Source of the DNA: SAR324 cluster bacterium | GTDB taxonomy: Bacteria > SAR324 > NAC60-12 | Direction of reading: 5' to 3' | Length of the DNA stretch: 64,000 nucleotides | NCBI GenBank assembly: GCA_022448485.1 | Contig: JAKUUI010000002.1 | Coordinates: forward strand, 18,761 to 82,760 | In this document: positions 1-64,000 of the stretch, piece by piece | Layout of the letters: each line of letters opens with the position of its first letter | Position numbering within the stretch: position 1 is the first letter of the stretch | Notes under the pieces: generated by a model | What the model was told of the DNA's origin: nothing | Seen by the model: the letters and a program-made list of their open reading frames with translations, nothing else | Database searches by the model: none | Program-made: the position numbers and the translations under genes

Positions 1-3000
1 ATCGGCAGTTTTGATTACCTCCAAATTATGTTCAATGACCAGCACGGAATGACCTTCATCCACCAAGCGGTGTAAAACTTTGAGCAATCTTGCCACGTCG
101 TCGATGTGCAGACCAGTAGTTGGCTCGTCCAAAATGTAGAGAGTTGCACCATGGGAACGCCGGGCAAGTTCTGCTGATAATTTCAAGCGTTGGGCTTCTC
201 CTCCGGAAAGTGTATTTCCGGCTTGTCCTAATTTCATGTAACCCATACCAACTTCTTCCATGGTTTTGAGGATACGCTTGATACGCGGCTGTGCCTCAAA
301 AACTTCAACTGCTCTGCTTATTTCCATTTCAAGCACATCCGCAATTGTGTGGCCTTTATATTTGATTACCAAGGTTTCCCTATTGTAGCGTTTCCCTTTG
401 CACTGATCGCACTTGACCCAAACATCTGACAAAAAGTGCATTTCAATTAAATGAAATCCTTGTCCGTCGCAATTCAGACACCTCCCTTCTTTTGCGTTAA
501 ATGAAAAGCGACGTTTGGAAAATCCGCGTTGTTTAGCTTCCGGCATTGAAGCAAACAAGTTGCGGATCGGTTCTAGAACTTTGGAATAAGTTGCGGGATT
601 TGAACGCGGAGTACGGCCAATAGCTTCCTGATTAATCACAATTACTGACTCAAGTTGATCAATTCCGGAAATGTTTTTGTGCGCTCCTGGCTTGGTCTGT
701 TTTCCGTTTAATTCCTTTTCCAGCCTCTTTTGTAAAACATCGACAACCAACGACGATTTTCCTGAACCAGAAACGCCAGTAACCACGGTAAAAATTCCCA
801 GTGGAAAGCTGACATCCAGTTTTTTTAAATTATTTGCGGTCGCTCCAGAAACAGAAAGTAAGTACTCCGGATTCATTGGACGGCATCTTTCAGGAATTGG
901 AATCGTTTTGTATCCATTAAGGTATTGGGCAGTGAGAGTTTCGTTTTTTATAGAGATTTCCTGTGGACTTCCGCATGCGGAAATGTTTCCTCCATAATGC
1001 CCTGCTCCTGGTCCAATATCGATAAGGTGGTCAGCTTGTCGGATTGTATCAAGGTCGTGTTCAACCAAAATAACGCTGTTACCGCGATCCCTCAATTGCT
1101 TGAGAGTTCTGATGAGCCGCTCGGTATCACGAGGATGCAATCCAATGGTCGGTTCATCTAAAATGTACATCACGCCCACAAGTCCAGAACCAATTTGCGA
1201 GGCAAGCCGGATGCGCTGAGCTTCGCCTCCTGAGAGTGTGGAAGCTTTTTGATCCAGTGTCAAATAATCGAGACCAACATTTTCCAAAAATTTAAGTCGT
1301 GTTAAAATTTCTCCCAATGCTTGTTCGGCAACTGTGCGTTGATTTTCAGTTAGCGTCCAGCTTTCAATTTCACTGCGAGCTTCTGGGATGGTAAATCGGC
1401 AAAATTGGCTGATGTTTCGATCATTTATCGTCACCGCACGATATTCTGGTTTCAAACGTTCACCACCACAATCCAAACATTGAGGATCATGTAAACTTGG
1501 TAACTCACCCAAACCATCGCACGTCGGACATGCTCCTACATGTGAATTGAAAGAAAACATGCGTGGCGTCAATTCTTCAACCTGAAAAAAATCGCTGTCC
1601 ACATGTGCCGGAGTTTCAGATAAATATACAGTTTTTCCATCGTGATCTGTTAAACAAATTTTTAGCAAACCATGTCCACGTTGAAAAGCACTTTCAATAC
1701 CTTCTGCCAAACGTTTTTGCTCATCGGGATTTACACGCAAACGATCAATTCCCAGATCCACAGAAGTGTTGCGAGTTAATTTTAAATCAACCTGGGACTC
1801 ATTTTTTCTGGACATTTCCTCCCATTCATCCAGCCGGATGGGTTTACCATTTACGTAAAGTCGTACAAACCCTTCTTGTTCCAATGAGTCTATTACATTC
1901 GGCAAGTGTTTTGGGTGGTCGAGCAAGAGTATTTTACTGGACCCGGGTAAAAATAGTGGAGCAAGGAATTCAAGACGTTGGCCCGCGTAATGTTCAGCAC
2001 AATGGGCTGCGGCACTGGTAGGACTGTAACCGATCAAGGGCTTTCCAGTTTTTGGACAATGAGCTTTGCCGATGCGTGCGAATAGTAAACGTAAATAATC
2101 ATAGATTTCGGTTGTTGTAGCCACTGTCGAGCGGGGATTGCGACCAGTGGCTTTCTGATTTATGGCAATTGCTGGAGAAAGTCCATCAATCGAATCCACT
2201 GGGGCCTTGTCCATACGTCCCAAAAAGCGACGAGCATAAGTAGAAAGTGACTCCAGATAACGTGCCTGCCCTTCCGCAAAAATCGTATCAAAAGCCAAAC
2301 TCGTTTTTCCTGAACCAGAAACACCCGTAATGACGGTCATTTTATTATTCGGAATACGTACGTCAATGTTTCGCAAATTATTTTTTGACGCTCCTTTGAT
2401 AATAATGTCACGAGCGGGAATACCTGCGATTCCATTTTTTTTGAAAATAACAGGATTTTCTTCAACTAATTCATGCCTGGTGCTATTGCCGTTATGTGCA
2501 GTTTTGCCTTTTTCCAAAACTGTTTTCAAAAACTTCCCAGTCAGTGTTTCACGATCCGACAAATTTTCAGGAGTTCCCTTGCAAACCACTTCACCTCCAT
2601 ATTTCCCTCCGCCAGGTCCAAGCTCAATCAGATGATCAGCAACCTTAAGCACATCCAAATTGTGCTCAATAACTAAAACAGTGTTACCTTGATCAACCAA
2701 ACGATTAAGGCATGCCAACAACAGTCGAATGTCCTTGAAATGCAAACCAGTCGTTGGTTCATCAAGGATGTAAAATGTATTTCCTGTCGCTTTTTTCCTA
2801 AATTCAGAGGCGAGTTTGACACGCTGAGCTTCTCCTCCAGAAAGAGTTGTAGATGGCTGACCAAGTTTTACATATCCGAGACCAACGTCGAGCAGTGTTT
2901 GCAGAATTATGTGAATTTTTGGTAATGCAGAAAAGAATTTCTCGGCCTCTTTAACCGTCATTTCCAGCACATCATGTATCGTTTGGTTTTTATAGAATAT

Positions 3001-5385
3001 TTGCAAAGTTTCTGTATTAAAGCGTCTTCCACGGCAAGTATCACAAGGAATTTGCACATCGCTCAGAAACTGCATTTCTATTGTTTTCAAACCGGCTCCT
3101 TGACAGTCTTCACAGCGCCCACCTTTGACATTGAACGAAAAGCGACCCTTTTTGTAACCTCTCGCTTTTGCTTCAGGCGTCATGGCGAATAAATCTCGGA
3201 TTGGATCAAGTACTTTGGTGTAAGTAGCAGGATTGCTGCGTGGCGTCCGGCCAATTGGTGCTTGATCAATTTTAATCACTCGATCCACATTTTCGTGTCC
3301 GGAAATTTTTATGTGAGTGCCAGGCTTATCTTTGCTATTGGGGTTTAAGTGACGTATCAAAGCTTTTTTCAGAATGCCGTCGATCAAGGATGATTTCCCT
3401 GAACCAGACACTCCTGCTACAGCGACAAAAATTCCAAGTGGGATATCACAGTTTATATTTTGCAGATTATTGAAATTTGCACCGTAAATTGTTATTTTTT
3501 CCCCGGTTGGTTGACGACGGGTTTCTGGAATCTTGATTTCCTCTGTTCCCAAAAGGAATTGTCCGGTGATGGATTCAGGCGCTTCGATTATATTTAATAG
3601 TGAACCTTGCGCTGTGATGTGTCCGCCATCTTGTCCGGCAACGGGGCCTATGTCCACTAAATGATCTGCTGATTCGATGGTTTCTTCGTCATGTTCAACA
3701 ACCAGCACAGAATTTCCGCGATCACGCAATTTTTTTAAAGTGTGGATCAGTTTTTTGTTGTCGCTCTGGTGTAAACCGATTGAAGGTTCATCGAGCACAT
3801 AAAGCACGCCCTGCAAGCCCGATCCAAGCTGTGAAGCAAGCCGAATGCGCTGTCCTTCACCTCCGGATAAAGTTGCCGCAGAGCGTTCAAGAGTGAGGTA
3901 GCCCACGCCGACATCATTAAGGAAATTGAGTCGATCCATAATTTCGCGGAAAATATCCCGTCCGATTTTTTTCTCAGTTTCAGTGAGCTTGATATTCCCA
4001 AAAAATTTGACTGAAGCTTCTATCGATTCGCCGGCGAGACTACTGATATTGTGGCCGTGCAGACGCACCGCAAGAGCCATTTTGTTAAGGCGCTTACCCG
4101 AGCACTCTGGGCAGACTGAAGTATGCTGAAATTTTTCGAGTGGCCCCTTGACGAATCGATAGACAAATTGCAAAATGGGAATAAAACCGGCCCATTGCTG
4201 TTTTTCCAACTTCTTGAGAAACTGCGCCGGAAAGCGAAAAATATTGGAGACACCGAGCTTCATTTTTGTGTTACCGTATAATATCAGTTGACGCTGCTCC
4301 ACGGATAAGTCCTTCCATAAAATCTTGTCGTTAATCTCAAATATTTTCAGCAAACTGTTAACGTGCCGCTGATCGATTTTGGTGTAAAGTAAATTCCCCT
4401 TTTCAGTAAAACATTGGATTGAACCTTCACTAATGGAGCGTTCAGGATCACAAAGCTTTTCTTCAGTAAAAGTACTTGTGTAACCGATGCCGTTGCAGAT
4501 GGTGCACGCTCCTTGGGGGGCATTAAAAGAAAATAAGCGCGGCTCCATTTCCGGTAATGCAATTTGGCAACTTGGACAAGCCATTAACTGACTGAATAAA
4601 TGATCTTTTTGCTGACTTTGTTCAAGAGGATTTTCAGGGGTATTGTCAGCATTTTTTTTCCCGTAATGTAAAATAACTAAACCATTACCAAGCAAAAGTG
4701 CTTTTTCCACACCTTCAGTGAACCTGCTTTTTTCATTGGCAGTTATTTTTAGTCGATCCACCACCAGTTCAATAGAATGTTTTTCGTAGCGGGCAAGTCG
4801 GATTTCCTCATCAAGCCTGCGGACCTCTCCGTTAATTCTAGCTCGAACGTAGCCTTCTGCTGCCCATTCTTCGAGTTCTTTGCGGTATTCACCTTTGCGC
4901 TCCTGCACCATTGGCGCAAGGATAAGGCATGCTTCATTCATTGCGTCCACATACGCATAATCGGTGATTTGTTCTGGAGTTTGAGAGGTGATGCGTGTTC
5001 CACATTCTGGACAATGTGGTTTGCCCAAACGTGCAAAGAGGAGGCGGTAGTGATCGTAAATTTCCGTGATTGTGCCGACAGTGGAGCGAGGATTACGATT
5101 GACCGTTTTTTGATCTACGGAAATTGTCGGACTCAGTCCTTCAACGTGTTCAACTTTAGGTTTGTCAGTTTGCCCCAGGAATTGACGGGCATACGCGGAA
5201 AGTGATTCCACAAAACGGCGTTGGCCCTCTTTGAATATTGTATCAAATGCCAGAGATGATTTTCCAGAACCGCTGACTCCGGTAAATACAGTAAGAGTGT
5301 CACGAGGAATTTTGAGACTGACATTTTTCAGATTGTGTTCAGTTGCGCCAATTACGACAATTTGCTCTGTTTTTTTTTGGGACAT
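1..5385 (-). CDS. uvrA: Excinuclease ABC subunit A, tandem-duplicated single-chain form (two UvrA units in one frame). The C-terminus lies beyond the window start.
   Basis: It is absent from the ORF track only because the frame has no stop inside the window. My manual minus-strand translation from ATG 5385..5383 (MSQKKTEQIVVIGATEHNLKNVSLKIP...) stays open for 1795 codons to base 1. It contains four Walker A loops: GVSGSGKSSLAFDT, GVSGSGKSSLIDG, GVSGSGKTSLAFDT (just after Met codon 2340..2338, codon 1016) and GVSGSGKSSLVVD. It contains four ABC signatures: LSGGEGQRIRLA, LSGGEAQRVKLA, LSGGEAQRIRLA and LSGGEAQRLKLS. It also has Walker B motifs YVLDEPS/YILDEPT and UvrA-type CxxC zinc modules. Confidence 0.9.
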   Translation of the reverse strand, partial: MSQKKTEQIVVIGATEHNLKNVSLKIPRDTLTVFTGVSGSGKSSLAFDTIFKEGQRRFVESLSAYARQFLGQTDKPKVEHVEGLSPTISVDQKTVNRNPRSTVGTITEIYDHYRLLFARLGKPHCPECGTRITSQTPEQITDYAYVDAMNEACLILAPMVQERKGEYRKELEEWAAEGYVRARINGEVRRLDEEIRLARYEKHSIELVVDRLKITANEKSRFTEGVEKALLLGNGLVILHYGKKNADNTPENPLEQSQQKDHLFSQLMACPSCQIALPEMEPRLFSFNAPQGACTICNGIGYTSTFTEEKLCDPERSISEGSIQCFTEKGNLLYTKIDQRHVNSLLKIFEINDKILWKDLSVEQRQLILYGNTKMKLGVSNIFRFPAQFLKKLEKQQWAGFIPILQFVYRFVKGPLEKFQHTSVCPECSGKRLNKMALAVRLHGHNISSLAGESIEASVKFFGNIKLTETEKKIGRDIFREIMDRLNFLNDVGVGYLTLERSAATLSGGEGQRIRLASQLGSGLQGVLYVLDEPSIGLHQSDNKKLIHTLKKLRDRGNSVLVVEHDEETIESADHLVDIGPVAGQDGGHITAQGSLLNIIEAPESITGQFLLGTEEIKIPETRRQPTGEKITIYGANFNNLQNINCDIPLGIFVAVAGVSGSGKSSLIDGILKKALIRHLNPNSKDKPGTHIKISGHENVDRVIKIDQAPIGRTPRSNPATYTKVLDPIRDLFAMTPEAKARGYKKGRFSFNVKGGRCEDCQGAGLKTIEMQFLSDVQIPCDTCRGRRFNTETLQIFYKNQTIHDVLEMTVKEAEKFFSALPKIHIILQTLLDVGLGYVKLGQPSTTLSGGEAQRVKLASEFRKKATGNTFYILDEPTTGLHFKDIRLLLACLNRLVDQGNTVLVIEHNLDVLKVADHLIELGPGGGKYGGEVVCKGTPENLSDRETLTGKFLKTVLEKGKTAHNGNSTRHELVEENPVIFKKNGIAGIPARDIIIKGASKNNLRNIDVRIPNNKMTVITGVSGSGKTSLAFDTIFAEGQARYLESLSTYARRFLGRMDKAPVDSIDGLSPAIAINQKATGRNPRSTVATTTEIYDYLRLLFARIGKAHCPKTGKPLIGYSPTSAAAHCAEHYAGQRLEFLAPLFLPGSSKILLLDHPKHLPNVIDSLEQEGFVRLYVNGKPIRLDEWEEMSRKNESQVDLKLTRNTSVDLGIDRLRVNPDEQKRLAEGIESAFQRGHGLLKICLTDHDGKTVYLSETPAHVDSDFFQVEELTPRMFSFNSHVGACPTCDGLGELPSLHDPQCLDCGGERLKPEYRAVTINDRNISQFCRFTIPEARSEIESWTLTENQRTVAEQALGEILTRLKFLENVGLDYLTLDQKASTLSGGEAQRIRLASQIGSGLVGVMYILDEPTIGLHPRDTERLIRTLKQLRDRGNSVILVEHDLDTIRQADHLIDIGPGAGHYGGNISACGSPQEISIKNETLTAQYLNGYKTIPIPERCRPMNPEYLLSVSGATANNLKKLDVSFPLGIFTVVTGVSGSGKSSLVVDVLQKRLEKELNGKQTKPGAHKNISGIDQLESVIVINQEAIGRTPRSNPATYSKVLEPIRNLFASMPEAKQRGFSKRRFSFNAKEGRCLNCDGQGFHLIEMHFLSDVWVKCDQCKGKRYNRETLVIKYKGHTIADVLEMEISRAVEVFEAQPRIKRILKTMEEVGMGYMKLGQAGNTLSGGEAQRLKLSAELARRSHGATLYILDEPTTGLHIDDVARLLKVLHRLVDEGHSVLVIEHNLEVIKTAD

Positions 5386-5532
5386 GGAGGTGAACAGGGT
5401 ACTTTGGGATGCTGTAGTGGAGTTAAAATTTGGGTAGTTATATTGGTGCTCAGTATGGCAGGATTTTTTTAGAGCGACAAGACGGAATTAACACAGAACC
5501 AAAACAGAATTAGTACGGTGTAAATACTTTTA

Positions 5533-5579
5533 GGTCAATCAAATATATGGTTGACCATACCCGCTCAAAGTTGTAAAAC
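5533..5579 (+). promoter_or_regulatory. Candidate sigma-70 promoter (TTGACC, 17-nt spacer, TAAAAC) whose -35 box is the right arm of the inverted repeat GGTCAA-N12-TTGACC
   Basis: Read directly: GGTCAA at 5533..5538, TTGACC at 5551..5556 and TAAAAC at 5574..5579. It sits about 60 nt upstream of ATG 5639 in the uvrA/dehydrogenase divergent intergenic region. Confidence 0.3.
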
Positions 5580-5638
5580 TAATTCATCCGCTCATATTCT
5601 TACCTATATTAATCTAATTTATTTGCTGGTACAACTCT

Positions 5639-8101
5639 ATGAAACCATTACCAAATCAAGCGCAAGTAGTCATCATCGGTGGCGGAGTGATAGGCTGTAG
5701 TTTGGCTTATCATTTGACAAAACTGGGTTGGACGGATGTGGTTTTGTTGGAGCGCAAGGAACTTACCAGCGGAACAACTTGGCATGCCGCTGGACTCGTC
5801 GGGCAATTACGGGCCACAAAAAATATGACGATGCTGGCGCAATACACGAGCAAACTTTACGCAACTTTAGAAGAAGAAACGGGACAGGCCACCGGTTTCA
5901 AGCAAAACGGCTCCATTAGTGTTGCTCCGGATGCAGGGCGTTTTGAGGAACTTAAACGCGGTGCCTCGATGGCCAAATGTTTTGGCTTAGAAGTTGAGGT
6001 GATTTCGCCGAGTGAGGCCCTGGAAATGTATCCGCTACTGAATATCGACGATCTTGTGGGAGCCGTTTTTTTGCCCAAAGATGGTCAGACAAATCCGATT
6101 GATGTAACCCAGGCCATGGCTAAAGGCGCGAAAATGCGTGGTGCGAAAATACTTGAAAATGTGAGAGTTTCAGGAATCCAAATCAAGGACGGATGTGCTA
6201 CCGGAGTGAAAACCGAGCAGGGAGACATTCTCGCAGAAATAGTTGTAAACTGTGCTGGACTTTGGGGACGTCAAGTCGGATTGATGGCAGGAGTCCAAGT
6301 ACCGCTTTATGCGGCAGAGCATTTTTATATTGTAACGGATGACATCGGGTTGCCACCGAATCTTCCAGTCTTGCGGGATCCAAGCAGTTGGATTTACGCC
6401 AAGGAAGACGCAGGTAAAATGCTGGTTGGTTGTTTTGAACCAAAGTCTAAACCACGTCCGTTAAACACCATTCCAGAGGATTTTTCGTTTGGTCAATTTC
6501 CTGAAGACTGGGATCACTTTGAACCAGCTATGCTCAACGCCATTCACCGTATTCCAAAATTGGAAGATGCCGGAATCCATACTTTTTTCAACGGACCAGA
6601 AAGTTTTACTCCGGACGATCGGTATATTTTGGGTGAGGCTCCGGAACTCAAAAACTTCTATGTTGCAGCGGGATTCAACTCGATTGGCATTCAATCAGGT
6701 GGAGGTGCGGGCAAAGTCCTTTCCGAGTGGATTGTCAACGGTTTTCCACCTTTGGATTTGTGGGACGTGGACATCCGTCGCTTTCATCCATTTCAAGCCA
6801 ATGCGTGTTATTTGGAGGAACGTACCGAAGAAACTTTGGGTTTGCTTTACGCAATGCACTGGCCTTTTCGTCAACCTGAAAGCAGCCGGGGTGTGCGAAA
6901 ATCGGTTCTGCATGACCGTCTGGAAAAAGCTGGTGCGTGTTTTGGTGAAATGTGCGGATGGGAACGCGCAAACTGGTTTGCTCCGGAGGGCATGAAAGCG
7001 CGTTACGAATACAGCTATGATCGTCAAAACTGGTTCGATGCTTCTGCCATCGAACATCACGCGGCACGGGAGAAAGTGGCGCTGTTTGATATGTCGTCCT
7101 TCGCAAAATTCATGGTGCAGGGCCAGGAAGCAGAAAAAGTGTTGAACCGTATTTGCGCTAATGATGTCGATGTAGCTTCCGGAAAAGTGATTTATACCAC
7201 ATGGCTCAACGAACAAGGAGGCATCGAATCCGACTTGACGGTAACACGTTTGCAGAAAGATGTTTTTTTGGTTGTAACGGCGGGCGCGAGTCAAATACGC
7301 GATTTAGCTTGGCTGCTAAAAAACATACCAGACGAGGCGCATGTGAACGTCACTGACGTGACTTCCGGATATGCCGTGTTGAGCGTGATGGGGCCGGAAT
7401 CACGGAATTTGTTGGCCAAACTTACACCGACAGATTTGTCTAATGAAGCGTTTCCCTTTGGCACAGGGAAGGACATCGAAATTGGCTATGGCAAAGCCTT
7501 GGCTTTGCGTATGACTTATGTTGGAGAATTGGGTTGGGAAATTTATACTCCGACCGAATTTGCTCAAGACATTTACGATAAAATCCTTGCAGCCGGAACC
7601 GACCACGGTATGCAACTCGCAGGGATGCACGCCCTCAATTCCTTGCGTTTGGAAAAAGCTTTTCGGCACTGGGGACACGATATATCCGACGAAGACACGC
7701 CCTTGGAGGCCGGACTAGGATTTGCGGTCAAGTTTGACAAACCTGGAGGTTTCATTGGACGGGAAGCACTTTTGCGTCAAAAAGAGGGTTTGTCCGATGT
7801 AAAAAACGGAGTTTTGAAAAAACGTTTGGTACAGTTTGCATTGGAAGATACAGAACCGCTGCTTTATCATAATGAACCGATTTGGTGCGACGGCAGAATA
7901 GTTGGTGATCTGACTTCCGGAATGTACGCCCACACACTCAGAACGAGTCTTGGTATGGGTTATGTTAGCTATGAGGACGGAGTGACAAGAGATTTACTTC
8001 ATTCGAGTGTTTTTGAAATAGAAGTCGCTGGAGAACGACATCCTGCACGTGCTTCCTTGCAGGCGTTTTACGATCCAAAGAGTGAGCGGGTGCGGATGTA
8101 G
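5639..8101 (+). CDS. FAD- and folate-dependent dimethylglycine/sarcosine dehydrogenase family protein (DAO domain plus GcvT-like aminomethyltransferase domain)
   Basis: 820-aa ORF. It has the dinucleotide loop VVIIGGGVIGCS. It has the motif TSGTTWHAAG, with His49 (codon 5783..5785) at the covalent-FAD histidine position of DMGDH/SARDH enzymes. The C-terminal half resembles the glycine-cleavage T-protein fold. Confidence 0.85.
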   Translation: MKPLPNQAQVVIIGGGVIGCSLAYHLTKLGWTDVVLLERKELTSGTTWHAAGLVGQLRATKNMTMLAQYTSKLYATLEEETGQATGFKQNGSISVAPDAGRFEELKRGASMAKCFGLEVEVISPSEALEMYPLLNIDDLVGAVFLPKDGQTNPIDVTQAMAKGAKMRGAKILENVRVSGIQIKDGCATGVKTEQGDILAEIVVNCAGLWGRQVGLMAGVQVPLYAAEHFYIVTDDIGLPPNLPVLRDPSSWIYAKEDAGKMLVGCFEPKSKPRPLNTIPEDFSFGQFPEDWDHFEPAMLNAIHRIPKLEDAGIHTFFNGPESFTPDDRYILGEAPELKNFYVAAGFNSIGIQSGGGAGKVLSEWIVNGFPPLDLWDVDIRRFHPFQANACYLEERTEETLGLLYAMHWPFRQPESSRGVRKSVLHDRLEKAGACFGEMCGWERANWFAPEGMKARYEYSYDRQNWFDASAIEHHAAREKVALFDMSSFAKFMVQGQEAEKVLNRICANDVDVASGKVIYTTWLNEQGGIESDLTVTRLQKDVFLVVTAGASQIRDLAWLLKNIPDEAHVNVTDVTSGYAVLSVMGPESRNLLAKLTPTDLSNEAFPFGTGKDIEIGYGKALALRMTYVGELGWEIYTPTEFAQDIYDKILAAGTDHGMQLAGMHALNSLRLEKAFRHWGHDISDEDTPLEAGLGFAVKFDKPGGFIGREALLRQKEGLSDVKNGVLKKRLVQFALEDTEPLLYHNEPIWCDGRIVGDLTSGMYAHTLRTSLGMGYVSYEDGVTRDLLHSSVFEIEVAGERHPARASLQAFYDPKSERVRM

Positions 8102-8134
8102 ACATCCTTTCAAAAAAATTGTTTAAATGTGAGC

Positions 8135-10549
8135 TTAGATAGCTTGAACTAAACGGTCTTGTTGAACGCCTAAAAAGCCGTAGGATTTTATGAATTTTTT
8201 CTCCACTGGAGTTGTATAAAGTGTGGTTCGCTGTTGTGGAATGCGGTTGACGCTTTTGATTAATGCCACCATCCGTTCCGGAGGCATTTCTTGTCCGTGA
8301 ATGGCTCCGGCTGCACGGGTGATGCTTTCGTCCATCAGAGTTCCTCCCAAATCGTTGACTCCTGCATTGAGACAGGCTTTCACTCCTTCTGGACCCATTT
8401 TGACCCACGAAGTTTGGATGTTGGTGAAGCATGGATGCAAAACCAAACGAGCAACCGCGTGCACTAAAACCGATTCCCTGAAGGTTGGGCCTTTTCGAGC
8501 TTTGCCTTTGAGAAAAAGTGGGGTTTCCATGTGAACGAAAGGTAAAGGAACAAATTCAGTGAACCCGCATGTTTGTCCCTGGAGTTCGCGCAGACGTAGA
8601 AAATGCCGTGCCACATGCCGAGGCCTTTCAACATGCCCGTACATCAAAGTGGCGGTGGTACGGAAACCTACTTCGTGGGCATCTTGCATGACGGAAAGCC
8701 ACTGCTCGGTGCTCAGTTTGTCCGGACAAATAATTGCTCGAACCTCGTCATCCAAAACCTCTGCGGCGGTTCCAGGCAATGTATCTAGCCCGGCATCACG
8801 CAACAGTAATAAAAACTCCTTAACAGTTAGGCCAAGTGTCTTTGCTCCTTGCCAAACTTCTAATGGAGAAAAGGCGTGGATGTGCATCTCGGGAACGCTT
8901 GCTTTGATCTCCTTACAGATGTCGAGGTACGTTTTGCCTGTGTAATTGGGATGAATTCCGCCTTGCAAGCAAACCTCTGTTGCTCCACGCTTCCAAGCTT
9001 CTTTTGTGCGCCGCACGATTTCCTCCAATTTTAAATCATAAGGCTTACCACGCAAATTTTCCGACATTTTTCCTTTGGAAAAAGCGCAAAATCCACAGCG
9101 AAAAGTGCAGATGTTTGTGTAGTTGATATTTCGATTAACGGCGTAGGTGACAACTTCTCCATTGGTCTGTTTGCGAAGATCGTTAGCGGCAATGCAAACT
9201 TTTTCAAAATCATCTCCTCTTGAACAAAGAAGTTGTTCAATTTCCTGCTCGGACCACTCCACGTCAGTTGAGACATTTGCACGAATTTCCTCAATTTTAG
9301 TATTCACTGATGCTTTTTGAATACGCCACGGATTCCTGACAATTTCTGGGGGTAAAATTCCTTTTCCTGGAGCCCAAGAATCGGTACGGGCAAAGCCTTC
9401 GCCGTCTATCAAATGAAGAACTTTCGTTCGCAGTGTTTCGTCCAACCACGTATCGCCTTTAACCGCATAATCCGGATAAATCGCCAACCGTTCCGTCAGA
9501 AATTTTCTGGCACCTGACCTCCCTACACACTGGGAAGTGGCCCTGGACAGTTCCAATATTTCCGGCCACGGAGCTTCCGGATTCACATGATCGGGAGTCA
9601 CAGGAGATACCCCGCCCCAGTCATTGATTCCAGCATTGATTAATGCGGTCAAGTTTCCGGCACTAAGATTAGGAGGAGCTTGAAGGTTTATTTTCGGCCC
9701 AAAAATAATCCTTGCCACCGCAATCGTCCACACTAGTTCATCAAGATTCGGTTCCTGAGCATATGCCATTTGTGTTCCAGCTTTGGCTCGAAAATTCTGG
9801 ATGATTATTTCCTGAAGGTGTCCGTGTTGTTCGTTTAATTTCCGCAAATCCAGCAAAGACTCAATCCGCTCCAAGCGGGTTTCTCCAATACCAATCAAAA
9901 TTCCTGAAGTGAACGGAATTTTTTCAACTCCCGCAAGCCGGATGGTTTCTAAACGAATTTTCGGAAGTTTGTCCTGCGAACCGTGATGTGGTCCCCCTTT
10001 TTTACAGAGCCGTTTAGAAGAACTTTCCAGCATCAAACCCTGCGAAACGGAAACTTCCCGTAATTTCCTTAGGTCTTCCGCGGACATCGTTCCTGCGTTT
10101 ATGTGTGGCAATAGCTTGCTTTCTGAAACGACAAGTTCCGCTATTTCGGCCAAGTAAGAAAGCGTGGTTTTATGTCCCAAACTTGCCAGTTCTTCCCGTG
10201 CCACACGATAGCGAAGTTCTGGCTTGTCTCCCAAAGTGAACAACGCTTCTCTGCATCCAGATGCTTCTCCTTGTTTGACTAGTTCCAAAACATCGTCTGG
10301 AGTCATGAAATTTCGATGCTGTTTTTCTGGAGCTTCAGCGAATGTGCAGTAGTGGCAAAAATCCCGACAGAGTTTGGTCAGTGGAATGAAAATTTTGCGT
10401 GAATACGAGATGAGATTGCTGTGTCCTTCATCCCGGAGTTCGGTAGCGAGATGAAAAAGTTTTTGCGTGTCGGCGACTTCGGCAAGGGCTAGTGCTTCCA
10501 CAACAGTGGGCCGACGTTTTAGAAATTGATTCACATGAGTTTCATTCAT
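8135..10549 (-). CDS. fbiC: FO (7,8-didemethyl-8-hydroxy-5-deazariboflavin) synthase, fused CofG-CofH
   Basis: 804-aa ORF with two radical-SAM CxxxCxxC motifs: CRDFCHYCTF in the N-terminal half and CTFRCGFCAF in the C-terminal half. The size and two-domain layout match FbiC. ATG start at 10549. Confidence 0.9.
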   Translation of the reverse strand: MNETHVNQFLKRRPTVVEALALAEVADTQKLFHLATELRDEGHSNLISYSRKIFIPLTKLCRDFCHYCTFAEAPEKQHRNFMTPDDVLELVKQGEASGCREALFTLGDKPELRYRVAREELASLGHKTTLSYLAEIAELVVSESKLLPHINAGTMSAEDLRKLREVSVSQGLMLESSSKRLCKKGGPHHGSQDKLPKIRLETIRLAGVEKIPFTSGILIGIGETRLERIESLLDLRKLNEQHGHLQEIIIQNFRAKAGTQMAYAQEPNLDELVWTIAVARIIFGPKINLQAPPNLSAGNLTALINAGINDWGGVSPVTPDHVNPEAPWPEILELSRATSQCVGRSGARKFLTERLAIYPDYAVKGDTWLDETLRTKVLHLIDGEGFARTDSWAPGKGILPPEIVRNPWRIQKASVNTKIEEIRANVSTDVEWSEQEIEQLLCSRGDDFEKVCIAANDLRKQTNGEVVTYAVNRNINYTNICTFRCGFCAFSKGKMSENLRGKPYDLKLEEIVRRTKEAWKRGATEVCLQGGIHPNYTGKTYLDICKEIKASVPEMHIHAFSPLEVWQGAKTLGLTVKEFLLLLRDAGLDTLPGTAAEVLDDEVRAIICPDKLSTEQWLSVMQDAHEVGFRTTATLMYGHVERPRHVARHFLRLRELQGQTCGFTEFVPLPFVHMETPLFLKGKARKGPTFRESVLVHAVARLVLHPCFTNIQTSWVKMGPEGVKACLNAGVNDLGGTLMDESITRAAGAIHGQEMPPERMVALIKSVNRIPQQRTTLYTTPVEKKFIKSYGFLGVQQDRLVQAI

Positions 10550-10712
10550 TCAGTGTTTCTAGTACGAACATATATCGTGCGTTTTTTTGAAAGAGTTAAA
10601 GGATAGAATGGCTTATAAAGTTTGAATTAACAACCATTGATCACTAACCATAATACAGTTCATCCTGTTATCTTATCTAATTTATTTAAATGTTTGATTA
10701 TTTTACCAGTCA

Positions 10713-11348
10713 TCACATGATTTTTTGCTCCTGCAAGTATTCTTGTGCTCGTGTCTGAAAAGGTTGTTTACAAAGCTCCTGCAAATCGTCCTGTGTATCA
10801 ATGTCCAAACCGATTCCGGCTAGTTTAGTGGTGTTCAAGGTAAGCCCCATTTTCCTTGCTGTTTCCAAATGAGGAAAGTAGCTGTTTGGACCAAAACGTA
10901 AAGGGACTGCTGTCGGTGGGGAGAGAGCAATACAGTTCGAACCTTGTTCGTCTCGTGCCGGAACGATCGTCATTGTAGGTGCATTTCCATGCACCTCAAG
11001 AACTGTCTGAATTTCTTCTACCGTTACAAGTGGAACATCTCCTGGAAGCATCAACATGTGTTTTATTCCGTTTTCTTCCAAAGTAGCTGCTGTTCTTGCC
11101 ACCGCCTTCGTTTGTCCTTCATCCTGAACTGTAGACAAAACTGAAGCACCATTCCGTCGAGCAATTTCAGCAGCCGTCGGACATATCGTCGCCACCGCAA
11201 CTTGTTCAAACTCCGGAACAGCCATTACCGTAGCCAAAACATCCTCTAACATCGCAGCAAATAAATTTCGCCGTTGAATAGGATTTAGTACTGACTCCAA
11301 GCGGTGTTTCGCTTCATTCAGGTTTTTGACGGGGATTACGGCCCACAT
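10713..11348 (-). CDS. cofC: F420 biosynthesis guanylyltransferase CofC/FbiD
   Basis: 211 aa. The N-terminus MWAVIPVKNLNEAKHRL is typical of CofC/FbiD nucleotidyltransferases. It overlaps cofD by 13 nt and sits in the F420 operon. Confidence 0.8.
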   Translation of the reverse strand: MWAVIPVKNLNEAKHRLESVLNPIQRRNLFAAMLEDVLATVMAVPEFEQVAVATICPTAAEIARRNGASVLSTVQDEGQTKAVARTAATLEENGIKHMLMLPGDVPLVTVEEIQTVLEVHGNAPTMTIVPARDEQGSNCIALSPPTAVPLRFGPNSYFPHLETARKMGLTLNTTKLAGIGLDIDTQDDLQELCKQPFQTRAQEYLQEQKIM

Positions 11349-12343
11349 GGAGAATCTTTTTCCTTAAAACGCTTTGTACATTTTCCGCAGCAAGAAGAAA
11401 AATTCAATACTGTTTGAGCGAGTTCGATTTTTGTGGTGAGGTCGGTCATCATAGTATTGCTGACTTTTACGGCAATGTCCAGTTTCTGAATTTCCTGTGC
11501 GGTAGCTTCGTCTTGAATGTCTACGATAAATCCATCGATAAAGTCACGATAATAATTTGCGATGGCAGTGGCAGAAACTGGGTGTCCGAGTTCCCGGAGA
11601 TTTTTCTTAGTTGGACCTTTGACTGCATTACCACCTACAATCGGGGAAACTGCAATCACGGGTGCAGAACAGGCCCGTAACTCCTCGCGAACTCCTCTCA
11701 CCGCAAGAATTGGGTCAATGCTGAGGAAGGGATTTGATGGGCAAATCACCACTGCTTGCAGCGATTGGTTTTGGAGTGTTTCTATAAGCTCCGGATTTGG
11801 CAAGGCTTTATCTGCTCCCTGAAAACTTAATCCCGAGACAGTGGGTTTGCAACGTTCTCTTACAAAATAGTCCTGGAAGGTCATATCTCCGTCGGGAGTT
11901 TCGACAATCGTGTGCACTCGATCGTTGCTTACCGGAATAATCCTAGCCTCAATTCCAAATTGCTGACAAAAATAGGAAGTTATTTCAGTGAGGGAGACGC
12001 CTGCGCGGAGCCGGTGTGTACGCTCCAGATGTGTTGCTAAATCCATGTCTCCCAACTTAAACCATGTTTCGCCACCCATTTTTTCCAAGGCTTGCATGAC
12101 AGTCCATGATTCATTGGCCAACCCCCATCCTTTATCCGAGTCTGATTTTCCGGAAAGTGTGTACATCAACGTGTCCAAATCCGGTGAAATATTTAAGCCC
12201 AAATGTACAAAATCGTCTCCGATATTTCCGATGATCATAAGCTTTTCCGGAGGCATTGCGTGAGTCAGCCCAAGCGCTAGCTTGGCTCCTCCTATACCTC
12301 CGGAAAGTGCGAGGATGGATGGGGAGTGTGCCGAAGGGTTCAT
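11336..12343 (-). CDS. cofD: LPPG:FO 2-phospho-L-lactate transferase CofD/FbiA
   Basis: 335 aa. The glycine-rich loop LSGGIGGAKLALGL is typical of CofD. Its start overlaps the cofE stop as ATGA. Confidence 0.85.
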   Translation of the reverse strand: MNPSAHSPSILALSGGIGGAKLALGLTHAMPPEKLMIIGNIGDDFVHLGLNISPDLDTLMYTLSGKSDSDKGWGLANESWTVMQALEKMGGETWFKLGDMDLATHLERTHRLRAGVSLTEITSYFCQQFGIEARIIPVSNDRVHTIVETPDGDMTFQDYFVRERCKPTVSGLSFQGADKALPNPELIETLQNQSLQAVVICPSNPFLSIDPILAVRGVREELRACSAPVIAVSPIVGGNAVKGPTKKNLRELGHPVSATAIANYYRDFIDGFIVDIQDEATAQEIQKLDIAVKVSNTMMTDLTTKIELAQTVLNFSSCCGKCTKRFKEKDSPCGP

Positions 12344-13128
12344 CGAAACAAATCCTTTTCTTTGGGGCGAATCAATGATGAAGCCAAAGTGGGTGGTGCG
12401 GAAAAAGAATAACCACGGATTAAAACAATCGGTCTTCCTTCTGCCGCCTGACCTTGCAGTAGTGATGCAGCCGACGAAAACTCATCGGCAATTGCTTCCT
12501 CAGTCACTCTTAAAGGTTTGCCAAAAAGATCCGGCTGCCCTCGCAAATCTAATAGCGAGGGTAATCCGGAAACTCCTAGTGCGGTTCCTATTGTTCCGTT
12601 GCGCCAGGCGCGTCCGAGACTATCGTTGATGATTACTGCCACATTCACCTTGGTTTTTTGATGTAATTCTTTCCGAATGTTTGCTGCCGATGCATCTGGA
12701 TCAACTGGCAAAAGTAGAACTTGTTCTGCATTGCCGTCTGTTTCTACATTCGAGTGGTCGATGCCAGCATTGGCTAACACCACACCTTGACGATTTTCCG
12801 CCACAATCACTCCGGTACGATGCCGCACGATTTCACGGGATTCTAACGTAATCAGTTCCACTATTTGTGGATCTTTTTCTGTAGACTCGGCCAATGAATA
12901 GGCTTGCTCCGAAGGTGTCACCTCAGCAATCCGAACATAACGTCCTTCTGATTTAGAAATGATTTTCTGAGCGATGACGAGGATATCACCTTCCATCAAA
13001 ATCATTTTCGTCTGTTTCAAACTCTGGAGGATGAGTGCAACAAGATCGTCTCCGGGACGCACCAGTGGGATTCCGGATAATGCGGTCAGTGTCAGAGAAA
13101 CTGGTTGGGGATTGTCCGGTAAGTTCAT
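12340..13128 (-). CDS. cofE: F420-0:gamma-glutamyl ligase CofE (ligase domain only)
   Basis: 262 aa. The motifs PGDDLVALI and GDILVIAQKIISKSEGR are typical of CofE. There is no C-terminal nitroreductase-like extension of the FbiB type. Confidence 0.85.
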   Translation of the reverse strand: MNLPDNPQPVSLTLTALSGIPLVRPGDDLVALILQSLKQTKMILMEGDILVIAQKIISKSEGRYVRIAEVTPSEQAYSLAESTEKDPQIVELITLESREIVRHRTGVIVAENRQGVVLANAGIDHSNVETDGNAEQVLLLPVDPDASAANIRKELHQKTKVNVAVIINDSLGRAWRNGTIGTALGVSGLPSLLDLRGQPDLFGKPLRVTEEAIADEFSSAASLLQGQAAEGRPIVLIRGYSFSAPPTLASSLIRPKEKDLFR

Positions 13129-13131
13129 GCG

Positions 13132-13791
13132 TTAATTCCCGACTATGCGGATGCCGGAGTGGCCCATTTCATAACGCTTGTTGAGGAAAATGAGAACGGG
13201 AGTGAGAGATTCGCTTACTACAGAATTGTCGATAGGGCCAGCGTGCCAGCCTTTAAGTCCTGTTGCTTCTACGAGAGAGATGACACTGGTTCGTGCTTCC
13301 ACGTTGTTACCACAAACCAGTACATCGCCCTCAAGAGGTTTGTTCTTTGCTAAAGATGCCGCCGCCACGGTTTGGAAAGCGGAAACCAGACGCACATTTT
13401 TCCCCAGTCTCTCTTGCGCTAGTTTAGCGACAGATCCACCTTCCGGAAGTTGTACTCGACTCACCTTCGGAGGCACAAGTGGAACCGTCGTATCCACCAC
13501 AATTTTACCTTGAGCCGCTTCCATAATTTCCTCGACAATCGCCTTGTGGTTTGAGAATGGGACTGTTAGCACAATGATCCCCGCTGCGTTTGCGGCATCC
13601 CGATTGCTCAAGCCAGAGGCAGATGTTCTGCCCAAGCGTTCGTTGAGTTTTGCGGCGGAAAGCAGAGCTTTTTCTGCATTGCGAGAGCCAATAATAATTT
13701 TATATCCAGCCTGTCCCCATCGGAATGCCAAAGCCGAACCCAAGCCTCCGGTTCCTCCAATTACGGCAATGGTTTGTTTCACATCGGACAT
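13132..13791 (-). CDS. fno: NADPH-dependent F420 reductase (Fno/NpdG family)
   Basis: The Rossmann loop IAVIGGTGGLGSALA follows directly after ATG 13791 (MSDVKQT...). The ORF track extends to a TTG at 13836 that overlaps the tetR stop, and I prefer the ATG. The call rests on family resemblance plus operon context. Confidence 0.75.
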   Translation of the reverse strand: MSDVKQTIAVIGGTGGLGSALAFRWGQAGYKIIIGSRNAEKALLSAAKLNERLGRTSASGLSNRDAANAAGIIVLTVPFSNHKAIVEEIMEAAQGKIVVDTTVPLVPPKVSRVQLPEGGSVAKLAQERLGKNVRLVSAFQTVAAASLAKNKPLEGDVLVCGNNVEARTSVISLVEATGLKGWHAGPIDNSVVSESLTPVLIFLNKRYEMGHSGIRIVGN

Positions 13792-13828
13792 TTCAACTTT
13801 CTTCTGAAAAAGTAATTTGTGATGATTT

Positions 13829-14482
13829 TTAATCAAAGAATGTACGATACCAAATTCTTGTTACCACTTGTGAGGCAGTTTCCACTGTAATCTTTTCCGC
13901 ATTCAAAGCTTCCTGCGCAAACCAAGTGTAAGCGCACTGCTCCACCAGCGAAGCCATCGACTCGACGACCGTGCGTGCTGGCACACCATCCACCGATTCA
14001 ATGCCGTGTGAAGTTTTCAGGGCGAAAACGAATCGATCCACATGCCTTGTTCGCATTTGCCACCACACATCTCGAAAACGAGTATCAACCGTTCCCGCTT
14101 CAATCAAAGCCCGAATCACGTCGCGGTTTTCATGATAGTGTGCCAGGTAACCCCGGTTTGCCGCCAATAGCGCTTGGAAAGGGACAGTAGCAAAATCATA
14201 TCCCTGAGCGCGGCTGGCTAGATACATTTTCTCGTGTATGTCTCCGATCAAGTTGATAAAGAGATCGTCCTTGTTCTTGAAATAACGATAAAGCGCTCCC
14301 ATCGAAACTCCAGACTCTTTCGCCACGTCAGACATCCTTAGAGTGACATACCCCACCCGCCCGAAAATTTTGCGGGCGCAGTTGAGAATATTGCTGCGGG
14401 TCCGTTGTCCCTTTATAGTTTGAGGAGAAATGGTGATTTGAGGAAAAATCGATTGGTTCTCTTTTCTTGATGATGCTTGCAC
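13829..14482 (-). CDS. TetR/AcrR family transcriptional regulator, first gene of the F420 operon
   Basis: 217 aa with a GTG start. The N-terminal helix-turn-helix is RMSDVAKESGVSMGALYRYFKNKDDLF. Confidence 0.85.
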   Translation of the reverse strand: MQASSRKENQSIFPQITISPQTIKGQRTRSNILNCARKIFGRVGYVTLRMSDVAKESGVSMGALYRYFKNKDDLFINLIGDIHEKMYLASRAQGYDFATVPFQALLAANRGYLAHYHENRDVIRALIEAGTVDTRFRDVWWQMRTRHVDRFVFALKTSHGIESVDGVPARTVVESMASLVEQCAYTWFAQEALNAEKITVETASQVVTRIWYRTFFD

Positions 14483-14580
14483 TGTTTGCTATAAATCAGG
14501 AGTCATTTAAGGGAACGTTCAATCTCAATTCAAAGCATAATAAAAAAACCAAAATCATGCAATAAAAAAAGTGACATCAC

Positions 14581-14610
14581 TCTTGATTATTCAAGAATTT
14601 CTTGTACTAT
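14581..14610 (+). promoter_or_regulatory. Overlapping palindromes that form a candidate TetR operator, overlapping the candidate promoter TTGATT-16 nt-TACTAT
   Basis: Read directly: TCTTGA-TTAT-TCAAGA at 14581..14596 and CAAGAA-T-TTCTTG at 14592..14604 (three copies of one half-site). TTGATT is at 14583..14588 and TACTAT at 14605..14610. The element lies in the 126-nt divergent region between tetR and the ligase operon. Confidence 0.4.
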
Positions 14611-16291
14611 GAGAACCTCGTATTCCCCAATGTATCCTGCTAGTAAGCCACAAAGAAACACAATGAGTAAAAAGAACTGCAAGGATTATCCGGACGATTT
14701 ATTGTCGCGAGAACAGGAGTATCGCCGACAAGGTTGGTGGAGTGGGGAACAGTTGCAAGACCGTTATGAAACAATCGTTTCCAGTCGTGGAGAGAATTTG
14801 GCCGTTGTAGACAACCGGGGACGGAGATTAACGCATAACGAACTATGGGTCGCTTCCGGAAACTTGGCCGACGTACTTGCAAATCAGGGTGTTTGCAAAG
14901 GGGAAGTGGTGATTGTTTTTCTACCGAATTGGGTGGAATGGCAGGTTGCACTGTTGGGAATTTTGCGGATGGGTGGAATTCCTGCAAACTTACCTATACG
15001 TATAGATACGGACAATCTCCGCTATGTTGCCGAACTTACAGGAACACGTGCTATCATTACAACGAAACTGCATAGCTCAACATCAACAAGGGCAATCGCT
15101 TTTGCCGCTGCTGAACTTTGTGAGCATCGTATTGATATTTTGTTCGTGGATGAAAATGCCCATAGTTGGGGGAAAATTAAGGACAAGCCTCTACCATCCG
15201 CACCGGATGTTTTCGGACTTGATCACATCATGTTCACCTCCAGCACCACTGGGCGAGCGAAAGCCGTCATGCACAGTGCCGACACATTGGCCGCATTGAA
15301 CCTCACATTCACCGAGCGTTTTTCACTGGGAGCACACGACCCGATTTTCATGGCCTCGCCGTTGGGACACAGCGTCGGCACGATTCATGGAGCACGGCTT
15401 TCGCTATACAACGGTGCGCCGCTCGTGCTTCAGGATGTGTGGAATCCGGGAGAAGCTTTGAAGATAATTAAGGAACATGATTGTGTTTTTACAGCGGCGG
15501 CGACACCGTTTCTCAAGGATTTGGTTGAGGCGGACTGGAAGGATGAACAACCGAAATTATCCTCAATGCGCTGGTTTCTTTGTGGAGGAGCGCAAGTTCC
15601 TATGGAGTTGATGGAACAAGCCAAAAAGCAATTTCCTAAGACTTTTGTAACTCTTCTTTGGGGCATGACCGAAGGAGGATTAACGACTTCTTTACGTAAT
15701 ACACCCGCCGAAAAAACCATCACCACTGCCGGAGTTGGTTTGCCCGGACTGGAAATGTTGATTATCAATCCGGAGGAAGAACAGCTTGCCAATGGTGAAG
15801 TCGGAGAATTGGTGATGCGTGGTCCAGGTGTTTTCATCGGATATTACGGGCAGGAAGATCTCTACAATTCATTGTTGACAAAAAACGGTTTTTTCCGGAC
15901 GGGTGATCTCGCCACGCTGGATGAAGCTGGATACCTCCGCATTACTGGGCGTCTCAAAGACTTGATTATCAGGGGTGGAGTCAATATTTCTCCGGTGCCG
16001 ATTGAAGACGCGTTGTCGAGTCATCCCAATGTTTCAGGTGCGGCAGTGGTCGGTTATCCTGAAGAACGGATGGGCGAACTTCTTTGCGCCGTAATCATTC
16101 CTGAAGGTGAAATTCCCACACTGAAAAATCTCAATACTTTTTTGAGAGAAAAAGGACTACCTAAATATCATTGTCCGGAATTACTCAGGATTGTGGAAAA
16201 ATTCCCTTCAACTCCAGCAGGGAAAATTCGCAAAGCCGTTCTACGAGAGCAAATCATAAATTCAACCGTAACAAAAAACGGAGATGCATGA
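14609..16291 (+). CDS. AMP-dependent acyl-CoA synthetase/ligase
   Basis: 560 aa with the AMP-binding motif FTSSTTGRAKAV, a later TGD, and a C-terminal GKIRK. The true start may be a later Met (14630 or 14663) if the promoter at 14583..14610 is real. Confidence 0.85.
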   Translation: MRTSYSPMYPASKPQRNTMSKKNCKDYPDDLLSREQEYRRQGWWSGEQLQDRYETIVSSRGENLAVVDNRGRRLTHNELWVASGNLADVLANQGVCKGEVVIVFLPNWVEWQVALLGILRMGGIPANLPIRIDTDNLRYVAELTGTRAIITTKLHSSTSTRAIAFAAAELCEHRIDILFVDENAHSWGKIKDKPLPSAPDVFGLDHIMFTSSTTGRAKAVMHSADTLAALNLTFTERFSLGAHDPIFMASPLGHSVGTIHGARLSLYNGAPLVLQDVWNPGEALKIIKEHDCVFTAAATPFLKDLVEADWKDEQPKLSSMRWFLCGGAQVPMELMEQAKKQFPKTFVTLLWGMTEGGLTTSLRNTPAEKTITTAGVGLPGLEMLIINPEEEQLANGEVGELVMRGPGVFIGYYGQEDLYNSLLTKNGFFRTGDLATLDEAGYLRITGRLKDLIIRGGVNISPVPIEDALSSHPNVSGAAVVGYPEERMGELLCAVIIPEGEIPTLKNLNTFLREKGLPKYHCPELLRIVEKFPSTPAGKIRKAVLREQIINSTVTKNGDA

Positions 16292-17073
16292 AAGCCCTAC
16301 TTGGTGACATTGAAGTCTCTTACACAGCCCAAGGCGAGGGAATGCCCGTAGTCTTTGTTCACGGACTAGCAGAGGGGAAGGAAAGCTGGTGTGAAATTCA
16401 GAAAAGAATCGGAAATTTCCGGACATATGCTTACGATTTACGTGGACACGGAGAAACAACACTAGGAATAGGCAAAGGAACGATAGAACAATTAGGAGAC
16501 GACTTGGTTACTTTTTTGGAAAAAGTTTGCGGTCGGGCTCAATGTGTCGGTTATTCTCTGGGAGGAACTTTAGTTCTTTGGGCGGCGGCAAAGCGTCCGG
16601 AATTGGTTTCTGCCGCAATTGTCGCTGGAACTTCGGCAGTGGTGGGGCGGCAGGCAGTCGGATTTTTTTCAGACCGAATCCGGATGATTGAAGAAAATTT
16701 TTCAGCATTCGCTCCAGCACTTAAAAAAGACACCGCATTACAAATTGTGACTTCAGGAGTTGATTTGGAAGCTCTCACAGCTCGACGGCTGGAAGCAGTT
16801 GGTAATGGTGGTGGATATGTGAATGCAGCACGGGCGATGATTGGTTTGCATGAAAATCCGCTCACCCCGTTATTATCCAATATTCAATGTCCTGTTAGTG
16901 TGATAGGTGGTTCGGGAGATATATTTTGCCCCAGAAAGGCAGCTGATATTATGCTTAATAAATTATCGAACGGCACTTATCAGGAAGTTAATGATGCTGG
17001 TCATTTGATGAGTGTTGATCAACTAGAAAATTATTCGAACACAATCCACAAATCATTACAAAGGAGAAACTAA
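16288..17073 (+). CDS. Alpha/beta-fold hydrolase
   Basis: ATG 16288 overlaps the ligase stop as ATGA. It has VVFVHGLAEG and the nucleophile elbow GYSLGG. The ORF-track 5' extension to 16171 lies inside the ligase gene. Confidence 0.8.
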   Translation: MKALLGDIEVSYTAQGEGMPVVFVHGLAEGKESWCEIQKRIGNFRTYAYDLRGHGETTLGIGKGTIEQLGDDLVTFLEKVCGRAQCVGYSLGGTLVLWAAAKRPELVSAAIVAGTSAVVGRQAVGFFSDRIRMIEENFSAFAPALKKDTALQIVTSGVDLEALTARRLEAVGNGGGYVNAARAMIGLHENPLTPLLSNIQCPVSVIGGSGDIFCPRKAADIMLNKLSNGTYQEVNDAGHLMSVDQLENYSNTIHKSLQRRN

Positions 17074-18077
17074 TGGTTAACAGATTTGGAATTTCTCGTG
17101 GAGTTAGTCCGCGCGAAACTTTTGATCAAGTAGCAGAAATCGCTAAGGAAGTTGAGGCAAACGGCTTTGAAGCTCTTTGGTTTATAGATCATCAATTGGG
17201 CATGAAGGATGTTTATGCTGCAATGAACGTTTCAGCGATGGCGACTGAGAAAATACACATCGGATCAGCAGTCACGAACCTTCAAACACGACATCCCACG
17301 GTCACTGCAAATGCAACCACCTCACTTGATGATCTTTCTAAAGACCGTGCCATGCTTGGAATTGGAGCTGGCTGGGTAGCACTTCATTCAATTGGGAAAA
17401 TGCCAGATAGACTCGGTACAATGCGTCAAGGCATCAACGAATTTCGCCAGCTTTTTTCAGGAGAAGAAGTAGAACTTTATGGAACGAAAGTGCGTTTGGC
17501 CACAGCAAGGAGGCAAGTTCCAATTTACCTTGCCGTTTCTCAGCCTGGAATGCTAAGACTATCTGGCGAAATATGTGATGGGGCAATAGTGATGGGAGGA
17601 GCAGATCCAGAATTTTGTAACTGGCAACTGGAATACATTTATGAAGGACTTGAAAAGGCTGGACGACAGCGAAGTGACCTTATTATTGATATAGTCGTTA
17701 CAATGAGCATCAACGATGAAGAGGAAAAAGCACTCAATGACGTGCGTGCTTGGGCAACAAGTCAGGCTGCTACATTCGCTGTTTGGAAAAAGGTTCCACC
17801 AGCTTGGGAAAGATTTCGGGGAGAATTCACACGTGCTGAAAAAGCATATCATTATGAAGAGCACCTTTCCCTGCGAGCGGAACACAAACAGATAGTCAGT
17901 CAGGAATTTGTTGAGTCGGTGACTATTTCTGGGAATTTTGAAAAATGTATTGCTAAGCTAAGGGAAGTCGCAAAACTTGATTTTGATCGTATTACCTTCG
18001 CACTGCTTTCAGGTGGGAGGTTCCGAAGATTAGAAGAATTGGGAACTAAAGTAATACCTGCCCTGAGAGAAAAATAA
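17073..18077 (+). CDS. Luciferase-like monooxygenase (LLM) family oxidoreductase, probably F420-dependent
   Basis: 334 aa. It has a TAATG stop/start junction and an AAGGAG Shine-Dalgarno at 17061..17066. The sequence is of the LLM/Mer-like TIM-barrel type (WFIDHQ..., LGIGAG...). F420 dependence is inferred from the neighbouring F420 genes and is not proven by sequence. Confidence 0.65.
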   Translation: MVNRFGISRGVSPRETFDQVAEIAKEVEANGFEALWFIDHQLGMKDVYAAMNVSAMATEKIHIGSAVTNLQTRHPTVTANATTSLDDLSKDRAMLGIGAGWVALHSIGKMPDRLGTMRQGINEFRQLFSGEEVELYGTKVRLATARRQVPIYLAVSQPGMLRLSGEICDGAIVMGGADPEFCNWQLEYIYEGLEKAGRQRSDLIIDIVVTMSINDEEEKALNDVRAWATSQAATFAVWKKVPPAWERFRGEFTRAEKAYHYEEHLSLRAEHKQIVSQEFVESVTISGNFEKCIAKLREVAKLDFDRITFALLSGGRFRRLEELGTKVIPALREK

Positions 18078-18125
18078 ATTGCCTCAACTATTAGTTCACA
18101 GAAACAAAATTGGAAAAAAGGGAAC

Positions 18126-18884
18126 ATGACTGAACGAAAGGTAGCACTTGTAACTGCAGCTGCAGGTGCTGGAATTGGAGCAGCCATTGCTAGACAACTT
18201 GCGGAAGACGATTTAGAGGTTGTGATTACCGATGCACACGAGCGTCGTTGTGGTGAGCTGGCCTCAGAACTATCAGAGAAATATGGTCGCAAATTTTTGT
18301 CAAAACTTTTGGATGTGACGGATTTTGAAGCAGTAGAAATCGTTGTTCATGAGATCGTTAAAGAATATGGACAGATTGATGTACTGATCAATAATGCAGG
18401 TTGGAACAAGATTGAGCCAGTTGCAGAAATGTCACGGGAGACATGGTTGCAATGTTTAGATGTGGATCTCAACGGCACTTTCAATTGCATGAGACACGTG
18501 CTTCCTAAGATGATTGAACAAGGTTCCGGAATTGTCGTCAACATCTCCTCAATCGCAGCATGGGAAACCTCAACCGAACACGGAGCCGCTTATTCTGCTG
18601 CAAAAGCTGGAATTCTGGCTTTGACTCGTGTTGCGGCAGCGGAAAATGGAAAGCATGGAATTCGGGTGAATGCCGTTTCTCCCGGACTTATTTACAACGA
18701 TTTTCTGCGTCGAATTTATCCAGATGAATTCTTTGAAGGTTATGCAGAAAACCGTTCACTTGTGGGTCGAGTTGGAAAACCGCAAGATGTGGCGGACATG
18801 GTTTCTTATCTCATCAGCGACAAGGCTGGATACATTACCGGTGAGGTATTCCCCGTCAGTGGTGGAGTCAGTCCCCATGCCTGA
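18126..18884 (+). CDS. Short-chain dehydrogenase/reductase (FabG-like)
   Basis: 252 aa with the cofactor loop TAAAGAGIGAAIA and the catalytic YSAAK (YxxxK). Confidence 0.85.
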   Translation: MTERKVALVTAAAGAGIGAAIARQLAEDDLEVVITDAHERRCGELASELSEKYGRKFLSKLLDVTDFEAVEIVVHEIVKEYGQIDVLINNAGWNKIEPVAEMSRETWLQCLDVDLNGTFNCMRHVLPKMIEQGSGIVVNISSIAAWETSTEHGAAYSAAKAGILALTRVAAAENGKHGIRVNAVSPGLIYNDFLRRIYPDEFFEGYAENRSLVGRVGKPQDVADMVSYLISDKAGYITGEVFPVSGGVSPHA

Positions 18885-20298
18885 GAAAACGAAATCTTTT
18901 TTTTCTGTCGAAAACGCAAGCCCGTTATTCTGGTCCATTACCCGCTTGAATAAGGCTTATCGCAGCGGAGATATATCGCCTGTAGAGGTTTTGGAAGAAT
19001 TCATGAATCGAACAGATGCTTTCAATCCATCGCTGAATGCCTATCTTGAGCGTTTGGATGAAGTGGCAATCCAACAGGCGAAAGAAGCGGAAAAAATATT
19101 CCGGAATCCAACTACTGTAATTCCATTACTGTGTGGAATACCAATTTCGATAAAAGACACGTTTGAACTGGCTGGTTCTGTTACCACTTACGGTTCAGCG
19201 TTTTTTCGGGGAAACCATACAGCGAAAGATCACGATTTGGTGAGATGTTTACGGGCATCCGGAGCGGTGTTTACTGGTAAAACGAACACTCCTGAATTCG
19301 CACAATCTGCTACCACGGAGAATCGATTGGCCGATGATGCTCGAAATCCTTGGGACATTTCCCGCACGCCCGGGGGCTCTAGTGGCGGTGCGGCGGCTTC
19401 AGTTGCGGCGGGGTTGGCGACGGCAGCAATTGGTGCAGACGGTGGGGGATCGATCCGGATTCCTGCCTCGTTCACCGGCTTGTTTGGCTTCAAGCCTACT
19501 TATGGACTCTGCCGATATAAAAAGGGCTTGAAGGCCATGTCGGATTTTATTGCACCAGGGCCACTAACTCGTTGTGTTGGTGACGCACGAATTATTCTTG
19601 AAGTGTTGACCGATTGTAGGTATTCTCACCAATCACTAAATGACAAGAGGTTACGAGTGGCTTGGTGTCCACTACCTGGAAAAAATCCAGTTGACCCTCA
19701 AGTTGCAAAACTGGTTGAAGAAGCCGTGGAAAAAATGGCATTACTTGGGCATGAAATTAATGAAATTGAAATTCCACTTGAAGGCTGGAACAAGGCATTT
19801 GATACGCTCGTATTATCAGAGGAGTACCGAGAGCGCGGCTATTTACTTAAAAAAGCTCCGCAACTATTGACTGACTACGAGCTCAAATCGCTGGAAGCTG
19901 GTCATAAAATTACAGCGGAAAATGTGGAAAACGCAAGGAAAGCCCATCGTGAATATCGTCAAAAGTTTCAGGAATTCTTTAACAATTTCGATGTGATTGT
20001 CGCTCCGGTAACGGCTACTACTGCTTTTCCAATTGGGCAACGACCTCTGAAAATTGACGGACAAGAAGTGAAATGGCTTTGGGGCGCTTTCCCTTTTACG
20101 GCTCCTTTCAATGTTTCCGGGAATCCGGCAGTCTCAATTCCGTGTGGAATATCTGAGTGCTTGCCTGTCGGGTTGCAGTTGGTTGGACGTTGGAATGCTG
20201 AGGAATTGCTACTCAACCTTTGCGAAGATTTGGAGGAGGCTTTAGCCTTTGATGATAGACTAGTTCGCCAGAAGTGGAGTCAGAAAAGTGAGGAGTAA
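18877..20298 (+). CDS. Amidase-signature family amidase
   Basis: ATG 18877 overlaps the SDR stop by 8 nt (ATGCCTGA). The amidase signature is GGSSGGAAASVAAGLATAAIGADGGGSIRIPA. The ORF-track extension to 18670 lies inside the SDR gene. Confidence 0.85.
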   Translation: MPEKTKSFFSVENASPLFWSITRLNKAYRSGDISPVEVLEEFMNRTDAFNPSLNAYLERLDEVAIQQAKEAEKIFRNPTTVIPLLCGIPISIKDTFELAGSVTTYGSAFFRGNHTAKDHDLVRCLRASGAVFTGKTNTPEFAQSATTENRLADDARNPWDISRTPGGSSGGAAASVAAGLATAAIGADGGGSIRIPASFTGLFGFKPTYGLCRYKKGLKAMSDFIAPGPLTRCVGDARIILEVLTDCRYSHQSLNDKRLRVAWCPLPGKNPVDPQVAKLVEEAVEKMALLGHEINEIEIPLEGWNKAFDTLVLSEEYRERGYLLKKAPQLLTDYELKSLEAGHKITAENVENARKAHREYRQKFQEFFNNFDVIVAPVTATTAFPIGQRPLKIDGQEVKWLWGAFPFTAPFNVSGNPAVSIPCGISECLPVGLQLVGRWNAEELLLNLCEDLEEALAFDDRLVRQKWSQKSEE

Positions 20299-20301
20299 GG
20301 G

Positions 20302-21051
20302 ATGAAGAATTTAATCCTAAAGTATATGCAGGATGGGGTTTGCACTATCACCCTCAATAATCCCAGCAAAAAAAATGCATTTTCCTTGGACTTGCTCAAG
20401 GAACTGGAAAAAAACCTTGAACTCTTGCAGAACGAGCAAAATTTGCGGTCGATGATTTTGCAAGGAGCGGATGGAAGTTTCAGCGTTGGGGCGGATCTCT
20501 CCGATGTTACAGGAACTCTGGCTGATCAGGAGATTGACGACCGTATCGTACGAGTTTGCAAATTGTTACAGGAGTTACCCGTTCCGTGTCTCGCGGCCAT
20601 TGAAGGCCCTTGTGTTGGGGGAGCGGTTTCAGTTTCGTTGGGATGTGACGTATTGGTTGCATCAGAGAACGCATATTTTGAAATCCCTGCCATTCGTCTT
20701 GGTTTACTCTACAATCCGGATTCGGTGGTACGACTTCATGCTCGTTTAGGTTCCTCATCGCTCACTCGGTTGTTGCTTCTCGGTGAACGTTGGAATGCGC
20801 AAACAGCTTTGCAATCAGGAATGTTGGGCTGGGTCGTTCCGGAAGGATCTGCACATGAAAAGGCTTTGGAGCTTGTTCGTAAAATGGTGGATGCTCCAAA
20901 TGCGGTGTCCTCTACCAAATCACTGATTCTTGCTTTAGAACAAGGGGAAAGTAACCTTTCACATTGGAAAGAAATACGAAATGAAATCCTGAGTTCTCAG
21001 GAACGAAAAAACGCAGTAACTCAAGCCAAAAAACGACTGGATATTAGCTAA
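20302..21051 (+). CDS. Enoyl-CoA hydratase/isomerase (crotonase) family protein
   Basis: 249 aa with the crotonase-type segments GADGSFSVGADL and IEGPCVGGAVSVSLGCD. Confidence 0.8.
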   Translation: MKNLILKYMQDGVCTITLNNPSKKNAFSLDLLKELEKNLELLQNEQNLRSMILQGADGSFSVGADLSDVTGTLADQEIDDRIVRVCKLLQELPVPCLAAIEGPCVGGAVSVSLGCDVLVASENAYFEIPAIRLGLLYNPDSVVRLHARLGSSSLTRLLLLGERWNAQTALQSGMLGWVVPEGSAHEKALELVRKMVDAPNAVSSTKSLILALEQGESNLSHWKEIRNEILSSQERKNAVTQAKKRLDIS

Positions 21052-21069
21052 GAAGGACTTTCGCACATA

Positions 21070-21867
21070 ATGAAACTTACTGAGCTGCAAGGTTACGAAC
21101 TTGGAAAACGGATAGTCCATTACGAGGAACGAGACGCAATTCTGTACGCATTGGCTGTCGGAGCTACAAGTTCGGAAACGAGTTTGATCTATGAGAGGGA
21201 TTTGAGGGTTTTACCTACTTTTGCTTGTGCGCTCGGACTTTGGGCAGTGGAATCTGCAGGGGAGCTTGGTGCTTATGATCGTAATTATTCGTTGCACGCC
21301 TCACAATCTTTGGAAATGCATCAAGCACTTCCAAAATATGGAGATGTTGAGACCACTGGGAAAATAATAGAAGTTTGGGACAAGGGCAAAGCAGCGTTGA
21401 TTGAGATTGCAGCAGAGTGTGAATATTTCAGGGCTTCGTATGGAATTTTCCTCCCAGGTCTAGGTGGGTGGGGCGGAGAACGTGGCGTTGTTTATGCAGC
21501 GGAAGATGAGAAAACCAGAAGTTCATGGTCCGGAGGTTTCGCGACTACTCCTGAACAAGCAGCACTTTATCGATTGACTGGGGATTTGCATCCGATTCAT
21601 ATTGATCCAGTTGTTGCCCTAGCAAACAATTTTGATCGACCGATTCTCCATGGACTTTGCACATTGGGAATTGTTGCTAGGATGATTGCTGAAGCAGTAG
21701 GAGCCCTTCCTACAGATCTCAAAAAACTTGATGCTCGCCTCTCAAGTCCGGTATTACCTGGAGATTTTATTGAGGTGACAGCAGATTGGAATTCTACTGA
21801 CATAATTTTTGAGGCTAGTGTTGGCAGTATTTCAGTTATAAAGGGTGGTCGAGCAAGTTTTCATTAA
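21070..21867 (+). CDS. MaoC-like (R)-specific enoyl-CoA hydratase, double hot-dog
   Basis: 265 aa. The hydratase motif LTGDLHPIHIDP is in the C-terminal half. The N-terminal half is hot-dog-like, as in hydratase-2 domains. Confidence 0.75.
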   Translation: MKLTELQGYELGKRIVHYEERDAILYALAVGATSSETSLIYERDLRVLPTFACALGLWAVESAGELGAYDRNYSLHASQSLEMHQALPKYGDVETTGKIIEVWDKGKAALIEIAAECEYFRASYGIFLPGLGGWGGERGVVYAAEDEKTRSSWSGGFATTPEQAALYRLTGDLHPIHIDPVVALANNFDRPILHGLCTLGIVARMIAEAVGALPTDLKKLDARLSSPVLPGDFIEVTADWNSTDIIFEASVGSISVIKGGRASFH

Positions 21868-21923
21868 GGATGACCTTTCGAAAATTTGTCAATTATTTTA
21901 CAAAAATCGATTAAAAAAACATT

Positions 21924-22655
21924 TCAAACTTTGGCACTATTTACTAGTTGAGCACCACGTGAGGCCATAAAATAAAGACCCATGTAGTGTGTAAGGTCTT
22001 GTGGATGGCTGGTGCTTGGCGGCAGTCCGATTTCTTTAACTACATCTCCAGGTAGGTCATAAGTAGAGCAACCCTTGTCATAAACTACTACTTCATTCAA
22101 ACCTTGAAGCATGCCGTGATTTCTAGCTGAGAGCATGGTCAGCACAAAATCCATGACACAAATATCTGTGCAAATTCCTACTACCAGGACATTCTTAACA
22201 CGGTTCTCCTTTACCCAGTCAATGATTGAATTTGATCCATCAGGCTGAAAAGATCCAATAAAACCGTTTATACAGTCTTTGCGTACTAATGTAGCAAGCG
22301 GTTCTTTTTCAATCCATTTCAATTCAGGAACTAACTCCTCTTCACCAGTTCCACGTTCGCAGTGAGGTGGGTAAGGTGGCTCTGGCTTGCCGGATTCGTG
22401 TGTATCCAGAAATGCCAGTACCGGCATACCTTGTTCAATGAAAGAATGGGCTAAACGATTAGTTTCGGAAACCATTACAGATACTTGCTCGTTGGGTGTT
22501 TGAGGAGCAAGATTGCCTGCACCTACCGTGGCAAAGCCGTTGACCTCATCAACAATGATCAGACCGAACCCCTGCCTGTTTGTTCTCAAATCAAGTTCTG
22601 TTTTGCTGAGCGGAATGGCCTCAGCAATTTGCTGATGAATTGTATCTGCTGACAT
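21924..22655 (-). CDS. Isochorismatase-family cysteine hydrolase (nicotinamidase / N-carbamoylsarcosine-amidase-like)
   Basis: 243 aa. LDTHESGKPEPPYPPHC has the D-x-H...H spacing seen at nicotinamidase metal sites. VLVVGICTDICV is the catalytic-Cys motif of the family. Confidence 0.7.
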   Translation of the reverse strand: MSADTIHQQIAEAIPLSKTELDLRTNRQGFGLIIVDEVNGFATVGAGNLAPQTPNEQVSVMVSETNRLAHSFIEQGMPVLAFLDTHESGKPEPPYPPHCERGTGEEELVPELKWIEKEPLATLVRKDCINGFIGSFQPDGSNSIIDWVKENRVKNVLVVGICTDICVMDFVLTMLSARNHGMLQGLNEVVVYDKGCSTYDLPGDVVKEIGLPPSTSHPQDLTHYMGLYFMASRGAQLVNSAKV

Positions 22656-22888
22656 ATTTCATTACCTCATTTTTGCTTTAAATATTTGAACCTGTTTTTT
22701 GTTTGATCAGGTGAAATCCTAATTGATTTTGGCAGAGGGAATCAAGTTAAAAGTGGAAAGTCTAATGTTGTTATAGCAGTGAATGATTGTTTGTTATCCA
22801 TGAAGTTAAATTTTTTGTGAAGGGCAAAAATTTGTTTTGGGAATATCAACTTGGCGGAATATTGTTTCCCTAATCGAATATTATTAAC

Positions 22889-22917
22889 TTGACCTCATCA
22901 AATGGCCATAATATATT
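22889..22917 (+). promoter_or_regulatory. Candidate sigma-70 promoter TTGACC-17 nt-TATATT for the ABC-transporter/hydantoinase operon
   Basis: Read directly: TTGACC at 22889..22894 and TATATT at 22912..22917, 46 nt upstream of ATG 22963, which has a GAGGAG Shine-Dalgarno. Confidence 0.45.
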
Positions 22918-22962
22918 TCCCTTTCACCCAAACGATTTTTTAATCTTAATGAGGAGAATAAC

Positions 22963-24276
22963 ATGGATCATGAAGAAGAAAAAAATGCGTCGGATGTAAC
23001 TCGTCGCTCTTTGTTGGGGACGAGTGCTGTGCTGGCGGGTGCAGGCATTGTGGGAAGTCAATTGGTTGACCCAGTTGCTAAAACAGCTTTTGCAGCAGGG
23101 AGTGACGAGCCGATTCGCATCGGATTTCAAGCACATCGCACAGGCATTGGAACTGTTTATGGAAAGTGGTATGAACGTACTACAAATGCAGCGGCAAAAT
23201 ACATTAACAGTATCGGTGGAATAGCTGGCCGTCCAGTTGAAATCATAACTGAGGATGACGGGACAGATCCCAAACGTGGTGCGGATGTTGTGGAAAAACT
23301 GGCGACGCAGCATAAAGTTGATTTTGTGTACGGAACACTTTTTTCACATGTAGTGATGGGTTCAGCTCCCCGTGCCGGTGAACTGAAAATTCCTTATTTC
23401 GTCGTCAGCGAAGGCTATCATGTGGCGAGTGGGAAATTGAATCGTTATGTTTTCCAACCTTGCATTACAGACGTTCGCTCACAAATTACGGCTGTTTCCA
23501 GTTGGATTTTTGGCAATCTTGGCAAAAATGTGACTATCATTTATCCAGACTATGCTTTCGGATACGATCATCGGGATTATGCAAGTGCGGCCGCTGCAAA
23601 GAGTGGTGGAAAAATTGTCGCTAAAATCCCCATTCCTATGACAGAAAAGTCTTTTACCCGTTATTTCATTAAAATTCCCCAAAATACCGATGTAATTTAT
23701 CATGTCATGGTCGGGCCGGGAGTTTTAACTTTCGTGCGGGAAATGGGTGAGCACTTCGGTTCAAGTCATCCGAAACTATTCGGTTTTATCGACTCCTTGG
23801 AAGGTGTCAATATTACCAGCCCAGGACTGGGTTTTCTTGATGGTTCTTACTTCTGGGAAGCGATGCCTCGTTATGCAGACGGCTATGATACCATTGGTTC
23901 ACGTTTTTACCGTAATGCAGTTGGGGTAAATGACTCAGGAGCAAGCAAATCTGATCCGAAGGATGTTTCGACTTATTCACACATGTTTGGTTGCTGGGAA
24001 ACGCTTTTTGCCATCAAAGAAGCTGTGGAGCAAAGCGGATACAAGAGCAAAAAAGATTATGGAACTTTGATTGAAACGATCGAAGGTTTCAGCTTTTTCA
24101 ACGAAGGCATTGCTCATCCTCAAGGCAGTAAATTCTTCAGAGGCGAGACTCACCAAGGCTATGGTCAGCAATTTGTTTCACAAGTGAAAAACGGTAAATT
24201 AAATGTGATTCACAGAACATCAATTTCTGATGGCATGTACGAACCGGAAACTGACTACAGGAAGCAGTCTCTGTAA
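22963..24276 (+). CDS. ABC transporter periplasmic substrate-binding protein (LivK/AmiC-type) with a twin-arginine-type signal
   Basis: 437 aa. The signal DVTRRSLLGTSAVLAGAG is followed by AFA. The protein is of the type I periplasmic-binding-protein family, and four Liv-type transporter genes follow it. Confidence 0.8.
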   Translation: MDHEEEKNASDVTRRSLLGTSAVLAGAGIVGSQLVDPVAKTAFAAGSDEPIRIGFQAHRTGIGTVYGKWYERTTNAAAKYINSIGGIAGRPVEIITEDDGTDPKRGADVVEKLATQHKVDFVYGTLFSHVVMGSAPRAGELKIPYFVVSEGYHVASGKLNRYVFQPCITDVRSQITAVSSWIFGNLGKNVTIIYPDYAFGYDHRDYASAAAAKSGGKIVAKIPIPMTEKSFTRYFIKIPQNTDVIYHVMVGPGVLTFVREMGEHFGSSHPKLFGFIDSLEGVNITSPGLGFLDGSYFWEAMPRYADGYDTIGSRFYRNAVGVNDSGASKSDPKDVSTYSHMFGCWETLFAIKEAVEQSGYKSKKDYGTLIETIEGFSFFNEGIAHPQGSKFFRGETHQGYGQQFVSQVKNGKLNVIHRTSISDGMYEPETDYRKQSL

Positions 24277-24304
24277 TCGTTTATCATCTTTTCTTTCATA
24301 TTCT

Positions 24305-24329
24305 TCCGGAGGAATTCCTTTCCTCCGGA
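24305..24329 (+). promoter_or_regulatory. Intercistronic GC-rich stem-loop between the binding-protein and permease genes
   Basis: Read directly: TCCGGAGGAA (24305..24314), loop TTCCT, TTCCTCCGGA (24320..24329). This is a perfect 10-bp stem with no U-tract after it. Confidence 0.6.
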
Positions 24330-24355
24330 TCACCTATCTAATCTCCACTTGAATC

Positions 24356-25249
24356 GTGTCTACTTGGTTGAACGATAACGGGCCATTGCTGTTTTTGGCT
24401 TTGTTGGATGGAACCGTAACAGCATTTGTGCTGGCTTTGATTGCATTGGGTTTGTCGCTGGTTTTTGGTGTCATGCGGATTGTCAATGTGGCACATGGCG
24501 AATTATTTATGTTGGGTGCGGTGCTCTCTTGGTTTGCTTTTGATTTGACAAATGATCCGCTTTGGGGATTTTTGACAGCTCTTGTGTTGGCTCCAGTGAT
24601 TGTCGGCAGCATTGCGATTTTTTCAGATCGCTTTATTTTACGCAAAATCAGTTATCATCCGGAAAGTACGATTGTTGCGACCATCGGTTTACTATATGTC
24701 ATTCAACAATTGACCTTGATGTTTTTTGGTCCGGAAGTACGGCCTGTGGAAGCGCCATTTTATTTTAGAATTCAATTTCCATGGTTCGGTTATTCTGGAT
24801 ATAAATTGCTGGTTGCCGGAATGTCTGCATTGTGTTTGTCGGGAGTTTGGCTGTTGATGAAACGAAGCAAACTTGGCCTGTATATGCGTGCCACTCAACA
24901 GGATATTGAAATTGCAAAAACATTTGGCGTTCCTACCCAAAAGATTTATGCGTCCGTATTTGCACTAGGCGGAGGTTTGGCCGCACTCGCCGGAGTCCTT
25001 GTTGTTCCTATTCGTCAAGCCGATCATTTGATGGGGCTTGAACCGCTTTTGCTTTCTTTCATTGTGGTGATAATTGGAGGTTTGGGCAGCATTCGAGGAA
25101 CAATTGTTGCCGCCTTCATCATAGGTATCAGTGATGGAATAATCTCTGTTTTCTATGAGCCCACTCTGGCTAAAATGCTGGCCACATTGCTGGTGGCAAT
25201 GGTGCTGGTCTTAAAACCGGGCGGACTTTACGGTGAGGATCAGGCATGA
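24356..25249 (+). CDS. Branched-chain-amino-acid-type ABC permease (LivH-like)
   Basis: 297 aa with a GTG start. It is multi-pass and has ALIALGLSLVFGVMRIVNVAHGE, typical of LivH-family permeases. Confidence 0.8.
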   Translation: MSTWLNDNGPLLFLALLDGTVTAFVLALIALGLSLVFGVMRIVNVAHGELFMLGAVLSWFAFDLTNDPLWGFLTALVLAPVIVGSIAIFSDRFILRKISYHPESTIVATIGLLYVIQQLTLMFFGPEVRPVEAPFYFRIQFPWFGYSGYKLLVAGMSALCLSGVWLLMKRSKLGLYMRATQQDIEIAKTFGVPTQKIYASVFALGGGLAALAGVLVVPIRQADHLMGLEPLLLSFIVVIIGGLGSIRGTIVAAFIIGISDGIISVFYEPTLAKMLATLLVAMVLVLKPGGLYGEDQA

Positions 25250-26208
25250 GGAAAAATTCTTTAAATCACTCGCTACTGTTTCAAGGCGGGATTTTGATGC
25301 TGTTATTTCTTTTGCAGTTCATTTTGCCGACTTACCACCACAGCAGTGTTTCCAAAATCATGTTATTGGCTTCGTATGCGATCGGCTATAATTTTTTACT
25401 GGGCTATACTGGATTGATGAGTCTCGGTCACGCTATGTTTTTTTCGTCCGGGATGTATTCGATGGGTTTAGGCATTTATTATTTGGAGCTTTCGCCCTTG
25501 AACGGGGTGATTTTTAGTGCTTCCTTTTCGCTGATGGTATCACTGATATTCGGTTTGTTTGCACTACGTACGAGTGGCGTTTCATTTTTAATTGTAACTC
25601 TGATGTTCGGGCAAACATTCTACCTGTCAATTCTCTATTTCAATGAATTCACTTTTGGTCATGATGGATTTTCTCTGGCCAAGTATTTGGGGTCATTCGT
25701 TATTTTTGGTAAAGAATATCTTTTTAGCAATCCAGACATCCGCTATAATTTTGCTCTGCTTTTATTGACTTCCTATTTGCTGATCACGACCTTTATCCTG
25801 CTATCTCCGGTGGGACGCATCTTAATAGCAATTCGTGAAAATGAGTCCCGGACACAACTTTTAGGTTATAATGTTTTTTATTACAAACTTTTTGCACTTG
25901 TTCTTTCAGGGACATTTTCAGGTGTTGCCGGAGCAATGCACGGTTTGCTTTTTTCCTACATCGGAACAACTTTTGCGGAAATTCATCATTCTATTTCTCC
26001 GCTACTCTGGACTCTGCTTGGTGGAGCAGGAACTGTTATTGGCCCACTTTTCGGAACCGGAATAATGTATTACCTGATTGATTTTATCAGTGAAATAACC
26101 AAAAACTATCTGCTTGTGGTCGGCATTGTTTTGATTTTAATGATCATCTGGTTCCCATTGGGAATCATGGGATCAGTAAGAAGAAAATGGTTGAAATGGC
26201 TCCCGTAA
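25246..26208 (+). CDS. Branched-chain-amino-acid-type ABC permease (LivM-like)
   Basis: 320 aa, multi-pass, with GYTGLMSLGHAMFF typical of LivM. It overlaps the upstream gene by 4 nt. Confidence 0.8.
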   Translation: MRKNSLNHSLLFQGGILMLLFLLQFILPTYHHSSVSKIMLLASYAIGYNFLLGYTGLMSLGHAMFFSSGMYSMGLGIYYLELSPLNGVIFSASFSLMVSLIFGLFALRTSGVSFLIVTLMFGQTFYLSILYFNEFTFGHDGFSLAKYLGSFVIFGKEYLFSNPDIRYNFALLLLTSYLLITTFILLSPVGRILIAIRENESRTQLLGYNVFYYKLFALVLSGTFSGVAGAMHGLLFSYIGTTFAEIHHSISPLLWTLLGGAGTVIGPLFGTGIMYYLIDFISEITKNYLLVVGIVLILMIIWFPLGIMGSVRRKWLKWLP

Positions 26209-26957
26209 AACTACTTGGCACCCAGGGTTTGACCAGGCAATATGGCGGATTGATTGCGGTGAATGATGTAGACTTCAATCTTTACGAAGATCGGATTCAC
26301 GCTATCATTGGTCCAAATGGAGCCGGAAAAACAACACTTGTCAGCATGATTTGCGGTCGAACTCCGTCATCTTCCGGTCGCATCAATTTTAAAGGCAAGG
26401 ATATCACTCGTCTTTCTTCCGCAAAACGTGTTCAAGCCGGAATTGTTTATACATTTCAAGTTACAAGCATTTTTGGCAACCTGAGCTGTTTTGAAAATGT
26501 TGCTCTTTCTGCGCAAAGAACTTTGAGAGAGCAGCCGGAAGGTCGGGCGTCGCTGGAGAAATGGGGCATGGTCAGTGAAATTGAGATTGAAAAAGCGGTG
26601 TCAAAATATCTCCTGAAAGTTGGCCTCGAAGGGATTGAATCTCAAATCGCAAGTACCCTGCCTTATGGTCATCAAAAATTATTGGAGGTTGCCATGGGGT
26701 TGGCAGCCGGACCGGAGTTGTTGATTTTGGATGAACCAACACAAGGTTTGGCCGAATCTGAAATAGATAATCTGATTCAACTGATTCGTGATATTTCAAA
26801 ATCTGTAAATGTTCTTTTGATCGAACACAATATGGAAGTTGTTTTCAATTTGGCAGAGCATGTTACTGTTATGGACAATGGGTCAATTCTCGCTGAGGGA
26901 ACACCAAGTGAAATTGAAAACAATCCTGCAGTTCAAGATTCATATTTAGGGAATTGA
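26187..26957 (+). CDS. ABC transporter ATP-binding protein (LivG-like)
   Basis: 256 aa with Walker A GPNGAGKTT, signature-like LPYGHQKLLEVA and Walker B LLILDEP. Confidence 0.85.
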   Translation: MVEMAPVKLLGTQGLTRQYGGLIAVNDVDFNLYEDRIHAIIGPNGAGKTTLVSMICGRTPSSSGRINFKGKDITRLSSAKRVQAGIVYTFQVTSIFGNLSCFENVALSAQRTLREQPEGRASLEKWGMVSEIEIEKAVSKYLLKVGLEGIESQIASTLPYGHQKLLEVAMGLAAGPELLILDEPTQGLAESEIDNLIQLIRDISKSVNVLLIEHNMEVVFNLAEHVTVMDNGSILAEGTPSEIENNPAVQDSYLGN

Positions 26958-27664
26958 TGCTAAAGATCAACAATTTATCAAGCCGTTATGCTCAGGTAAA
27001 AGTTCTGAACAAAGTTACTTTGAAAGTCAAAGAAGGTGAGATTTTGGGGCTGTTAGGTCGAAACGGAGCAGGAAAATCCACGCTTTTGAAAAGCATTATG
27101 GGTTTAGTTGAAGTTGTTTCCGGAAGTATTTCCCTGGACGAGAACATATTAAGTGAGCAGCAGGCCCACAATATTCCAAAATACGGAATCGGCTATGTCC
27201 CACAAGGAAGGCGTTTGTTTCCAGAGTTGATGGTGGAGGAAAATCTGAAAATGGGGCTTTTGGTGCGAGACAGTTCCACTGATGTTTTGGATTGGGTTCT
27301 TTCTTTGTTTCCTTTGCTGAAATCCCGGATGAAACAAAAATCTGGAACGTTGAGCGGGGGTGAACAACAAATGGTGGCCACTGCCAGAGCTTTGTGTCTT
27401 CAGCCAAAGTATTTGCTAATGGATGAACCCAGTGAGGGGCTTATGCCAAGCATGACTGAAACTATCCTTGAAACTGTGGAAAAACTCAAAACTGAAAACG
27501 TGGGAATATTGCTCGTGGAACAGAAAATCGAAGGCACTTTGCGAGTTTCTGACCGCATTGTTTTTATGGAAAATGGCTCCATTAGTGAAGAATCTGATCC
27601 TCAAAAACTTGCTGAAAATCCGGAATCTTTAATGAAATATGTCGGCGTGAAAGCACGATATTAA
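26954..27664 (+). CDS. ABC transporter ATP-binding protein (LivF-like)
   Basis: 236 aa with Walker A GRNGAGKST, signature LSGGEQQM and Walker B LLMDEP. It overlaps the upstream gene by 4 nt. Confidence 0.85.
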   Translation: MMLKINNLSSRYAQVKVLNKVTLKVKEGEILGLLGRNGAGKSTLLKSIMGLVEVVSGSISLDENILSEQQAHNIPKYGIGYVPQGRRLFPELMVEENLKMGLLVRDSSTDVLDWVLSLFPLLKSRMKQKSGTLSGGEQQMVATARALCLQPKYLLMDEPSEGLMPSMTETILETVEKLKTENVGILLVEQKIEGTLRVSDRIVFMENGSISEESDPQKLAENPESLMKYVGVKARY

Positions 27665-27722
27665 TTTCAGATTTCGGATTTCTGAATATTTTGTTTTCAA
27701 GAGTAAATCAGAAATCAGAAAA

Positions 27723-29150
27723 ATGATGATTCAAAAGTGTGGCAAATACTTGATGCTGATAGGGGGTGGAACTGTAATTCCGCAATTAGCTTTTGCTCAT
27801 GCCGGACATCGTGGATATGTGATGTTGCTGCCCACGGAATTATTTATGGTGGGTGGGGCCGTCGTTGTAGCTTTGACTTTTGCTGCAATGATTTTTGTAA
27901 CTCGAAAATCGACCTCCGGAAAGTTTTTAATCTCAGAAACTTCTGATATTGAAATTCAGCCGAAGTTTTGGGCAAGTTTACTGTCATTGCTGATGTTGCT
28001 GTTACTAGTTTGGATCGGCTTCACCGGAAATAGAGATCCGATGAAGAACCTTTTGACTATGACAGTTTGGGTTTTTTGGTGGATCGGCTTGACGATGGCA
28101 ACTGCTGTATTTGGTAATATTTGGGGAATCGTGAGTCCTTGGCCGGCATTGCTTAAACTGCTCTCGAAATTTCAAAAAATAAGCATTTTTACAAAGCGAT
28201 CTTTAGAAAATTCCAAGCGCTTGGCATATTGGCCTGCAACTTTATTGTTTTTTGGTTTTGCCTGGTTGGAATTGATTCATCCCTCGCCAATGGATCCGGA
28301 AGTATTGGCAAAATATATTTTGCTGTATTTGTTCATTACAACATTAGGGATTATCTTGTTTGGTGGAAAAAGCTGGCTCAAAATGGGGGAACCCTTTACA
28401 GTATTTTTCCGCATGGTAGGCTGGCTTTCACCGATTTATTGGAAATCCTCTGTAGAAAAAAATGAAGAGTTTACCCAACAAATTTCAATCCGCTGGCCTT
28501 GTGCAGGCTTGCTCAGGCCAGAGTCTTTACCTACTGGCGGAGTAGCATTTGTTTTGTTGGTACTTTCCACAGTTTCATTTGACGGATTATCAAAAACTTT
28601 TTGGTGGTTGTCAATTGTAGGAATCAACCCCCTGGAATTTCCGGGGCGTACGGCAATGATTTTGCCAAACACTTTAGGACTTTGTAGTACATTTCTGTTA
28701 TTTTTAGTTGTTTTCTATGCAACTCAGGGACTTGCATCACGGTTGAATCAGGAAGTTCAACAAACGAGTAGTTTTATCTATTCCATGATTCCGATTGCCT
28801 TCGGCTACCACTTTGCTCATTATTTGCCTACTTTTCTTGTTGATATTCAGTATGCTTTTATTGCTCTCTCGGATCCTTTTGGAGTTGGCTGGAACCTTTT
28901 TGGAACTGCAGAATGGACTGTAACATCGTCCTATTTGACGAATTATGATTCTGTGGTTCTGATTTGGTTACTTCAGGTTCTCAGTATTGTACTGGCTCAT
29001 GTTGGAGCGGTGATAGTGTCTCATTTATTACATTTACATGAGTCGGAAAGTCTGCAAAAATCCATGATGGGACAAGTTCCGGCGACTCTGTTGATGATCG
29101 GTTATACTGTTTTTGGACTCTGGCTGCTTTCCACTCCCGTGGTTAGCTGA
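27723..29150 (+). CDS. Polytopic integral membrane protein, unknown family
   Basis: 475 aa with about ten or more hydrophobic spans by eye and an N-terminal AFAHAGHRGYVMLLP segment. I recognise no family motif. It lies between the ABC genes and hyuA on the same strand. Confidence 0.5.
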   Translation: MMIQKCGKYLMLIGGGTVIPQLAFAHAGHRGYVMLLPTELFMVGGAVVVALTFAAMIFVTRKSTSGKFLISETSDIEIQPKFWASLLSLLMLLLLVWIGFTGNRDPMKNLLTMTVWVFWWIGLTMATAVFGNIWGIVSPWPALLKLLSKFQKISIFTKRSLENSKRLAYWPATLLFFGFAWLELIHPSPMDPEVLAKYILLYLFITTLGIILFGGKSWLKMGEPFTVFFRMVGWLSPIYWKSSVEKNEEFTQQISIRWPCAGLLRPESLPTGGVAFVLLVLSTVSFDGLSKTFWWLSIVGINPLEFPGRTAMILPNTLGLCSTFLLFLVVFYATQGLASRLNQEVQQTSSFIYSMIPIAFGYHFAHYLPTFLVDIQYAFIALSDPFGVGWNLFGTAEWTVTSSYLTNYDSVVLIWLLQVLSIVLAHVGAVIVSHLLHLHESESLQKSMMGQVPATLLMIGYTVFGLWLLSTPVVS

Positions 29151-29243
29151 TGTAATTTTTTTATTTGAAAAATAATCATTCACAGTTTTTTATTTGTTTA
29201 CCAAAAAACAAAATATTTTATATTTTTTTAAAACTGAATACTT

Positions 29244-31280
29244 ATGACTCAAATCGTCGGTGTTGATGTAGGGGGTACTTTTACGGATCTTGTTCTTTTT
29301 GACGCATTTGAAGCAAGCGTCAAAATTGCCAAAGTTTTGAGTACCCCTGAAAATCAAGCATTTGGTGTTATGAAAGCCCTTGAATCTGCAGAAGCGACTA
29401 TGAAGCCAATTGATACTGTCATCCACGGTACGACTGTGACGACCAATGCTTTGTTGGAACGTAAAATTAGCCGTGTGGGCCTGATTACAACTCAGGGCTT
29501 TCGTGATGTTCTAGAACTGGGAAGACGTACACGGCCCAAACCTTACGGAATGACAGGAAGTTTTGAATGCATTATCCCCAGGGAATTGCGACTTGAAGTG
29601 AGAGAGCGGATTGATTGTGACGGAGAAATAGTTGAAACGTTGAACGAAGCAGATGTCCGGCAAGCTGTGGAGCAACTACTAAAATCCGGAGTTGAAGCAG
29701 TAATTATCCATTTTCTTCATTCCTACAAAAACGACCTACACGAACGCATGGCAGAAGAAATAGTACAAGACCTATGGCCAAACCGGTTCATTACTCGTGG
29801 CAGTGCATTGGTTTCAGAATATCGTGAATACGAGAGAGGAACTACCGCGGCGATAAATGCTGCAATTCAGCCAGTATTGAATCACTATATTGAACGGTTA
29901 CAGCAAAATCTTAAGGAGGAAGGTTATTCCAAAGACTTGCTGGTCATGCAAGGAAACGGGGGTACGGTTTCTTCAAATATTGTTTCAAAGGATGCCGTTA
30001 AAACGGTAATGTCCGGGCCGGCATCTGGAGTCATGGCCGCTGCGTATACCGCCTCCCAATCCGGATTTAATCGAGTCGTGACTTATGATATGGGGGGAAC
30101 CAGTTGTGATGTTGGACTGATTGTGAACGGTATTCCGCAAGTTACATCAGAACTTGAAATTGAATACGCCATGCCGATTCATGTTCCAATGGTAGATGTG
30201 CACACCATCGGTGCGGGTGGAGGAAGTTTATCTTGGGTTAATGAAGCAGGTTTGTTGCAAGTTGGACCGGAAAGTGCTGGTGCGCAACCAGGTCCGATTT
30301 GTTACGGACGTGGTGGAAGCAAACCAACCATTACTGATGCTAACCTAGTGCTTGGACGCTTGAATCCTGCCACTTTGCTTTCGGTTGATAATCCTGTTTC
30401 GATTGAAACGGTAAGGAATCATTTGATCGAACAGGTAGGGGTGATGCTCGGATTGAAAGACGCAGAAGAAACTGCTTCGGCAATTGTGCGAGTCGCCAAC
30501 ATGAATATGGCTGGTGCCTTGCGTCTTGTTTCACTTGCGAGAGGATACGATCCACGTGATTTTACGCTGTTTGCCTTTGGTGGAGCTGGTCCGCTACATG
30601 CAGTTGCGTTGGCTAGGGAACTTGGGATACCGAAAGTTTTGGTGCCGATGCGCCCTGGGATTACAAATGCTGTCGGATGTGTTGTCGCTGATGTGAGGCA
30701 CGATTATGTGAACTCTATCAATATGCCGTTGGCACAAGCCGACATGGATCAGGTTTATGAAATTTTTTCAACACAGATTTTAGCCGGGAAGAAGATCATT
30801 GAAACTGAGGGAGTAGAGATCGATGAGTTGTTCTTTATTCACGATGTTGACATGCAGTTTCAAGGACAAACACACATTCTCAATTTTCCTGTAAAGGAGA
30901 CGAGAGTCACTCAAGAGTCGTTGCAATCCGAATTTGAAAAAGCGTACTGGAATCGTTTTGGAGTAGAACTTCCAGAAATCCTAGCAGTTTTGGTCAATCT
31001 GCACACAGCCGTAATTGGTCGCCGCAAGCCTGTACCATTGAAGTCGCTGATGTCCGCAGAAGAACAAAAAAATAAGATTGAAGAATGCATTATTGGGAAT
31101 AGGCGTGTTTGGTTTGAAACAGGTTGGGAGAATACGTCCATCTACAAAAGAGAAAAATTCCCAGGGCAAGCAAAATTCAATGGTCCGGCAATTATTGAGC
31201 AACTTGACACCACCATTATTGTTGAGCCAAACAACCAGGTGGAAGTCGATCTAAACGGTAATTTAATTATCTCGCTCTAA
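29244..31280 (+). CDS. hyuA: Hydantoinase/oxoprolinase family, A (ATP-binding) subunit
   Basis: 678 aa. The N-terminal GVDVGGTFTDLVL and the internal DMGGTSCDV are typical of HyuA, N-methylhydantoinase A and the acetone-carboxylase beta family. Confidence 0.85.
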   Translation: MTQIVGVDVGGTFTDLVLFDAFEASVKIAKVLSTPENQAFGVMKALESAEATMKPIDTVIHGTTVTTNALLERKISRVGLITTQGFRDVLELGRRTRPKPYGMTGSFECIIPRELRLEVRERIDCDGEIVETLNEADVRQAVEQLLKSGVEAVIIHFLHSYKNDLHERMAEEIVQDLWPNRFITRGSALVSEYREYERGTTAAINAAIQPVLNHYIERLQQNLKEEGYSKDLLVMQGNGGTVSSNIVSKDAVKTVMSGPASGVMAAAYTASQSGFNRVVTYDMGGTSCDVGLIVNGIPQVTSELEIEYAMPIHVPMVDVHTIGAGGGSLSWVNEAGLLQVGPESAGAQPGPICYGRGGSKPTITDANLVLGRLNPATLLSVDNPVSIETVRNHLIEQVGVMLGLKDAEETASAIVRVANMNMAGALRLVSLARGYDPRDFTLFAFGGAGPLHAVALARELGIPKVLVPMRPGITNAVGCVVADVRHDYVNSINMPLAQADMDQVYEIFSTQILAGKKIIETEGVEIDELFFIHDVDMQFQGQTHILNFPVKETRVTQESLQSEFEKAYWNRFGVELPEILAVLVNLHTAVIGRRKPVPLKSLMSAEEQKNKIEECIIGNRRVWFETGWENTSIYKREKFPGQAKFNGPAIIEQLDTTIIVEPNNQVEVDLNGNLIISL

Positions 31281-31301
31281 ACAATTCAAGAATTTTTTAC
31301 A

Positions 31302-33029
31302 ATGACGAATCTTGATCCAATTACGTTAACCGTGATTCAGAGTGGGTTGCAACAAGTTTGCAATGAGATGGATCTTTCTTTTGTACGTTCAGCATTTAGC
31401 CCTGTGATTTCCGAGGCTCTGGATCGTTCTGATGGTATCTATGCCAAAGAAGACGGAGAACTGATTTCCCAGGGTGAATTAGGATTGCCGGTTTTTGTAG
31501 GCACGATGCAGTTCGGTACCCGGTGCGTGATTGAACGGGCTAAGGATCTTCATCCCGGCGACGTGTTCATCGTCAACGATCCATATTTGGGTGGAACACA
31601 TTTGATGGATGTTCGCTTCGTCAAACCGTTTTTTTATGAAGGAGAACTTTTCGCATGGTTGGCAAATACTGGACACTGGCCGGATACTGGAGGAGCTGTT
31701 CCAGGTGGTTTTTCAGCCAATGCTACTGAAGTTGAACAGGAAGGATTGAGGCTTCCACCGGTAAAACTTTACAAAGCAGGAGTGATGGATGAGGAAATTT
31801 TGTCTATTGTCCTCTCCAACATCCGCATTGCTGATCAACGTATAGGAGACATCAAGGCTCAAGCAGCAGCGCTTACGGTTGGTGAAAAAAGGTTCACGGA
31901 GCTAATAGATCGATATGGTTCGGATACGGTGGAGGGATCCATAAAAGAGCTCAAAAAACGGTCGGCACTGCAAATGCGGACAAAAATAAAGCAAATTCCT
32001 GACGGTCTTTATCATGGTGAAGGTTTTGTAGATTCTGATGGTGTGGTCAATGAGCCTTTGCGGATTGAGATGAAAATTCGTAAAGAAGGCACGGAGTTGT
32101 ATTTTGATATGTCCGGTTCCAGTCCGCCGTGTTTGGGTCCTATGAACAGCGTAATTGCTACTACGAAATCTTCCGTCTATCTGGCTATAAAGCACATTTT
32201 CCCTGAGGTTCCTATTAATGCAGGAACATTTGAACCATTACATATTAAGGATCCTGAAGGTACATTTTTATATGCAAAATATCCGCGTCCTGTTTCAGGA
32301 TGTGCGGCTGAAGTAAGTCAAAGAATTGCTGAAGCTGTGTTTGGAGCGTTGGTAAAAGCTATTCCAGATCAGCTTTTTGCTGCACCAGCAGGAACAAGCG
32401 GGAATCTCTGTATAGGTGGATTTGACCCGAAACGTGACAGAAATTATGTGATGTACGTGATTAGTGGGGGAGGTTATGGAGGCAATTCAAGTAGCGATGG
32501 CCTTTCCAATGGTTGCTCCACAATAGGTATTTCTAAGACTACCCCTGTGGAAGTTATGGAACAGTATTATCCGGTCTTGTTTGAAGAATACTCGTTACAC
32601 GAAGGCTCAGGAGGTGCAGGAAAGCAACGTGGTGGATTTGGAGTGAATTATAAAATCAAACTCCGAAGGGGAAATGCAAAAGTCTCGATGGTGATGGATC
32701 ACGGTCGTTTCGGCCCGCAAGGAGTTTTAGGCGGCAAAGACGGCGGTGTGAACCGAGTCCGTATCGAAAGACACGGAGAAACTTACATCCCACCACATCT
32801 TTCCAAAGATCAAAATGTTATTGTTAAAGAAGGTGATACGATTCGTGTCTCAACGCCAGGCGGGGGTGGTTATGAAAATCCCTTTCTCAGAAATCCTGAA
32901 CTAGTAAAGCACGATGTCCAAAGAGGTTACTACACTACTCAACAAGTGAAAGAAAACTTTGGTGTTGTACTTAATTTCAAGGGAGAAATTGATGAAAAAG
33001 CTACTCAAAAACTCAGGAATGAACAGTAG
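31302..33029 (+). CDS. hyuB: Hydantoinase B/oxoprolinase family subunit
   Basis: 575 aa. It has N-terminal DPITLTVIQSGL and VNDPYLGGTHLMD, typical of HyuB. It is adjacent to hyuA. Confidence 0.85.
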   Translation: MTNLDPITLTVIQSGLQQVCNEMDLSFVRSAFSPVISEALDRSDGIYAKEDGELISQGELGLPVFVGTMQFGTRCVIERAKDLHPGDVFIVNDPYLGGTHLMDVRFVKPFFYEGELFAWLANTGHWPDTGGAVPGGFSANATEVEQEGLRLPPVKLYKAGVMDEEILSIVLSNIRIADQRIGDIKAQAAALTVGEKRFTELIDRYGSDTVEGSIKELKKRSALQMRTKIKQIPDGLYHGEGFVDSDGVVNEPLRIEMKIRKEGTELYFDMSGSSPPCLGPMNSVIATTKSSVYLAIKHIFPEVPINAGTFEPLHIKDPEGTFLYAKYPRPVSGCAAEVSQRIAEAVFGALVKAIPDQLFAAPAGTSGNLCIGGFDPKRDRNYVMYVISGGGYGGNSSSDGLSNGCSTIGISKTTPVEVMEQYYPVLFEEYSLHEGSGGAGKQRGGFGVNYKIKLRRGNAKVSMVMDHGRFGPQGVLGGKDGGVNRVRIERHGETYIPPHLSKDQNVIVKEGDTIRVSTPGGGGYENPFLRNPELVKHDVQRGYYTTQQVKENFGVVLNFKGEIDEKATQKLRNEQ

Positions 33030-33031
33030 CT

Positions 33032-33628
33032 TTAGCGCAGTCCATCATTTTCGGAAATCTGATTAGCTTCTAATCCGCCGACTCTTGCGTGTACACGTCC
33101 TCCTGTTGCCATGACAAGCCCATAAACAATTTCATGTGCCCTTGGTGCGTCCTGAACGTAAACTTCCATTGCGTCAAAATGGCTGCGTACGTAAGATGCG
33201 TTTATGTGCGTGATAGGGATGTCCAAACGAGATCCTATTCCACCGACTTTTTTGGCGGAAGGAACTATGGCTAGTGCTCCTCCTAGGGCTTCTCGCATGG
33301 CATAACCTCCTGGAACGTGCCAGAGTGCGCCGTGTTCCAGTTCACCTGCTTCCCCAACGATTGATCCTTTCCCGTAACTTTGTACCTGATCAGCTCCACC
33401 AAGCAAGTCGATAAGCTTATTTGCTGCATCAAGACCTATTGGTTTCAAGGCATCCATCATAGGGATTATTTTGCTAACGTACTGGCCTGCATAAGGATTT
33501 TCTAATACAATAAGAACCGCACCTTTTTTAATGGGTATCTTGCTGACAGGTCCTCCTTCATGAAAAATATTCTCAACATGGGTCACTATTTTTCTCACTT
33601 TGATCAAATCATTCATTGGAGATCTCAT
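33032..33628 (-). CDS. 'Amino acid synthesis' family protein (AA_synth/DUF1185-type), function unknown
   Basis: 198 aa. It shows the pattern ...ENPYAGQYV...LGG...YGKGSIVG..GELEHG...SHFDAMEVYVQDAPRAHEIV...GGRVHARVGG, which matches my memory of that family. An alternative start at ATG 33616 gives an 8-nt ATGAATGA overlap with the upstream gene. Confidence 0.7.
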   Translation of the reverse strand: MRSPMNDLIKVRKIVTHVENIFHEGGPVSKIPIKKGAVLIVLENPYAGQYVSKIIPMMDALKPIGLDAANKLIDLLGGADQVQSYGKGSIVGEAGELEHGALWHVPGGYAMREALGGALAIVPSAKKVGGIGSRLDIPITHINASYVRSHFDAMEVYVQDAPRAHEIVYGLVMATGGRVHARVGGLEANQISENDGLR

Positions 33629-34487
33629 CTAAATTGTTTTCAATAACAAGCCTTTGTTGTTGTAGTGAAAGATAAGCCGCTTCTATTTTTCCCGCCTTGA
33701 TAAATTTCCTCGCGGTTCGTAAACCTTGATGAAGCGCTTTAGAAGTTTGTTCTTCCGGCAATGGCGGGACATGAACTGTAACTGGAATCCTACCCAAATC
33801 ACTGTCGTCCTTTACTTCCGAAGCAGGTCGTTTTTCGATACCTTGATATTTGATATTAACATCATTTGCGATTAATGTGGCTGCAACATCAGCAATAGAA
33901 GCCGATCTAGCCAATACTGTTACAGCATCAGCAATGCCTAGACTTAGAGAGCGCCCGCGCCAGCCAGATGTTGCAATACCACGGACTGGGCTTTCGTATG
34001 GGAGGCATACTTTGGTGTTTAATTCCGGTATTTCAGCATTATCAACTACTCCTAGAGAATACGAAGAACCTTGGTTCAACCAAAAAGCAATATCCCCACC
34101 GTTATTTACATACATTTTCTGTATATGCTTCAGAAAAGAATCTTGTTTTTTTGCTTCAAACAACAACGTATTGAGAACCTCATCTGCCACTGAGCCGGCT
34201 ACTGCTGCCATTGGTGTGATAAAAACCTGCGAATCACTCACAGCAGCCAGCATTTTCTGAGCAATGCTGCCTTGTGGAACAGGATTATTGATGCTCCATG
34301 GGAGCCTCAGCAAATCCAATTCGGCAACCAGTTCATCCAAGATTGTATTGAAACGATTTTTGGCACAGGAGTACAAGTGTAGGCGTATCTCTTCTGGAGC
34401 TTCGACATGAGCAATTATGTCAATTGGTCCGTGCTGCAAATAAAGACGATCATTCCTCGGCAGCGGTTCAGCATTAGTTTCCTGCAT
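33609..34487 (-). CDS. UPF0280 family protein (ApbE-related fold, as I recall)
   Basis: 292 aa. The segments ITPMAAVAGSVADEV, VNNGGDIAF and GIATSGWRGRSLSLGIADAVTVLA resemble UPF0280/ApbE-like proteins. Confidence 0.55.
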   Translation of the reverse strand: MQETNAEPLPRNDRLYLQHGPIDIIAHVEAPEEIRLHLYSCAKNRFNTILDELVAELDLLRLPWSINNPVPQGSIAQKMLAAVSDSQVFITPMAAVAGSVADEVLNTLLFEAKKQDSFLKHIQKMYVNNGGDIAFWLNQGSSYSLGVVDNAEIPELNTKVCLPYESPVRGIATSGWRGRSLSLGIADAVTVLARSASIADVAATLIANDVNIKYQGIEKRPASEVKDDSDLGRIPVTVHVPPLPEEQTSKALHQGLRTARKFIKAGKIEAAYLSLQQQRLVIENNLDEISNE

Positions 34488-34535
34488 TTATTTGATCTGG
34501 TCCTTCAATAAATTTTGTTAATAAAATATTTAGAG

Positions 34536-36002
34536 TTAATTGTAAGGCCAAGGGTTATCTTGGTTCCATTGAGCAATTAGTGTTTCTCTTTGTTGGGTGA
34601 GGTCTTCCAAATATTGAACTTGCTCCATGTGTCCGCCTAGGGCTTCAAAGTCTGAGAGGTTCATTGTGAATTCAATCGGAGCCACTATAGCTGGGGTAGG
34701 GACACTACCAAAAGAATTTTCAGGCATTTTTGTTACATCGACCATGATCGTGATTCCTCCACCAGGCCAGACATATACAGGAGCCCCTCCGCATGTTATT
34801 CTAGTTAATAAATTTTGAACAGATCGAGTAAGGCTAACAGGGTTTTCAGTGACACCTGCTCTCAAACTACCACCGGCTCCTGCCATGAAAAGTACACTTG
34901 AGCAAGCAGGTTCACAGTTTTCTCCAATTCTATCCACTACTTTTTGAAGAATCTTTGGCATTTTTTGTTCACAAGGTTTGAGATTTTCGTCAAAAACAAA
35001 ATAAGTTGCATCTTCACCAGTTGTACTCACCATTAACAATCTCAAACCTGGATATGTGACACCTTTTTTAATACGATCTATGATTTCAAGAGGATTGGAA
35101 ATATCGGTCCCTCCCCAGCCGTGCCCTGGATTAGCTACCTGAAAATATCTTCCAGGAGTGGAACGCCGACCGCGGACCCTGATTCCGGAAGGTTCCATGC
35201 CTAAAAAGCGACCTGCCTGATGTTCTGAAAGCATGCCGGTTATGTGTTCATCCACTACAATCACTTCATCAACATGTCCATGCCACTGTTTTGCAAAGAT
35301 TCCGATTGTTGCAGAACCACAGCCTACACGCATTCTCTCCTCCTGTTCACCATCTATGATTGGAGCTGAACCCGCTTTAATGACCAGTCTGGAGCCTTCA
35401 TCAACTTCAAATTCTACAGATTTTTTATTTCCCAGGTCCATCATCATTTGGCAGGTAACTCTCCCTTCTTGCTTGCTGCCTCCTGTCAAATGATGAACTC
35501 CTCCAAGAGAGAGCATCTGTGAACCATATTCAGCTGTAATAACGTGTCCAACCTCTTCGCCTTGACAACGAACGGAGGCTTTTTCCGGTCCAACGTAACG
35601 ATCAGTATCGATTTTTATTTTATAGCTACAATAACTGAAGATGCCTTCTGTAACCACGGTGACCATATCCACATCATGATGTCTGCTCGCAATAATAAAA
35701 GGTGCTGGTTTGTAATCCGGATATGTGGTGCCTGCCCCTAAAGCAGTTGGAAAAATTGATTCTGGATTCAAGACGGAGCCGTCCCACTTTTTTGTTTGTT
35801 TTTCAAAAGGAACAACTGCTTCATTTTGGTCAATTACATTTTGAGTAAGGATTACGGGATCTATCCGTTGAAGTTTCCCGTTAAAGTTGCCATAGCGGTC
35901 ACATGATCCGGTTTTCCCTGGGCTAATTCTGCACAGAATCGGACAGGCATCGCAATTGACTTTTTCAGAAGATGTACTCTTTTCTTCAGAATTACTAACC
36001 AT
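34536..36002 (-). CDS. 6-hydroxynicotinate-reductase-like protein with an N-terminal Cys cluster
   Basis: ATG 36002 (MVSNSEEK...) overlaps the hydroxylase stop by 8 nt (ATGGTTAG). The N-terminal CDACPILC...C is a possible Fe-S site. As I recall, proteins of this size found next to UPF0280 and AA_synth genes are annotated 6-hydroxynicotinate reductase in other genomes. I cannot verify homology here. Confidence 0.4.
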   Translation of the reverse strand: MVSNSEEKSTSSEKVNCDACPILCRISPGKTGSCDRYGNFNGKLQRIDPVILTQNVIDQNEAVVPFEKQTKKWDGSVLNPESIFPTALGAGTTYPDYKPAPFIIASRHHDVDMVTVVTEGIFSYCSYKIKIDTDRYVGPEKASVRCQGEEVGHVITAEYGSQMLSLGGVHHLTGGSKQEGRVTCQMMMDLGNKKSVEFEVDEGSRLVIKAGSAPIIDGEQEERMRVGCGSATIGIFAKQWHGHVDEVIVVDEHITGMLSEHQAGRFLGMEPSGIRVRGRRSTPGRYFQVANPGHGWGGTDISNPLEIIDRIKKGVTYPGLRLLMVSTTGEDATYFVFDENLKPCEQKMPKILQKVVDRIGENCEPACSSVLFMAGAGGSLRAGVTENPVSLTRSVQNLLTRITCGGAPVYVWPGGGITIMVDVTKMPENSFGSVPTPAIVAPIEFTMNLSDFEALGGHMEQVQYLEDLTQQRETLIAQWNQDNPWPYN

Positions 36003-38748
36003 TTTTTCCTGCTTTTTGAAGTGTAGCAAGAACGCAGTCAGGTGTCGCTGGAACATGATGGATAGAAACTCCGGTGGCGTGCTTAATAGCACCTAGGATT
36101 GCAGGTGCTGTTGGAATCAATGCATGTTCACCAATTCCTTTGGCCCCGTATGGTCCCAACGGTTCCGGATCCTCAATCAAGATTACCTCGATTTCCGGCA
36201 TATCGCCAACTGTCGGCATAAGATAATCGTGCAGATTTTCACTGACCTTTTGTATGTACTCTTCCATTAGGGCCAATCCTAACCCTTGTGCGATTCCACC
36301 ATGAATCTGCCCTTCTACCTGAGTTGGATTGATGGTTTTCCCGACATCATGTGCAGCGGCAAGTCTCAGAACTTTAGTTGTTCCTAATAAAGTGTCCACT
36401 TCAACTTCAGCTATATGTGCTCCGAATCCGTAAGTTGCATATGGATTGCCTTGACGATTTTCATCGAGATGTGTTGTAGGTGGATCAAAGGTTCCCTTGC
36501 CCGTGAGTACATCACCACTTATTTGGGGTAAAATGTCAGAGAGAAGAATCACATGCTCACCAGAGTCATCTTTTGCTATTAGTTTTTCCCCCTCAATGTG
36601 AATAGTCGCTTTTTCAGAAGCTTCTGCATGATGAATGATTTGTGCTCTTAAATGTTCTCCTGCGAGTTGAGCTGCTTTTCCGGACACAAAAGTTTGTCTA
36701 GATGCAGAAGTTTTTCCTGCATCTGCGGTAAGGTCTGTGTCACCCATCACTAGATCAAATTGAGATGCTGGAATGCCCAGGGCATCCGCACAAATTTGAA
36801 CCATGATAGTGTTTGCTCCCTGTCCGATATCCATTGCTCCATTATACAAAGTAACTTTGCCTTCAGCATTTATACCGACACACATCGTGGAAGGGTTCGA
36901 CATTGAAGTGTTTCCGCATCCATACCAAACACATCCTGTACCGATCCCTCGTTTTGTATTAGCAGTTTTTTTATTGAACTCTTTTGCCTCTTTGCGCCAT
37001 TTGATCCAACGACTTTTAAGAGATTCTAAACACTCCACCTGTCCCACACTATTTTCAAGTAACTGGCCGGTGGCGGTTCGGTCTCCTTTCCGGAGAGCGT
37101 TCTTTATCCGAAACTCTAGAGCATCCATGCCAATCTTTTCAGCCAGTGCGTCCATTAGCGCTTCATGAGCAATGGCGGCCTGGGGGGTACCGAATCCACG
37201 GAAAGCCCCTGAAGGTGATTCGTTGGTGAACAATGCTCTGGTTTGGGAAAGCACATTAGGAACGAAATAAGGTCCGGTGCAGTGAATTGGAACCCTATCC
37301 GCAACTGTTGGCCCCCAGGAAGCATAGGCTCCTGTATTAAAATCCCCTCGATATTCAAAGGCAGTCAATTTTCCTTCACGGGTGCAACCGGCTTTTGCAT
37401 TCATGCGTACAGGATGTCTTTTGGTGGTTGAGGCCAGAGATTCAGGACGAGTGTAAATACAACGCACTGGACGATCGAGAATCCAAGCTGCAACCGCAAC
37501 CAAAGGTTGTAGTGAAATATCCAGTTTCCCACCAAAGCCACCACCGACTGCAGAGGGAATAATCCGAATCTGTTTCGGCTCAATGCCCAGTACTTGCGCC
37601 ACTTCTTCCTGATCCATGAACGGTGTTTGTGTGCAGACAAAGATTTCCAAGTTTTTCCCAACCTTGCAGGCATATCCTGCTTCAGGCTCAATGTATCCGT
37701 GCTCAATTGCTGAAGTGGTCCAGATTCCTTCGGCGACAGCATATGACTCTGAAAACCCTTTTTCAACATCACTTTTTTTCACGTAGCCCCTGGACAGAGT
37801 ATTGTCAGGAAATTGAGCTTGTACTGGTTCCAAATTTCCTGCTAGAGCACCATCCAAACCGCGGATGGCTTCTAGGGGTTCCCAACTCAATCCCAAATCC
37901 TCTTCGCTCACACAGTCAACACTTACCTGGTCACCAACCAATGCAAGCACGGCTTCTCCTCGGAAACGCACGTGGTTTTTCGCTAAAACGGGTTGATCTT
38001 TGATGTGTGGATAGATGCCGAAGCCATTGTTTCCCGGCACGTCGTCTGCGGTCAAAACTTTGACCAAACCGGGATATTTCTGCAGTACTTTTTCCGGGTC
38101 ATCATATGTGAATTTTGCACGTGGGTGTGGGGAACGGATGGCTCTAAGCCAAAGTGAATCATCCGGAGCCTGGTCTGCACCGAAAATTTCTTCTCCGGTG
38201 ATTTTTTTGCGCCCATCGACTTTTACCATGCGGGTGCCGACAGCATTTCCGGATTTTGGAACCGGCGGAGAAGACTGATCCTGCCCTGCTTTGAGTACGG
38301 CTTGAACTATTTTCGTGTATCCGGTACAGCGGCACAAGACGCCGCCGAGCGCGTCGAGCACTTGTTGTTCTGACGGGTTTGAAGTTTTGTACAACAAGGA
38401 TTGCGCCGCCATCAACATTCCTGGGGTGCAAATACCGCACTGAGCTGCGCCTTCGTCAAGAAATGCTTGTTGAAGTGGTGTCAGTTCTCCATTTTTTGAA
38501 AGTCCTTCTACGGTACGGACCTTACGGCCCCCCACCTGTCCGATTGCCGTCAAACAGGCATTGTGCTGCTTTCCGTCAATTAGGATTGTACAAGCCCCAC
38601 AGTCCCCTGCATCACAACCAACTTTGGTTCCAGTCAAGCACAAATCCTCTCGGAGTACATCAGAAAAACGGCGAAGTGGGTTAACAGAAAGAGTTTGTGG
38701 AGTGTCGTTCAGAATGAATGAAACGGTGATTTTTTCAGCTGTAATCAT
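35995..38748 (-). CDS. Xanthine-dehydrogenase-family molybdenum hydroxylase, fused [2Fe-2S] and molybdopterin-binding subunits
   Basis: 917 aa. The N-terminal CDAGDCGACT and CRCTGY are the two 2Fe-2S motifs. A large Moco domain follows, ending with the AKGIGEHA active-site-Glu-type motif. There is no CODH-type VAYRCSFR loop. Confidence 0.85.
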   Translation of the reverse strand: MITAEKITVSFILNDTPQTLSVNPLRRFSDVLREDLCLTGTKVGCDAGDCGACTILIDGKQHNACLTAIGQVGGRKVRTVEGLSKNGELTPLQQAFLDEGAAQCGICTPGMLMAAQSLLYKTSNPSEQQVLDALGGVLCRCTGYTKIVQAVLKAGQDQSSPPVPKSGNAVGTRMVKVDGRKKITGEEIFGADQAPDDSLWLRAIRSPHPRAKFTYDDPEKVLQKYPGLVKVLTADDVPGNNGFGIYPHIKDQPVLAKNHVRFRGEAVLALVGDQVSVDCVSEEDLGLSWEPLEAIRGLDGALAGNLEPVQAQFPDNTLSRGYVKKSDVEKGFSESYAVAEGIWTTSAIEHGYIEPEAGYACKVGKNLEIFVCTQTPFMDQEEVAQVLGIEPKQIRIIPSAVGGGFGGKLDISLQPLVAVAAWILDRPVRCIYTRPESLASTTKRHPVRMNAKAGCTREGKLTAFEYRGDFNTGAYASWGPTVADRVPIHCTGPYFVPNVLSQTRALFTNESPSGAFRGFGTPQAAIAHEALMDALAEKIGMDALEFRIKNALRKGDRTATGQLLENSVGQVECLESLKSRWIKWRKEAKEFNKKTANTKRGIGTGCVWYGCGNTSMSNPSTMCVGINAEGKVTLYNGAMDIGQGANTIMVQICADALGIPASQFDLVMGDTDLTADAGKTSASRQTFVSGKAAQLAGEHLRAQIIHHAEASEKATIHIEGEKLIAKDDSGEHVILLSDILPQISGDVLTGKGTFDPPTTHLDENRQGNPYATYGFGAHIAEVEVDTLLGTTKVLRLAAAHDVGKTINPTQVEGQIHGGIAQGLGLALMEEYIQKVSENLHDYLMPTVGDMPEIEVILIEDPEPLGPYGAKGIGEHALIPTAPAILGAIKHATGVSIHHVPATPDCVLATLQKAGKNG

Positions 38749-38750
38749 AT

Positions 38751-39575
38751 TTAAACAACTCCCGTGATAGCACGTTTCAATAACTCTGGAACGACGGCAT
38801 TTCTATAATTCGCTGAAGCACGCACATCATCGATCGGATCCAATAATTCCAAGTGCTTGGGATGAATCTCTATAGATTTGAGTCTTTGTCCAACACATTC
38901 CTTTTCTAGCAGCCGGAGCCGTTGCGCCACAGGTGAACAAGCACCAACAGCAACTTTGAGATTCAAAATCTCATCTTGTTCATTCAATTCGGCAACCACT
39001 CCTACCATTACAATCGAAATTACAAGATATGCTCGTATTCCTAGTTTCTCAAAATTACCGAATGCATTTTTTCCGGGATGAGGAACGAATATATTGCTGA
39101 CGAGTTCATCCTGTTTTTTTGCGGTCTTTCTATTTCCGAGAATGAATTCCTCCAGGGATAGTGTTCTAATACCTTGCATGGACTTCAGTTCTACCTTTGC
39201 ATCCAGTGCCATTAAATTTGGTACGCTGTCTGCTGCAGGAGATGCATTACAGATATTACCGCAAAGTGTTCCAGCATTTTGAGTCTGAATCCCACCAATC
39301 GTTTTTGCGGCTTTCTTCAGACCATCGAATGCAGATGGTAATTCGGCCTGAATGATGTCTGTCCATGTGGTTAACGCACCAAGAGAAAAGCCTTCATCTG
39401 TTTGTTGAATGGAACGAAGACCTTGGATTCCAGTTAAATCGAGTACTTTTTCGGTGATTGGCTTTCCGACTCTGGCAGGATAAAAATCGGTACCTCCTGC
39501 CAGCAGAGTCAATGGATATTCACTCAACGCAACAAGTGCGTCTTCAAGTTTATCTGGTCGAAAATACTTTAACAT
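38751..39575 (-). CDS. Molybdenum hydroxylase FAD-binding subunit (CoxM/XdhB-like)
   Basis: LLAGGTDFYPA is the FAD-binding motif. I prefer ATG 39575 (MLKYFRPDKLEDAL), because the ORF-track extension to 39650 adds 25 non-conserved-looking residues. Confidence 0.8.
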   Translation of the reverse strand: MLKYFRPDKLEDALVALSEYPLTLLAGGTDFYPARVGKPITEKVLDLTGIQGLRSIQQTDEGFSLGALTTWTDIIQAELPSAFDGLKKAAKTIGGIQTQNAGTLCGNICNASPAADSVPNLMALDAKVELKSMQGIRTLSLEEFILGNRKTAKKQDELVSNIFVPHPGKNAFGNFEKLGIRAYLVISIVMVGVVAELNEQDEILNLKVAVGACSPVAQRLRLLEKECVGQRLKSIEIHPKHLELLDPIDDVRASANYRNAVVPELLKRAITGVV

Positions 39576-39860
39576 CAGCAACTGTGTCTTATAAAAAAGC
39601 AGAAAAATCTTAATTATCTCGAGACCGAAAGTGGTTTTTTCCTGTACCAAAGCCTACCTTAAGAGAGTTGAGTTGACAACTCTAAAAAACTTCAAATATC
39701 AGTTTCAGATAACTTTGATTTGTCGTAAATTTGCTAACTTGAACACAAATCATAAATCAGAACTAAATTCCGGACCTGAAGATCATAACAATCTTGCCCG
39801 TAAAAATAATATAATGTAAGATGCTTATTGATTACTCCTCCAACAACAATCTATATTCTC

Positions 39861-42800
39861 ATGTTTGCCCACCTTCATCTTCACACGCAATACTCCCTGC
39901 TTGAGGGAGCAATTCGTATTAAAGATTTGGTAACTGCCCTCAAAAATAAAGGTTTTGAATCTTGTGCCATTACCGATCATGGGAACATGTTTGGAGTTAT
40001 TGAGTTTTATCATGCTTTAAGGGAATCAGGCTTGAAGCCGCTTATCGGAGTGGGTGCATCAGTTATTGATTGTGACTCTCCGGAAGCACCCAGCGGGTCC
40101 GGACGAAAAAACAACAACCTTAGACAGACACAATTTCTTTGTCAAAATCGACAGGGCTATCACAATCTTGGGTTTTTGGTAAGTCTTAGTTACACAGAGG
40201 GAAAGGTCAATGGGGTTCCCTGTATCAATCATCAGTTGCTGGAAAAATATAACGAAGGTTTGATTGCGCTTAGTGGCGGAATGAATGGTGAAATAAACCG
40301 GCATTTTCTTGATGGACGTTCAGATGAGGCACGTCGTGTTGCGCTGTGGTATCGAGACGTTTTTGCTGGACGTTATTACATTGAGCTGCAGAATACTGGA
40401 CTTCAGGAACAACTGGAATTGAACAAGCAGTTAATCCGTTTGGGGCATGAGCTCGACATTCCACTTGTTGGCACAAACGATTGTCTTTATCTTAGTTCTG
40501 AAGAAGCAGAGGCGCAGTACATTCTCTGGCTGATGGGCTTACAGCGCAGAATCACCGATGAAGGAGTTCCTCCACAGCTAGGAAACCAGCGTTACTTAAA
40601 AAGTCCTGAAGAAATGCTGACTGCTTTTGCGGAGCTTCCACTGATTGCTTTGGATAATACAAGTAAAATTGCAGAGCAATGCGAATTGTCACTGGAAAAT
40701 ACAAAATTTTATTTGCCACAAATTTCCACAAGAGAAAATGAAACTCTTGATTCAAAATTGCGGGATGATGCCGGAAAAGGTCTGAAATTACGTCTAGAAA
40801 AACTTTATAAGCTTTATGCTCCAGATGGATCGTTTGAGGAATTTCAGAAACCCTATCTTGAGCGTCTAAACTTTGAACTGGACGTTATTATTCAAATGAA
40901 ATTTCCTGGATATTTTTTGATTGTATCTGAGTTTATCAAATGGTCGAAAGAAAATGGTGTTTCAGTTGGTCCCGGGCGAGGCTCTGGAGCAGGTTCTTTG
41001 GTAGCTTATGCTTTGCTTATTACTGACGTTGATCCACTGCGTTACGGGTTACTATTTGAGCGTTTTCTTAATCCATACCGTGTCAGCCTGCCGGATTTTG
41101 ATATTGATTTTGATGTCGAGGGCCGAGAAAAAGTAATAGAGCATGTGCGTGAAAAATATGGTGAAAAAAATGTCTGCCAAATATCTACCTTTGGTTCACT
41201 CAAAGCGAAAGCAGTAGTGCGTGGTGTAGCTCGAGTGTTGGATTTTCCTTATTCGGAAGCAGATAAAATCGCAAAATTGATTCCGAATGATTTAAATATC
41301 ACACTGAATCAGGCTCTCGATAAAGAACCGAAATTGGCATTACTTGCTGCTGAAGGTAGTGAAAATGAACAACGTCTGATCAGATTCGGCAGGCAACTTG
41401 AAGATTTGAACACTCATTTGGGAACGCATGCCGCCGGAATGATTATCATGGATCAGGATATTCGTAAAGTGATGCCTGTTTGCACCGGAAAAGAAGGCGC
41501 ACTGCAGTCGATGTATCCGATGAAATATGCAGAAGACCAGGGTGCGGTCAAGTTTGATTTTCTTGGTTTGCAAAATCTTTCCACCATTGAAAATACGCTC
41601 GACTTGATCACTAAAAGCCGTCCGGGTTCAGCTAGTATCGACATCACCAGTATACCTATGGACGATCCCTTAACTTTTGATTTATTATGCAGGGCAGATA
41701 CTATTGGTGTGTTCCAGCTTGAATCGTCAGGCATGAAAAGGTTAGTAGCAAATATGCAGCCCTCAGTTTTTGAAGATATTGTCGCGATTCTGGCACTTTA
41801 TCGACCGGGTCCGCTTGGTTCAGGAATGGTAGAAGATTTTGTGCAGTGCAAACATGGGCGGAAGCGAGTTGTTTATCCTCACCCGCTGATGGCAGATATT
41901 TTGAGGGAAACATATGGTGTACTTGTCTACCAGGAGCAAATTATTCAAGGTGTGCAGGTTCTTGCTGGATTTTCGTTGGGGCAAGCGGATTTATTGCGTC
42001 GTGCGATTGGTAAAAAGACCCCTGAAGTTTTGGCGGAACAGCGTTTACAATTTGTGGAAGGGTGCCTGAAAAACCCGGAGTTTGTTGAACAATGTCCCCA
42101 AGCCAGCACTCCAGAAGAAAAAGCCAATGAAATATTTGACACAATTAATTATTTTTCTGGATACGGTTTTAATAAGTCTCACAGTGTAGCCTATGGCTTG
42201 ATTTCCTATCAAACTGCTTATCTCAAGGCACACTATCCAGTGCAGCTGATGGCCGCATTATTCAATGGTTCAATCAACAATCAAGACAACATTATCAGTT
42301 ACATCAGTGAATGTAAGGCTATGGGAGTTAAGGTATTACCTCCGGATGTAAATCATAGCGCAAAAACTTTTACGGTTGCACCTACTGAGTTCAGGATCTC
42401 AGTAAGAACACTAGTACATTTTGAACGTGATTTCAGTGGCATCAATCCTGACAGAGAAGCAGTTTCTGAAGAATGGCTGGAACCACTCCGGATGTCTTTA
42501 AAAAGGTTAAAAAATTATGATTTCAAGGATGAAGATGAATTCCTGAATCTAATTGCAAAAACCACAGAATCCATTAAACAGGAACTCAAAACTCAAAACT
42601 TGTCACCGGATCTTCCGGAAAAACCCAAAACGGAAATTTTTGATTATCAGTCTCCATTTTCTGCATGGCTGCGCCGGGAGGCAAGAGTTGAAGTTATTCG
42701 TTTTGGTTTGAATGCAGTAAAAAATGTTGGTGGAAAAGCTGTTGATGCTATTTTGAAGGCACGGAATGAACATGGACAATTAACTGATTTCATGGAATTT

Positions 42801-43709
42801 ATGAAAAAAGTTGATTTAAAGGATATCAATAGACGAATGTTTGAAACCCTAGTCAAATGCGGAGCCTTTGATTCACTGCATGGAAATCGTTCTCAGCTAT
42901 TTGCTGCACTCGACAGTGCCTTTCATTTAGCCCAGGAATTCCAGCGTGCTGAAGATCCTTCGCAGGATTCTTTGTTCGGACTGATGGATGCAGGCGATGC
43001 CAAAGCTACTGAAACCCAGCTTGAATTTCCTGAAGTCCGCACCTGGCCTAAACGGGAACGATTAAATCAAGAAAAGGCGGCACTCGGATTTTATGTTTCG
43101 GGGCATCCGCTGGACAGTTATGCCTCAGAAATTAAAATTCTTGCTACGACCACTGCTAAAATGAAAGAGGGGTTGCATGCAGAAAAAGACAAGGTATCTT
43201 TGGCCGGAATTATTGTCAATAACACCGTCCGTTTGAATCAAAGTAATACAAAATTTGCCATAATCACACTGGAAGATATGCGGGGAACACTTGAGTTTCC
43301 TGTCTTTGCCTCTGTTTACGAGGAGGCGGGAGAATTGCTGGAAAGCGACGAACCGCTTCTGATCACTGGACGGGTTAATTATAGGGGTGACGAAGTGGGT
43401 TTGTTTGTGGACAAAGTACACCAACTGAGTAGAATCAGGGAAACCGAAGCAAAAAGCATGTCGTTCAAAATTGGCTCAGAACCTTTGAATCAGGACTCCA
43501 TTAGTTTACTCAGGAACACATTGCAAAAATATTCCGGAGACAAGACTTTCACTATTACAATTCAAACCCCTGACGCTGCTTCTGTAATTATCACTCCGGA
43601 AGAGCGAATCAGTTTTGCTTCAGCATTAATTGAAGAGCTGGAGGAACTTTTTCCTAACCAAACACTGGAGTTCGGTTACTCATCTATTAAGAAATATCAG
43701 TTTCTCTAA
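39861..43709 (+). CDS. dnaE: DNA polymerase III alpha subunit
   Basis: The PHP motif MFAHLHLHTQYSLLEGA starts at ATG 39861, whereas the ORF track starts at TTG 39828. It has the polymerase core, the clamp-binding-type motif QDSLF at 42963..42977, and an OB/C-terminal region. It carries a roughly 100-aa insertion at 42390..42692. Confidence 0.9.
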   Translation: MFAHLHLHTQYSLLEGAIRIKDLVTALKNKGFESCAITDHGNMFGVIEFYHALRESGLKPLIGVGASVIDCDSPEAPSGSGRKNNNLRQTQFLCQNRQGYHNLGFLVSLSYTEGKVNGVPCINHQLLEKYNEGLIALSGGMNGEINRHFLDGRSDEARRVALWYRDVFAGRYYIELQNTGLQEQLELNKQLIRLGHELDIPLVGTNDCLYLSSEEAEAQYILWLMGLQRRITDEGVPPQLGNQRYLKSPEEMLTAFAELPLIALDNTSKIAEQCELSLENTKFYLPQISTRENETLDSKLRDDAGKGLKLRLEKLYKLYAPDGSFEEFQKPYLERLNFELDVIIQMKFPGYFLIVSEFIKWSKENGVSVGPGRGSGAGSLVAYALLITDVDPLRYGLLFERFLNPYRVSLPDFDIDFDVEGREKVIEHVREKYGEKNVCQISTFGSLKAKAVVRGVARVLDFPYSEADKIAKLIPNDLNITLNQALDKEPKLALLAAEGSENEQRLIRFGRQLEDLNTHLGTHAAGMIIMDQDIRKVMPVCTGKEGALQSMYPMKYAEDQGAVKFDFLGLQNLSTIENTLDLITKSRPGSASIDITSIPMDDPLTFDLLCRADTIGVFQLESSGMKRLVANMQPSVFEDIVAILALYRPGPLGSGMVEDFVQCKHGRKRVVYPHPLMADILRETYGVLVYQEQIIQGVQVLAGFSLGQADLLRRAIGKKTPEVLAEQRLQFVEGCLKNPEFVEQCPQASTPEEKANEIFDTINYFSGYGFNKSHSVAYGLISYQTAYLKAHYPVQLMAALFNGSINNQDNIISYISECKAMGVKVLPPDVNHSAKTFTVAPTEFRISVRTLVHFERDFSGINPDREAVSEEWLEPLRMSLKRLKNYDFKDEDEFLNLIAKTTESIKQELKTQNLSPDLPEKPKTEIFDYQSPFSAWLRREARVEVIRFGLNAVKNVGGKAVDAILKARNEHGQLTDFMEFMKKVDLKDINRRMFETLVKCGAFDSLHGNRSQLFAALDSAFHLAQEFQRAEDPSQDSLFGLMDAGDAKATETQLEFPEVRTWPKRERLNQEKAALGFYVSGHPLDSYASEIKILATTTAKMKEGLHAEKDKVSLAGIIVNNTVRLNQSNTKFAIITLEDMRGTLEFPVFASVYEEAGELLESDEPLLITGRVNYRGDEVGLFVDKVHQLSRIRETEAKSMSFKIGSEPLNQDSISLLRNTLQKYSGDKTFTITIQTPDAASVIITPEERISFASALIEELEELFPNQTLEFGYSSIKKYQFL

Positions 43710-43809
43710 AAAAATTTACTCGTTTTTTTAACCGTGATATTAGTATGCTTCTGGCGGAGAAATTATTAGATTTTGCTGCTATAACCCCAAATTAGAGAAG
43801 AGACAATTT

Positions 43810-45000
43810 TTGCTGACCTTTAACTACAAATGCAGTCTGTGCGATGCAACTTATGAAATCGACCCGGAACTGATGTTGTGTCCTGAATGCTCTTCCACGC
43901 ATGAGCCCGGACAGCCGCTGAGCGGGGTTCTGGAAGTGGAACTGAAAGGCACTTTGTCCAGTCAAGATCCGATGGACTTTTTGCCGGTAGAGCGACAATT
44001 CTTTCCAACAATACCTGTTGGGAATACTCCTCTATGGCATCCGGGAAATCTTTTGGAAAAATATGCTTTTCCAGAATTGTATTTGAAAGATGATGGAGTT
44101 AATCCTACCGGCTCATTGAAAGATAGGGCTTCTTTTTTGGTAGCTGCTTTTGCCCGCAGGCACGGGCTTGGTGAAGTAGTGGTAGCTTCGACAGGAAATG
44201 CAGGGTCTTCCATGGCCGGAGTCGGTGCTGCGGCTGGTCTGAAAGTGAAGCTCTTTTTGCCGAAAACGGCACCTCCGGCAAAAATGATCCAAGCCCTTCA
44301 ATATGGTGCAGATGTGGTGCTTGCAGAGAAAAATTATGATCAGGCCTTTTCACTTTCACTGGAATATTCTCAAACTCGTGGTGGAATGAACCGTAACACT
44401 GCTTATAATCCAATGACTATTGAAGGTAAAAAAACTGTATCTCTTGAGCTTTTCAACCAGCTCAAAAAATCTCCGGATCATGTTTTTGTCGGAGTCGGTG
44501 ACGGAGTGATTCTGTCTGGAATTTACAAAGGGTTTCGGGACTTGCTGCAACTTGGGCGGTTAGCCAAAATACCTGTCGTACACGCGATACAGGCATCCGG
44601 TAGTTCAGCAATTTACCGTGCGCTGGAATCCGGAGTTTTTGATGGGCGGTCTGCAAAAACTGTTGCGGACTCAATTTCTGTCGACGTACCAAGCAACGGT
44701 CGTCTGGCACTGAAAAATTTGAAAGCTTACAACGGAAGATGCGTTACTGTCACAGACGAAGAAATTTTATCTGCCCAAAAAGAGCTTTCTTCGGCCTGTG
44801 GACTTTTCTCTGAACCGGCTGCCGCCGCGGCATATGCTGGTTTTCTTAAACAGAAACCAATCTTAGACTCCAGTGAAACGTGTGTGGTTTTGCTCACCGG
44901 AAATGGATTGAAAGATATTAATTCTGCAGCAAATAATATTGTTATTCCTGAAAAAACCATTAATTCTCTTGATGAAATTTTCTATAACGGAATCGCTTAA
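43810..45000 (+). CDS. thrC: Threonine-synthase-family PLP enzyme with an N-terminal zinc-ribbon
   Basis: 396 aa with a TTG start. It has CSLCDATY...CPECS and the PLP-lysine motif NPTGSLKDRAS followed by ASTGNAGSS. Related paralogues such as cysteate synthase cannot be excluded. Confidence 0.65.
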   Translation: MLTFNYKCSLCDATYEIDPELMLCPECSSTHEPGQPLSGVLEVELKGTLSSQDPMDFLPVERQFFPTIPVGNTPLWHPGNLLEKYAFPELYLKDDGVNPTGSLKDRASFLVAAFARRHGLGEVVVASTGNAGSSMAGVGAAAGLKVKLFLPKTAPPAKMIQALQYGADVVLAEKNYDQAFSLSLEYSQTRGGMNRNTAYNPMTIEGKKTVSLELFNQLKKSPDHVFVGVGDGVILSGIYKGFRDLLQLGRLAKIPVVHAIQASGSSAIYRALESGVFDGRSAKTVADSISVDVPSNGRLALKNLKAYNGRCVTVTDEEILSAQKELSSACGLFSEPAAAAAYAGFLKQKPILDSSETCVVLLTGNGLKDINSAANNIVIPEKTINSLDEIFYNGIA

Positions 45001-45025
45001 ACATTCAACTTTTAATAAAAATAAT

Positions 45026-46495
45026 ATGATTGATTTGAAAATTAATGAAGTAACAATGCAGCAAAACGCAAAACACTGTAAGGAACGGAATATCAAACTT
45101 CCTACTTTCGGACAGATGCAGAATCCGGAAACGATTTCTGGTGAAATCAAAGATGGACTGAAAAACATCGGTTTGTGGGAAACTCATCCCAGTAATTTGT
45201 TTCGTATTACCTGGAAAAATGAACCTGTATCTGAAGGTGGAGGTTTCGGTGAAGTGAATTATGTTGTAATTCCTCCAGAGCTTTCTGGAGTCAAGGCGAA
45301 AATTATCGCATTGGTCGGCAAGTGGTTTCCAACCGGAGCACACAAAGTGGGAGCAACGTATGGATGTTTGGCACCTGCTTTGACAACAGGTAAATTCAGT
45401 CCTGCAGAAACTAAAGCTGTATGGCCCTCCACTGGGAATTACTGCAGAGGTGGTGCTTATGTCTCTTCGCTGCTGGGCTGCGATTCGATTGCGATTTTAC
45501 CGGAAAACATGTCACGCGAACGTTTTGACTGGCTGGAGAAAGTGGCTGGAGAAGTGATTACGACACCGGGTTGTGAAAGTAATGTGAAGGAAATTTTTGA
45601 CAAATGCTGGGAACTGAAAAGCACGCGAAACGACATCCAGATTTTTAATCAATTCGAAGAATTTGGTAATCCGCTTTGGCATTATATGGTAACAGGCACA
45701 GCGGCAGAAGAAGCTCTGAAGCAGGAAATGGGGCCAAATTGTAAAGTAGCCGGCGCAATTTCCTCTTCAGGTTCAGCAGGATCAATGGCCTTTGGATATT
45801 ATTTGAAAGATAGATTTCCGGGATCAAAATTGGCTGTTGCGGAAGCTCTGCAATGTCCGACTTTGCTGAACAACGGCTTTGGCGATCATCGTATCGAAGG
45901 AATCGGAGATAAGCATGTGCCGTGGATTCATGATTGCAAAAACACAGACGTGGTGATTGGAGTTGATGATGAGGCTGCGGTCCGGTTGCTTAGACTTTTC
46001 AATGAAGCATCCGGGAGGGACTGTTTGGCACATTATGGAGTTGATTCTGATTTTGTGAATCAACTGGACTTGTTGGGGATTTCTGGAATTGGAAATGTGA
46101 TTGCAGCAATTAAATTTGCAAAATATTATGAGTTGACGGAAGATGATTATGTGGTAACAATTCTCACTGACTCCATGGAACTCTATGGTTCACGTGTTGA
46201 AGAATTGGCTGCGGATCGAGGTGAATACACCAACATTGATGCACACAAAGATGTTCAACTGCTGATGGACTCTGGAATTGAAAATATGCTCGAATTAACG
46301 CATTATGAAAAGAAAAGGGTTCATAACCTCAAATATTTCACCTGGATTGAGCAGCAAGGGCGTGAATTGGATGAGTTGAATGAACAATGGTATGACCATG
46401 ATGCATATTGGAATAATATCTTTTCCCTTGCACCACAAATTGATGAATTGATTGTGGAGTTTAACCTGCAAATTGATGCTGCAGAATTTTTCTAG
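45026..46495 (+). CDS. Fold-type-II PLP-dependent enzyme (cysteine-synthase-like superfamily), function unknown
   Basis: About 490 aa from ATG 45026. WFPTGAHKVGATYG is the candidate PLP lysine, followed by WPSTGNYCRGGA. The ORF-track TTG at 44939 lies inside thrC. Confidence 0.55.
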   Translation: MIDLKINEVTMQQNAKHCKERNIKLPTFGQMQNPETISGEIKDGLKNIGLWETHPSNLFRITWKNEPVSEGGGFGEVNYVVIPPELSGVKAKIIALVGKWFPTGAHKVGATYGCLAPALTTGKFSPAETKAVWPSTGNYCRGGAYVSSLLGCDSIAILPENMSRERFDWLEKVAGEVITTPGCESNVKEIFDKCWELKSTRNDIQIFNQFEEFGNPLWHYMVTGTAAEEALKQEMGPNCKVAGAISSSGSAGSMAFGYYLKDRFPGSKLAVAEALQCPTLLNNGFGDHRIEGIGDKHVPWIHDCKNTDVVIGVDDEAAVRLLRLFNEASGRDCLAHYGVDSDFVNQLDLLGISGIGNVIAAIKFAKYYELTEDDYVVTILTDSMELYGSRVEELAADRGEYTNIDAHKDVQLLMDSGIENMLELTHYEKKRVHNLKYFTWIEQQGRELDELNEQWYDHDAYWNNIFSLAPQIDELIVEFNLQIDAAEFF

Positions 46496-46546
46496 GCTTC
46501 AGTTGTTTATCAGTAAGATTATTATGATTCTTTAAATTTAGTTAAG

Positions 46547-47716
46547 TCAAATCGATGTAGCAGTCTCATCAAAAAGTTCCCTTCCTATTAGCATCCTACG
46601 AATTTCATTGGTTCCCGCCCCAATGTCATAGAGTTTTGCGTCACGCAAGAGGCGTCCGGTTGGATAATCATTAATGTAGCCGTTTCCGCCCAAAGCCTGA
46701 ATCGCTTCCAATGATACCCTGACTGCATTTTCTGAAGCCAACATTATACAAGACGCAGTGTCTCGGCGTGAAACTTGATTTTTGTCACAATTATCTGCAA
46801 CTCGGTAGCAAAAAGCGCGTGAAGATTGAAGTGCTGTGTACATGTCTGCGATTTTTCCCTGCATCAATTCAAACATTCCTATCGGACGGTCAAATTGTTC
46901 ACGTTCATGAACATATGGTAAAGTCACATCGAGGGCAGCCTGCATGATGCCGAGTGGTCCACCGGAAAGAACAACTCGCTCCAAATTCAGTCCGCTCATC
47001 AACACTTTTACACCGTGATTGACTTCACAAAGCATGTTTTCAGCTGGGATTTCACAATCTTTAAAAACAAGCTCACATGTATTGGAACCACGCATGCCGA
47101 GTTTGTCCAATTTTTGAGCCGTCGAAAATCCCTTCATTCCTTTTACAACCAGGAATGCCGTCATGGCTTTTGATCCCAGATCTTTAGGGGCAGTACGCAT
47201 GTATACGATCAACACATCAGCATCAGGACCATTTGTGATCCACATTTTCGAACCATTTGCAATCCAGTGGTCTCCTTTCTTTTCTGCGTGACAGGCCATT
47301 GAGCCTACCACATCCGACCCTGCTCCGGGTTCAGACATGGCCAATGCACCTATATGCTCCCCCGAGCAAAGTTTGGGAAGGTATTTTTGTTTTTGCTCTT
47401 GGCTGCCATGGAGCTTGAGCTGATTGAGGCACAAATTAGAATGAGCTCCATAGGACAATCCTAAGGAAGCCGAGGCTCTTGAAATTTCCTCAACTGCTAC
47501 TAAGTGAGCTAAATAAGACATCCCGGAACCTCCGTATTCTTCCGGAACTGTCATCCCCAATAATCCCAAATCTCCGAGCTCTCTCCACAAATGCTGTGGG
47601 AATTCGTTACTGCGGTCTATGTCATCAGCAATCGGTGCAATGCATTTTTCGGCAAACTGCCGGACCGATTCCCTCAACAGATCTACTTCTTCATTGAGTT
47701 TGATGTCCCAGTTCAT
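46547..47716 (-). CDS. ivd: Isovaleryl-CoA dehydrogenase
   Basis: 389 aa of the acyl-CoA dehydrogenase family. [18 protein letters not shown] and [20 protein letters not shown] match IVD-type enzymes. Confidence 0.8.
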
Positions 47717-47718
47717 TG

Positions 47719-48102
47719 TTATTTATCCTTTATTTTAATCGTCAATTCCTGGAAAAAGCAGGTCGGCCTACCAGTATGACAAGCAACCCCAGATTGATGG
47801 ACTCTGTAAAGCAGGGTATCTTGATCACAATCCACCAGTACCTCCACAATTTTCTGCAAGTGACCTGAACTTTCTCCTTTTTTCCAGAGAGCACCACGAG
47901 AACGTGACCAATAGTGTGCAAATCCTGATTCCTGAGTTTTTTGCACGGCCTCCTGATTGGCGTAAGCCATCATCAGAACTGCTCCGGTACTTACGTCTTG
48001 CGCAACCACAGGAAGCAGGCCGCCTTGTTTTTCAAAATCCAAATCTGCAACTGAGAGTTTGATTTTTGCTGTAGTTGTTTTTTCTGACATTGTTTTTGAC
48101 AT
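47719..48102 (-). CDS. hisI: Phosphoribosyl-AMP cyclohydrolase
   Basis: 127 aa with [17 protein letters not shown] and DQDTLLYRV...[13 protein letters not shown]. Confidence 0.9.
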
Positions 48103-48111
48103 ATGCCCTCC

Positions 48112-49608
48112 TCACGCTTTAGGACGCATGGTTGGAAAAAAAATGACGTCTCGAATAGTCGATTGTCCAGTTAACAGCATCACTATCCGGTCGATTCCAA
48201 TACCAACTCCTCCCATCGGCGGCATTCCGTATTCCATCGCCCGTAAAAAATCTTCGTCCAATGGATGTGTTTCTTTTTCTCCACCGCGTCCACGCTCGAC
48301 TTGTTCCTCCATCAATCGCCGCTGAATCACAGGATCGTTGAGTTCCGAATAAGCATTAGCAATTTCCCAGCCGTTGATGAAGACTTCAAATCGCTCAAGT
48401 AATTCTGGATTTTCACGATTTTGTTTGCATAACGGGCTGGTTTCCTTTGGATGATCGGTGATAAAAGTCGGCTGAATAAGCTGAGTTTCACAGGTTTCTT
48501 CAAACACAAGCTGGGTTGCCAATCCCCGATTATAATCACCATTAAGTTCCCATCCGTTTTCTTTAAGTAAAATTTGCACTTCTGCGTCACTCATTTTTGC
48601 GAACGAAATACCACCCAATCTTTTAATTGCTTCCAGCATACTTAAACGCGGCCACGGCACTTTTACATCTATAGTTTGTCCATCATATTGAAATTCTGTA
48701 CTGCCGTTGACTGCAAGCGCGCAGCACTCGCAGATATTTTCTGTGTGGCGCATTATTTCATTGTAATCGACATAGGCCTGATAAAATTCTAGTGCCGAAA
48801 ATTCCGGGTTATGGGTCCGGTCTATCCCCTCGTTCCGGAAATCTTTGACAAATTCAAAAACTGCGTCAAACCCTCCGGCAATGAGTCTTTTCAAATATAA
48901 CTCATTGGAAATCCGCAAATAAAAATTTTGATCCAGTGCCTTGTGATGAGTAACGAAAGGGGTAGCATTTGCCCCTCCGTAAACTGATTGAAGTATTGGA
49001 GTTTCTACTTCCAAAAAACCTTCTTCCCGCAAATAGTCACGAATAGTCTGGAATATTAAGGCGCGCTTTTGGAAAACTTCTGATACTTGTGGATTTAAAA
49101 TTAAATCTACATAGCGCTGTCGATAGCGAAATTCTATGTCTGTAACTTCATCGTGTACAATACGTTCTCCATCCTTTTCCTCTACCTTCGGCATTGGTAT
49201 AGGGCGAATCGATTTAGAGAGCAATGAAACAGAGCTTGCCCTTAAAGTAAGCTCTCCGGTTTTGGTGTGTATCAATGTTCCGGAAACACCGAGATGATCG
49301 CCGATGTCACATAGCTTAAACATTTCGAAAGCAGAATCTCCGACTGCATCAAGCCGCACATATATTTGGATGCGTTTGTGCTGAGCTTGAATGTTACCAA
49401 AACTGACTTTGCCCTTGCCTCGCACTGCGAGCAAGCGTCCGGCAATAGTTATTTTTTCTTGGTTTTTTAACAACTCTTCTGCTTGTTCAAAAATCTCCGG
49501 AACAGTGTGGCTTCTCTGAAATGAGTAGGGGTAGGGTTCTGTTCCTAGCTCACGAATTTTTTCCAGCTTTCCAAGCCGGATTTGCTGTAGATCCGTTTTT
49601 TTGTCCAT
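48112..49608 (-). CDS. lysS: Lysine--tRNA ligase (class II)
   Basis: 498 aa with an OB anticodon-binding N-terminal domain, FRNEGIDRTHNPEFSALEFYQAY (motif 2 region) and C-terminal GGVGIGIDRIVMLL. Confidence 0.92.
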   Translation of the reverse strand: MDKKTDLQQIRLGKLEKIRELGTEPYPYSFQRSHTVPEIFEQAEELLKNQEKITIAGRLLAVRGKGKVSFGNIQAQHKRIQIYVRLDAVGDSAFEMFKLCDIGDHLGVSGTLIHTKTGELTLRASSVSLLSKSIRPIPMPKVEEKDGERIVHDEVTDIEFRYRQRYVDLILNPQVSEVFQKRALIFQTIRDYLREEGFLEVETPILQSVYGGANATPFVTHHKALDQNFYLRISNELYLKRLIAGGFDAVFEFVKDFRNEGIDRTHNPEFSALEFYQAYVDYNEIMRHTENICECCALAVNGSTEFQYDGQTIDVKVPWPRLSMLEAIKRLGGISFAKMSDAEVQILLKENGWELNGDYNRGLATQLVFEETCETQLIQPTFITDHPKETSPLCKQNRENPELLERFEVFINGWEIANAYSELNDPVIQRRLMEEQVERGRGGEKETHPLDEDFLRAMEYGMPPMGGVGIGIDRIVMLLTGQSTIRDVIFFPTMRPKA

Positions 49609-49809
49609 GTAATAAAATTATTCTGAGTCTAAAAAAGATGAACTCGTAAAAAGTCAAAATGCCACACTTGTTTGTCCTTCCCGTTTTTTCAGGAAGCAAA
49701 ACTTAACGAGTTTTTCATAATAATGATAATATTTTCAATTAATAAAGAAAGATAGCAACATGCTCAAAGCAAACTTGCTCTATACTTTGAATTCCGGAAA
49801 AGTAAAAAA

Positions 49810-49836
49810 TTAGCACTACTCGCCACTGAGTGCTAT
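49810..49836 (+). promoter_or_regulatory. CIRCE element (HrcA operator) upstream of groES
   Basis: Read directly: TTAGCACTA-CTCGCCACT-GAGTGCTAT, compared with the consensus TTAGCACTC-N9-GAGTGCTAA. It lies 147 nt upstream of the groES ATG. Confidence 0.8.
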
Positions 49837-49843
49837 TTTTTTC

Positions 49844-49872
49844 TTGCATTTGCTTATTTATTAAGCTATACT
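49844..49872 (+). promoter_or_regulatory. Candidate sigma-70 promoter TTGCAT-17 nt-TATACT for groESL
   Basis: Read directly: TTGCAT at 49844..49849 and TATACT at 49867..49872. The placement immediately downstream of CIRCE is unusual, so the assignment is tentative. Confidence 0.35.
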
Positions 49873-49982
49873 TCAATAATCGAATCAATATTGGATTTCT
49901 GATTCACTTAAACTGCTTAGCATACGCTTATTGTTGTTGAAGCTCAATTTATTTAATTAATTATAATCCTAAAAGGAGAACT

Positions 49983-50267
49983 ATGATTCGTCCCTTACAG
50001 GACCGCGTGCTTGTTAAGCGCGTCGAAGCCGAAGAAAAGACAGCTTCCGGCATCATTATTCCGGATACAGCTAAAGAAAAGCCTCAAGAAGGTGAAGTGG
50101 TCGCAGTTGGCCCAGGTAAACGCCTTGACAATGGTTCCATTCAAGAGATGGGAGTAAAAAAAGGTGATAAAATTTTGTTCAGTAAGTATGGAGGCACCGA
50201 GGTAAAAGTCGATGGCGAAGATTATATAATCATGCGTGAGGACGACATCCTTGGCGTTTTGGCTTAA
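49983..50267 (+). CDS. groES: Co-chaperonin GroES
   Basis: 94 aa starting [13 protein letters not shown], with a strong AAAGGAG Shine-Dalgarno. Confidence 0.97.
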
Positions 50268-50313
50268 TTACAGATACTGAAAAACACTTAACACATAAAC
50301 ATAGAGAAAAAGT

Positions 50314-51981
50314 ATGGCAAAACAAGTTATTTTTGCAGCAGAAAACCGCGAAAAACTGCTTAAAGGCGTAAATGCCTTATCAAGTGCAGTCAAAGTGACA
50401 TTAGGACCGAAAGGTCGGAATGTTTTAATAGATAAATCTTTTGGTGCTCCACTGGTTACTAAAGACGGTGTGACCGTTGCGAAGGAAATAGAATTGGAAG
50501 ATAAGCTGGAGAATATGGGTGCGCAGATGGTTAAAGAAGTTGCGTCAAAAACTTCTGATGTTGCTGGTGATGGAACAACCACAGCAACTGTGTTAGCACA
50601 AGCAATTGTGACAGAAGGTCATCGCAACCTGGCTGCAGGAGCTAACCCAATGGATCTCAAGCGTGGAATTGAACAAGCTGTTGCGGCTGCAATTGGGAAG
50701 TTACACAGCATTTCCAAGTCAGTCTCAGAATCCAAAGAAATCGCTCAAGTAGGCACAGTTTCAGCAAACAATGACTCCACAATTGGTGACATTATTGCTG
50801 AATCCATGGAAAAAGTAGGTAAGGACGGTGTGATCACCATTGAAGAAGCAAAGACTGCTGAAACCAGTTTGGAAGTTGTAGAGGGAATGCAGTTTGATCG
50901 CGGCTATCTTTCTCCATACTTTGTCACTGATTCCGAGCGGATGGAAGTGGTCATGGAAGATCCGTACATCATCTTGGTGGAAAAAAAGGTCAGCAACATG
51001 AAGGACATTCTTCCTGCAATTGAGCAAATAGCCAAGACAGGCAACCCCTTCCTGATCGTAGCAGAAGATGTTGAAGGAGAGGCTTTGGCAACCCTTGTTG
51101 TCAACAAACTTCGTGGTACTTTGAAGTGTGTGGCTGTTAAAGCTCCGGGCTTCGGTGATCGTCGAAAAGCCATGTTGGAAGATCTTGCCATCCTCACTGG
51201 AGGAACAGTAGTTTCAGAAGATATGGGTATGAAACTCGAAGACCTGACTCTGGCCAAACTTGGGCAAGCAAAGACTGTGGTTGTGGATAAAGACAATGCA
51301 ACGGTTATTGACGGTGGAGGCGATTCTGCAAGTATCAAATCCCGCATAAGTCAAATTCGAGCTCAGATCGAAGACACATCTTCTGACTATGACCGTGAAA
51401 AGCTGCAGGAGCGATTAGCCAAATTAGCTGGCGGTGTAGCTGTAATTAACGTCGGAGCTGCAACTGAAATCGAGATGAAAGAGAAAAAGGCTCGAGTAGA
51501 GGATGCCCTGCACGCAACTCGCGCTGCTGTTGAAGAAGGTATCGTTCCAGGAGGTGGAGTCGCTCTGTTGCGTGCCCTAGATACTGTTGAAAAGACTATA
51601 AAAGGCATAAAACAAGCCGACCAAAAAGTTGGTGCTGAGATTGTTCTTAAGGCTCTTGAAGCTCCTATGCGTCAGATTGTGGCTAATGCCGGACTCGAGG
51701 GTGCATTGATTGTTGATAAAGTAAAAGCAAGCAGCACAAACGAAGGTTTTGATGCAGAAAATGAAACTTATGTTGACATGATTTCAACTGGAATCATTGA
51801 CCCGACTAAAGTCGTTCGATCTGCTCTGGAGAATGCGGCATCTGTAGCTGGATTGCTGTTGACTACCGAGGCAGGCGTTCATGAAGCTCCGGAGGAAAAA
51901 GCAGCAGCTGGTGGAATGCCAGGTGGTGCACCTGACATGGGTGGAATGGGCGGAATGGGAGGCATGGGCGGAATGATGTAA
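50314..51981 (+). CDS. groEL: Chaperonin GroEL
   Basis: 555 aa with [12 protein letters not shown] and a C-terminal [13 protein letters not shown] tail. Confidence 0.98.
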
Positions 51982-52012
51982 TTCTAGCTCAGATTCCTAT
52001 CTGATTAAAAAA

Positions 52013-52053
52013 GGCGAGTTGACTCTGAGAGTTGGCTCGCCTTTTTGTTTTTT
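52013..52053. terminator. Bidirectional rho-independent terminator shared by groEL (+) and dksA (-)
   Basis: Read directly: a 13-bp stem GGCGAGTTGACTC / GAGTTGGCTCGCC (with G-U pairs), loop TGA. It is followed by TTTTTGTTTTTT and preceded by AAAAAA, which gives a U-tract on the other strand. Confidence 0.8.
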
Positions 52054-52107
52054 GAGTTATTTTCTTGTGAGAAAGGAGAATGTAACTTTGAAGTGATTTG
52101 GTCGGAA

Positions 52108-52464
52108 TCAGTTTTTATTTTCTACTGCTTCAAGAGATTCTTTGCATACAATACAATAGGTAGTTACAGGTCGAATGAGCAATCGCTGTTCATCAATTTC
52201 CTCACCGCATTCTTCGCAGTAACCAAATGTTTTATTTTCTACACGTTCCAAGGCCTCTTCAACCTTACCAAGAAGTTTACGTTCACGATCACGAATACGT
52301 AAATTATTGATGTGTTCGGTTTCCAGCGAGGCTCGGTCATTGGGGTCAGGATAGAGCGTACTCTCTTCCTGCATTCCATGTATTGTTTCTTCAGATTCAC
52401 CAAGTATTTCCGCTTGCAATTCTTCCAAACGAACCTTGATTTTTTCCAGCTTTGCTTCCTGCAT
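52108..52464 (-). CDS. dksA: DksA/TraR-family RNA polymerase-binding zinc-finger protein
   Basis: 118 aa with a coiled-coil N-terminal part and a C4 finger CEECGEEI...CIVC. Confidence 0.85.
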   Translation of the reverse strand: MQEAKLEKIKVRLEELQAEILGESEETIHGMQEESTLYPDPNDRASLETEHINNLRIRDRERKLLGKVEEALERVENKTFGYCEECGEEIDEQRLLIRPVTTYCIVCKESLEAVENKN

Positions 52465-52579
52465 TCCAATTATCTCCAGAAAGAATGCGTTAATATATAA
52501 ATGTTAAATATGCACCAAGTTTACATCAATTTTTCAGATCAGAAAAGTTTTTTCTTGAATAATTTTCAGTTCGTCAATT

Positions 52580-53146
52580 TCAAAATGTGGTAAAGAGGCG
52601 ATCATATATTTTTTTTGCAATTTGTTTGATTAATTCACGTATGCTTCCAGAGAGTGAAAAACTGGAAACAGTGTCCGTTTCATTTCTTCCGGATTCAGTA
52701 AGTTTAAACTGGAGCATTTCTTCCTCCCAGACCTTGCTACCACTGCGCATGTCTTCCAATATTACCTGACATTGTATAATCACCTTCACTCCTGTTGAAA
52801 TCTGGTCTTTGCTTAACCCTGAAGAGGTTGTTTTCAAGTTGAGCAAAGTAATGCTCATCCTGAGGTCGGCTTGTCCTGAGGGCATTATTTTCACGGAACT
52901 GTTTGAGCGCAGCAAGCGATTGAGCTGCTCGGCCAAATCGGTTTCCAGACCTGCTTTGAAAGTCTGATTTTGGATGGGAAGAAGTGCGAGAGTTCGAGCT
53001 TCATTGGGCAAAACAGGATTGCTTCCTTCAATAACATAGCCACATCCTGAGAGCAGTAGCCCAAAGGCAATTCCTAAAAAATAATGCAAAAATAAAACTT
53101 TCTTTTTTAGTGGAAACTCTGAAGAACAATTCAGTAAGTTTTGCAA
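52580..53146 (-). CDS. Lipoprotein, LptE-like (LPS-assembly)
   Basis: The lipobox LLLSGC is followed by GYVIEGSNPVLP...LALLPIQNQT, which resembles LptE. I prefer TTG 53146, which is preceded by AAGGAG (53151..53156). The ORF track extends to ATG 53251. Confidence 0.4.
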   Translation of the reverse strand: MQNLLNCSSEFPLKKKVLFLHYFLGIAFGLLLSGCGYVIEGSNPVLPNEARTLALLPIQNQTFKAGLETDLAEQLNRLLRSNSSVKIMPSGQADLRMSITLLNLKTTSSGLSKDQISTGVKVIIQCQVILEDMRSGSKVWEEEMLQFKLTESGRNETDTVSSFSLSGSIRELIKQIAKKIYDRLFTTF

Positions 53147-53424
53147 GGTGCTCCTTTGACGAAATGTGTATGGTTTTATTTTGATTTTCGACAAGTTAGA
53201 TGGTCGCGATTTGTGTTTGCAACAAATTTTAAATTTGTTTCGTGTGTGCAAGTATTCGTAGCTTTTGGATGTAATTGCGAGATTTTGTTAAGTTTTTCTA
53301 TCTCTGCCTTGTTGAGTGGCCCTGTCAGTTAAAACAGATTTGAGTTTTTGAGAATAGCCCTTGAATTTATTCGGAAGCAGTACTCATTTGATGATCCAAT
53401 TGAAATGGTATTGATCCAAATTTA

Positions 53425-54612
53425 TTATAGATAAACCAAAACCAGAACGCCTGTGTAAGTGTATAACTGTACTCCTTGCGGCATCTGCGCCAACTCATAA
53501 CTGCCAAAAAAACCAATCAGAGGGAACTGCCCGAGCATTTCCCGGATAATTTGCGTATCCACATTCGGTCGCCCATAAAGCGCTTCGCCACGAGAAGAGC
53601 AGTTAAAGTAAACTCCAAAAGTTGGTATTTTCTCATTTTGGTTTTTCAATCGGGTGAGCATTGCCCGCAAATCATCTTCAGCAGTTTTGTTGCTGCGATA
53701 GGCAAAAGAAACCACGCCGCCTTGGTGAACAATTTGTGATGTGGTGATGCCTTGAGAAGTCACATCAATTCCAGTCACATTTCTGGCCAGGGCCCCTTCT
53801 CCGGTGAAAATAGGTTGTTCCGGATCCAGAGGAAAACTGAGCAATAATTGCTGTGCTGCCACTTCCATATTTGGAAACTCAAACTCCTTTGCGACTTCGG
53901 TAAACACTTCCAGAGCCGGTTTGCCGTCAAGCGAGAGGATGAGATTATCCTTAATTTCGGTGACAAACATAGGTTCATCCAAGGTAGCACAGGACTGAGT
54001 TACTCCTGCACGAAACTCAGGCACTCCGGCTAAAGCCAATCCACCTGCACCATTGAGAGTAACAATATTTGGGCCGAATTGGATGGAAGTTTCCTGGTTG
54101 CCGTCATTACACGACCCTGCCCCAAAAACAGAAGGGTGGTTTTTGAGAAAATTAAACATATTGATAAAATTGTGCGGCTGATGCTGATAAACATCCGGAA
54201 AAAAGAAAAAGAGCAGATTCTCATCACCAAAGCTCTCCAGTGTTTCACGGAGTTGTTGAGTAACTCCTGCGCTGTGCTCCAGTTCCTGGTATTTTGCTAA
54301 AGCAAGCAGATGCAATTCTGGAGTATGCCCAGCCATTAAAACCAATCCCGGACCGCTTGAGATTTCTCTTTCTCCTGAAATAACTCCCACTCCGCTGCAA
54401 CCGGCGATGCACTCGCAGTTTGTTTGCTCCCGGATCAATTCATGTAAACGTCCTGCATGTATAAAATGGTCCGGAGTAAAAAAAACCAACACCCAATTTA
54501 CTTGTGGAAGTTTTGCCTTTTTAACCGCTGAGAGTAATACTTCAGCGATCGCGACATCCGGATCAGTTTCTTTTGATACACCTACGCCAATTCGGTTCAC
54601 AACCACTCGCAA
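53425..54612 (-). CDS. FIST-domain (FIST_N + FIST_C) sensory protein
   Basis: 395 aa. VNWVLVFFTPDH, CIAGCSGVGVI and the C-terminal IGFFGSYELA are typical of FIST proteins as I remember them. Confidence 0.6.
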   Translation of the reverse strand: MRVVVNRIGVGVSKETDPDVAIAEVLLSAVKKAKLPQVNWVLVFFTPDHFIHAGRLHELIREQTNCECIAGCSGVGVISGEREISSGPGLVLMAGHTPELHLLALAKYQELEHSAGVTQQLRETLESFGDENLLFFFFPDVYQHQPHNFINMFNFLKNHPSVFGAGSCNDGNQETSIQFGPNIVTLNGAGGLALAGVPEFRAGVTQSCATLDEPMFVTEIKDNLILSLDGKPALEVFTEVAKEFEFPNMEVAAQQLLLSFPLDPEQPIFTGEGALARNVTGIDVTSQGITTSQIVHQGGVVSFAYRSNKTAEDDLRAMLTRLKNQNEKIPTFGVYFNCSSRGEALYGRPNVDTQIIREMLGQFPLIGFFGSYELAQMPQGVQLYTYTGVLVLVYL

Positions 54613-54631
54613 ATAACAGATTAAAAAAGCG

Positions 54632-54647
54632 TGGCATCCAGATTGCT
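54632..54647 (+). promoter_or_regulatory. Sigma-54-type -24/-12 promoter candidate
   Basis: Read directly: TGGCAT-CCAGA-TTGCT, compared with the consensus TGGCAC-N5-TTGCW. It lies about 125 nt upstream of the small ORF at 54772. A match of this quality is expected by chance about 0.5 times in the window on both strands. Confidence 0.35.
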
Positions 54648-54771
54648 CTTCCAGATATACACAAAGTTTCTTCAGAACGGATTACTAAATTTTTAGAAAT
54701 AAATCTCAGACAAGAGTTTGCCTTAAGCAAAGGAAAACCTCAAGATTCCTCACACAGTGAAATTGATACCC

Positions 54772-55041
54772 ATGTTAAAACAATCTAATTATTTTTTCTC
54801 TCAAAAAATATTAACTTTTCGCAGGTATTTTCTGAAAATAATTTTTGTGGTAGGGACAGCATCTGTGTTGGGCTGTGGCGGAACCGTCTGGAAAAATCAT
54901 GGGGACAGCTGCATTCGCATCTCTGAAAAACCACCATTACGCCGTGTAATTAATTACAGTGATCATGATTTATGCGGACGTAAACTGTCACCTCGTACTG
55001 CACCAAATCCACAGACACGCCCTCAAACTGAGAAAGATTGA
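54772..55041 (+). CDS. Small putative lipoprotein
   Basis: About 89 aa from ATG 54772 (the ORF-track start is GTG 54757). It has a hydrophobic signal and the lipobox-like VLGC. I recognise no homology. Confidence 0.35.
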   Translation: MLKQSNYFFSQKILTFRRYFLKIIFVVGTASVLGCGGTVWKNHGDSCIRISEKPPLRRVINYSDHDLCGRKLSPRTAPNPQTRPQTEKD

Positions 55042-55098
55042 GTACAGATACATGCGGTAAATCTTAATAAGACAATGGCGGTAGGGCTTTTGAGAAGA

Positions 55099-56466
55099 TT
55101 ATCCTGAATCCGTGCTTGTAGAAATTGGTTCTGCTTCCAAAGAATTGGGTTGTGCACCTGTGATGCGGACAGCCAAAAGGTCTCCTACTTTTGTTGCGGA
55201 GTTGATTATGGAAACAGGGTGGTTGCCGCGTGTACGTCCGGTTGCAGTATTTTCTTTACGGTGATGCTTTCCTTCAATCAGAACTTCCTGGATGGAACCG
55301 ACCAGGGCTTCATTTTTTTTCTGAACTATTTCTTCTTGTGTTTCCAGCAATGTCCGGAGTCGCTCTGATTTCTCGTTTTCACTAAGGTGTTCAGGATATT
55401 CTGCAGCACGAGTTCCAGGACGCGACGAATATTTAAACGAGTAAATCAAATCGAAGCATACAGAACGTACTGCCTCCATTGTCATTTCAAACTCTTCCTC
55501 CGTTTCTCCGGGAAATCCCACAATCAAATCTGTCGAAAGCGTGGCCTCCGGTAGACGATCCCGCAGCAAGGCCACTTTTTCATAAAACGTTTCCATCGTG
55601 TACCAGCGCCTCATCCCGCGGAGAATACGATCCGATCCGGATTGCAGCGGAAGGTGTAGATGCTCACAAAGTGAGGGTAAGGTTACAAAGGCATCAGCCA
55701 ATACTGCATGAAAATCTTTCGGATGCGGAGAAATAAAACGCAGACGCTCCAAATTTTCAAGTTTGTCAAGGCGATGTAAAAGCTCAACAAAATCCACACC
55801 GTTTGCCTTGTATGAATTTACATTTTGACCCAGCAAACAAATTTCCTTGGTTCCAACTGAAATGAGCTGCTGAGCTTCTGCTAAAATATCTTCCGGTTCC
55901 CGGCTAACTTCTGGACCACGTGTAATTGGAACAACACAAAAAGAGCAATGATTGTTGCAGCCCTTAGTGATAGTCAAATGTGCTTTGATCCCGAAATGTC
56001 GAGCTTGCTGAAATGTATAGTTCGGAATAAAGTTGCGTATTTTTTGTCTGGGATGACGTTCTGTTTGGGAGATTTTTTGTCCTTGACTGACTTTATTGAG
56101 CATTTCCGGAAGCTCAAACAAATTGTCTGTTCCAAAGACAAAATCCACATTAGCTTCCCTCAGTAAAATGGACTCACCTTCCTGCTGTGCCACACAACCA
56201 CCGACACCGATTTTCAACTCAGGATTCACTGATTTGAGTTTCCTTAAACGCCCCAATTCGCTAAAAACCCTGTTTTCCGCTTTTTCACGGATTGAGCAAG
56301 TGTTGAGAATAATTAAATCTGCATCCTCCTGGTAATTTGTGTGGAAGTAATTTTCGTGTCTGAGTACTGCCAGCATTTTATCGGCGTCATATTCGTTCAT
56401 TTGACAACCGAAAGTTTGAATGTGAACTTTCTTCGCAGTGTCCTCGTTTTGGGAAGGTTCTTTCAT
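55099..56466 (-). CDS. miaB: tRNA-2-methylthio-N6-dimethylallyladenosine synthase
   Basis: 455 aa with N-terminal UPF0004 cysteines (FGCQMN...), the radical-SAM motif CNNHCSFC and a TRAM C-terminus. Confidence 0.92.
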   Translation of the reverse strand: MKEPSQNEDTAKKVHIQTFGCQMNEYDADKMLAVLRHENYFHTNYQEDADLIILNTCSIREKAENRVFSELGRLRKLKSVNPELKIGVGGCVAQQEGESILLREANVDFVFGTDNLFELPEMLNKVSQGQKISQTERHPRQKIRNFIPNYTFQQARHFGIKAHLTITKGCNNHCSFCVVPITRGPEVSREPEDILAEAQQLISVGTKEICLLGQNVNSYKANGVDFVELLHRLDKLENLERLRFISPHPKDFHAVLADAFVTLPSLCEHLHLPLQSGSDRILRGMRRWYTMETFYEKVALLRDRLPEATLSTDLIVGFPGETEEEFEMTMEAVRSVCFDLIYSFKYSSRPGTRAAEYPEHLSENEKSERLRTLLETQEEIVQKKNEALVGSIQEVLIEGKHHRKENTATGRTRGNHPVSIINSATKVGDLLAVRITGAQPNSLEAEPISTSTDSG

Positions 56467-56550
56467 TTTTAGTTGTACACTGAACGGTTTAAAATATATA
56501 AAGCTGTGCAGTAGTGATATGACGGTGAGTCATCGTGTTTGTCGTACATG

Positions 56551-56952
56551 CTAACTTGATTGAACGGCAGAGGCTTCCAGCACGGTCAGTCCAAGTTCTT
56601 CTGCACAAAATCCTTGTGCAACACTCCTGATGTCTTTTGGAAATTCCACAAAATAATCCTGACCGTTCCACTGCCAAAGGGTCTCATCAAGCTGCATTCC
56701 ATGAGCGGTAGGTTTGACAAACTCAAACCATTCATTCCTGTGGAGAACCTCAAATTTTTCTGCTAAATATTTTTTGCCGTTTGGTGCTGAAAACGCCAAT
56801 TTGGGATTATTCCGGATGGCGTCTTTTGCGGCAGCTGTAAAGGTCATGCGGAAATCAAACTTTCCCCACTGAAAATGTACGTATTGGCTTTTGTTACCGG
56901 TTTCAGCTTTGAAAATTTGGTAATTTTGATGATCAACCGAATAGTTTTTCAC
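56551..56952 (-). CDS. Hypothetical protein (133 aa) between miaB and miaA
   Basis: This is the only long ORF in the gap, on the same strand as its neighbours. I recognise no motif. Confidence 0.5.
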   Translation of the reverse strand: MKNYSVDHQNYQIFKAETGNKSQYVHFQWGKFDFRMTFTAAAKDAIRNNPKLAFSAPNGKKYLAEKFEVLHRNEWFEFVKPTAHGMQLDETLWQWNGQDYFVEFPKDIRSVAQGFCAEELGLTVLEASAVQSS

Positions 56953-57022
56953 GAAGGCTCTTTATTTTGTTTCTGTGACATCTAAGTTGAAATTAACTAC
57001 GTTATTCTCCCCCAAAAAGCAC

Positions 57023-57943
57023 CTATTTTTCAAGATAAACTTTGATTTTAGCCAAGATTGCGGCATCATTATCGGGTTGATACCATTCGATTTCAGCTTC
57101 TCTAGAGAACCATGTCATTTGTCGTTTGGCGTATTGGCGGGTACGTTTCTGAATTTCTTGAAGCAGAGGTTCCCACTCCAGCTTGTTTTGAAGGTACTGG
57201 ACAATTTCCCGATAACCAATCGCCTGCAGCGGCTTCAAATCCGGTGAATAACGAGACAGCAGCGATTCCACCTCAGCAATCCAACCGAACTCTAGCATTT
57301 TTCGGGTACGCTGATTTATACGTTCATAGAGTACGTGCCGTTCCCATTCCAGGGCAACTGCAAGAAACTGATAGCGTGCTTCCCCGAAGGGTTGCTGTAG
57401 TTGAAATGTTGATAATGTGGTTCCTGTGGCCAGCACTACTTCGAGGTTGCGCAAAATTCGTGCGGTGTCATTTTGATGAAGACGATCAGCACCTTGAGGA
57501 TCATGTTTTTGCAGTTGCTTCCAGCAGTAGGATGTACCGTGTTCCTCCTGCCAGCTCAGCACTTCTTTTCTCAGACTTTCCGGTATTTCCGGTATATTGC
57601 TGATCCCATACATCAGTGCACGGTAATACAATCCTGTGCCACCTACCACAATCGGGAGATGACTGCGTTCTTGAATTTGTTTTATTATTCGTGAAGTGTC
57701 CCGTTCGTATTGGCCAGCTGAATAATGTTCGTCAGGATCTATGAGATCTAATTGATGATGCTGGACCAGTTTTTGTTCTTTCAAAGTTGGTTTAGCAGTG
57801 CCAATATCCATCTGTCGGTAAACTTGCATCGAATCGGAACAAATTAGTTCTCCTTTAAATTCCTGTGCCAAACTGAGAGCCAAATTACTCTTGCCGCTAG
57901 CCGTTGGCCCAGCCACAACCACAATTTTTGGACACCTTTCCAT
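57023..57943 (-). CDS. miaA: tRNA dimethylallyltransferase
   Basis: 306 aa with the P-loop GPTASGKS and DSMQVYRQMDIGTAKP. Confidence 0.93.
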   Translation of the reverse strand: MERCPKIVVVAGPTASGKSNLALSLAQEFKGELICSDSMQVYRQMDIGTAKPTLKEQKLVQHHQLDLIDPDEHYSAGQYERDTSRIIKQIQERSHLPIVVGGTGLYYRALMYGISNIPEIPESLRKEVLSWQEEHGTSYCWKQLQKHDPQGADRLHQNDTARILRNLEVVLATGTTLSTFQLQQPFGEARYQFLAVALEWERHVLYERINQRTRKMLEFGWIAEVESLLSRYSPDLKPLQAIGYREIVQYLQNKLEWEPLLQEIQKRTRQYAKRQMTWFSREAEIEWYQPDNDAAILAKIKVYLEK

Positions 57944-58009
57944 TGATCATTAATTCTTTTTGTTTATCCAGGGAGACCGGATTAGCAGAGAATCCTTTAC
58001 AAAACGTAT

Positions 58010-58546
58010 TTACACTTCACAGACTTTTGTTCTGAGGAATATTTCTGCCTTAAATTCAGCACGAACCTGCAAAAAAAAATCATTGTAACGGCCATCCCGC
58101 AAATCAGGGAATGTCCACGGTAAATCTCGATATCCCCCCTTGTCTTTCAGCAAAACAAGATCTGCCCAAACACCATTGCGCAAATAAATTTTTTGCGGAC
58201 CTTCTTTTCCAGAAAGCAAAACCACACGTTGCAGATCAAGATAGCCTGGATCAAGGTTGATTCTTCTTTTTCCTGCACGGCTCAATCGGTTTTCGATTGC
58301 CAGCGTCCTGAGTTTCCAGTCAGCAGAGAATTCCGAGGCTTTGACACCTTCCATGCTTAAGAAACAGCGTTTCAGGCTGTTGCCCATTTCAGTGGCATAA
58401 TAATCCGTTTGGTCAAAAGGGAATTCTAGTGACTGGTGCTGGATATTCCATTCCAATTCACGCATTTGTACTTTGGCTTGCTCCAGCCATTGCGGATCAG
58501 AATAGAGAGCACCAACAATCAGTTTCGCAAAAGATTCTGTATTCAA
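58010..58546 (-). CDS. DUF4416-like protein
   Basis: 178 aa. FPFDQTDYYATEMG and INLDPGYL match my memory of the DUF4416 family. Confidence 0.5.
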   Translation of the reverse strand: MNTESFAKLIVGALYSDPQWLEQAKVQMRELEWNIQHQSLEFPFDQTDYYATEMGNSLKRCFLSMEGVKASEFSADWKLRTLAIENRLSRAGKRRINLDPGYLDLQRVVLLSGKEGPQKIYLRNGVWADLVLLKDKGGYRDLPWTFPDLRDGRYNDFFLQVRAEFKAEIFLRTKVCEV

Positions 58547-58788
58547 TTTGAGTTTTTAGAATTTGTAGTTCTGTTTCAGCATTTTAACCGATACAGAAGA
58601 ACTATGCTACTGTTTAGACTGCAGGAGATTTGGCTGATGGCCTCAACGATTATAAGTCCAAGTTTTTCAGCATTACTAAAATGAAGTTGACGGATTGGAT
58701 TGAGCAATCTGTCGGATTGTGATGTTATGGTGGCGCAAGAAATTCCCTCGCCTTTGGTCAATTTTTTGTAATGAATTCGATATGAAAT

Positions 58789-59596
58789 ATGATCCGCCCG
58801 TCCTATCCGAAGGCATTAGTGCTATACTTCGGTCAAGTTGGAAATTCTGGCCCGGATATGGTAGTACTGCATGGATTATTTTGTTCAGGCAAAAATTGGC
58901 GCAGTTTTGCACGGACGTTTGAAAAAAACTTTCAGGTCTGTACGTTGGACGCACGGAATCATAGTGGTCGCCTCTTGCGGCTTCAATGTGTTATCAGGAA
59001 ATGGCGGAAGATGTTGTTTCCTTTTTGGACGACAATGGACTGCAAAGAATCATTTTCATGGGTCACAGTCTGGGGGGTAAAACTGCAATGCAGTTTGCAG
59101 TGCAGTTTCCGGAAAGGGTCTCGTCTTTGATTATGGTTGATATTGCGCCTGTTCAATATAAACATCGCCAAAAGATTCTTGAACTAATAGAAGCAATGCA
59201 GGAACTTCAGTTGCCCACAAAAATGTCACGTTCTGAAATTGAAAAGAAGCTGGCACAGAAAATCCATGATACGCACATTCTTTCTTTTTTAATGACAAAT
59301 TTAATTTTTCAAAAAGGTGAATTCAAGTGGCTAATTGGTTTGGAGCAAATAACATTTAGAATGCCGGATCTCTTAAACACAATCGAGCTGGAAAGTTTAT
59401 ATTCAGGCCCAACTCTTTTCATTGGAGGAGCAAATTCGGATTATATTAAGCCTGAGTACTATTCGAGGATCAAGAAGTTTTTCCAGAGAGTAATGAAACG
59501 ATGCTAAAAAATTGCGTACATTGGCTGCATGTAGAACAACCCGAAGCTTTTCAAAAAACAGTTGCCGCATTTTTGCGGCAAAATGAGTTACCATGA
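58789..59596 (+). pseudogene. YbfF-like alpha/beta-hydrolase (esterase) gene interrupted by two single-nucleotide frameshifts
   Basis: Three frames together reconstitute one hydrolase:
- 58789 to about 58965 encodes ...PDMVVLHGLFCSGKNW...LDARNH.
- About 58965 to 59482 encodes SPLAASMCYQEMAEDV...FMGHSLGGK...FIGGANSDY.
- 59483..59596 encodes PESNETMLKNCVHWLHVEQPEAF...
Each shift is consistent with one missing base, in a GG run at 58966..58967 and in a T5 run at 59478..59482. The final-frame TGA overlaps the ATG of the next gene as ATGA. Confidence 0.7.
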
Positions 59597-60489
59597 AAAA
59601 CATGAAAAACAACTTAACCACATCACCTGCTAAGTCTCCGGAAGAATTGGAAATCCAAACTTCATCGTTGTGCATAGCTGCAAAATGCTGGGGGAATCCT
59701 GATGGTTTGCCGGTACTTGCCTTTCACGGCTGGCTGGACAATGCTGCAACCTTTGATCATTTAGCACCGCTGTTACCAGAGTTTCGGCTGGTCTCACTCG
59801 ACTTGCCGGGACATGGACTTTCAGATCATCGGGCATCCGGTACGTCATATCATTTCACAGATGCAGTTGTGGATGTGCTGGAAGTGCTGGATGTTTTGGG
59901 TTGGGAACGTTTTTCCTTGCTGGGACACTCAATGGGAGCAGGAATAGCTTCCTACCTGGCTGGTACAATTCCTGAAAAAATTAAATATGTTATGTTAATT
60001 GAAGGGCTGGGTTCGATCGCCCAAGAACCAGAGGAAATGCCCGAAAATTTACGGCAAGCGGCAAATCAATGGCTTCACCTCTCTGAGAAAAAATTGCCTT
60101 TTTATCAGGACATAGAAACCGCAGTGAAAGTACGTCTTGATGTGGGCGGCATCGCGGAGTCGTCTGTCAGGACATTGGTGGCTCGTGGACTGCAGCCTGC
60201 GGACGGAGGCTTCACCTGGCGTAGTGATCCTCGTTTGAAAATAAGGTCTCGCCATTATTTGACTGAGGAGCAGGCTCGTGCTTTTCTCCAGAAAATCACG
60301 GCTCCAGTTCTTTTAATTGAAGCAGAGAAAGCGGAGAAAGATCAATGGACAGAACTATTGCTTAAACGGATTCCTTACACAAAAACCCTGCGGCACCTTA
60401 CCATAGCCGGAGAACACCATTTGCATCTTGACGATCCGGAACCTGTAGCTGTGGCGATTCGTGAATTTATAAGCGATTTTTCAGTATGA
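59593..60489 (+). CDS. Alpha/beta-fold hydrolase
   Basis: 298 aa with LAFHGWLDNA and the nucleophile elbow GHSMGA. Confidence 0.8.
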   Translation: MKNMKNNLTTSPAKSPEELEIQTSSLCIAAKCWGNPDGLPVLAFHGWLDNAATFDHLAPLLPEFRLVSLDLPGHGLSDHRASGTSYHFTDAVVDVLEVLDVLGWERFSLLGHSMGAGIASYLAGTIPEKIKYVMLIEGLGSIAQEPEEMPENLRQAANQWLHLSEKKLPFYQDIETAVKVRLDVGGIAESSVRTLVARGLQPADGGFTWRSDPRLKIRSRHYLTEEQARAFLQKITAPVLLIEAEKAEKDQWTELLLKRIPYTKTLRHLTIAGEHHLHLDDPEPVAVAIREFISDFSV

Positions 60490-61307
60490 CCATGAATCCT
60501 GAATCAAAAACGGAAATTGAACCTCAGAAGCTGAAGAGTGACAATCGTTTGCAGGTCTCTTCCACCGGGAAGCGTTTGTTTGCCTTGTTGCTGGATTTTG
60601 TTTTCGCGCTGCTTCTGGCAAATACCTTAGTGCAAATTTTCCGGGAAGAGCACTGGGATTTAGTTATACAGTCCCGAGATTTGTCAGGTTTGTTTCCTTT
60701 TTATGGAAGCATCACATTTGTGCTGTTGTTTAAAGATATTTTTGGCCGTAGTCTTGGGAAACTCCTGGTGGGTATGACAATTCGTAAGATAGAAAACTTG
60801 GAACAGCGTCCACCATTCTTTGTACTTTTACAAAGGAACTTAATGCTGCTGCTTTTTCCTCTGGAGGGAATTGTGATCCTGCGGGATGGTTATGCCAGAC
60901 GTTTGGCGGACAAATGGTGGGGAACAGTGGTGCTTGATGACAAAAAAACAATGCGGGTGATCCTACGTATTTTGCTCGGCAACATCATTTTGTTTGGATT
61001 TTTTACATTGGCCATTTTATTTCAGCGTTCCGGCATTGAAAAAACAGCTGCATATCAAGTTGCAGAACAGGCAATTCGTTCCCATGAAGCATTAAAATTC
61101 TTGCTGAAGCAAGCTCCGGAAATTGGGGAACCGGAAATGCATCTAGATTTACGGGGAAATACTGAAAGCCCTTCACTTGTACGAGCCCGTGTTGGAAATG
61201 AGGAGACGGGAAGGGAGGTAATCGTTTCATTAATTTTCCGCAAAAATCCACCTCGCTGGGAAGTTCTTAAAATCGAAGTGAAACCCATTGGTGATGCAGA
61301 CGATTGA
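60486..61307 (+). CDS. RDD-family membrane protein with an extra C-terminal soluble domain
   Basis: 273 aa. The N-terminal GKRLFALLLDFVFALLL... is an RDD-like transmembrane region. A C-terminal domain of about 90 aa follows a further transmembrane span. Confidence 0.5.
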   Translation: MTMNPESKTEIEPQKLKSDNRLQVSSTGKRLFALLLDFVFALLLANTLVQIFREEHWDLVIQSRDLSGLFPFYGSITFVLLFKDIFGRSLGKLLVGMTIRKIENLEQRPPFFVLLQRNLMLLLFPLEGIVILRDGYARRLADKWWGTVVLDDKKTMRVILRILLGNIILFGFFTLAILFQRSGIEKTAAYQVAEQAIRSHEALKFLLKQAPEIGEPEMHLDLRGNTESPSLVRARVGNEETGREVIVSLIFRKNPPRWEVLKIEVKPIGDADD

Positions 61308-61326
61308 GGTAGTTAATGAGTGCTTA

Positions 61327-61770
61327 TTATCCTGTGCTTCCAAAGCCGTTTTCTCCGCGTATTGTTTCTTCAAGTGAGTCAACAGCTTCAACTCGGCATG
61401 TTACAAGTTTTCTCACTAGCATTTGTGCAATGCGTTGATGCAAAAGTTCTTCTGCGGCTTGCATTCCGTCACTGGAACCTACGAAGCGGAATGGGAGAAA
61501 GATGTGCCCCCGGTAGTCCGGATCAATGATTCCGACACTATTGGCCAAAAGGAAATCTGTTTTGATGATGCTGGAACGCGGCACTATTTCTACGTAATAT
61601 CCAGTACTTATGCGAATGGAAATTCCTGTGTCAAAAAAGAAAATATCCGGTCTTTTTTGCTCAACAGTCATAGCCGTCAAGTCAATGCCAGCATCTGTTT
61701 TGTGTCCCCTTTTGGGGATTGACATTCCGTCAAAATGGCAACAAATTTTTAACAGCGGTATAGATTCCAA
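61327..61770 (-). CDS. dut: dUTP diphosphatase
   Basis: 147 aa with DAGIDL, GIIDPDYRG and C-terminal RGENGFGSTG. Confidence 0.88.
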   Translation of the reverse strand: MESIPLLKICCHFDGMSIPKRGHKTDAGIDLTAMTVEQKRPDIFFFDTGISIRISTGYYVEIVPRSSIIKTDFLLANSVGIIDPDYRGHIFLPFRFVGSSDGMQAAEELLHQRIAQMLVRKLVTCRVEAVDSLEETIRGENGFGSTG

Positions 61771-61848
61771 AATTCTTTGAAATATGAAATTATGAAAATC
61801 ATTCTTAAGAGTCTATGAATTCTGAAAATATTCTTCAAGTTTTAACAA

Positions 61849-63150
61849 ATGCCACTTGATACAAAAACCATTCGCAGTTCACTACAACACGCAGCGCGTC
61901 CAGAACTGGCAGAAATTTTGGGAGAAGTGTGGAAGATGCCACTTCCTGAGTATGCAGCACTGCTCTGGAAAAAATCGGTTACGGCTCCACCTTTGGAAGC
62001 AGAATTGAGAAATGCTTTTGAAACTGAGTTTTGCAGAATGGGTTTTACAGAACAGGTTGCCGAGTCCTATTCTGCAGCACTGGAAAGAACCCGCGTTTTA
62101 CAGACGGCAACTCACCTGACGGCATCTGAAGGTCCAACTTTTCTGGCTCTACATCATTTGGCCTCGTTGGGATTGCCTCCGGAAGAAACTTATTTCGTCG
62201 GCTCGTATTCCGGTGTCCCGTTTGCAAATGCAGCCTGGTCAGGATGCTTGAATTTAAGCGATCGGTTTGAGTTGGAAGCAGTTATTTCTCAGCAAGCTCC
62301 TGGATTTGCCGAATTGAAACGCGCTGATACCGACCGTTCCCGTGATTCGAATGAAAGACGGATTTCGTTCATTCCGGGAAGTATGAGGGATGCCCGTGTC
62401 TATCAGAGCAGGGTTCCGGAAAAGCTGGTCAGTCTTCTACCATACATTGCAGAGCCGATTCGCAAAATTGCTCCTGATGTAAAAACCGGCGATGATTTTA
62501 CGGTGTGGGCCTCGCAGTTTAGTGCAAACCAACTGCGTCTAATCATTCCGGATAAATCAATAGTCTATTTTGATTTAAACGAGGTAATCCGTAATTATCT
62601 GATAGCAGTTTTGAAAAATTCACGTCATCCTCTTTTTCGTCTGTTGTTCGACCGAAAAATCCGCGAAACAGTGTTTGCTGAATTTTCTCGGGAGACTCCT
62701 CTTTTCACTATAGGAGTCCATCATAAAAACAAAGTAAGGCAGGAAGCAGTTGTTATTAAAGGTGACATACTGCAAAGTCAAAATTTTCAGCTTGAAGCTT
62801 CGCAGGAAAATATCATTAAAGAGCTGGAAACCGGCGCTCTCTGCCCGGGGTTATTTTTAACCTTCACTACATTAAGTTTTATTAACGGTCTGATTTGTTT
62901 CGGCAGTTTTGAGCAGGTCGAATATCTTTCAGAATTCCAGCGTAAGTGGTTAAAATTGGGCTTACTGGATCAAGAAATCGTTCGTGCGGTAAACACAAGA
63001 GCCCTTACCAGTGGACGATGCGTAGATGAGACAAGTGAAGGGGTGCATCCACTTGATTTATTGTTAGGTTTGGAATGGAGTTTTGCTGAAAACCAAACTG
63101 TGGCTGATCTGATGAAACCTTTATTGTTTCGTTTGGGAGTTGTAGTTTGA
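61849..63150 (+). CDS. Hypothetical protein (433 aa)
   Basis: A long ORF with no competing frame. I recognise no motif. Confidence 0.5.
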   Translation: MPLDTKTIRSSLQHAARPELAEILGEVWKMPLPEYAALLWKKSVTAPPLEAELRNAFETEFCRMGFTEQVAESYSAALERTRVLQTATHLTASEGPTFLALHHLASLGLPPEETYFVGSYSGVPFANAAWSGCLNLSDRFELEAVISQQAPGFAELKRADTDRSRDSNERRISFIPGSMRDARVYQSRVPEKLVSLLPYIAEPIRKIAPDVKTGDDFTVWASQFSANQLRLIIPDKSIVYFDLNEVIRNYLIAVLKNSRHPLFRLLFDRKIRETVFAEFSRETPLFTIGVHHKNKVRQEAVVIKGDILQSQNFQLEASQENIIKELETGALCPGLFLTFTTLSFINGLICFGSFEQVEYLSEFQRKWLKLGLLDQEIVRAVNTRALTSGRCVDETSEGVHPLDLLLGLEWSFAENQTVADLMKPLLFRLGVVV

Positions 63151-63353
63151 TGTTGATGCTCAGAAAAAGTTTGCTTTCTTTAGATTGATCTTGCTTTAAG
63201 TGGCTAATTCTCTTAGCTTTAAATGTGGATTTATTTATTGTGCCCATGATTTTTCTGGGTTCACAAGTTCATGAAGTCAAGCGTACTTAAGAAGGAAAGT
63301 AAAACACTTGCTTTATGTAAGACTTGCGACTCAATCTTTACCAACTAATTAAG

Positions 63354-64000
63354 ATGGATTTTTCAGCACTTCCTGTTCTCTCCCTCATTGTCTTCTCACC
63401 AATATTGGGCATTGCTTTGGCTGGTATGTTCAGGGACGAAGGTAATGGTATTCCCGCCAGAGTAGGCGCACTTCTCAGCAGCGGCATTACTTTTTTGCTG
63501 AGTTTACACCTCTGGTTTAATTTTGACTCCAGCACCGCAGACCTACAAATGGTAGAGCGCCTCCCGTGGATTCCTCAATTCAACATTGATTATTTTTTAG
63601 GATTGGATGGTCTAAATCTTTTCTTTTTTCTGATTATCAATTTCATCACTCCACTCACGTTGCTTGGTTCATGGAATGTAAAAAAACGTAACTGGCAGTT
63701 CCAAATTCAGATGCTGTTTTTGCAAATCGGAATGCTAGGTTGTTTTGCGGCAATGGATGTAGTGCTCTTTTATGTATTTTTTGAAGTGATGCTGGTTCCA
63801 ATGTATTTATTGATCGGCATTTGGGGTGGATCAAACCGGCTTTATGCAACCATTAAATTTTTTATTTACACAATGCTCGGTTCGCTGTTGATGCTCGTGT
63901 CTTTGCTTTATACTGCAAATATTTATCTGGATTTAAATGGAGAATGGTCTTTTAATGTTCTTGACTGGTACGGCATGGACATTCCTTCTGAAACGCAGTT
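63354..64000 (+). CDS. nuoM: NADH-quinone oxidoreductase subunit M (5' part; runs off the window)
   Basis: It is not in the ORF track because it has no stop in the window. The ATG 63354 frame is open to the end. MDFSALPVLSLIVFSPILG..., LPWIPQFNIDYFLGLDGLN... and FFEVMLVPMYLLIGIWGG match NuoM/ND4. Confidence 0.8.
   Translation, partial: MDFSALPVLSLIVFSPILGIALAGMFRDEGNGIPARVGALLSSGITFLLSLHLWFNFDSSTADLQMVERLPWIPQFNIDYFLGLDGLNLFFFLIINFITPLTLLGSWNVKKRNWQFQIQMLFLQIGMLGCFAAMDVVLFYVFFEVMLVPMYLLIGIWGGSNRLYATIKFFIYTMLGSLLMLVSLLYTANIYLDLNGEWSFNVLDWYGMDIPSETQ

Follow-up and report, generated by a model that had tools for sequence, protein, structure and literature searches.

An F420 synthesis operon next to a conserved catabolic module with an F420-class hydride transferase in a SAR324-like marine bacterium

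With a probability that we put at about 0.55, positions 8135–39575 of a 64,000-nucleotide stretch of SAR324 cluster DNA (the window) form a chromosomal catabolic island of a SAR324-like marine bacterium, built round a TetR-controlled regulon whose key redox enzyme requires F420. The region consists of five parts, and Pfam and NCBIfam searches place all gene classes where the first-pass annotation had put them (Table 1). The first is an operon, headed by tetR, for making and recharging F420; next comes a divergent seven-gene module encoding an aryl-type CoA ligase, an alpha/beta hydrolase, an F420-class luciferase-like hydride transferase (LLM), an SDR, an amidase, a crotonase and MaoC. Beyond these lie a hydrolase of the isochorismatase family; a Tat/ABC importer accompanied by a lactamase pair that is ATP-dependent and by an orphan membrane protein; and a convergent operon encoding a molybdenum (Mo) hydroxylase, a 6-hydroxynicotinate reductase, an ApbE-like protein and AA_synth, without an enamidase. 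An identical copy of the LLM protein occurs in 320 indexed blocks of a metagenome collection, in which ten marine contigs of 30–68 kb carry the same gene order; the arrangement is thus not a single assembly's oddity. Alignments, and the genes called on metagenome contigs of identical sequence, served to revise the coordinates of fno, the CoA ligase, the alpha/beta hydrolase, the amidase, the 6-hydroxynicotinate-reductase homologue and the FAD subunit.

Table 1. Features in and next to the region (bit scores are against NCBIfam models, cut-offs in brackets)
Feature	Position	Strand	Length	Remarks
Dimethylglycine-dehydrogenase (DMGDH)-type gene	5639–8101			nearby
fbiC, fused CofG/CofH FO synthase	8135–10549	-	804 aa	Pfam Radical_SAM + CofH_C; NF006687, 1089.7 (1018)
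cofC/fbiD guanylyltransferase	10713–11348	-	211 aa	TIGR03552, 140.7 (105)
cofD/fbiA	11336–12343	-	335 aa	TIGR01819, 305.8 (257)
cofE F420:glutamyl ligase	12340–13128	-	262 aa	one Pfam domain; TIGR01916, 271 (181)
fno NADPH:F420 oxidoreductase	13132–13791	-	219 aa	TIGR01915, 182.5 (150); start per identical-contig gene calls
tetR	13829–14482	-		Pfam TetR_N; first gene of F420 operon, putative regulator of LLM module
Shared divergent control region	14483–14629	.	147 nt
Second operator copy, degenerate, upstream	14542–14560			sequence read directly
Putative operator-promoter element AAAAAAAGTGACATCACTCTTGATT	14564–14588			sequence read directly
Core palindrome GTGACATCAC	14571–14580			inside operator-promoter element
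Acyl/aryl-CoA ligase	14630–16291	+	553 aa	Pfam AMP-binding
Alpha/beta-fold hydrolase	16288–17073	+	261 aa	Pfam Abhydrolase_1
F420-class LLM	17073–18077	+	334 aa
SDR, FabG-like	18126–18884	+	252 aa	Pfam, NCBIfam
Amidase-signature amidase	18877–20298	+	473 aa	Pfam Amidase, PDB relatives
Crotonase-family enzyme	20302–21051	+	249 aa	Pfam ECH_1
MaoC (R)-hydratase, two-domain	21070–21867	+	265 aa	Pfam MFE-2_hydrat-2_N + MaoC_dehydratas
Isochorismatase-family amidohydrolase	21924–22655	-	243 aa	Pfam Isochorismatase
ABC importer, Urt/Liv type	22963–27664	+		solute-binding protein, two permeases, two ATPases; family matches
Orphan polytopic membrane protein	27723–29150	+	475 aa	absent from earlier description
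Hydantoinase/oxoprolinase A + B (ATP-dependent lactamase-type pair)	29244–33029	+		Pfam
AA_synth/DUF1185 protein	33032–33628	-	198 aa	Pfam PF06684; PDB 3byq (unknown function)
ApbE-like/UPF0280 protein	33609–34487	-	292 aa	NF003322, 326 (290)
6-Hydroxynicotinate-reductase homologue	34536–36002	-	488 aa	Cys cluster at N-terminus; formerly a 518-codon ORF
Mo hydroxylase, fused 2Fe-2S + MoCo subunit	35995–38748	-	917 aa	Pfam
Mo hydroxylase FAD subunit	38751–39575	-		Pfam FAD_binding_5 + CO_deh_flav_C; start per L097 alignment

The F420 operon runs tetR-fno-cofE-cofD-cofC with fbiC downstream, 163 nt beyond cofC, and diverges from the module at the operator. All five F420 genes score above curated NCBIfam cut-offs. 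The complete known F420 core that had been claimed is therefore present as regards fbiC, cofC, cofD, cofE and fno, but its completeness is qualified by a CofE that lacks a nitroreductase/FbiE domain in the Pfam scan and by the lack of an FbiE/nitroreductase partner among the scanned window ORFs. The precursor of the F420 tail may accordingly be 2-phospholactate, PEP or 3-phosphoglycerate, and F420 synthesis may depend on genes outside the window.

The control region between the two operons measures 147 nt rather than the 126 nt first reported, since the start of the CoA ligase moves to 14630. The putative operator-promoter element is overlapped by promoter-like hexamers on both strands and contains the single copy of AAARYGAYRTCR in the 64-kb window; in 35 of 64 loci, at 39 sites altogether, the same sequence stands 5' of the ligase gene. 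The conserved element, AAAAAAAG(C/T)GA(C/T)(A/G)TC(A/G)C followed by TCTCTTGAC, accompanies the module and TetR, is kept from low-GC SAR324 to high-GC Actinobacteria, and is likewise located 5' of regulon genes for ABC or MFS transporters. Across phyla, 43 of 80 loci have a TetR adjoining the module that is 47–78% identical to that of the window. Co-regulation of the two operons, proposed earlier, is accordingly plausible: the module's conserved TetR heads the F420 operon and a conserved operator lies in the shared region. The degenerate second operator copy counts against this explanation.

We surveyed 80 LLM-anchored loci and scored neighbours within 10 kb. The module is spread over Actinobacteria, Alpha- and Gammaproteobacteria and SAR324, with its core trio in 62 of the 80 loci, five genes in 50 and all seven in 37; the SDR accompanies the LLM in 58 and the amidase is present in 54. 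At least five lineages have F420 genes (fbiC, cofCDE, Fno or Fgd) attached to the module, each time in another architecture. These are the window lineage (window plus L011/L012/L101/L102/L105), Acidiferrobacterales (L092, fbiC-cofC/fgd/cofD-cofE with the module), Woeseiaceae (L093, ...maoC-tetR-fno-cofC-fbiC-ACAD-cofE on one strand), Nocardioides/Marmoricola (L094, ...ACAD-maoC-fbiC-fno-cofC), Intrasporangium (fbiC-fgd with the module) and Gordonia. The acyl-CoA dehydrogenase within the actinobacterial modules is generic and not recognisably a glutaryl-CoA dehydrogenase. The recharge enzyme is exchanged between lineages, being either Fno or Fgd (498 bits, cut-off 420), a swap that speaks for a need of the module for the reduced form, F420H2.

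Could the F420 operon serve general metabolism and adjoin the module by accident? Module and F420 genes are indeed found apart in many genomes, but we regard an accidental adjacency as very improbable given at least five independent joining architectures, including same-strand fbiC, fno or fgd, and cofC inserted within the module operon, an F420 gene at 13 of the 80 module loci, and the module's own regulator as first gene of the window F420 operon. Dedication of the cofactor pathway to one catabolic route, as the first-pass annotation had it, holds only in part: the linkage recurs in varied gene orders, but at 67 of the 80 loci no F420 gene lies within 10 kb. Likewise, the F420 genes travel with the island in those architectures, but most of the distant F420 clusters are without the module. 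Clusters whose CofE is 51–58% identical have no module, so its pathway is not the only one that the cofactor genes serve. Neither F420-gene adjacency nor nicotinate-operon adjacency is obligatory for the module.

The assignment of the LLM to the F420 class is supported. Its top NCBIfam matches are Mer and TIGR03842, with FMN families about 30 orders of magnitude worse, and its eleven best PDB sequence matches and 28 best Foldseek matches are all F420 enzymes (AlphaFold2 model, pLDDT 88.5). The protein is 61–89% identical across phyla. With none of the curated F420 families in NCBIfam does it reach the cut-off, so F420 use is inferred rather than demonstrated. Judged by sequence and predicted structure, the LLM groups with F420 enzymes rather than FMN enzymes, is not Mer and would represent a new subfamily. 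A true methylene-tetrahydromethanopterin reductase (Mer), acting in C1 metabolism beside the DMGDH-type gene near the island, might be suspected since Mer gives the top match in NCBIfam, PDB and Foldseek and is the JGI name for LLM homologues. This reading is barely credible: scores against the Mer models lie far under the cut-offs (150 vs 276, 144 vs 349), identity to Mer is only 26–29%, and the Glu6 position mutated in PDB 8qq8 aligns with a nearly invariant Ser8. Also against a Mer role are the neighbours in the operon, namely a CoA ligase, hydrolase, SDR and amidase in 50–62 of the 80 loci, and the occurrence of orthologues in Actinobacteria, from which no H4MPT pathway is known.

F420 could instead be the oxidant. 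The LLM would then be a dehydrogenase in the manner of Fgd, Adf or hydroxymycolate dehydrogenase, acting perhaps on a ring hemiaminal or an alcohol, and Fno would hand the hydride to NADP+. [quoted passage not shown] We nevertheless consider oxidation unlikely, as the very closest relatives of the LLM are Mer enzymes, which are reductases, and as the recharge enzyme adjoining the module in L092, L035, L057 and L061 is Fgd, which makes F420H2 from glucose-6-phosphate; its presence there is sensible only if the module consumes F420H2.

The nearest PDB relatives of the CoA ligase are salicylate-AMP ligase and DhbE, and its top NCBIfam models, all below cut-off, are medium-chain fatty-acid-CoA and cyclohexanecarboxylate-CoA ligases; by sequence it resembles aryl-acid-activating enzymes. 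The alpha/beta hydrolase has PcaD enol-lactonase and meta-cleavage-product hydrolases as weak relatives, and the crotonase is EchA19-like and oxepin-CoA-hydrolase-like with scores below cut-offs. Next to the module, the isochorismatase-family protein gives a weak nicotinamidase match (4.9e-6), and its orthologues adjoin the module in L011 (81%) and L017 (66%). Family matches and a twin-arginine motif, TRRSLLG, in the solute-binding protein agree with the Tat-exported Liv-type importer described earlier. This importer type was not found at other module loci among the 80, where neighbouring ABC systems are just 22–42% identical. The orphan membrane protein gave no Pfam, NCBIfam or PDB sequence match and its AlphaFold2 model (pLDDT 82) no fold match; in L099 and L100, too, it adjoins an ABC transporter of this kind. 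The hydantoinase pair reaches 537 and 347 bits against caprolactamase models (cut-offs 1000) and was absent from the surroundings of all 80 LLM-anchored loci. Neither importer nor lactamase is conserved along with the module.

The right-hand operon is collinear with a canonical nicotinate cluster (L097), to which its five genes are 46–70% identical (AA_synth 62%, 6-hydroxynicotinate reductase 70%, fused Mo hydroxylase subunit 63%); unlike the window operon, L097 has an enamidase homologue. The fused Mo hydroxylase subunit matches subunits of E. barkeri nicotinate dehydrogenase (3hrd_A and 3hrd_B, 283 and 217 bits), the reductase homologues are named 6-hydroxynicotinate reductase at NCBI and JGI, and neighbouring orthologues of the ApbE-like protein carry PF27030 AbpE_bact. 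Parts of the layout have been described before: the right-hand operon is the known proteobacterial nicotinate cluster (PMC3511419), and F420 clusters of Proteobacteria with Fno or LLHT genes beside them have been drawn (PMC8498797, Fig. 10). The region is a composite rather than a single supercluster, with the hydantoinase pair at 0 of 80 loci, the Mo hydroxylase at one, the reductase trio at one and the window-type importer not found at the others.

This composite character raises the question whether the module degrades some other amide-bearing carboxylic acid rather than pyridines, the nicotinate-type operon, importer and lactamase being mere neighbours. Nicotinate-operon genes lie within 10 kb at only two of the 80 loci (Mo hydroxylase in L016; reductase, ApbE-like and AA_synth trio in L014), actinobacterial regulons have MFS or other ABC transporters in place of the window importer, and the window's nicotinate-type operon is convergent to the module and 11 kb from it. 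We hold such a patchwork to be possible yet doubtful, as two further lineages have module and nicotinate-type genes interleaved or directly adjacent. One strand of L091 (SAR324) reads hnr-apbE-AA_synth-ABC-module-AA_synth-amidohydrolase-MocA-XdhC, and in L092 an orthologous Mo hydroxylase lies directly 3' of maoC; these lineages support the functional tie proposed earlier. The aryl-acid likeness of the ligase also speaks against a patchwork, as does the absence from the window of the enamidase on which the canonical cluster depends, a missing step that genes close by could supply. L091 retains an enamidase-like gene together with the module, so the latter is no mere stand-in for the enamidase.

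Under the preferred reading of an F420-requiring regulon, an inducer would free TetR, so that pathway enzymes, F420 and the NADPH-driven recharge enzyme are made together, and the LLM would use F420H2 as hydride donor to a CoA thioester made by the ligase. We infer both the substrate and the reaction of the LLM; the odds that the substrate class is a pyridine carboxylate are roughly even, and we have low confidence in the individual steps. A pyridine carboxylate such as nicotinate (or nicotinamide, via the isochorismatase-type amidase) would be taken up and hydroxylated beside the ring nitrogen by the Mo enzyme, and the ring would then be reduced by the 6-hydroxynicotinate-reductase homologue (free acid) or the LLM (CoA ester). 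The presence of a dedicated ring reductase in the window leaves the LLM without a defined step and counts against this reading. The product, an enoyl-CoA analogue, could be hydrated by MaoC and oxidised by the SDR, the ring opened by the hydrolase or crotonase, or by the ATP-dependent lactamase pair, in place of the absent enamidase, and the nitrogen taken off by the amidase to leave a glutaryl-CoA-like product. The linkage offers a testable reason for F420 production in non-actinobacterial bacteria.

Open reading frame listing and profile searches bore out the gene content claimed for the region at 8135-39575, which is collected in the table below. The genes that flank it belong to housekeeping or general metabolism, with a UvrA-like gene and a dimethylglycine-dehydrogenase-type gene to the left and dnaE, a class II (Asp/Lys/Asn-type) aminoacyl-tRNA synthetase, groEL, miaA and miaB to the right. 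GC content is 0.41-0.48 within the region versus 0.40-0.46 in the remaining window; in base composition the region does not stand out as a foreign island. Scanning the entire window against Rfam returned no RNA family, and a plasmid search with the luciferase-like protein of the module (LLM) gave no match (tblastn, E 1e-40). Ten marine contigs of 30-68 kb have the same gene order as the window, the LLM protein recurs unchanged in 320 indexed blocks of the metagenome collection, and the closest genome bins carry the labels Deltaproteobacteria or SAR324.

Features of the window and of the region at 8135-39575
Feature	Coordinates	Strand	Remarks
UvrA-like ORF	1-5487	-	at least 1,829 codons; runs off left window end
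Dimethylglycine/sarcosine-dehydrogenase-type gene	5639-8101	+	
fbiC		-	163-nt gap separates it from cofC
cofE, cofD, cofC		-	after fno, in that order
fno	13132-13791	-	after tetR
tetR	13829-14482	-	first gene of left operon
Degenerate operator copy	14542-14560		
Operator element	14564-14588		core GTGACATCAC at 14571-14580
AMP-forming CoA ligase	14630-16291	+	diverges from tetR
Alpha/beta hydrolase		+	second module gene
LLM	17073-18077	+	third module gene
SDR, amidase, crotonase, two-domain MaoC hydratase		+	module genes four to seven
Isochorismatase-family gene		-	next after module
ABC importer			after isochorismatase-family gene; binding protein with TRRSLLG twin-arginine motif
475-aa protein, no family	27723-29150	+	after importer
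Hydantoinase A/B pair			after 475-aa protein, before right-hand operon
Right-hand operon	33032-39575	-	convergent; FAD subunit, fused FeS/Mo subunit, 488-aa protein, UPF0280 protein, AA_synth protein
ACAD	46547-47716		outside module
Alpha/beta-hydrolase frames	58986-59507, 59593-60489	+	adjacent

Three observations concern the surroundings. The dimethylglycine/sarcosine-dehydrogenase-type gene consists of an FAD domain and a folate-binding GcvT domain and ends convergently 34 nt from the end of fbiC; it could hint at N-methylated substrates, with no link to the island established. The UvrA-like ORF matches full-length UvrA over its first ~960 residues (E = 0) and, past that match, repeats the Walker A and ABC signature motifs of UvrA type, so that it appears to encode a fused tandem UvrA-UvrA protein. 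The adjacent alpha/beta-hydrolase frames near the right end may represent a split or frameshifted gene, the first of them (173 aa) matching only the middle of the fold.

In the profile search all five F420 proteins scored above the NCBIfam curated cut-offs. FO synthase FbiC reached 1089.7 bits with NF006687 (cut-off 1018) and matched both the CofG and the CofH domain models, while CofC/FbiD, CofD/FbiA and the CofE ligase, the last a single-domain protein of 262 aa, exceeded the cut-offs of TIGR03552, TIGR01819 and TIGR01916. Behind its intergenic gap, fbiC may have a promoter of its own. A saturated F420 tail is made in the PEP route with the nitroreductase domain of the FbiB C-terminus or of FbiE, and in other routes with a 2-phospholactate- or 3-phosphoglycerate-specific CofC (PMC8498797, which cites Heiss 2002 for Fno). 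No nitroreductase-family match was found among the window ORFs scanned.

The first-pass annotation had placed the LLM in a family that contains many F420H2-dependent enzymes, and NCBIfam, PDB sequence and Foldseek searches all favor F420 over FMN. The thirteen best NCBIfam matches are all of F420 class (E 8e-44 to 1.6e-13), each below its own cut-off, and are led by Mer and TIGR03842, both F420-dependent families. The fourteenth is an LLM family for which no cofactor is stated (2.2e-13). A family named for FMN first appears at 6.4e-13, some 30 orders of magnitude behind the best match. Among PDB sequences the eleven best matches are F420 enzymes, with Mer at 6e-33 and bacterial luciferase at 1.5e-5. 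When the AlphaFold2 model of the LLM (pLDDT 88.5) was searched with Foldseek, ranks 1-28 were all occupied by F420 enzymes and FMN enzymes appeared from rank 29; Mer matched with a TM score of 0.80 at 26-29% identity.

Mer is the closest relative of the LLM in solved fold and sequence, and the two have the beta3 motif region GxxVTN...R.P in common. That the LLM is itself Mer was nevertheless ruled out, as its scores with the Mer models TIGR03555 and NF002619 are half the cut-offs (150.3 vs 276 and 143.7 vs 348.7), the position of Mer Glu6 (mutated in PDB 8qq8) aligns with a nearly invariant serine, and the operon context is unrelated. With TIGR03842, the CPS_4043 family, the score is 145.8 against a cut-off of 295.5. 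From these comparisons the LLM is best described as a putative new subfamily of F420-class luciferase-like hydride transferases (LLHT).

We surveyed LLM-anchored loci with one genome per species and analysed the best 80 of 142 relatives with 10-kb flanks. In these 80 the LLM is unusually well conserved, with an identity of 61-89% across SAR324, Alpha- and Gammaproteobacteria, Binatia, Acidimicrobiia and Actinomycetes. Since ORF calling, as used for all-against-all clustering of the 80 loci, was noisy in high-GC loci, gene counts were taken from a tblastn matrix. Ligase, hydrolase and LLM occur together in 62/80 loci, the same three with SDR and amidase in 50/80, and all seven module genes in 37/80. 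Because an orthologous TetR lies beside the LLM in 43 of the 80 loci, the regulator belongs with the catabolic module and not with F420 synthesis. The ORF clustering revealed no widespread partner in the 80 loci beyond the module, an ACAD and transporters. A prediction that the ACAD of actinobacterial and Woeseiaceae modules is glutaryl-CoA dehydrogenase was rejected, as it gave only generic, below-cut-off matches; the window's own ACAD is only 30% identical to the module-inserted one. Cultured strains with orthologous modules include Nocardioides sp. Root140, Gordonia amarae NBRC 15530, Pseudonocardia thermophila DSM 43832 and Actinomadura madurae ATCC 19425.

The tetR-ligase intergenic regions have a common element, AAAAAAAG(C/T)GA(C/T)(A/G)TC(A/G)C followed by TCTCTTGAC, in many cases with another copy some 22 bp upstream, and it is kept from 44%-GC SAR324 to high-GC Actinobacteria. 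We predict this to be the operator recognized among the TetR orthologues, with a palindromic core GYGAYRTCRC, an A-tract and an adjacent TTGAC. There are 75 copies of the 12-mer AAARYGAYRTCR in 1.5 Mb of loci; 39 of them lie just upstream of the ligase gene and the remainder mostly before ABC binding-protein or MFS transporter genes or beside tetR. The window holds a single element, overlapped by promoter-like hexamers on both strands, and a search of it for further copies, including the stretches ahead of the importer, fbiC and the Mo-hydroxylase operon, found none. No terminator-like site is present between tetR and fno. We infer joint control of the module and the tetR-F420 operon by a single repressor. 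As an observation in its own right, the A-tract, GYGAYRTCRC and TCTCTTGAC are conserved at the DNA level in the window, in the tetR-ligase intergenic regions of L011-L090 (the 80 LLM-anchored loci) and upstream of transporters. Because the element is kept as DNA between high-GC Actinobacteria and low-GC SAR324-like bacteria, its conservation suggests horizontal spread of the regulon along with its regulatory DNA.

In 13 of the 80 loci an F420 gene is present within 10 kb of the LLM, in clearly different architectures. Complete chromosomes with a module but no F420 genes close to it include OZ253557.1, OZ245021.1, OY282433.1 and CBDBLP010000004.1. In the Acidiferrobacterales locus (L092), fbiC-cofC, fgd, cofD-cofE and a further LLM precede the module, which is directly followed by an orthologous Mo hydroxylase. 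The Woeseiaceae order is module-tetR-fno-cofC-fbiC-ACAD-cofE on one strand, Nocardioides has a module with ACAD and then fbiC-fno-cofC, and Intrasporangium has fbiC-fgd. The recharge enzyme beside the module is interchangeable, either Fno or Fgd (Fgd at 498 bits vs a cut-off of 420), which argues that the module would consume F420H2. In the reverse test, anchored on CofE in metagenome contigs, relatives at 71-100% identity keep the whole window arrangement, whereas at 51-58% identity clusters lack the module and are mostly of the fbiC-cofC-fgd-cofD-cofE type. The association therefore recurs without being obligatory, and of the earlier suggestion that the cofactor pathway is dedicated to one degradative route, the repeated joining stood and a strict linkage did not. 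We also note that a bona fide Fgd and a further TIGR03619-class LLM (L092 3288-4292 and 6290-7255) lie among F420 biosynthesis genes just upstream of the Acidiferrobacterales module, where at least three F420-class LLMs fall within one 11-kb stretch.

By homology, the single operon at the right would encode a Mo nicotinate dehydrogenase, a 6-hydroxynicotinate reductase and two conserved unknown proteins. NCBI and JGI give the name 6-hydroxynicotinate reductase to homologues of its 488-aa protein, which carries an N-terminal Cys cluster. The operon is collinear, at 46-70% identity over the five genes in common, with a canonical alphaproteobacterial nicotinate cluster (L097) ordered FAD subunit, FeS-Mo subunit, reductase, ApbE-like, two AA_synth, ABC transporter, Amidohydro_1 and MarR. 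[quoted passage not shown] Judged by sequence, the right-hand operon is the nicotinate cluster of these three. The canonical cluster has an enamidase, whereas tblastn with the amidohydrolases of L097 and of a SAR324 bin (L091) found no enamidase (Amidohydro_1) homologue in the window (E 1e-3). The window's ABC transporter is of another kind, its binding protein being 24% identical, and the window adds the predicted F420-dependent CoA-thioester module and an ATP-dependent lactamase pair.

The proposed tie between the Mo-hydroxylase/ring-reductase genes and the LLM module recurs in two further lineages. The SAR324 bin carries, on one strand, reductase, ApbE-like, AA_synth, ABC transporter, module, AA_synth, amidohydrolase, MocA and XdhC, and in L092 from Acidiferrobacterales maoC is immediately followed by the orthologous Mo hydroxylase (62% and 52% identity). 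Separately, all four contexts compared (window, L091, L097 and the comparison locus L098) have, after the reductase homologue, an ApbE-like gene (PF27030/UPF0280) and either one or two genes of the AA_synth (DUF1185) family, and L098 keeps reductase homologue, ApbE-like and AA_synth genes without a nearby Mo hydroxylase. The ApbE-like protein may attach flavin to the reductase.

The lactamase pair and the importer, which had been placed in one route with the module, are only weakly supported there by the comparison: the pair was found in none of the 80 LLM-anchored loci, and the importers beside the module elsewhere are of a different kind. With 537 and 347 bits against the caprolactamase CapAB equivalogs (cut-offs 1000), the pair can be placed, by these scores, only within the wider hydantoinase/oxoprolinase A/B family, and not in CapAB. 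The 475-aa protein is a polytopic membrane protein with a confident AlphaFold2 model (pLDDT 82, pTM 0.86), with no sequence match and no fold match in the PDB (best TM 0.16). Its family, for which there is no Pfam or NCBIfam model, has more than 2,000 homologues with conserved His/Trp/Pro positions and adjoins a Liv/Urt-type ABC transporter in 3/3 contexts (window, L099 6001-7482 and L100 6001-7419, the latter two being comparison loci). The genomes with this arrangement are unrelated, and the protein probably belongs with the transporter and not with the pathway chemistry.

In descending order of confidence, we propose that the left operon would make and recharge F420H2 for the LLM; that one TetR would govern both divergent operons; that the substrate would be a pyridine-carboxylate-like N-heterocycle hydroxylated by the Mo enzyme; and that CoA activation would be followed by ring reduction, hydration (MaoC), oxidation (SDR), ring opening by hydrolase, crotonase or lactamase, and deamidation by the amidase. 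The nearest solved relatives of the ligase are aryl-acid adenylating enzymes. We tentatively put at about one in four the probability that the LLM is an F420H2-dependent reductase of a (hydroxy)pyridine-carboxyl-CoA or its tetrahydro derivative, within a module for CoA-dependent, F420-driven N-heterocycle ring reduction and opening. Gene identities, a conserved module and operator, repeated recruitment of F420 genes and an F420-class LLM have been demonstrated here. The overall interpretation of the first-pass annotation is partly supported; the lactamase pair and the importer are weakly supported parts of it, and the linkage is not obligatory.

Two catabolic systems bear comparison. In the npd picrate/2,4-dinitrophenol cluster of Rhodococcus and Nocardioides, which encodes the Fno NpdG and the LLHT hydride transferases NpdI and NpdC, an LLM-family enzyme passes hydride from F420H2 to an electron-poor ring. 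To our knowledge, this cluster lacks F420 biosynthesis genes, is confined to Actinobacteria and involves no CoA thioesters. By gene class the window resembles it as a catabolic cluster with its own NADPH:F420 reductase and LLM-family enzyme, but differs in substrate class and in having F420 biosynthesis genes and a CoA-thioester module. Isonicotinate catabolism via citrazyl-CoA was reportedly described by Kretzer et al. in 1993 in Mycobacterium sp. INA1, an F420-producing actinobacterium; the hydroxylated pyridine carboxylate is said to be converted to a CoA thioester, reduced in the ring and cleaved hydrolytically with release of ammonia. We know of no genes ever assigned to this pathway. Its logic is that proposed for ligase, LLM, hydrolase and amidase, an analogy only.

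The literature search found no description of the module, its operator or F420 synthesis placed under a catabolic repressor, no paper that brings F420 together with an amidase, a CoA ligase and a luciferase-like protein, and no paper linking F420 with nicotinate catabolism. To this extent the suggested novelty stands; it does not extend to the nicotinate cluster or to proteobacterial F420 biosynthesis clusters with Fno, Fgd or LLHT neighbors, both already known (for the latter, Ney 2017 as summarised in PMC8498797, Fig. 10). The window likewise clusters fbiC, cofC, cofD, single-domain cofE and Fno, with an LLHT-class gene nearby, but here the TetR gene of a defined catabolic regulon comes first in the cluster, which runs divergently from the conserved predicted operator of this regulon. 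F420-dependent ring reductions are known from actinobacterial catabolism, and according to a 2021 review no F420-dependent enzyme had been studied from bacteria outside Actinobacteria, and why Proteobacteria make F420, and its role there, was unknown (PMC8498797).

If the proposed ring reduction is true, Actinobacteria, sponge symbionts and the abundant SAR324-like bacteria of the sea would have in common a counterpart, for heterocycles, of the benzoyl-CoA strategy. F420 would then have its first defined physiological role in Gram-negative bacteria of the Proteobacteria-like kind, and the spread of F420 genes with the module would be explained. The locus offers a concrete, testable answer to why Proteobacteria make F420, consisting of a conserved catabolic regulon with an F420-class LLM, the repeated recruitment of F420 synthesis and recharge genes, a recognizable operator, and modules in cultured strains. 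Because the host lineage is common in ocean metagenomes, the pathway may matter for the turnover of vitamin-B3-like and other N-heterocyclic compounds in seawater and sponges.

Follow-up and report, generated by a model that had tools for sequence, protein, structure and literature searches.

The five genes at positions 33032-39575 of the DNA analysed here probably encode the first steps of a reductive catabolic pathway of nicotinate type, in which a HyuAB-type lactamase would replace enamidase. The window, by which we mean the whole 64-kb stretch of DNA that was analysed, comes from a SAR324 cluster bacterium; the closest named relatives of this host are labelled Deltaproteobacteria and Candidatus Lambdaproteobacteria MAGs, labels that we take to correspond to the SAR324 group. 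We refer to the five operon genes as G1 to G5, numbered in order of transcription on the minus strand (Table 1). In the proposed pathway, G1 and G2 would form a two-subunit Mo-hydroxylase (FAD in one subunit, two [2Fe-2S] clusters and Moco in the other) that hydroxylates the pyridine ring with water, presumably converting nicotinate to 6-hydroxynicotinate (step 1). Judging by homology and context, G3 would then reduce the ring to the cyclic enamide 1,4,5,6-tetrahydro-6-oxonicotinate (THON), with G4 probably serving as its dedicated partner (step 2). The lactam ring would be opened by the ATP-dependent HyuA/HyuB enzyme of the convergent operon (step 3), G5 would most likely act next on the opened product, an enamine or 2-formylglutarate (step 4), and the neighbouring ABC transporter may import the substrate (step 5).

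Organization of the locus

All five open reading frames lie on the minus strand, and reading the sequence directly confirmed both their coordinates and the gaps and overlaps that a first-pass annotation had described for this co-directional set. Two nucleotides separate the TAA stop of G1 from the ATG of G2, G2 and G3 share the 8 nt ATGGTTAG (35995..36002), G3 and G4 are 48 nt apart, and G4 and G5 again overlap by 8 nt, ATGAATGA (33609..33616). The ATG at 39575 gives G1 a length of 274 aa, equal to that of the homolog called in L001. Close packing of the genes is conserved across related loci, with median spacings of -4 nt for G2-G3 (55 loci), +3 nt for G3-G4 (71 loci) and +15 nt for G4-G5 (49 loci). 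Assembled contigs from marine metatranscriptomes cover each of the five genes and run across the G5/G4 and G4/G3 junctions, although this support for an operon is weak because the libraries behind them can contain DNA. A consensus scan of the presumed promoter region (39576..39827) found no minus-strand promoter-like site; the only site in the region lies on the plus strand where dnaE starts (39828-39857), and sites overall were no more numerous than in shuffled sequences.

Table 1. Coordinates and assignments of the features discussed, as positions of the window
Feature	Position	Strand	Basis
Isochorismatase-family protein with nicotinamidase-like motifs (243 aa)	21924..22655	-	Pfam Isochorismatase
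Liv/Urt-type ABC transporter: binding protein, two permeases, two ATPases	22963..27664	+	Pfam Peripla_BP_6, BPD_transp_2 x2, ABC_tran x2
Polytopic membrane protein (475 aa), between transporter and HyuA	27723..29150	+	Mostly hydrophobic segments
HyuA-type subunit of ATP-dependent lactamase/hydantoinase (678 aa), candidate ring-opening enzyme	29244..31280	+	Pfam Hydant_A_N, Hydantoinase_A, Hydant_A_C
HyuB-type subunit (575 aa)	31302..33029	+	Pfam Hydantoinase_B, 544 bits
G5, AA_synth (DUF1185) protein (194 aa)	33032..33616	-	PF06684, 230 bits
G4, UPF0280 / COG2122-type ApbE-superfamily protein (292 aa)	33609..34487	-	NCBIfam PRK04334.1-2
G3, short-form Hnr-family protein (488 aa), putative 6-hydroxynicotinate reductase	34536..36002	-	Names of homologs, Cys motif
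G2, fused 2x[2Fe-2S] + molybdopterin subunit (917 aa), nicotinate-dehydrogenase-like	35995..38748	-	Pfam Fer2_2, Ald_Xan_dh_C, MoCoBD_1, MoCoBD_2
G1, FAD-binding subunit of Mo-hydroxylase (CoxM/XdhB-like, 274 aa)	38751..39575	-	Pfam FAD_binding_5 (137 bits) and CO_deh_flav_C
AT-rich intergenic region (252 bp) between the operon and divergent dnaE; presumed promoter region	39576..39827	.	Sequence

The family assignments proposed earlier for the five genes hold in Pfam, NCBIfam and PDB searches and, for G3, in the names that sources give to its homologs. G3 is 60-82% identical to its counterparts in 80 genome loci, mostly alpha- and betaproteobacterial. The genome survey comprised 83 loci, 72 of which could be tested for UPF0280 directly after the Hnr gene, while enamidase, HyuA and AA_synth were counted in the 10-kb neighbourhood of 46 loci with full flanks, as counts that take no account of phylogenetic relatedness. 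The G3 tree is a neighbour-joining (NJ) tree without support values.

Predicted hydroxylase and reductase

By their Pfam domains, G1 is the FAD subunit, and G2 contributes a pair of [2Fe-2S] domains and a pair of Moco-binding domains; in 51 of 87 loci the G2 homolog is preceded by a G1 homolog. The nearest relative of G2 was sought among solved structures. The top match of residues 165-590 was 3hrd_A (NdhL) at 284.5 bits, followed by XDH at 161, and that of residues 595-917 was 3hrd_B (NdhM) at 219.6 bits, the next structure scoring 146.6. Both Moco halves score far higher against E. barkeri nicotinate dehydrogenase than against XDH, 4-HBCR, MOP, Qor or CODH, so the hydroxylase does not group with aldehyde oxidoreductases or CO dehydrogenases. 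The fused 2Fe-2S/Moco architecture and XDH-type Glu motif first read from the sequence agree with the Pfam domains and with the NdhM alignment, in which GAKGIGE of G2 pairs with GAKGVGE and the Glu of the C-terminal GxGE motif is conserved; this Glu is presumably the catalytic one of the XDH family. None of the NCBIfam equivalog models reached its cutoff with G2 (Se-dependent XDH, 581 bits against a cutoff of 830; pterin aldehyde oxidoreductase, 562 against 1100). We therefore describe G1 and G2 as a predicted XDH-family Mo-hydroxylase of the nicotinate dehydrogenase branch, for which homology and context suggest nicotinate as the substrate. A Mo-hydroxylase is present in 40 of the 46 full-flank Hnr loci; L007 and L009, which carry G3-G4-G5 without one nearby, count against the nicotinate pathway reading.

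Homologs of G3 carry the name 6-hydroxynicotinate reductase at NCBI and JGI, and homology and context make G3 a putative reductase of this compound (Hnr, EC 1.3.7.1). G3 itself has no match in Pfam, NCBIfam or PDB sequence searches, no flavin-binding domain is recognizable in it, and its AF2 model (pLDDT 61, low confidence) gave no Foldseek match. The N-terminal CxxCxxxC...C cluster picked out in the first pass is found at C17-x2-C20-x3-C24-x9-C34, where it is invariant in 84 clade members and remains so in relatives that share 27-42% identity. Across the family, C228 is nearly invariant, and motif and C228 alike are invariant or nearly so in a set of 19 members whose identity falls as low as 27%. 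For a Bradyrhizobiaceae protein from a cluster of this type, 42% identity to E. barkeri Hnr has been reported, and the strain concerned grows on nicotinate and 6-hydroxynicotinate (PMC3511419).

Most distant Hnr-family members (length about 510 aa) carry an N-terminal 2x[4Fe-4S] ferredoxin domain, which neither G3 nor any other member of its >60%-identity clade has, and its absence counts against the nicotinate pathway reading. E. barkeri Hnr reportedly has two [4Fe-4S] clusters, which would imply such a domain, and G3 would then differ from it in this respect. Hnr occurs naturally fused to GltD-like NADPH oxidoreductases (P0246, P0252), and ferredoxin or Fpr genes adjoin the Hnr cluster in some loci, which shows that electron input is modular in the Hnr family. 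The four distant Hnr loci that we compared all have a Mo-hydroxylase, and two or three have an amidohydrolase.

The partner of the putative reductase

G4 scores 326.4 bits on the NCBIfam UPF0280 model PRK04334.1-2 (cutoff 290), and the other three sub-models give it 61-74 bits only. In 71 of the 72 testable loci among the 83 genome loci, the gene immediately after Hnr encodes UPF0280, with start/stop overlaps between G3 and G4 in 30 of 71, and the reverse search from G4 found Hnr adjacency in 60 of 62 metagenome loci. By adjacency in both search directions, G4 is a near-obligate partner of G3. Its role may be that of a maturation factor, or of an additional subunit peculiar to the clade without a built-in ferredoxin domain.

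It is possible, if doubtful, that UPF0280 serves the short-form reductase as a stoichiometric subunit or as a redox adaptor, docking external ferredoxin, Fpr or the hydroxylase and making up for the ferredoxin domain absent from short-form Hnr. UPF0280 is tied to the Hnr clade that lacks this domain, loci with ferredoxin-fused Hnr have no UPF0280, and the frequent G3/G4 overlaps and modular electron input point the same way. However, the UPF0280 family alignment contains no invariant Cys or evident redox-cofactor motif, and in L091 a short Hnr (469 aa) without a ferredoxin domain occurs in the absence of UPF0280.

We consider it somewhat unlikely that G4 is a cytoplasmic ApbE-like flavin transferase that attaches the covalent flavin to the Hnr-family reductase, a role suggested by the first-pass annotation. 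Membership of the ApbE superfamily, on which that suggestion built, stands: G4 homologs bear precomputed PF27030, sources label the family ApbE superfamily, and Pfam ApbE is weakly matched by 22 of 33 G4 relatives (best 2e-6). GGD, ATSG and ADxxxT-like motifs, which we take to resemble those of ApbE sequences, are invariant in the G4 family. E. barkeri Hnr is said, in work of Alhapel and colleagues from 2006, to carry covalently bound flavin, and the near-obligate pairing with G3 would suit a dedicated transferase. The window's own G4, in contrast, has no Pfam ApbE (PF02424) match even at E <= 10, and the G4-family profile found 2o34 (1.3e-11) as its sole PDB match and no ApbE entry. The Thr or Ser that accepts flavin from ApbE lies within a Dxx(s/t)gA(T/S)-type motif of the partner protein. 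G3 has a single similar motif, GCGSAT232, which lacks the Asp at its start; in 14 of 84 clade members, among them the close relative L008, Ala takes the place of Thr232, which is not conserved in distant Hnr-family members either. UPF0280 was also not found within 10 kb of the four distant Hnr loci.

A relative of G4 has been placed in another pathway: in Desulfovibrio, making homocysteine genetically depends on COG2122/UPF0280 (bioRxiv 10.1101/192971). G4 and the COG2122 protein of this homocysteine pathway (DUF39 plus NIL/ferredoxin), which Desulfovibrio and methanogens use, belong to the same broad, distantly ApbE-related family, and each stands alongside an iron-sulfur or ferredoxin-linked enzyme. 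Unlike that protein, G4 falls in another subfamily (PRK04334.1-2) and has Hnr rather than DUF39 as its partner; G3 family members gave no Pfam DUF39 match. That the other subfamily works with a non-flavin DUF39 and ferredoxin system also argues against flavin transfer by G4.

Proposed ring opening

Enamidase was not found in the 64-kb window (tblastn, best E = 0.26), in which the locus differs from the three-step E. barkeri module of hydroxylase, Hnr and enamidase. An enamidase of this genome may lie beyond the 64 kb. Among the 46 full-flank loci, 25 have an enamidase ortholog (PDB 2vun, 3.6e-110) within 10 kb, 11 have a HyuA ortholog (53-64% identity) near Hnr and 10 have neither within 10 kb. 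Not one locus has both (25 versus 11 loci, Fisher p = 2.6e-5, relatedness not modelled), and the metagenome loci likewise divide into 10 with enamidase and 3 with HyuA, none with both. HyuA lies directly 3' of G4 on the same strand in L029, L033, L072, L077 and L081. Because of this exclusivity and in-operon placement elsewhere, we propose that HyuA/HyuB of the convergent operon would most likely open the lactam ring in place of enamidase.

ATP-dependent HyuAB-type enzymes hydrolyse 5- to 7-membered lactams, valerolactam included, and members of the CapAB/OplBA group accept six-membered lactams (PMC8453981, PMC6838509, PMC11033972). HyuA and HyuB share the two-subunit architecture of CapAB (caprolactamase) and OplBA (5-oxoprolinase/valerolactamase) described there, and the caprolactamase models are their best NCBIfam matches. 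Unlike CapAB, they score far under the equivalog cutoff of 1000 (HyuA 537 bits against the alpha model, HyuB 347 against the beta model). The literature searched held no report of THON, an unsaturated carboxylated delta-lactam, as a substrate of the CapAB/OplBA family.

HyuAB and the ABC transporter might instead be an unrelated neighbouring operon, for hydantoin or another lactam for example, with the true ring-opening enzyme encoded elsewhere in the genome. They are transcribed convergently to the five genes, the HyuB stop codon lying 2 nt from that of G5; three unrelated genes lie between G5 and HyuB in the close relatives L001-L003; and the ten loci with neither enzyme nearby would fit as well. 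We find this improbable, given that HyuA orthologs recur beside the Hnr clusters of distant alpha- and betaproteobacteria, that five loci place HyuA in the operon right after G4 and that exclusivity with enamidase is strict.

G5 and further neighbours

The match of G5 to PF06684 spans profile positions 1-175 of 175, and its PDB matches include 3byq (E = 1.7e-55) and 2qtp (4.3e-41). AA_synth occurs in 35 of the 46 full-flank loci, which together with the position of UPF0280 bears out the earlier expectation that the Hnr/UPF0280/AA_synth trio would be syntenic elsewhere. It is found in 25 of 25 enamidase loci versus 10 of 21 others (p = 2.6e-5, relatedness not modelled), and in only 4 of the 11 HyuA-type loci. 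That AA_synth tracks enamidase so closely suggests action downstream of ring opening. According to PMC7913881 (citing Perchat 2018), the DUF1185 protein TgnF of Acinetobacter baylyi stimulates an aldehyde dehydrogenase step of trigonelline breakdown; that source places TgnF in the same Pfam family as G5, and TgnF likewise belongs to a pyridine-carboxylate catabolic operon. The step it stimulates is the aldehyde-oxidising one after ring opening, which fits the association of G5 with enamidase, and it is for these two reasons that we place G5 at step 4. The A. baylyi pathway uses a flavin oxygenase, whereas a Mo-hydroxylase and a reductase are predicted here. With this report on TgnF and the homocysteine role of COG2122, the first-pass view of UPF0280 and AA_synth as orphan families was overstated.

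In about 45-51 of 87 loci the Hnr cluster has a Liv/Urt-type transporter next to it, and the type has been called a putative nicotinate ABC transporter (PMC3511419). The 475-aa membrane protein had no match in Pfam, NCBIfam or PDB searches; a homolog in L002 (61% identity) occupies the corresponding position, and another, in L065 (40%), lies close to the cluster. The best solved matches of the isochorismatase-family protein are the nicotinamidases 2wt9 and 3pl1, at only E of about 1e-5, and a 59%-identical homolog is found in L024; it is a possible feeder step from nicotinamide to nicotinate. Upstream catabolic genes for an amidase, a CoA ligase and a luciferase-like monooxygenase hint at a wider island.

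Substrate and comparison with known systems

With the families holding, the trio syntenic and the hydroxylase resembling nicotinate dehydrogenase, a hydroxylation-then-reduction module, as the first pass had proposed, acting on a pyridine ring is the best reading. The same chemistry could act on picolinate, isonicotinate, a pyrazine or pyrimidine carboxylate, or another N-heteroaromatic carboxylate or pyridone, HyuAB-type loci then marking a substrate switch and not an enzyme replacement. The lack of an equivalog match for G2, the sub-cutoff, caprolactamase-like scores of HyuAB, the absence of AA_synth from 7 of 11 HyuA-type loci and the catabolic genes upstream would all be compatible with another substrate. 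We regard this as unlikely, however, as NdhL and NdhM are by far the nearest solved relatives of both Moco halves and the window's G2 and G3 do not stand nearer to HyuA-type than to enamidase-type loci. The two locus types also interleave on the G3 NJ tree (no support values), which is consistent with one orthologous function.

The nicotinate fermentation cluster of E. barkeri, represented by the structures 3HRD and 2VUN, was reportedly described by Alhapel et al. in 2006 as comprising the nicotinate dehydrogenase NdhFSLM, Hnr and enamidase. The operon resembles it in having an XDH-family hydroxylase, whose top solved matches are the Moco halves of the E. barkeri enzyme, followed by an Hnr-family reductase. 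It differs in having a single 917-aa chain that unites the FeS, NdhL and NdhM parts. It also includes UPF0280 and AA_synth, neither of which was seen in the four distant Hnr loci.

Closer counterparts are the putative nicotinate clusters of proteobacteria, namely A. caulinodans AZC_2804-2790, B. japonicum blr3818-3830, R. palustris and Bradyrhizobiaceae SG-6C (PMC3511419, Fig. 4). From synteny in 80 genome loci we infer that two proteins left unnamed in those clusters are UPF0280 and AA_synth. The hosts of those clusters are soil alpha- and betaproteobacteria, whereas the host here is a marine uncultured lineage of about 43% GC; those clusters are reported with the third-step enzyme, enamidase, and the window instead has the adjoining HyuAB. 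The peculiarity of this locus is the neighbouring HyuAB/ABC operon together with the missing enamidase, both of which the first-pass annotation left unmentioned. The cluster type is thus already known from soil bacteria, and it is the enamidase-less, HyuAB-flanked form that differs.

Operon organization and expression

The five co-directional genes proposed in the first-pass annotation (G1 to G5) are all found as minus-strand open reading frames at the positions it gave, and reading of the sequence confirms the tight junctions claimed between them. G1 and G2 are separated by 2 nt, the stop codon of G2 and the start codon of G3 are held in common by ATGGTTAG, a gap of 48 nt lies ahead of G4, and ATGAATGA combines the stop of G4 with the start of G5. 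Among relatives the median spacing is -4 nt for G2-G3, +3 nt for G3-G4 and +15 nt for G4-G5, with a start/stop overlap between G2 and G3 in 32 of 55 loci. Contigs from marine metatranscriptomes include each of the five genes and run across the G5/G4 and G4/G3 junctions, a weak indication of expression and co-transcription since metatranscriptome libraries may contain DNA. Scanning for promoter and terminator consensus sequences gave no convincing candidate, the counts being not above those of shuffled sequences. Divergent from the operon is a long dnaE (1293 aa vs 1267 aa in the relative at locus L001), and this adjacency is kept in a close relative.

Coordinates of the operon genes and of the other window features discussed
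Feature	Coordinates	Strand	Description	Basis
G1	38751-39575	-	FAD subunit of the hydroxylase	ORF in window
G2	35995-38748	-	Fused 2Fe-2S/Moco hydroxylase	ORF in window
G3	34536-36002	-	6-hydroxynicotinate reductase (Hnr) family protein	ORF in window
G4	33609-34487	-	UPF0280 protein	ORF in window
G5	33032-33616	-	AA_synth (DUF1185) protein	ORF in window
dnaE	39828-43709	+	Divergent from the operon	
Membrane protein	27723-29150	+	475 aa, polytopic	
Isochorismatase-family protein	21924-22655	-	Nicotinamidase-like motifs	
Catabolic gene run	14609-21867	+	Acyl-CoA ligase to MaoC dehydratase	
Acyl-CoA dehydrogenase	46547-47716			

Gene clusters of the same kind in other genomes

A scan of species-representative genomes with the G3 alignment gave 80 loci at 60-82% identity, mostly from alpha- and betaproteobacteria, to which seven further loci were added from contig look-ups. 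Neighbouring genes were scored by tblastn. Full 10-kb flanks were available at 46 loci, of which 40 have a Mo-hydroxylase, 35 encode AA_synth, 25 an enamidase homolog and 11 HyuA, a subunit of an ATP-dependent lactamase/hydantoinase. A representative of the enamidase homologs hits 2VUN, the structure of E. barkeri enamidase, at 3.6e-110. De novo ORF clustering of the high-GC loci produced many antisense artefacts, and only the verifiable clusters were kept (enamidase, ferredoxin-NADP reductase (Fpr), TetR and separate Mo-hydroxylase subunits).

Work building on Alhapel et al. 2006 had already described a gene cluster kept in Azorhizobium caulinodans, Bradyrhizobium japonicum, Rhodopseudomonas palustris and a Bradyrhizobiaceae isolate that grows on nicotinate and 6-hydroxynicotinate and whose Hnr homolog shares 42% identity with that of E. 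barkeri (PMC3511419, 2012). The kind of cluster found here is therefore known, and our data support the earlier reading of the operon as a hydroxylate-then-reduce module in that sense. From the synteny, the two proteins left unnamed in the published cluster would be UPF0280 and AA_synth. The present locus is a new form of it that combines a marine lineage, a fused hydroxylase, a short-form reductase and an adjacent HyuAB without enamidase.

The hydroxylase and the reductase

G1 is a CoxM/XdhB-type FAD subunit and G2 a fusion of a 2x[2Fe-2S] part with the Moco subunit. When G2 is searched at full length, Desulfovibrio aldehyde oxidoreductases rank first because the fused architecture is common to both. 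When its Moco part is searched as two halves, E. barkeri nicotinate dehydrogenase is clearly best, one half scoring 284.5 bits against the NdhL subunit (xanthine oxidase, 161) and the other 219.6 bits against NdhM (4-hydroxybenzoyl-CoA reductase, 146.6). As these subunits are best for both halves among solved structures, the hydroxylase does not group with aldehyde oxidoreductases or CO dehydrogenases, an outcome that would have refuted the annotation. In betaproteobacterial loci including L051, L052, L057, L059, L067, L068, L074, L075 and L078, separate small and large Mo-hydroxylase subunits 8-9 kb downstream replace the fused G2, and an Fpr gene is divergent from the Hnr gene.

G3 is a member of a large and strongly conserved family, named 6-hydroxynicotinate reductase by both NCBI and JGI; on this naming, and on family matches for the other four proteins, the family assignments made at first sight of the sequence hold. 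G3 finds no match in Pfam, NCBIfam or PDB sequences, and its AlphaFold2 model (pLDDT 61) gave nothing below E = 0.04 in a Foldseek search of the PDB, with TM ~0.1 or lower. Five cysteines (C17, C20, C24, C34 and C228) are conserved family-wide, C228 being the conserved candidate residue for a putative covalent flavin. An exhaustive search of 1.84 billion representatives yielded 1248 clusters of the Hnr family, in which distant full-length members are mostly ~510 aa long and carry an additional N-terminal 2x[4Fe-4S] ferredoxin domain; no member named as E. barkeri Hnr was present among the 20 distant clusters inspected. A few distant members are fused to GltD-like NADPH oxidoreductases, and these fusions suggest that in some lineages the electrons come ultimately from NADPH. 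Two such natural fusions with a GltD-like NADPH-dependent FAD/FeS oxidoreductase are P0252 (969 aa) and P0246 (982 aa; both in alignment A4), the oxidoreductase of P0246 sitting within the Hnr sequence. At loci L005/L006, a ferredoxin and a 1181-aa Pyr_redox_2 protein are encoded upstream.

UPF0280 as the partner of the short-form reductase

G4 passes the NCBIfam UPF0280 model PRK04334.1-2. By tblastn, UPF0280 follows the Hnr gene immediately in 71 of the 72 loci with room for it, and the reverse test, starting from UPF0280 in metagenome contigs, places an Hnr gene immediately upstream in 60 of 62. Together with the AA_synth count among the full-flank loci, this shows that the trio named in the annotation as co-occurring in other genomes is indeed syntenic elsewhere. 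Since the adjacency of G3 and G4 is seen in both search directions, the two form a near-obligate two-gene unit inside this clade. Four distant Hnr loci have a Mo-hydroxylase nearby in every case and an amidohydrolase in two or three; UPF0280 and AA_synth occur in none of them, and UPF0280 therefore belongs to the short-form, ferredoxin-domain-less clade and not to the whole Hnr family.

A few loci depart from the common arrangement. L036 (Betaproteobacteria MAG, ~10001-11455) is the only genome locus with downstream room in which no UPF0280 was found within 10 kb, and its G3 retains the GCGSAT motif. L135 (metagenome contig Ga0164290_1000179, ~5034-9453) is the sole locus with UPF0280 and AA_synth together and no Hnr gene within 6 kb; the pair is flanked by a GntR regulator and a Liv-type binding protein. 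L007/L009 (uncultured Pseudomonadota MAG, ~10001-12911) has a stand-alone Hnr/UPF0280/AA_synth trio amid housekeeping genes (gyrA, BolA, Fe-S assembly), and the 10 kb around it lack Mo-hydroxylase, transporter, enamidase and HyuAB genes.

The annotation had regarded UPF0280 as a family with no assigned role. It is poorly characterised, but not wholly an orphan: in Desulfovibrio vulgaris, genetic evidence shows that homocysteine synthesis requires COG2122 together with DUF39 and a NIL/ferredoxin protein (bioRxiv 10.1101/192971). G4 falls in a different sub-model. Because DUF39 is the known partner of COG2122, we considered G3 as a remote DUF39 relative and rejected this, a permissive Pfam scan having given only a marginal match to the GCV_T_C barrel (29/36 members, best 2.9e-4).

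UPF0280 might act as a maturase, as first suggested, or as a subunit or adaptor; we hold both readings only tentatively, the second as marginally the more probable. Database sources label the family as ApbE superfamily, and 22 of 33 members of a diverse UPF0280 alignment (A3) match Pfam ApbE weakly (best 2e-6). Used as a profile, this alignment reaches only the uncharacterised structure 2o34. The AlphaFold2 model of G4 (pLDDT 42) is unusable, and its alignment is shallow (20 sequences at >=70% identity). T232 in the otherwise invariant GCGSAT motif of G3 was tried as an ApbE-type phosphoester flavinylation site. This sole ApbE-target-like motif of G3 fails in that role: 14 of 84 clade members carry Ala in place of the Thr yet retain UPF0280, and the residue is also variable in distant Hnr members.

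Proposed ring opening and a possible role of AA_synth

No enamidase was found anywhere in the 64-kb window. Converging on G5 is a plus-strand operon encoding a Liv/Urt-type ABC transporter, a polytopic membrane protein, and HyuA and HyuB, which are caprolactamase-like and far below equivalog cutoffs. Enamidase and HyuA occur in 25 and 11 loci, respectively, and together in none (Fisher p = 2.6e-5, kinship ignored), and an independent metagenome sample has 10 loci with enamidase, 3 with HyuA and 0 with both. The two types of locus interleave in an unsupported neighbour-joining tree of G3, and in five loci HyuA directly follows UPF0280 on the same strand. Lactams with rings of five to seven members, valerolactam among them, are known to be opened by ATP-dependent enzymes of the HyuAB family (PMC8453981, PMC6838509, PMC11033972). 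We infer that the present HyuAB orthogroup would replace enamidase in opening the cyclic enamide product of the reductase; nowhere in the literature searched was 6-hydroxynicotinate linked with a hydantoinase.

The stop codons of HyuB (+) and G5 (-) are 2 nt apart (window 33027-33034), which leaves no space for intergenic terminators, so that the convergent transcripts must overlap or end in each other's genes. In a relative with 82-83% G3 identity the order dnaE-operon-HyuBA-membrane protein-ABC is kept apart from three genes inserted between G5 and HyuB; at L001-L003 a PEMT-like gene, a 37-aa ORF and a LytTR gene occupy this position. The 475-aa membrane protein has no Pfam, NCBIfam or PDB match. 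Its slot between the ABC transporter and HyuA is kept in L002 (61% identity), a 40%-identical homolog occurs in the Dongia mobilis locus L065, and a GMC oxidoreductase takes the slot in L005/L006.

G5 matches AA_synth/DUF1185 over the full length, and structures of relatives have been solved. AA_synth is present in all 25 enamidase-type loci vs 10 of 21 others (p = 2.6e-5, kinship ignored) and in 10/10 enamidase loci of the metagenome sample, so that its distribution follows ring opening more closely than it does the reductase. In trigonelline catabolism, the DUF1185 protein TgnF is reported to stimulate the aldehyde-dehydrogenase step that follows ring opening (PMC7913881). RidA-family (Ribonuc_L-PSP) genes adjoin amidohydrolase genes in two of the four distant Hnr loci (L091 and L092), an arrangement that would fit an enamine or imine arising once the ring is open, and RidA could possibly be a functional analogue of AA_synth there. 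YjgF/RidA enamine deaminases presumably have the same fold class as that given for AA_synth/DUF1185. We hypothesize that G5 handles the enamine or 2-formylglutarate product.

Proposed pathway and alternatives

The five genes are, in our view, probably the front end of a reductive nicotinate-type pathway. The ABC transporter would import the substrate, most likely nicotinate, which G1/G2, assigned by family, would hydroxylate; G3 paired with G4 would reduce the ring to 1,4,5,6-tetrahydro-6-oxonicotinate (THON), HyuAB would open the lactam with ATP, and G5 would process the product. As a weak link, the nicotinamidase-like isochorismatase-family protein may feed nicotinamide into the pathway. It has the motifs IIVDEVNGF, DTH...PPHC and GICTDICV, its best solved matches are nicotinamidases at only ~1e-5, and a 59%-identical homolog lies 5 kb from the Hnr cluster at L024. 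The plus-strand catabolic run located upstream (acyl-CoA ligase, alpha/beta hydrolase, luciferase-like monooxygenase, SDR, amidase-signature amidase, enoyl-CoA hydratase and MaoC dehydratase) and the acyl-CoA dehydrogenase might process the ring-opened product.

The main rival retains this chemistry and assigns it to a different heteroaromatic acid. We consider it unlikely. Less probable still is a single machine in this clade that unites the hydroxylase with the ferredoxin-less reductase, UPF0280 serving either to link them or as a maturase. Both electrons removed from nicotinate at the Mo centre would then pass directly to 6-hydroxynicotinate, so that an aerobe would need no external low-potential donor, and the ATP-driven lactamase would take the place of enamidase. 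Nicotinate + H2O -> THON is formally redox-neutral, so such a machine would act as a 'ring hydratase'. The frequent G2/G3 overlap and the restriction of UPF0280 to the ferredoxin-domain-less clade are compatible with it, and the trio standing alone in some loci (L007) and the Fpr gene in others speak against its generality. Homarine (N-methylpicolinate) catabolism was rejected, the published hom operon relying on unrelated, flavin-dependent enzymes.

Returning to the nicotinate-type pathway, at least 90% of the window (GC ~43%) is found in many metagenomes from marine, cold-seep and plankton samples. The closest relatives with a name are MAGs that carry the labels Deltaproteobacteria and Candidatus Lambdaproteobacteria, which we take to denote the SAR324 group. 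If the proposal is true, it would place vitamin B3 catabolism in an abundant uncultured marine lineage, by a variant of the reductive nicotinate pathway with an ATP-dependent lactamase in place of enamidase. Such a swap would exemplify non-orthologous displacement cleanly, and the unassigned HyuAB orthogroup would gain a defined substrate. The Hnr-UPF0280 pair and the association of enamidase with AA_synth would likewise provide testable hypotheses for two poorly characterised families, and culturable carriers exist (Paraburkholderia xenovorans LB400, Variovorax, Bosea and Pelagibius). The value of the locus lies in sharper testable hypotheses on UPF0280, AA_synth and the HyuAB orthogroup.
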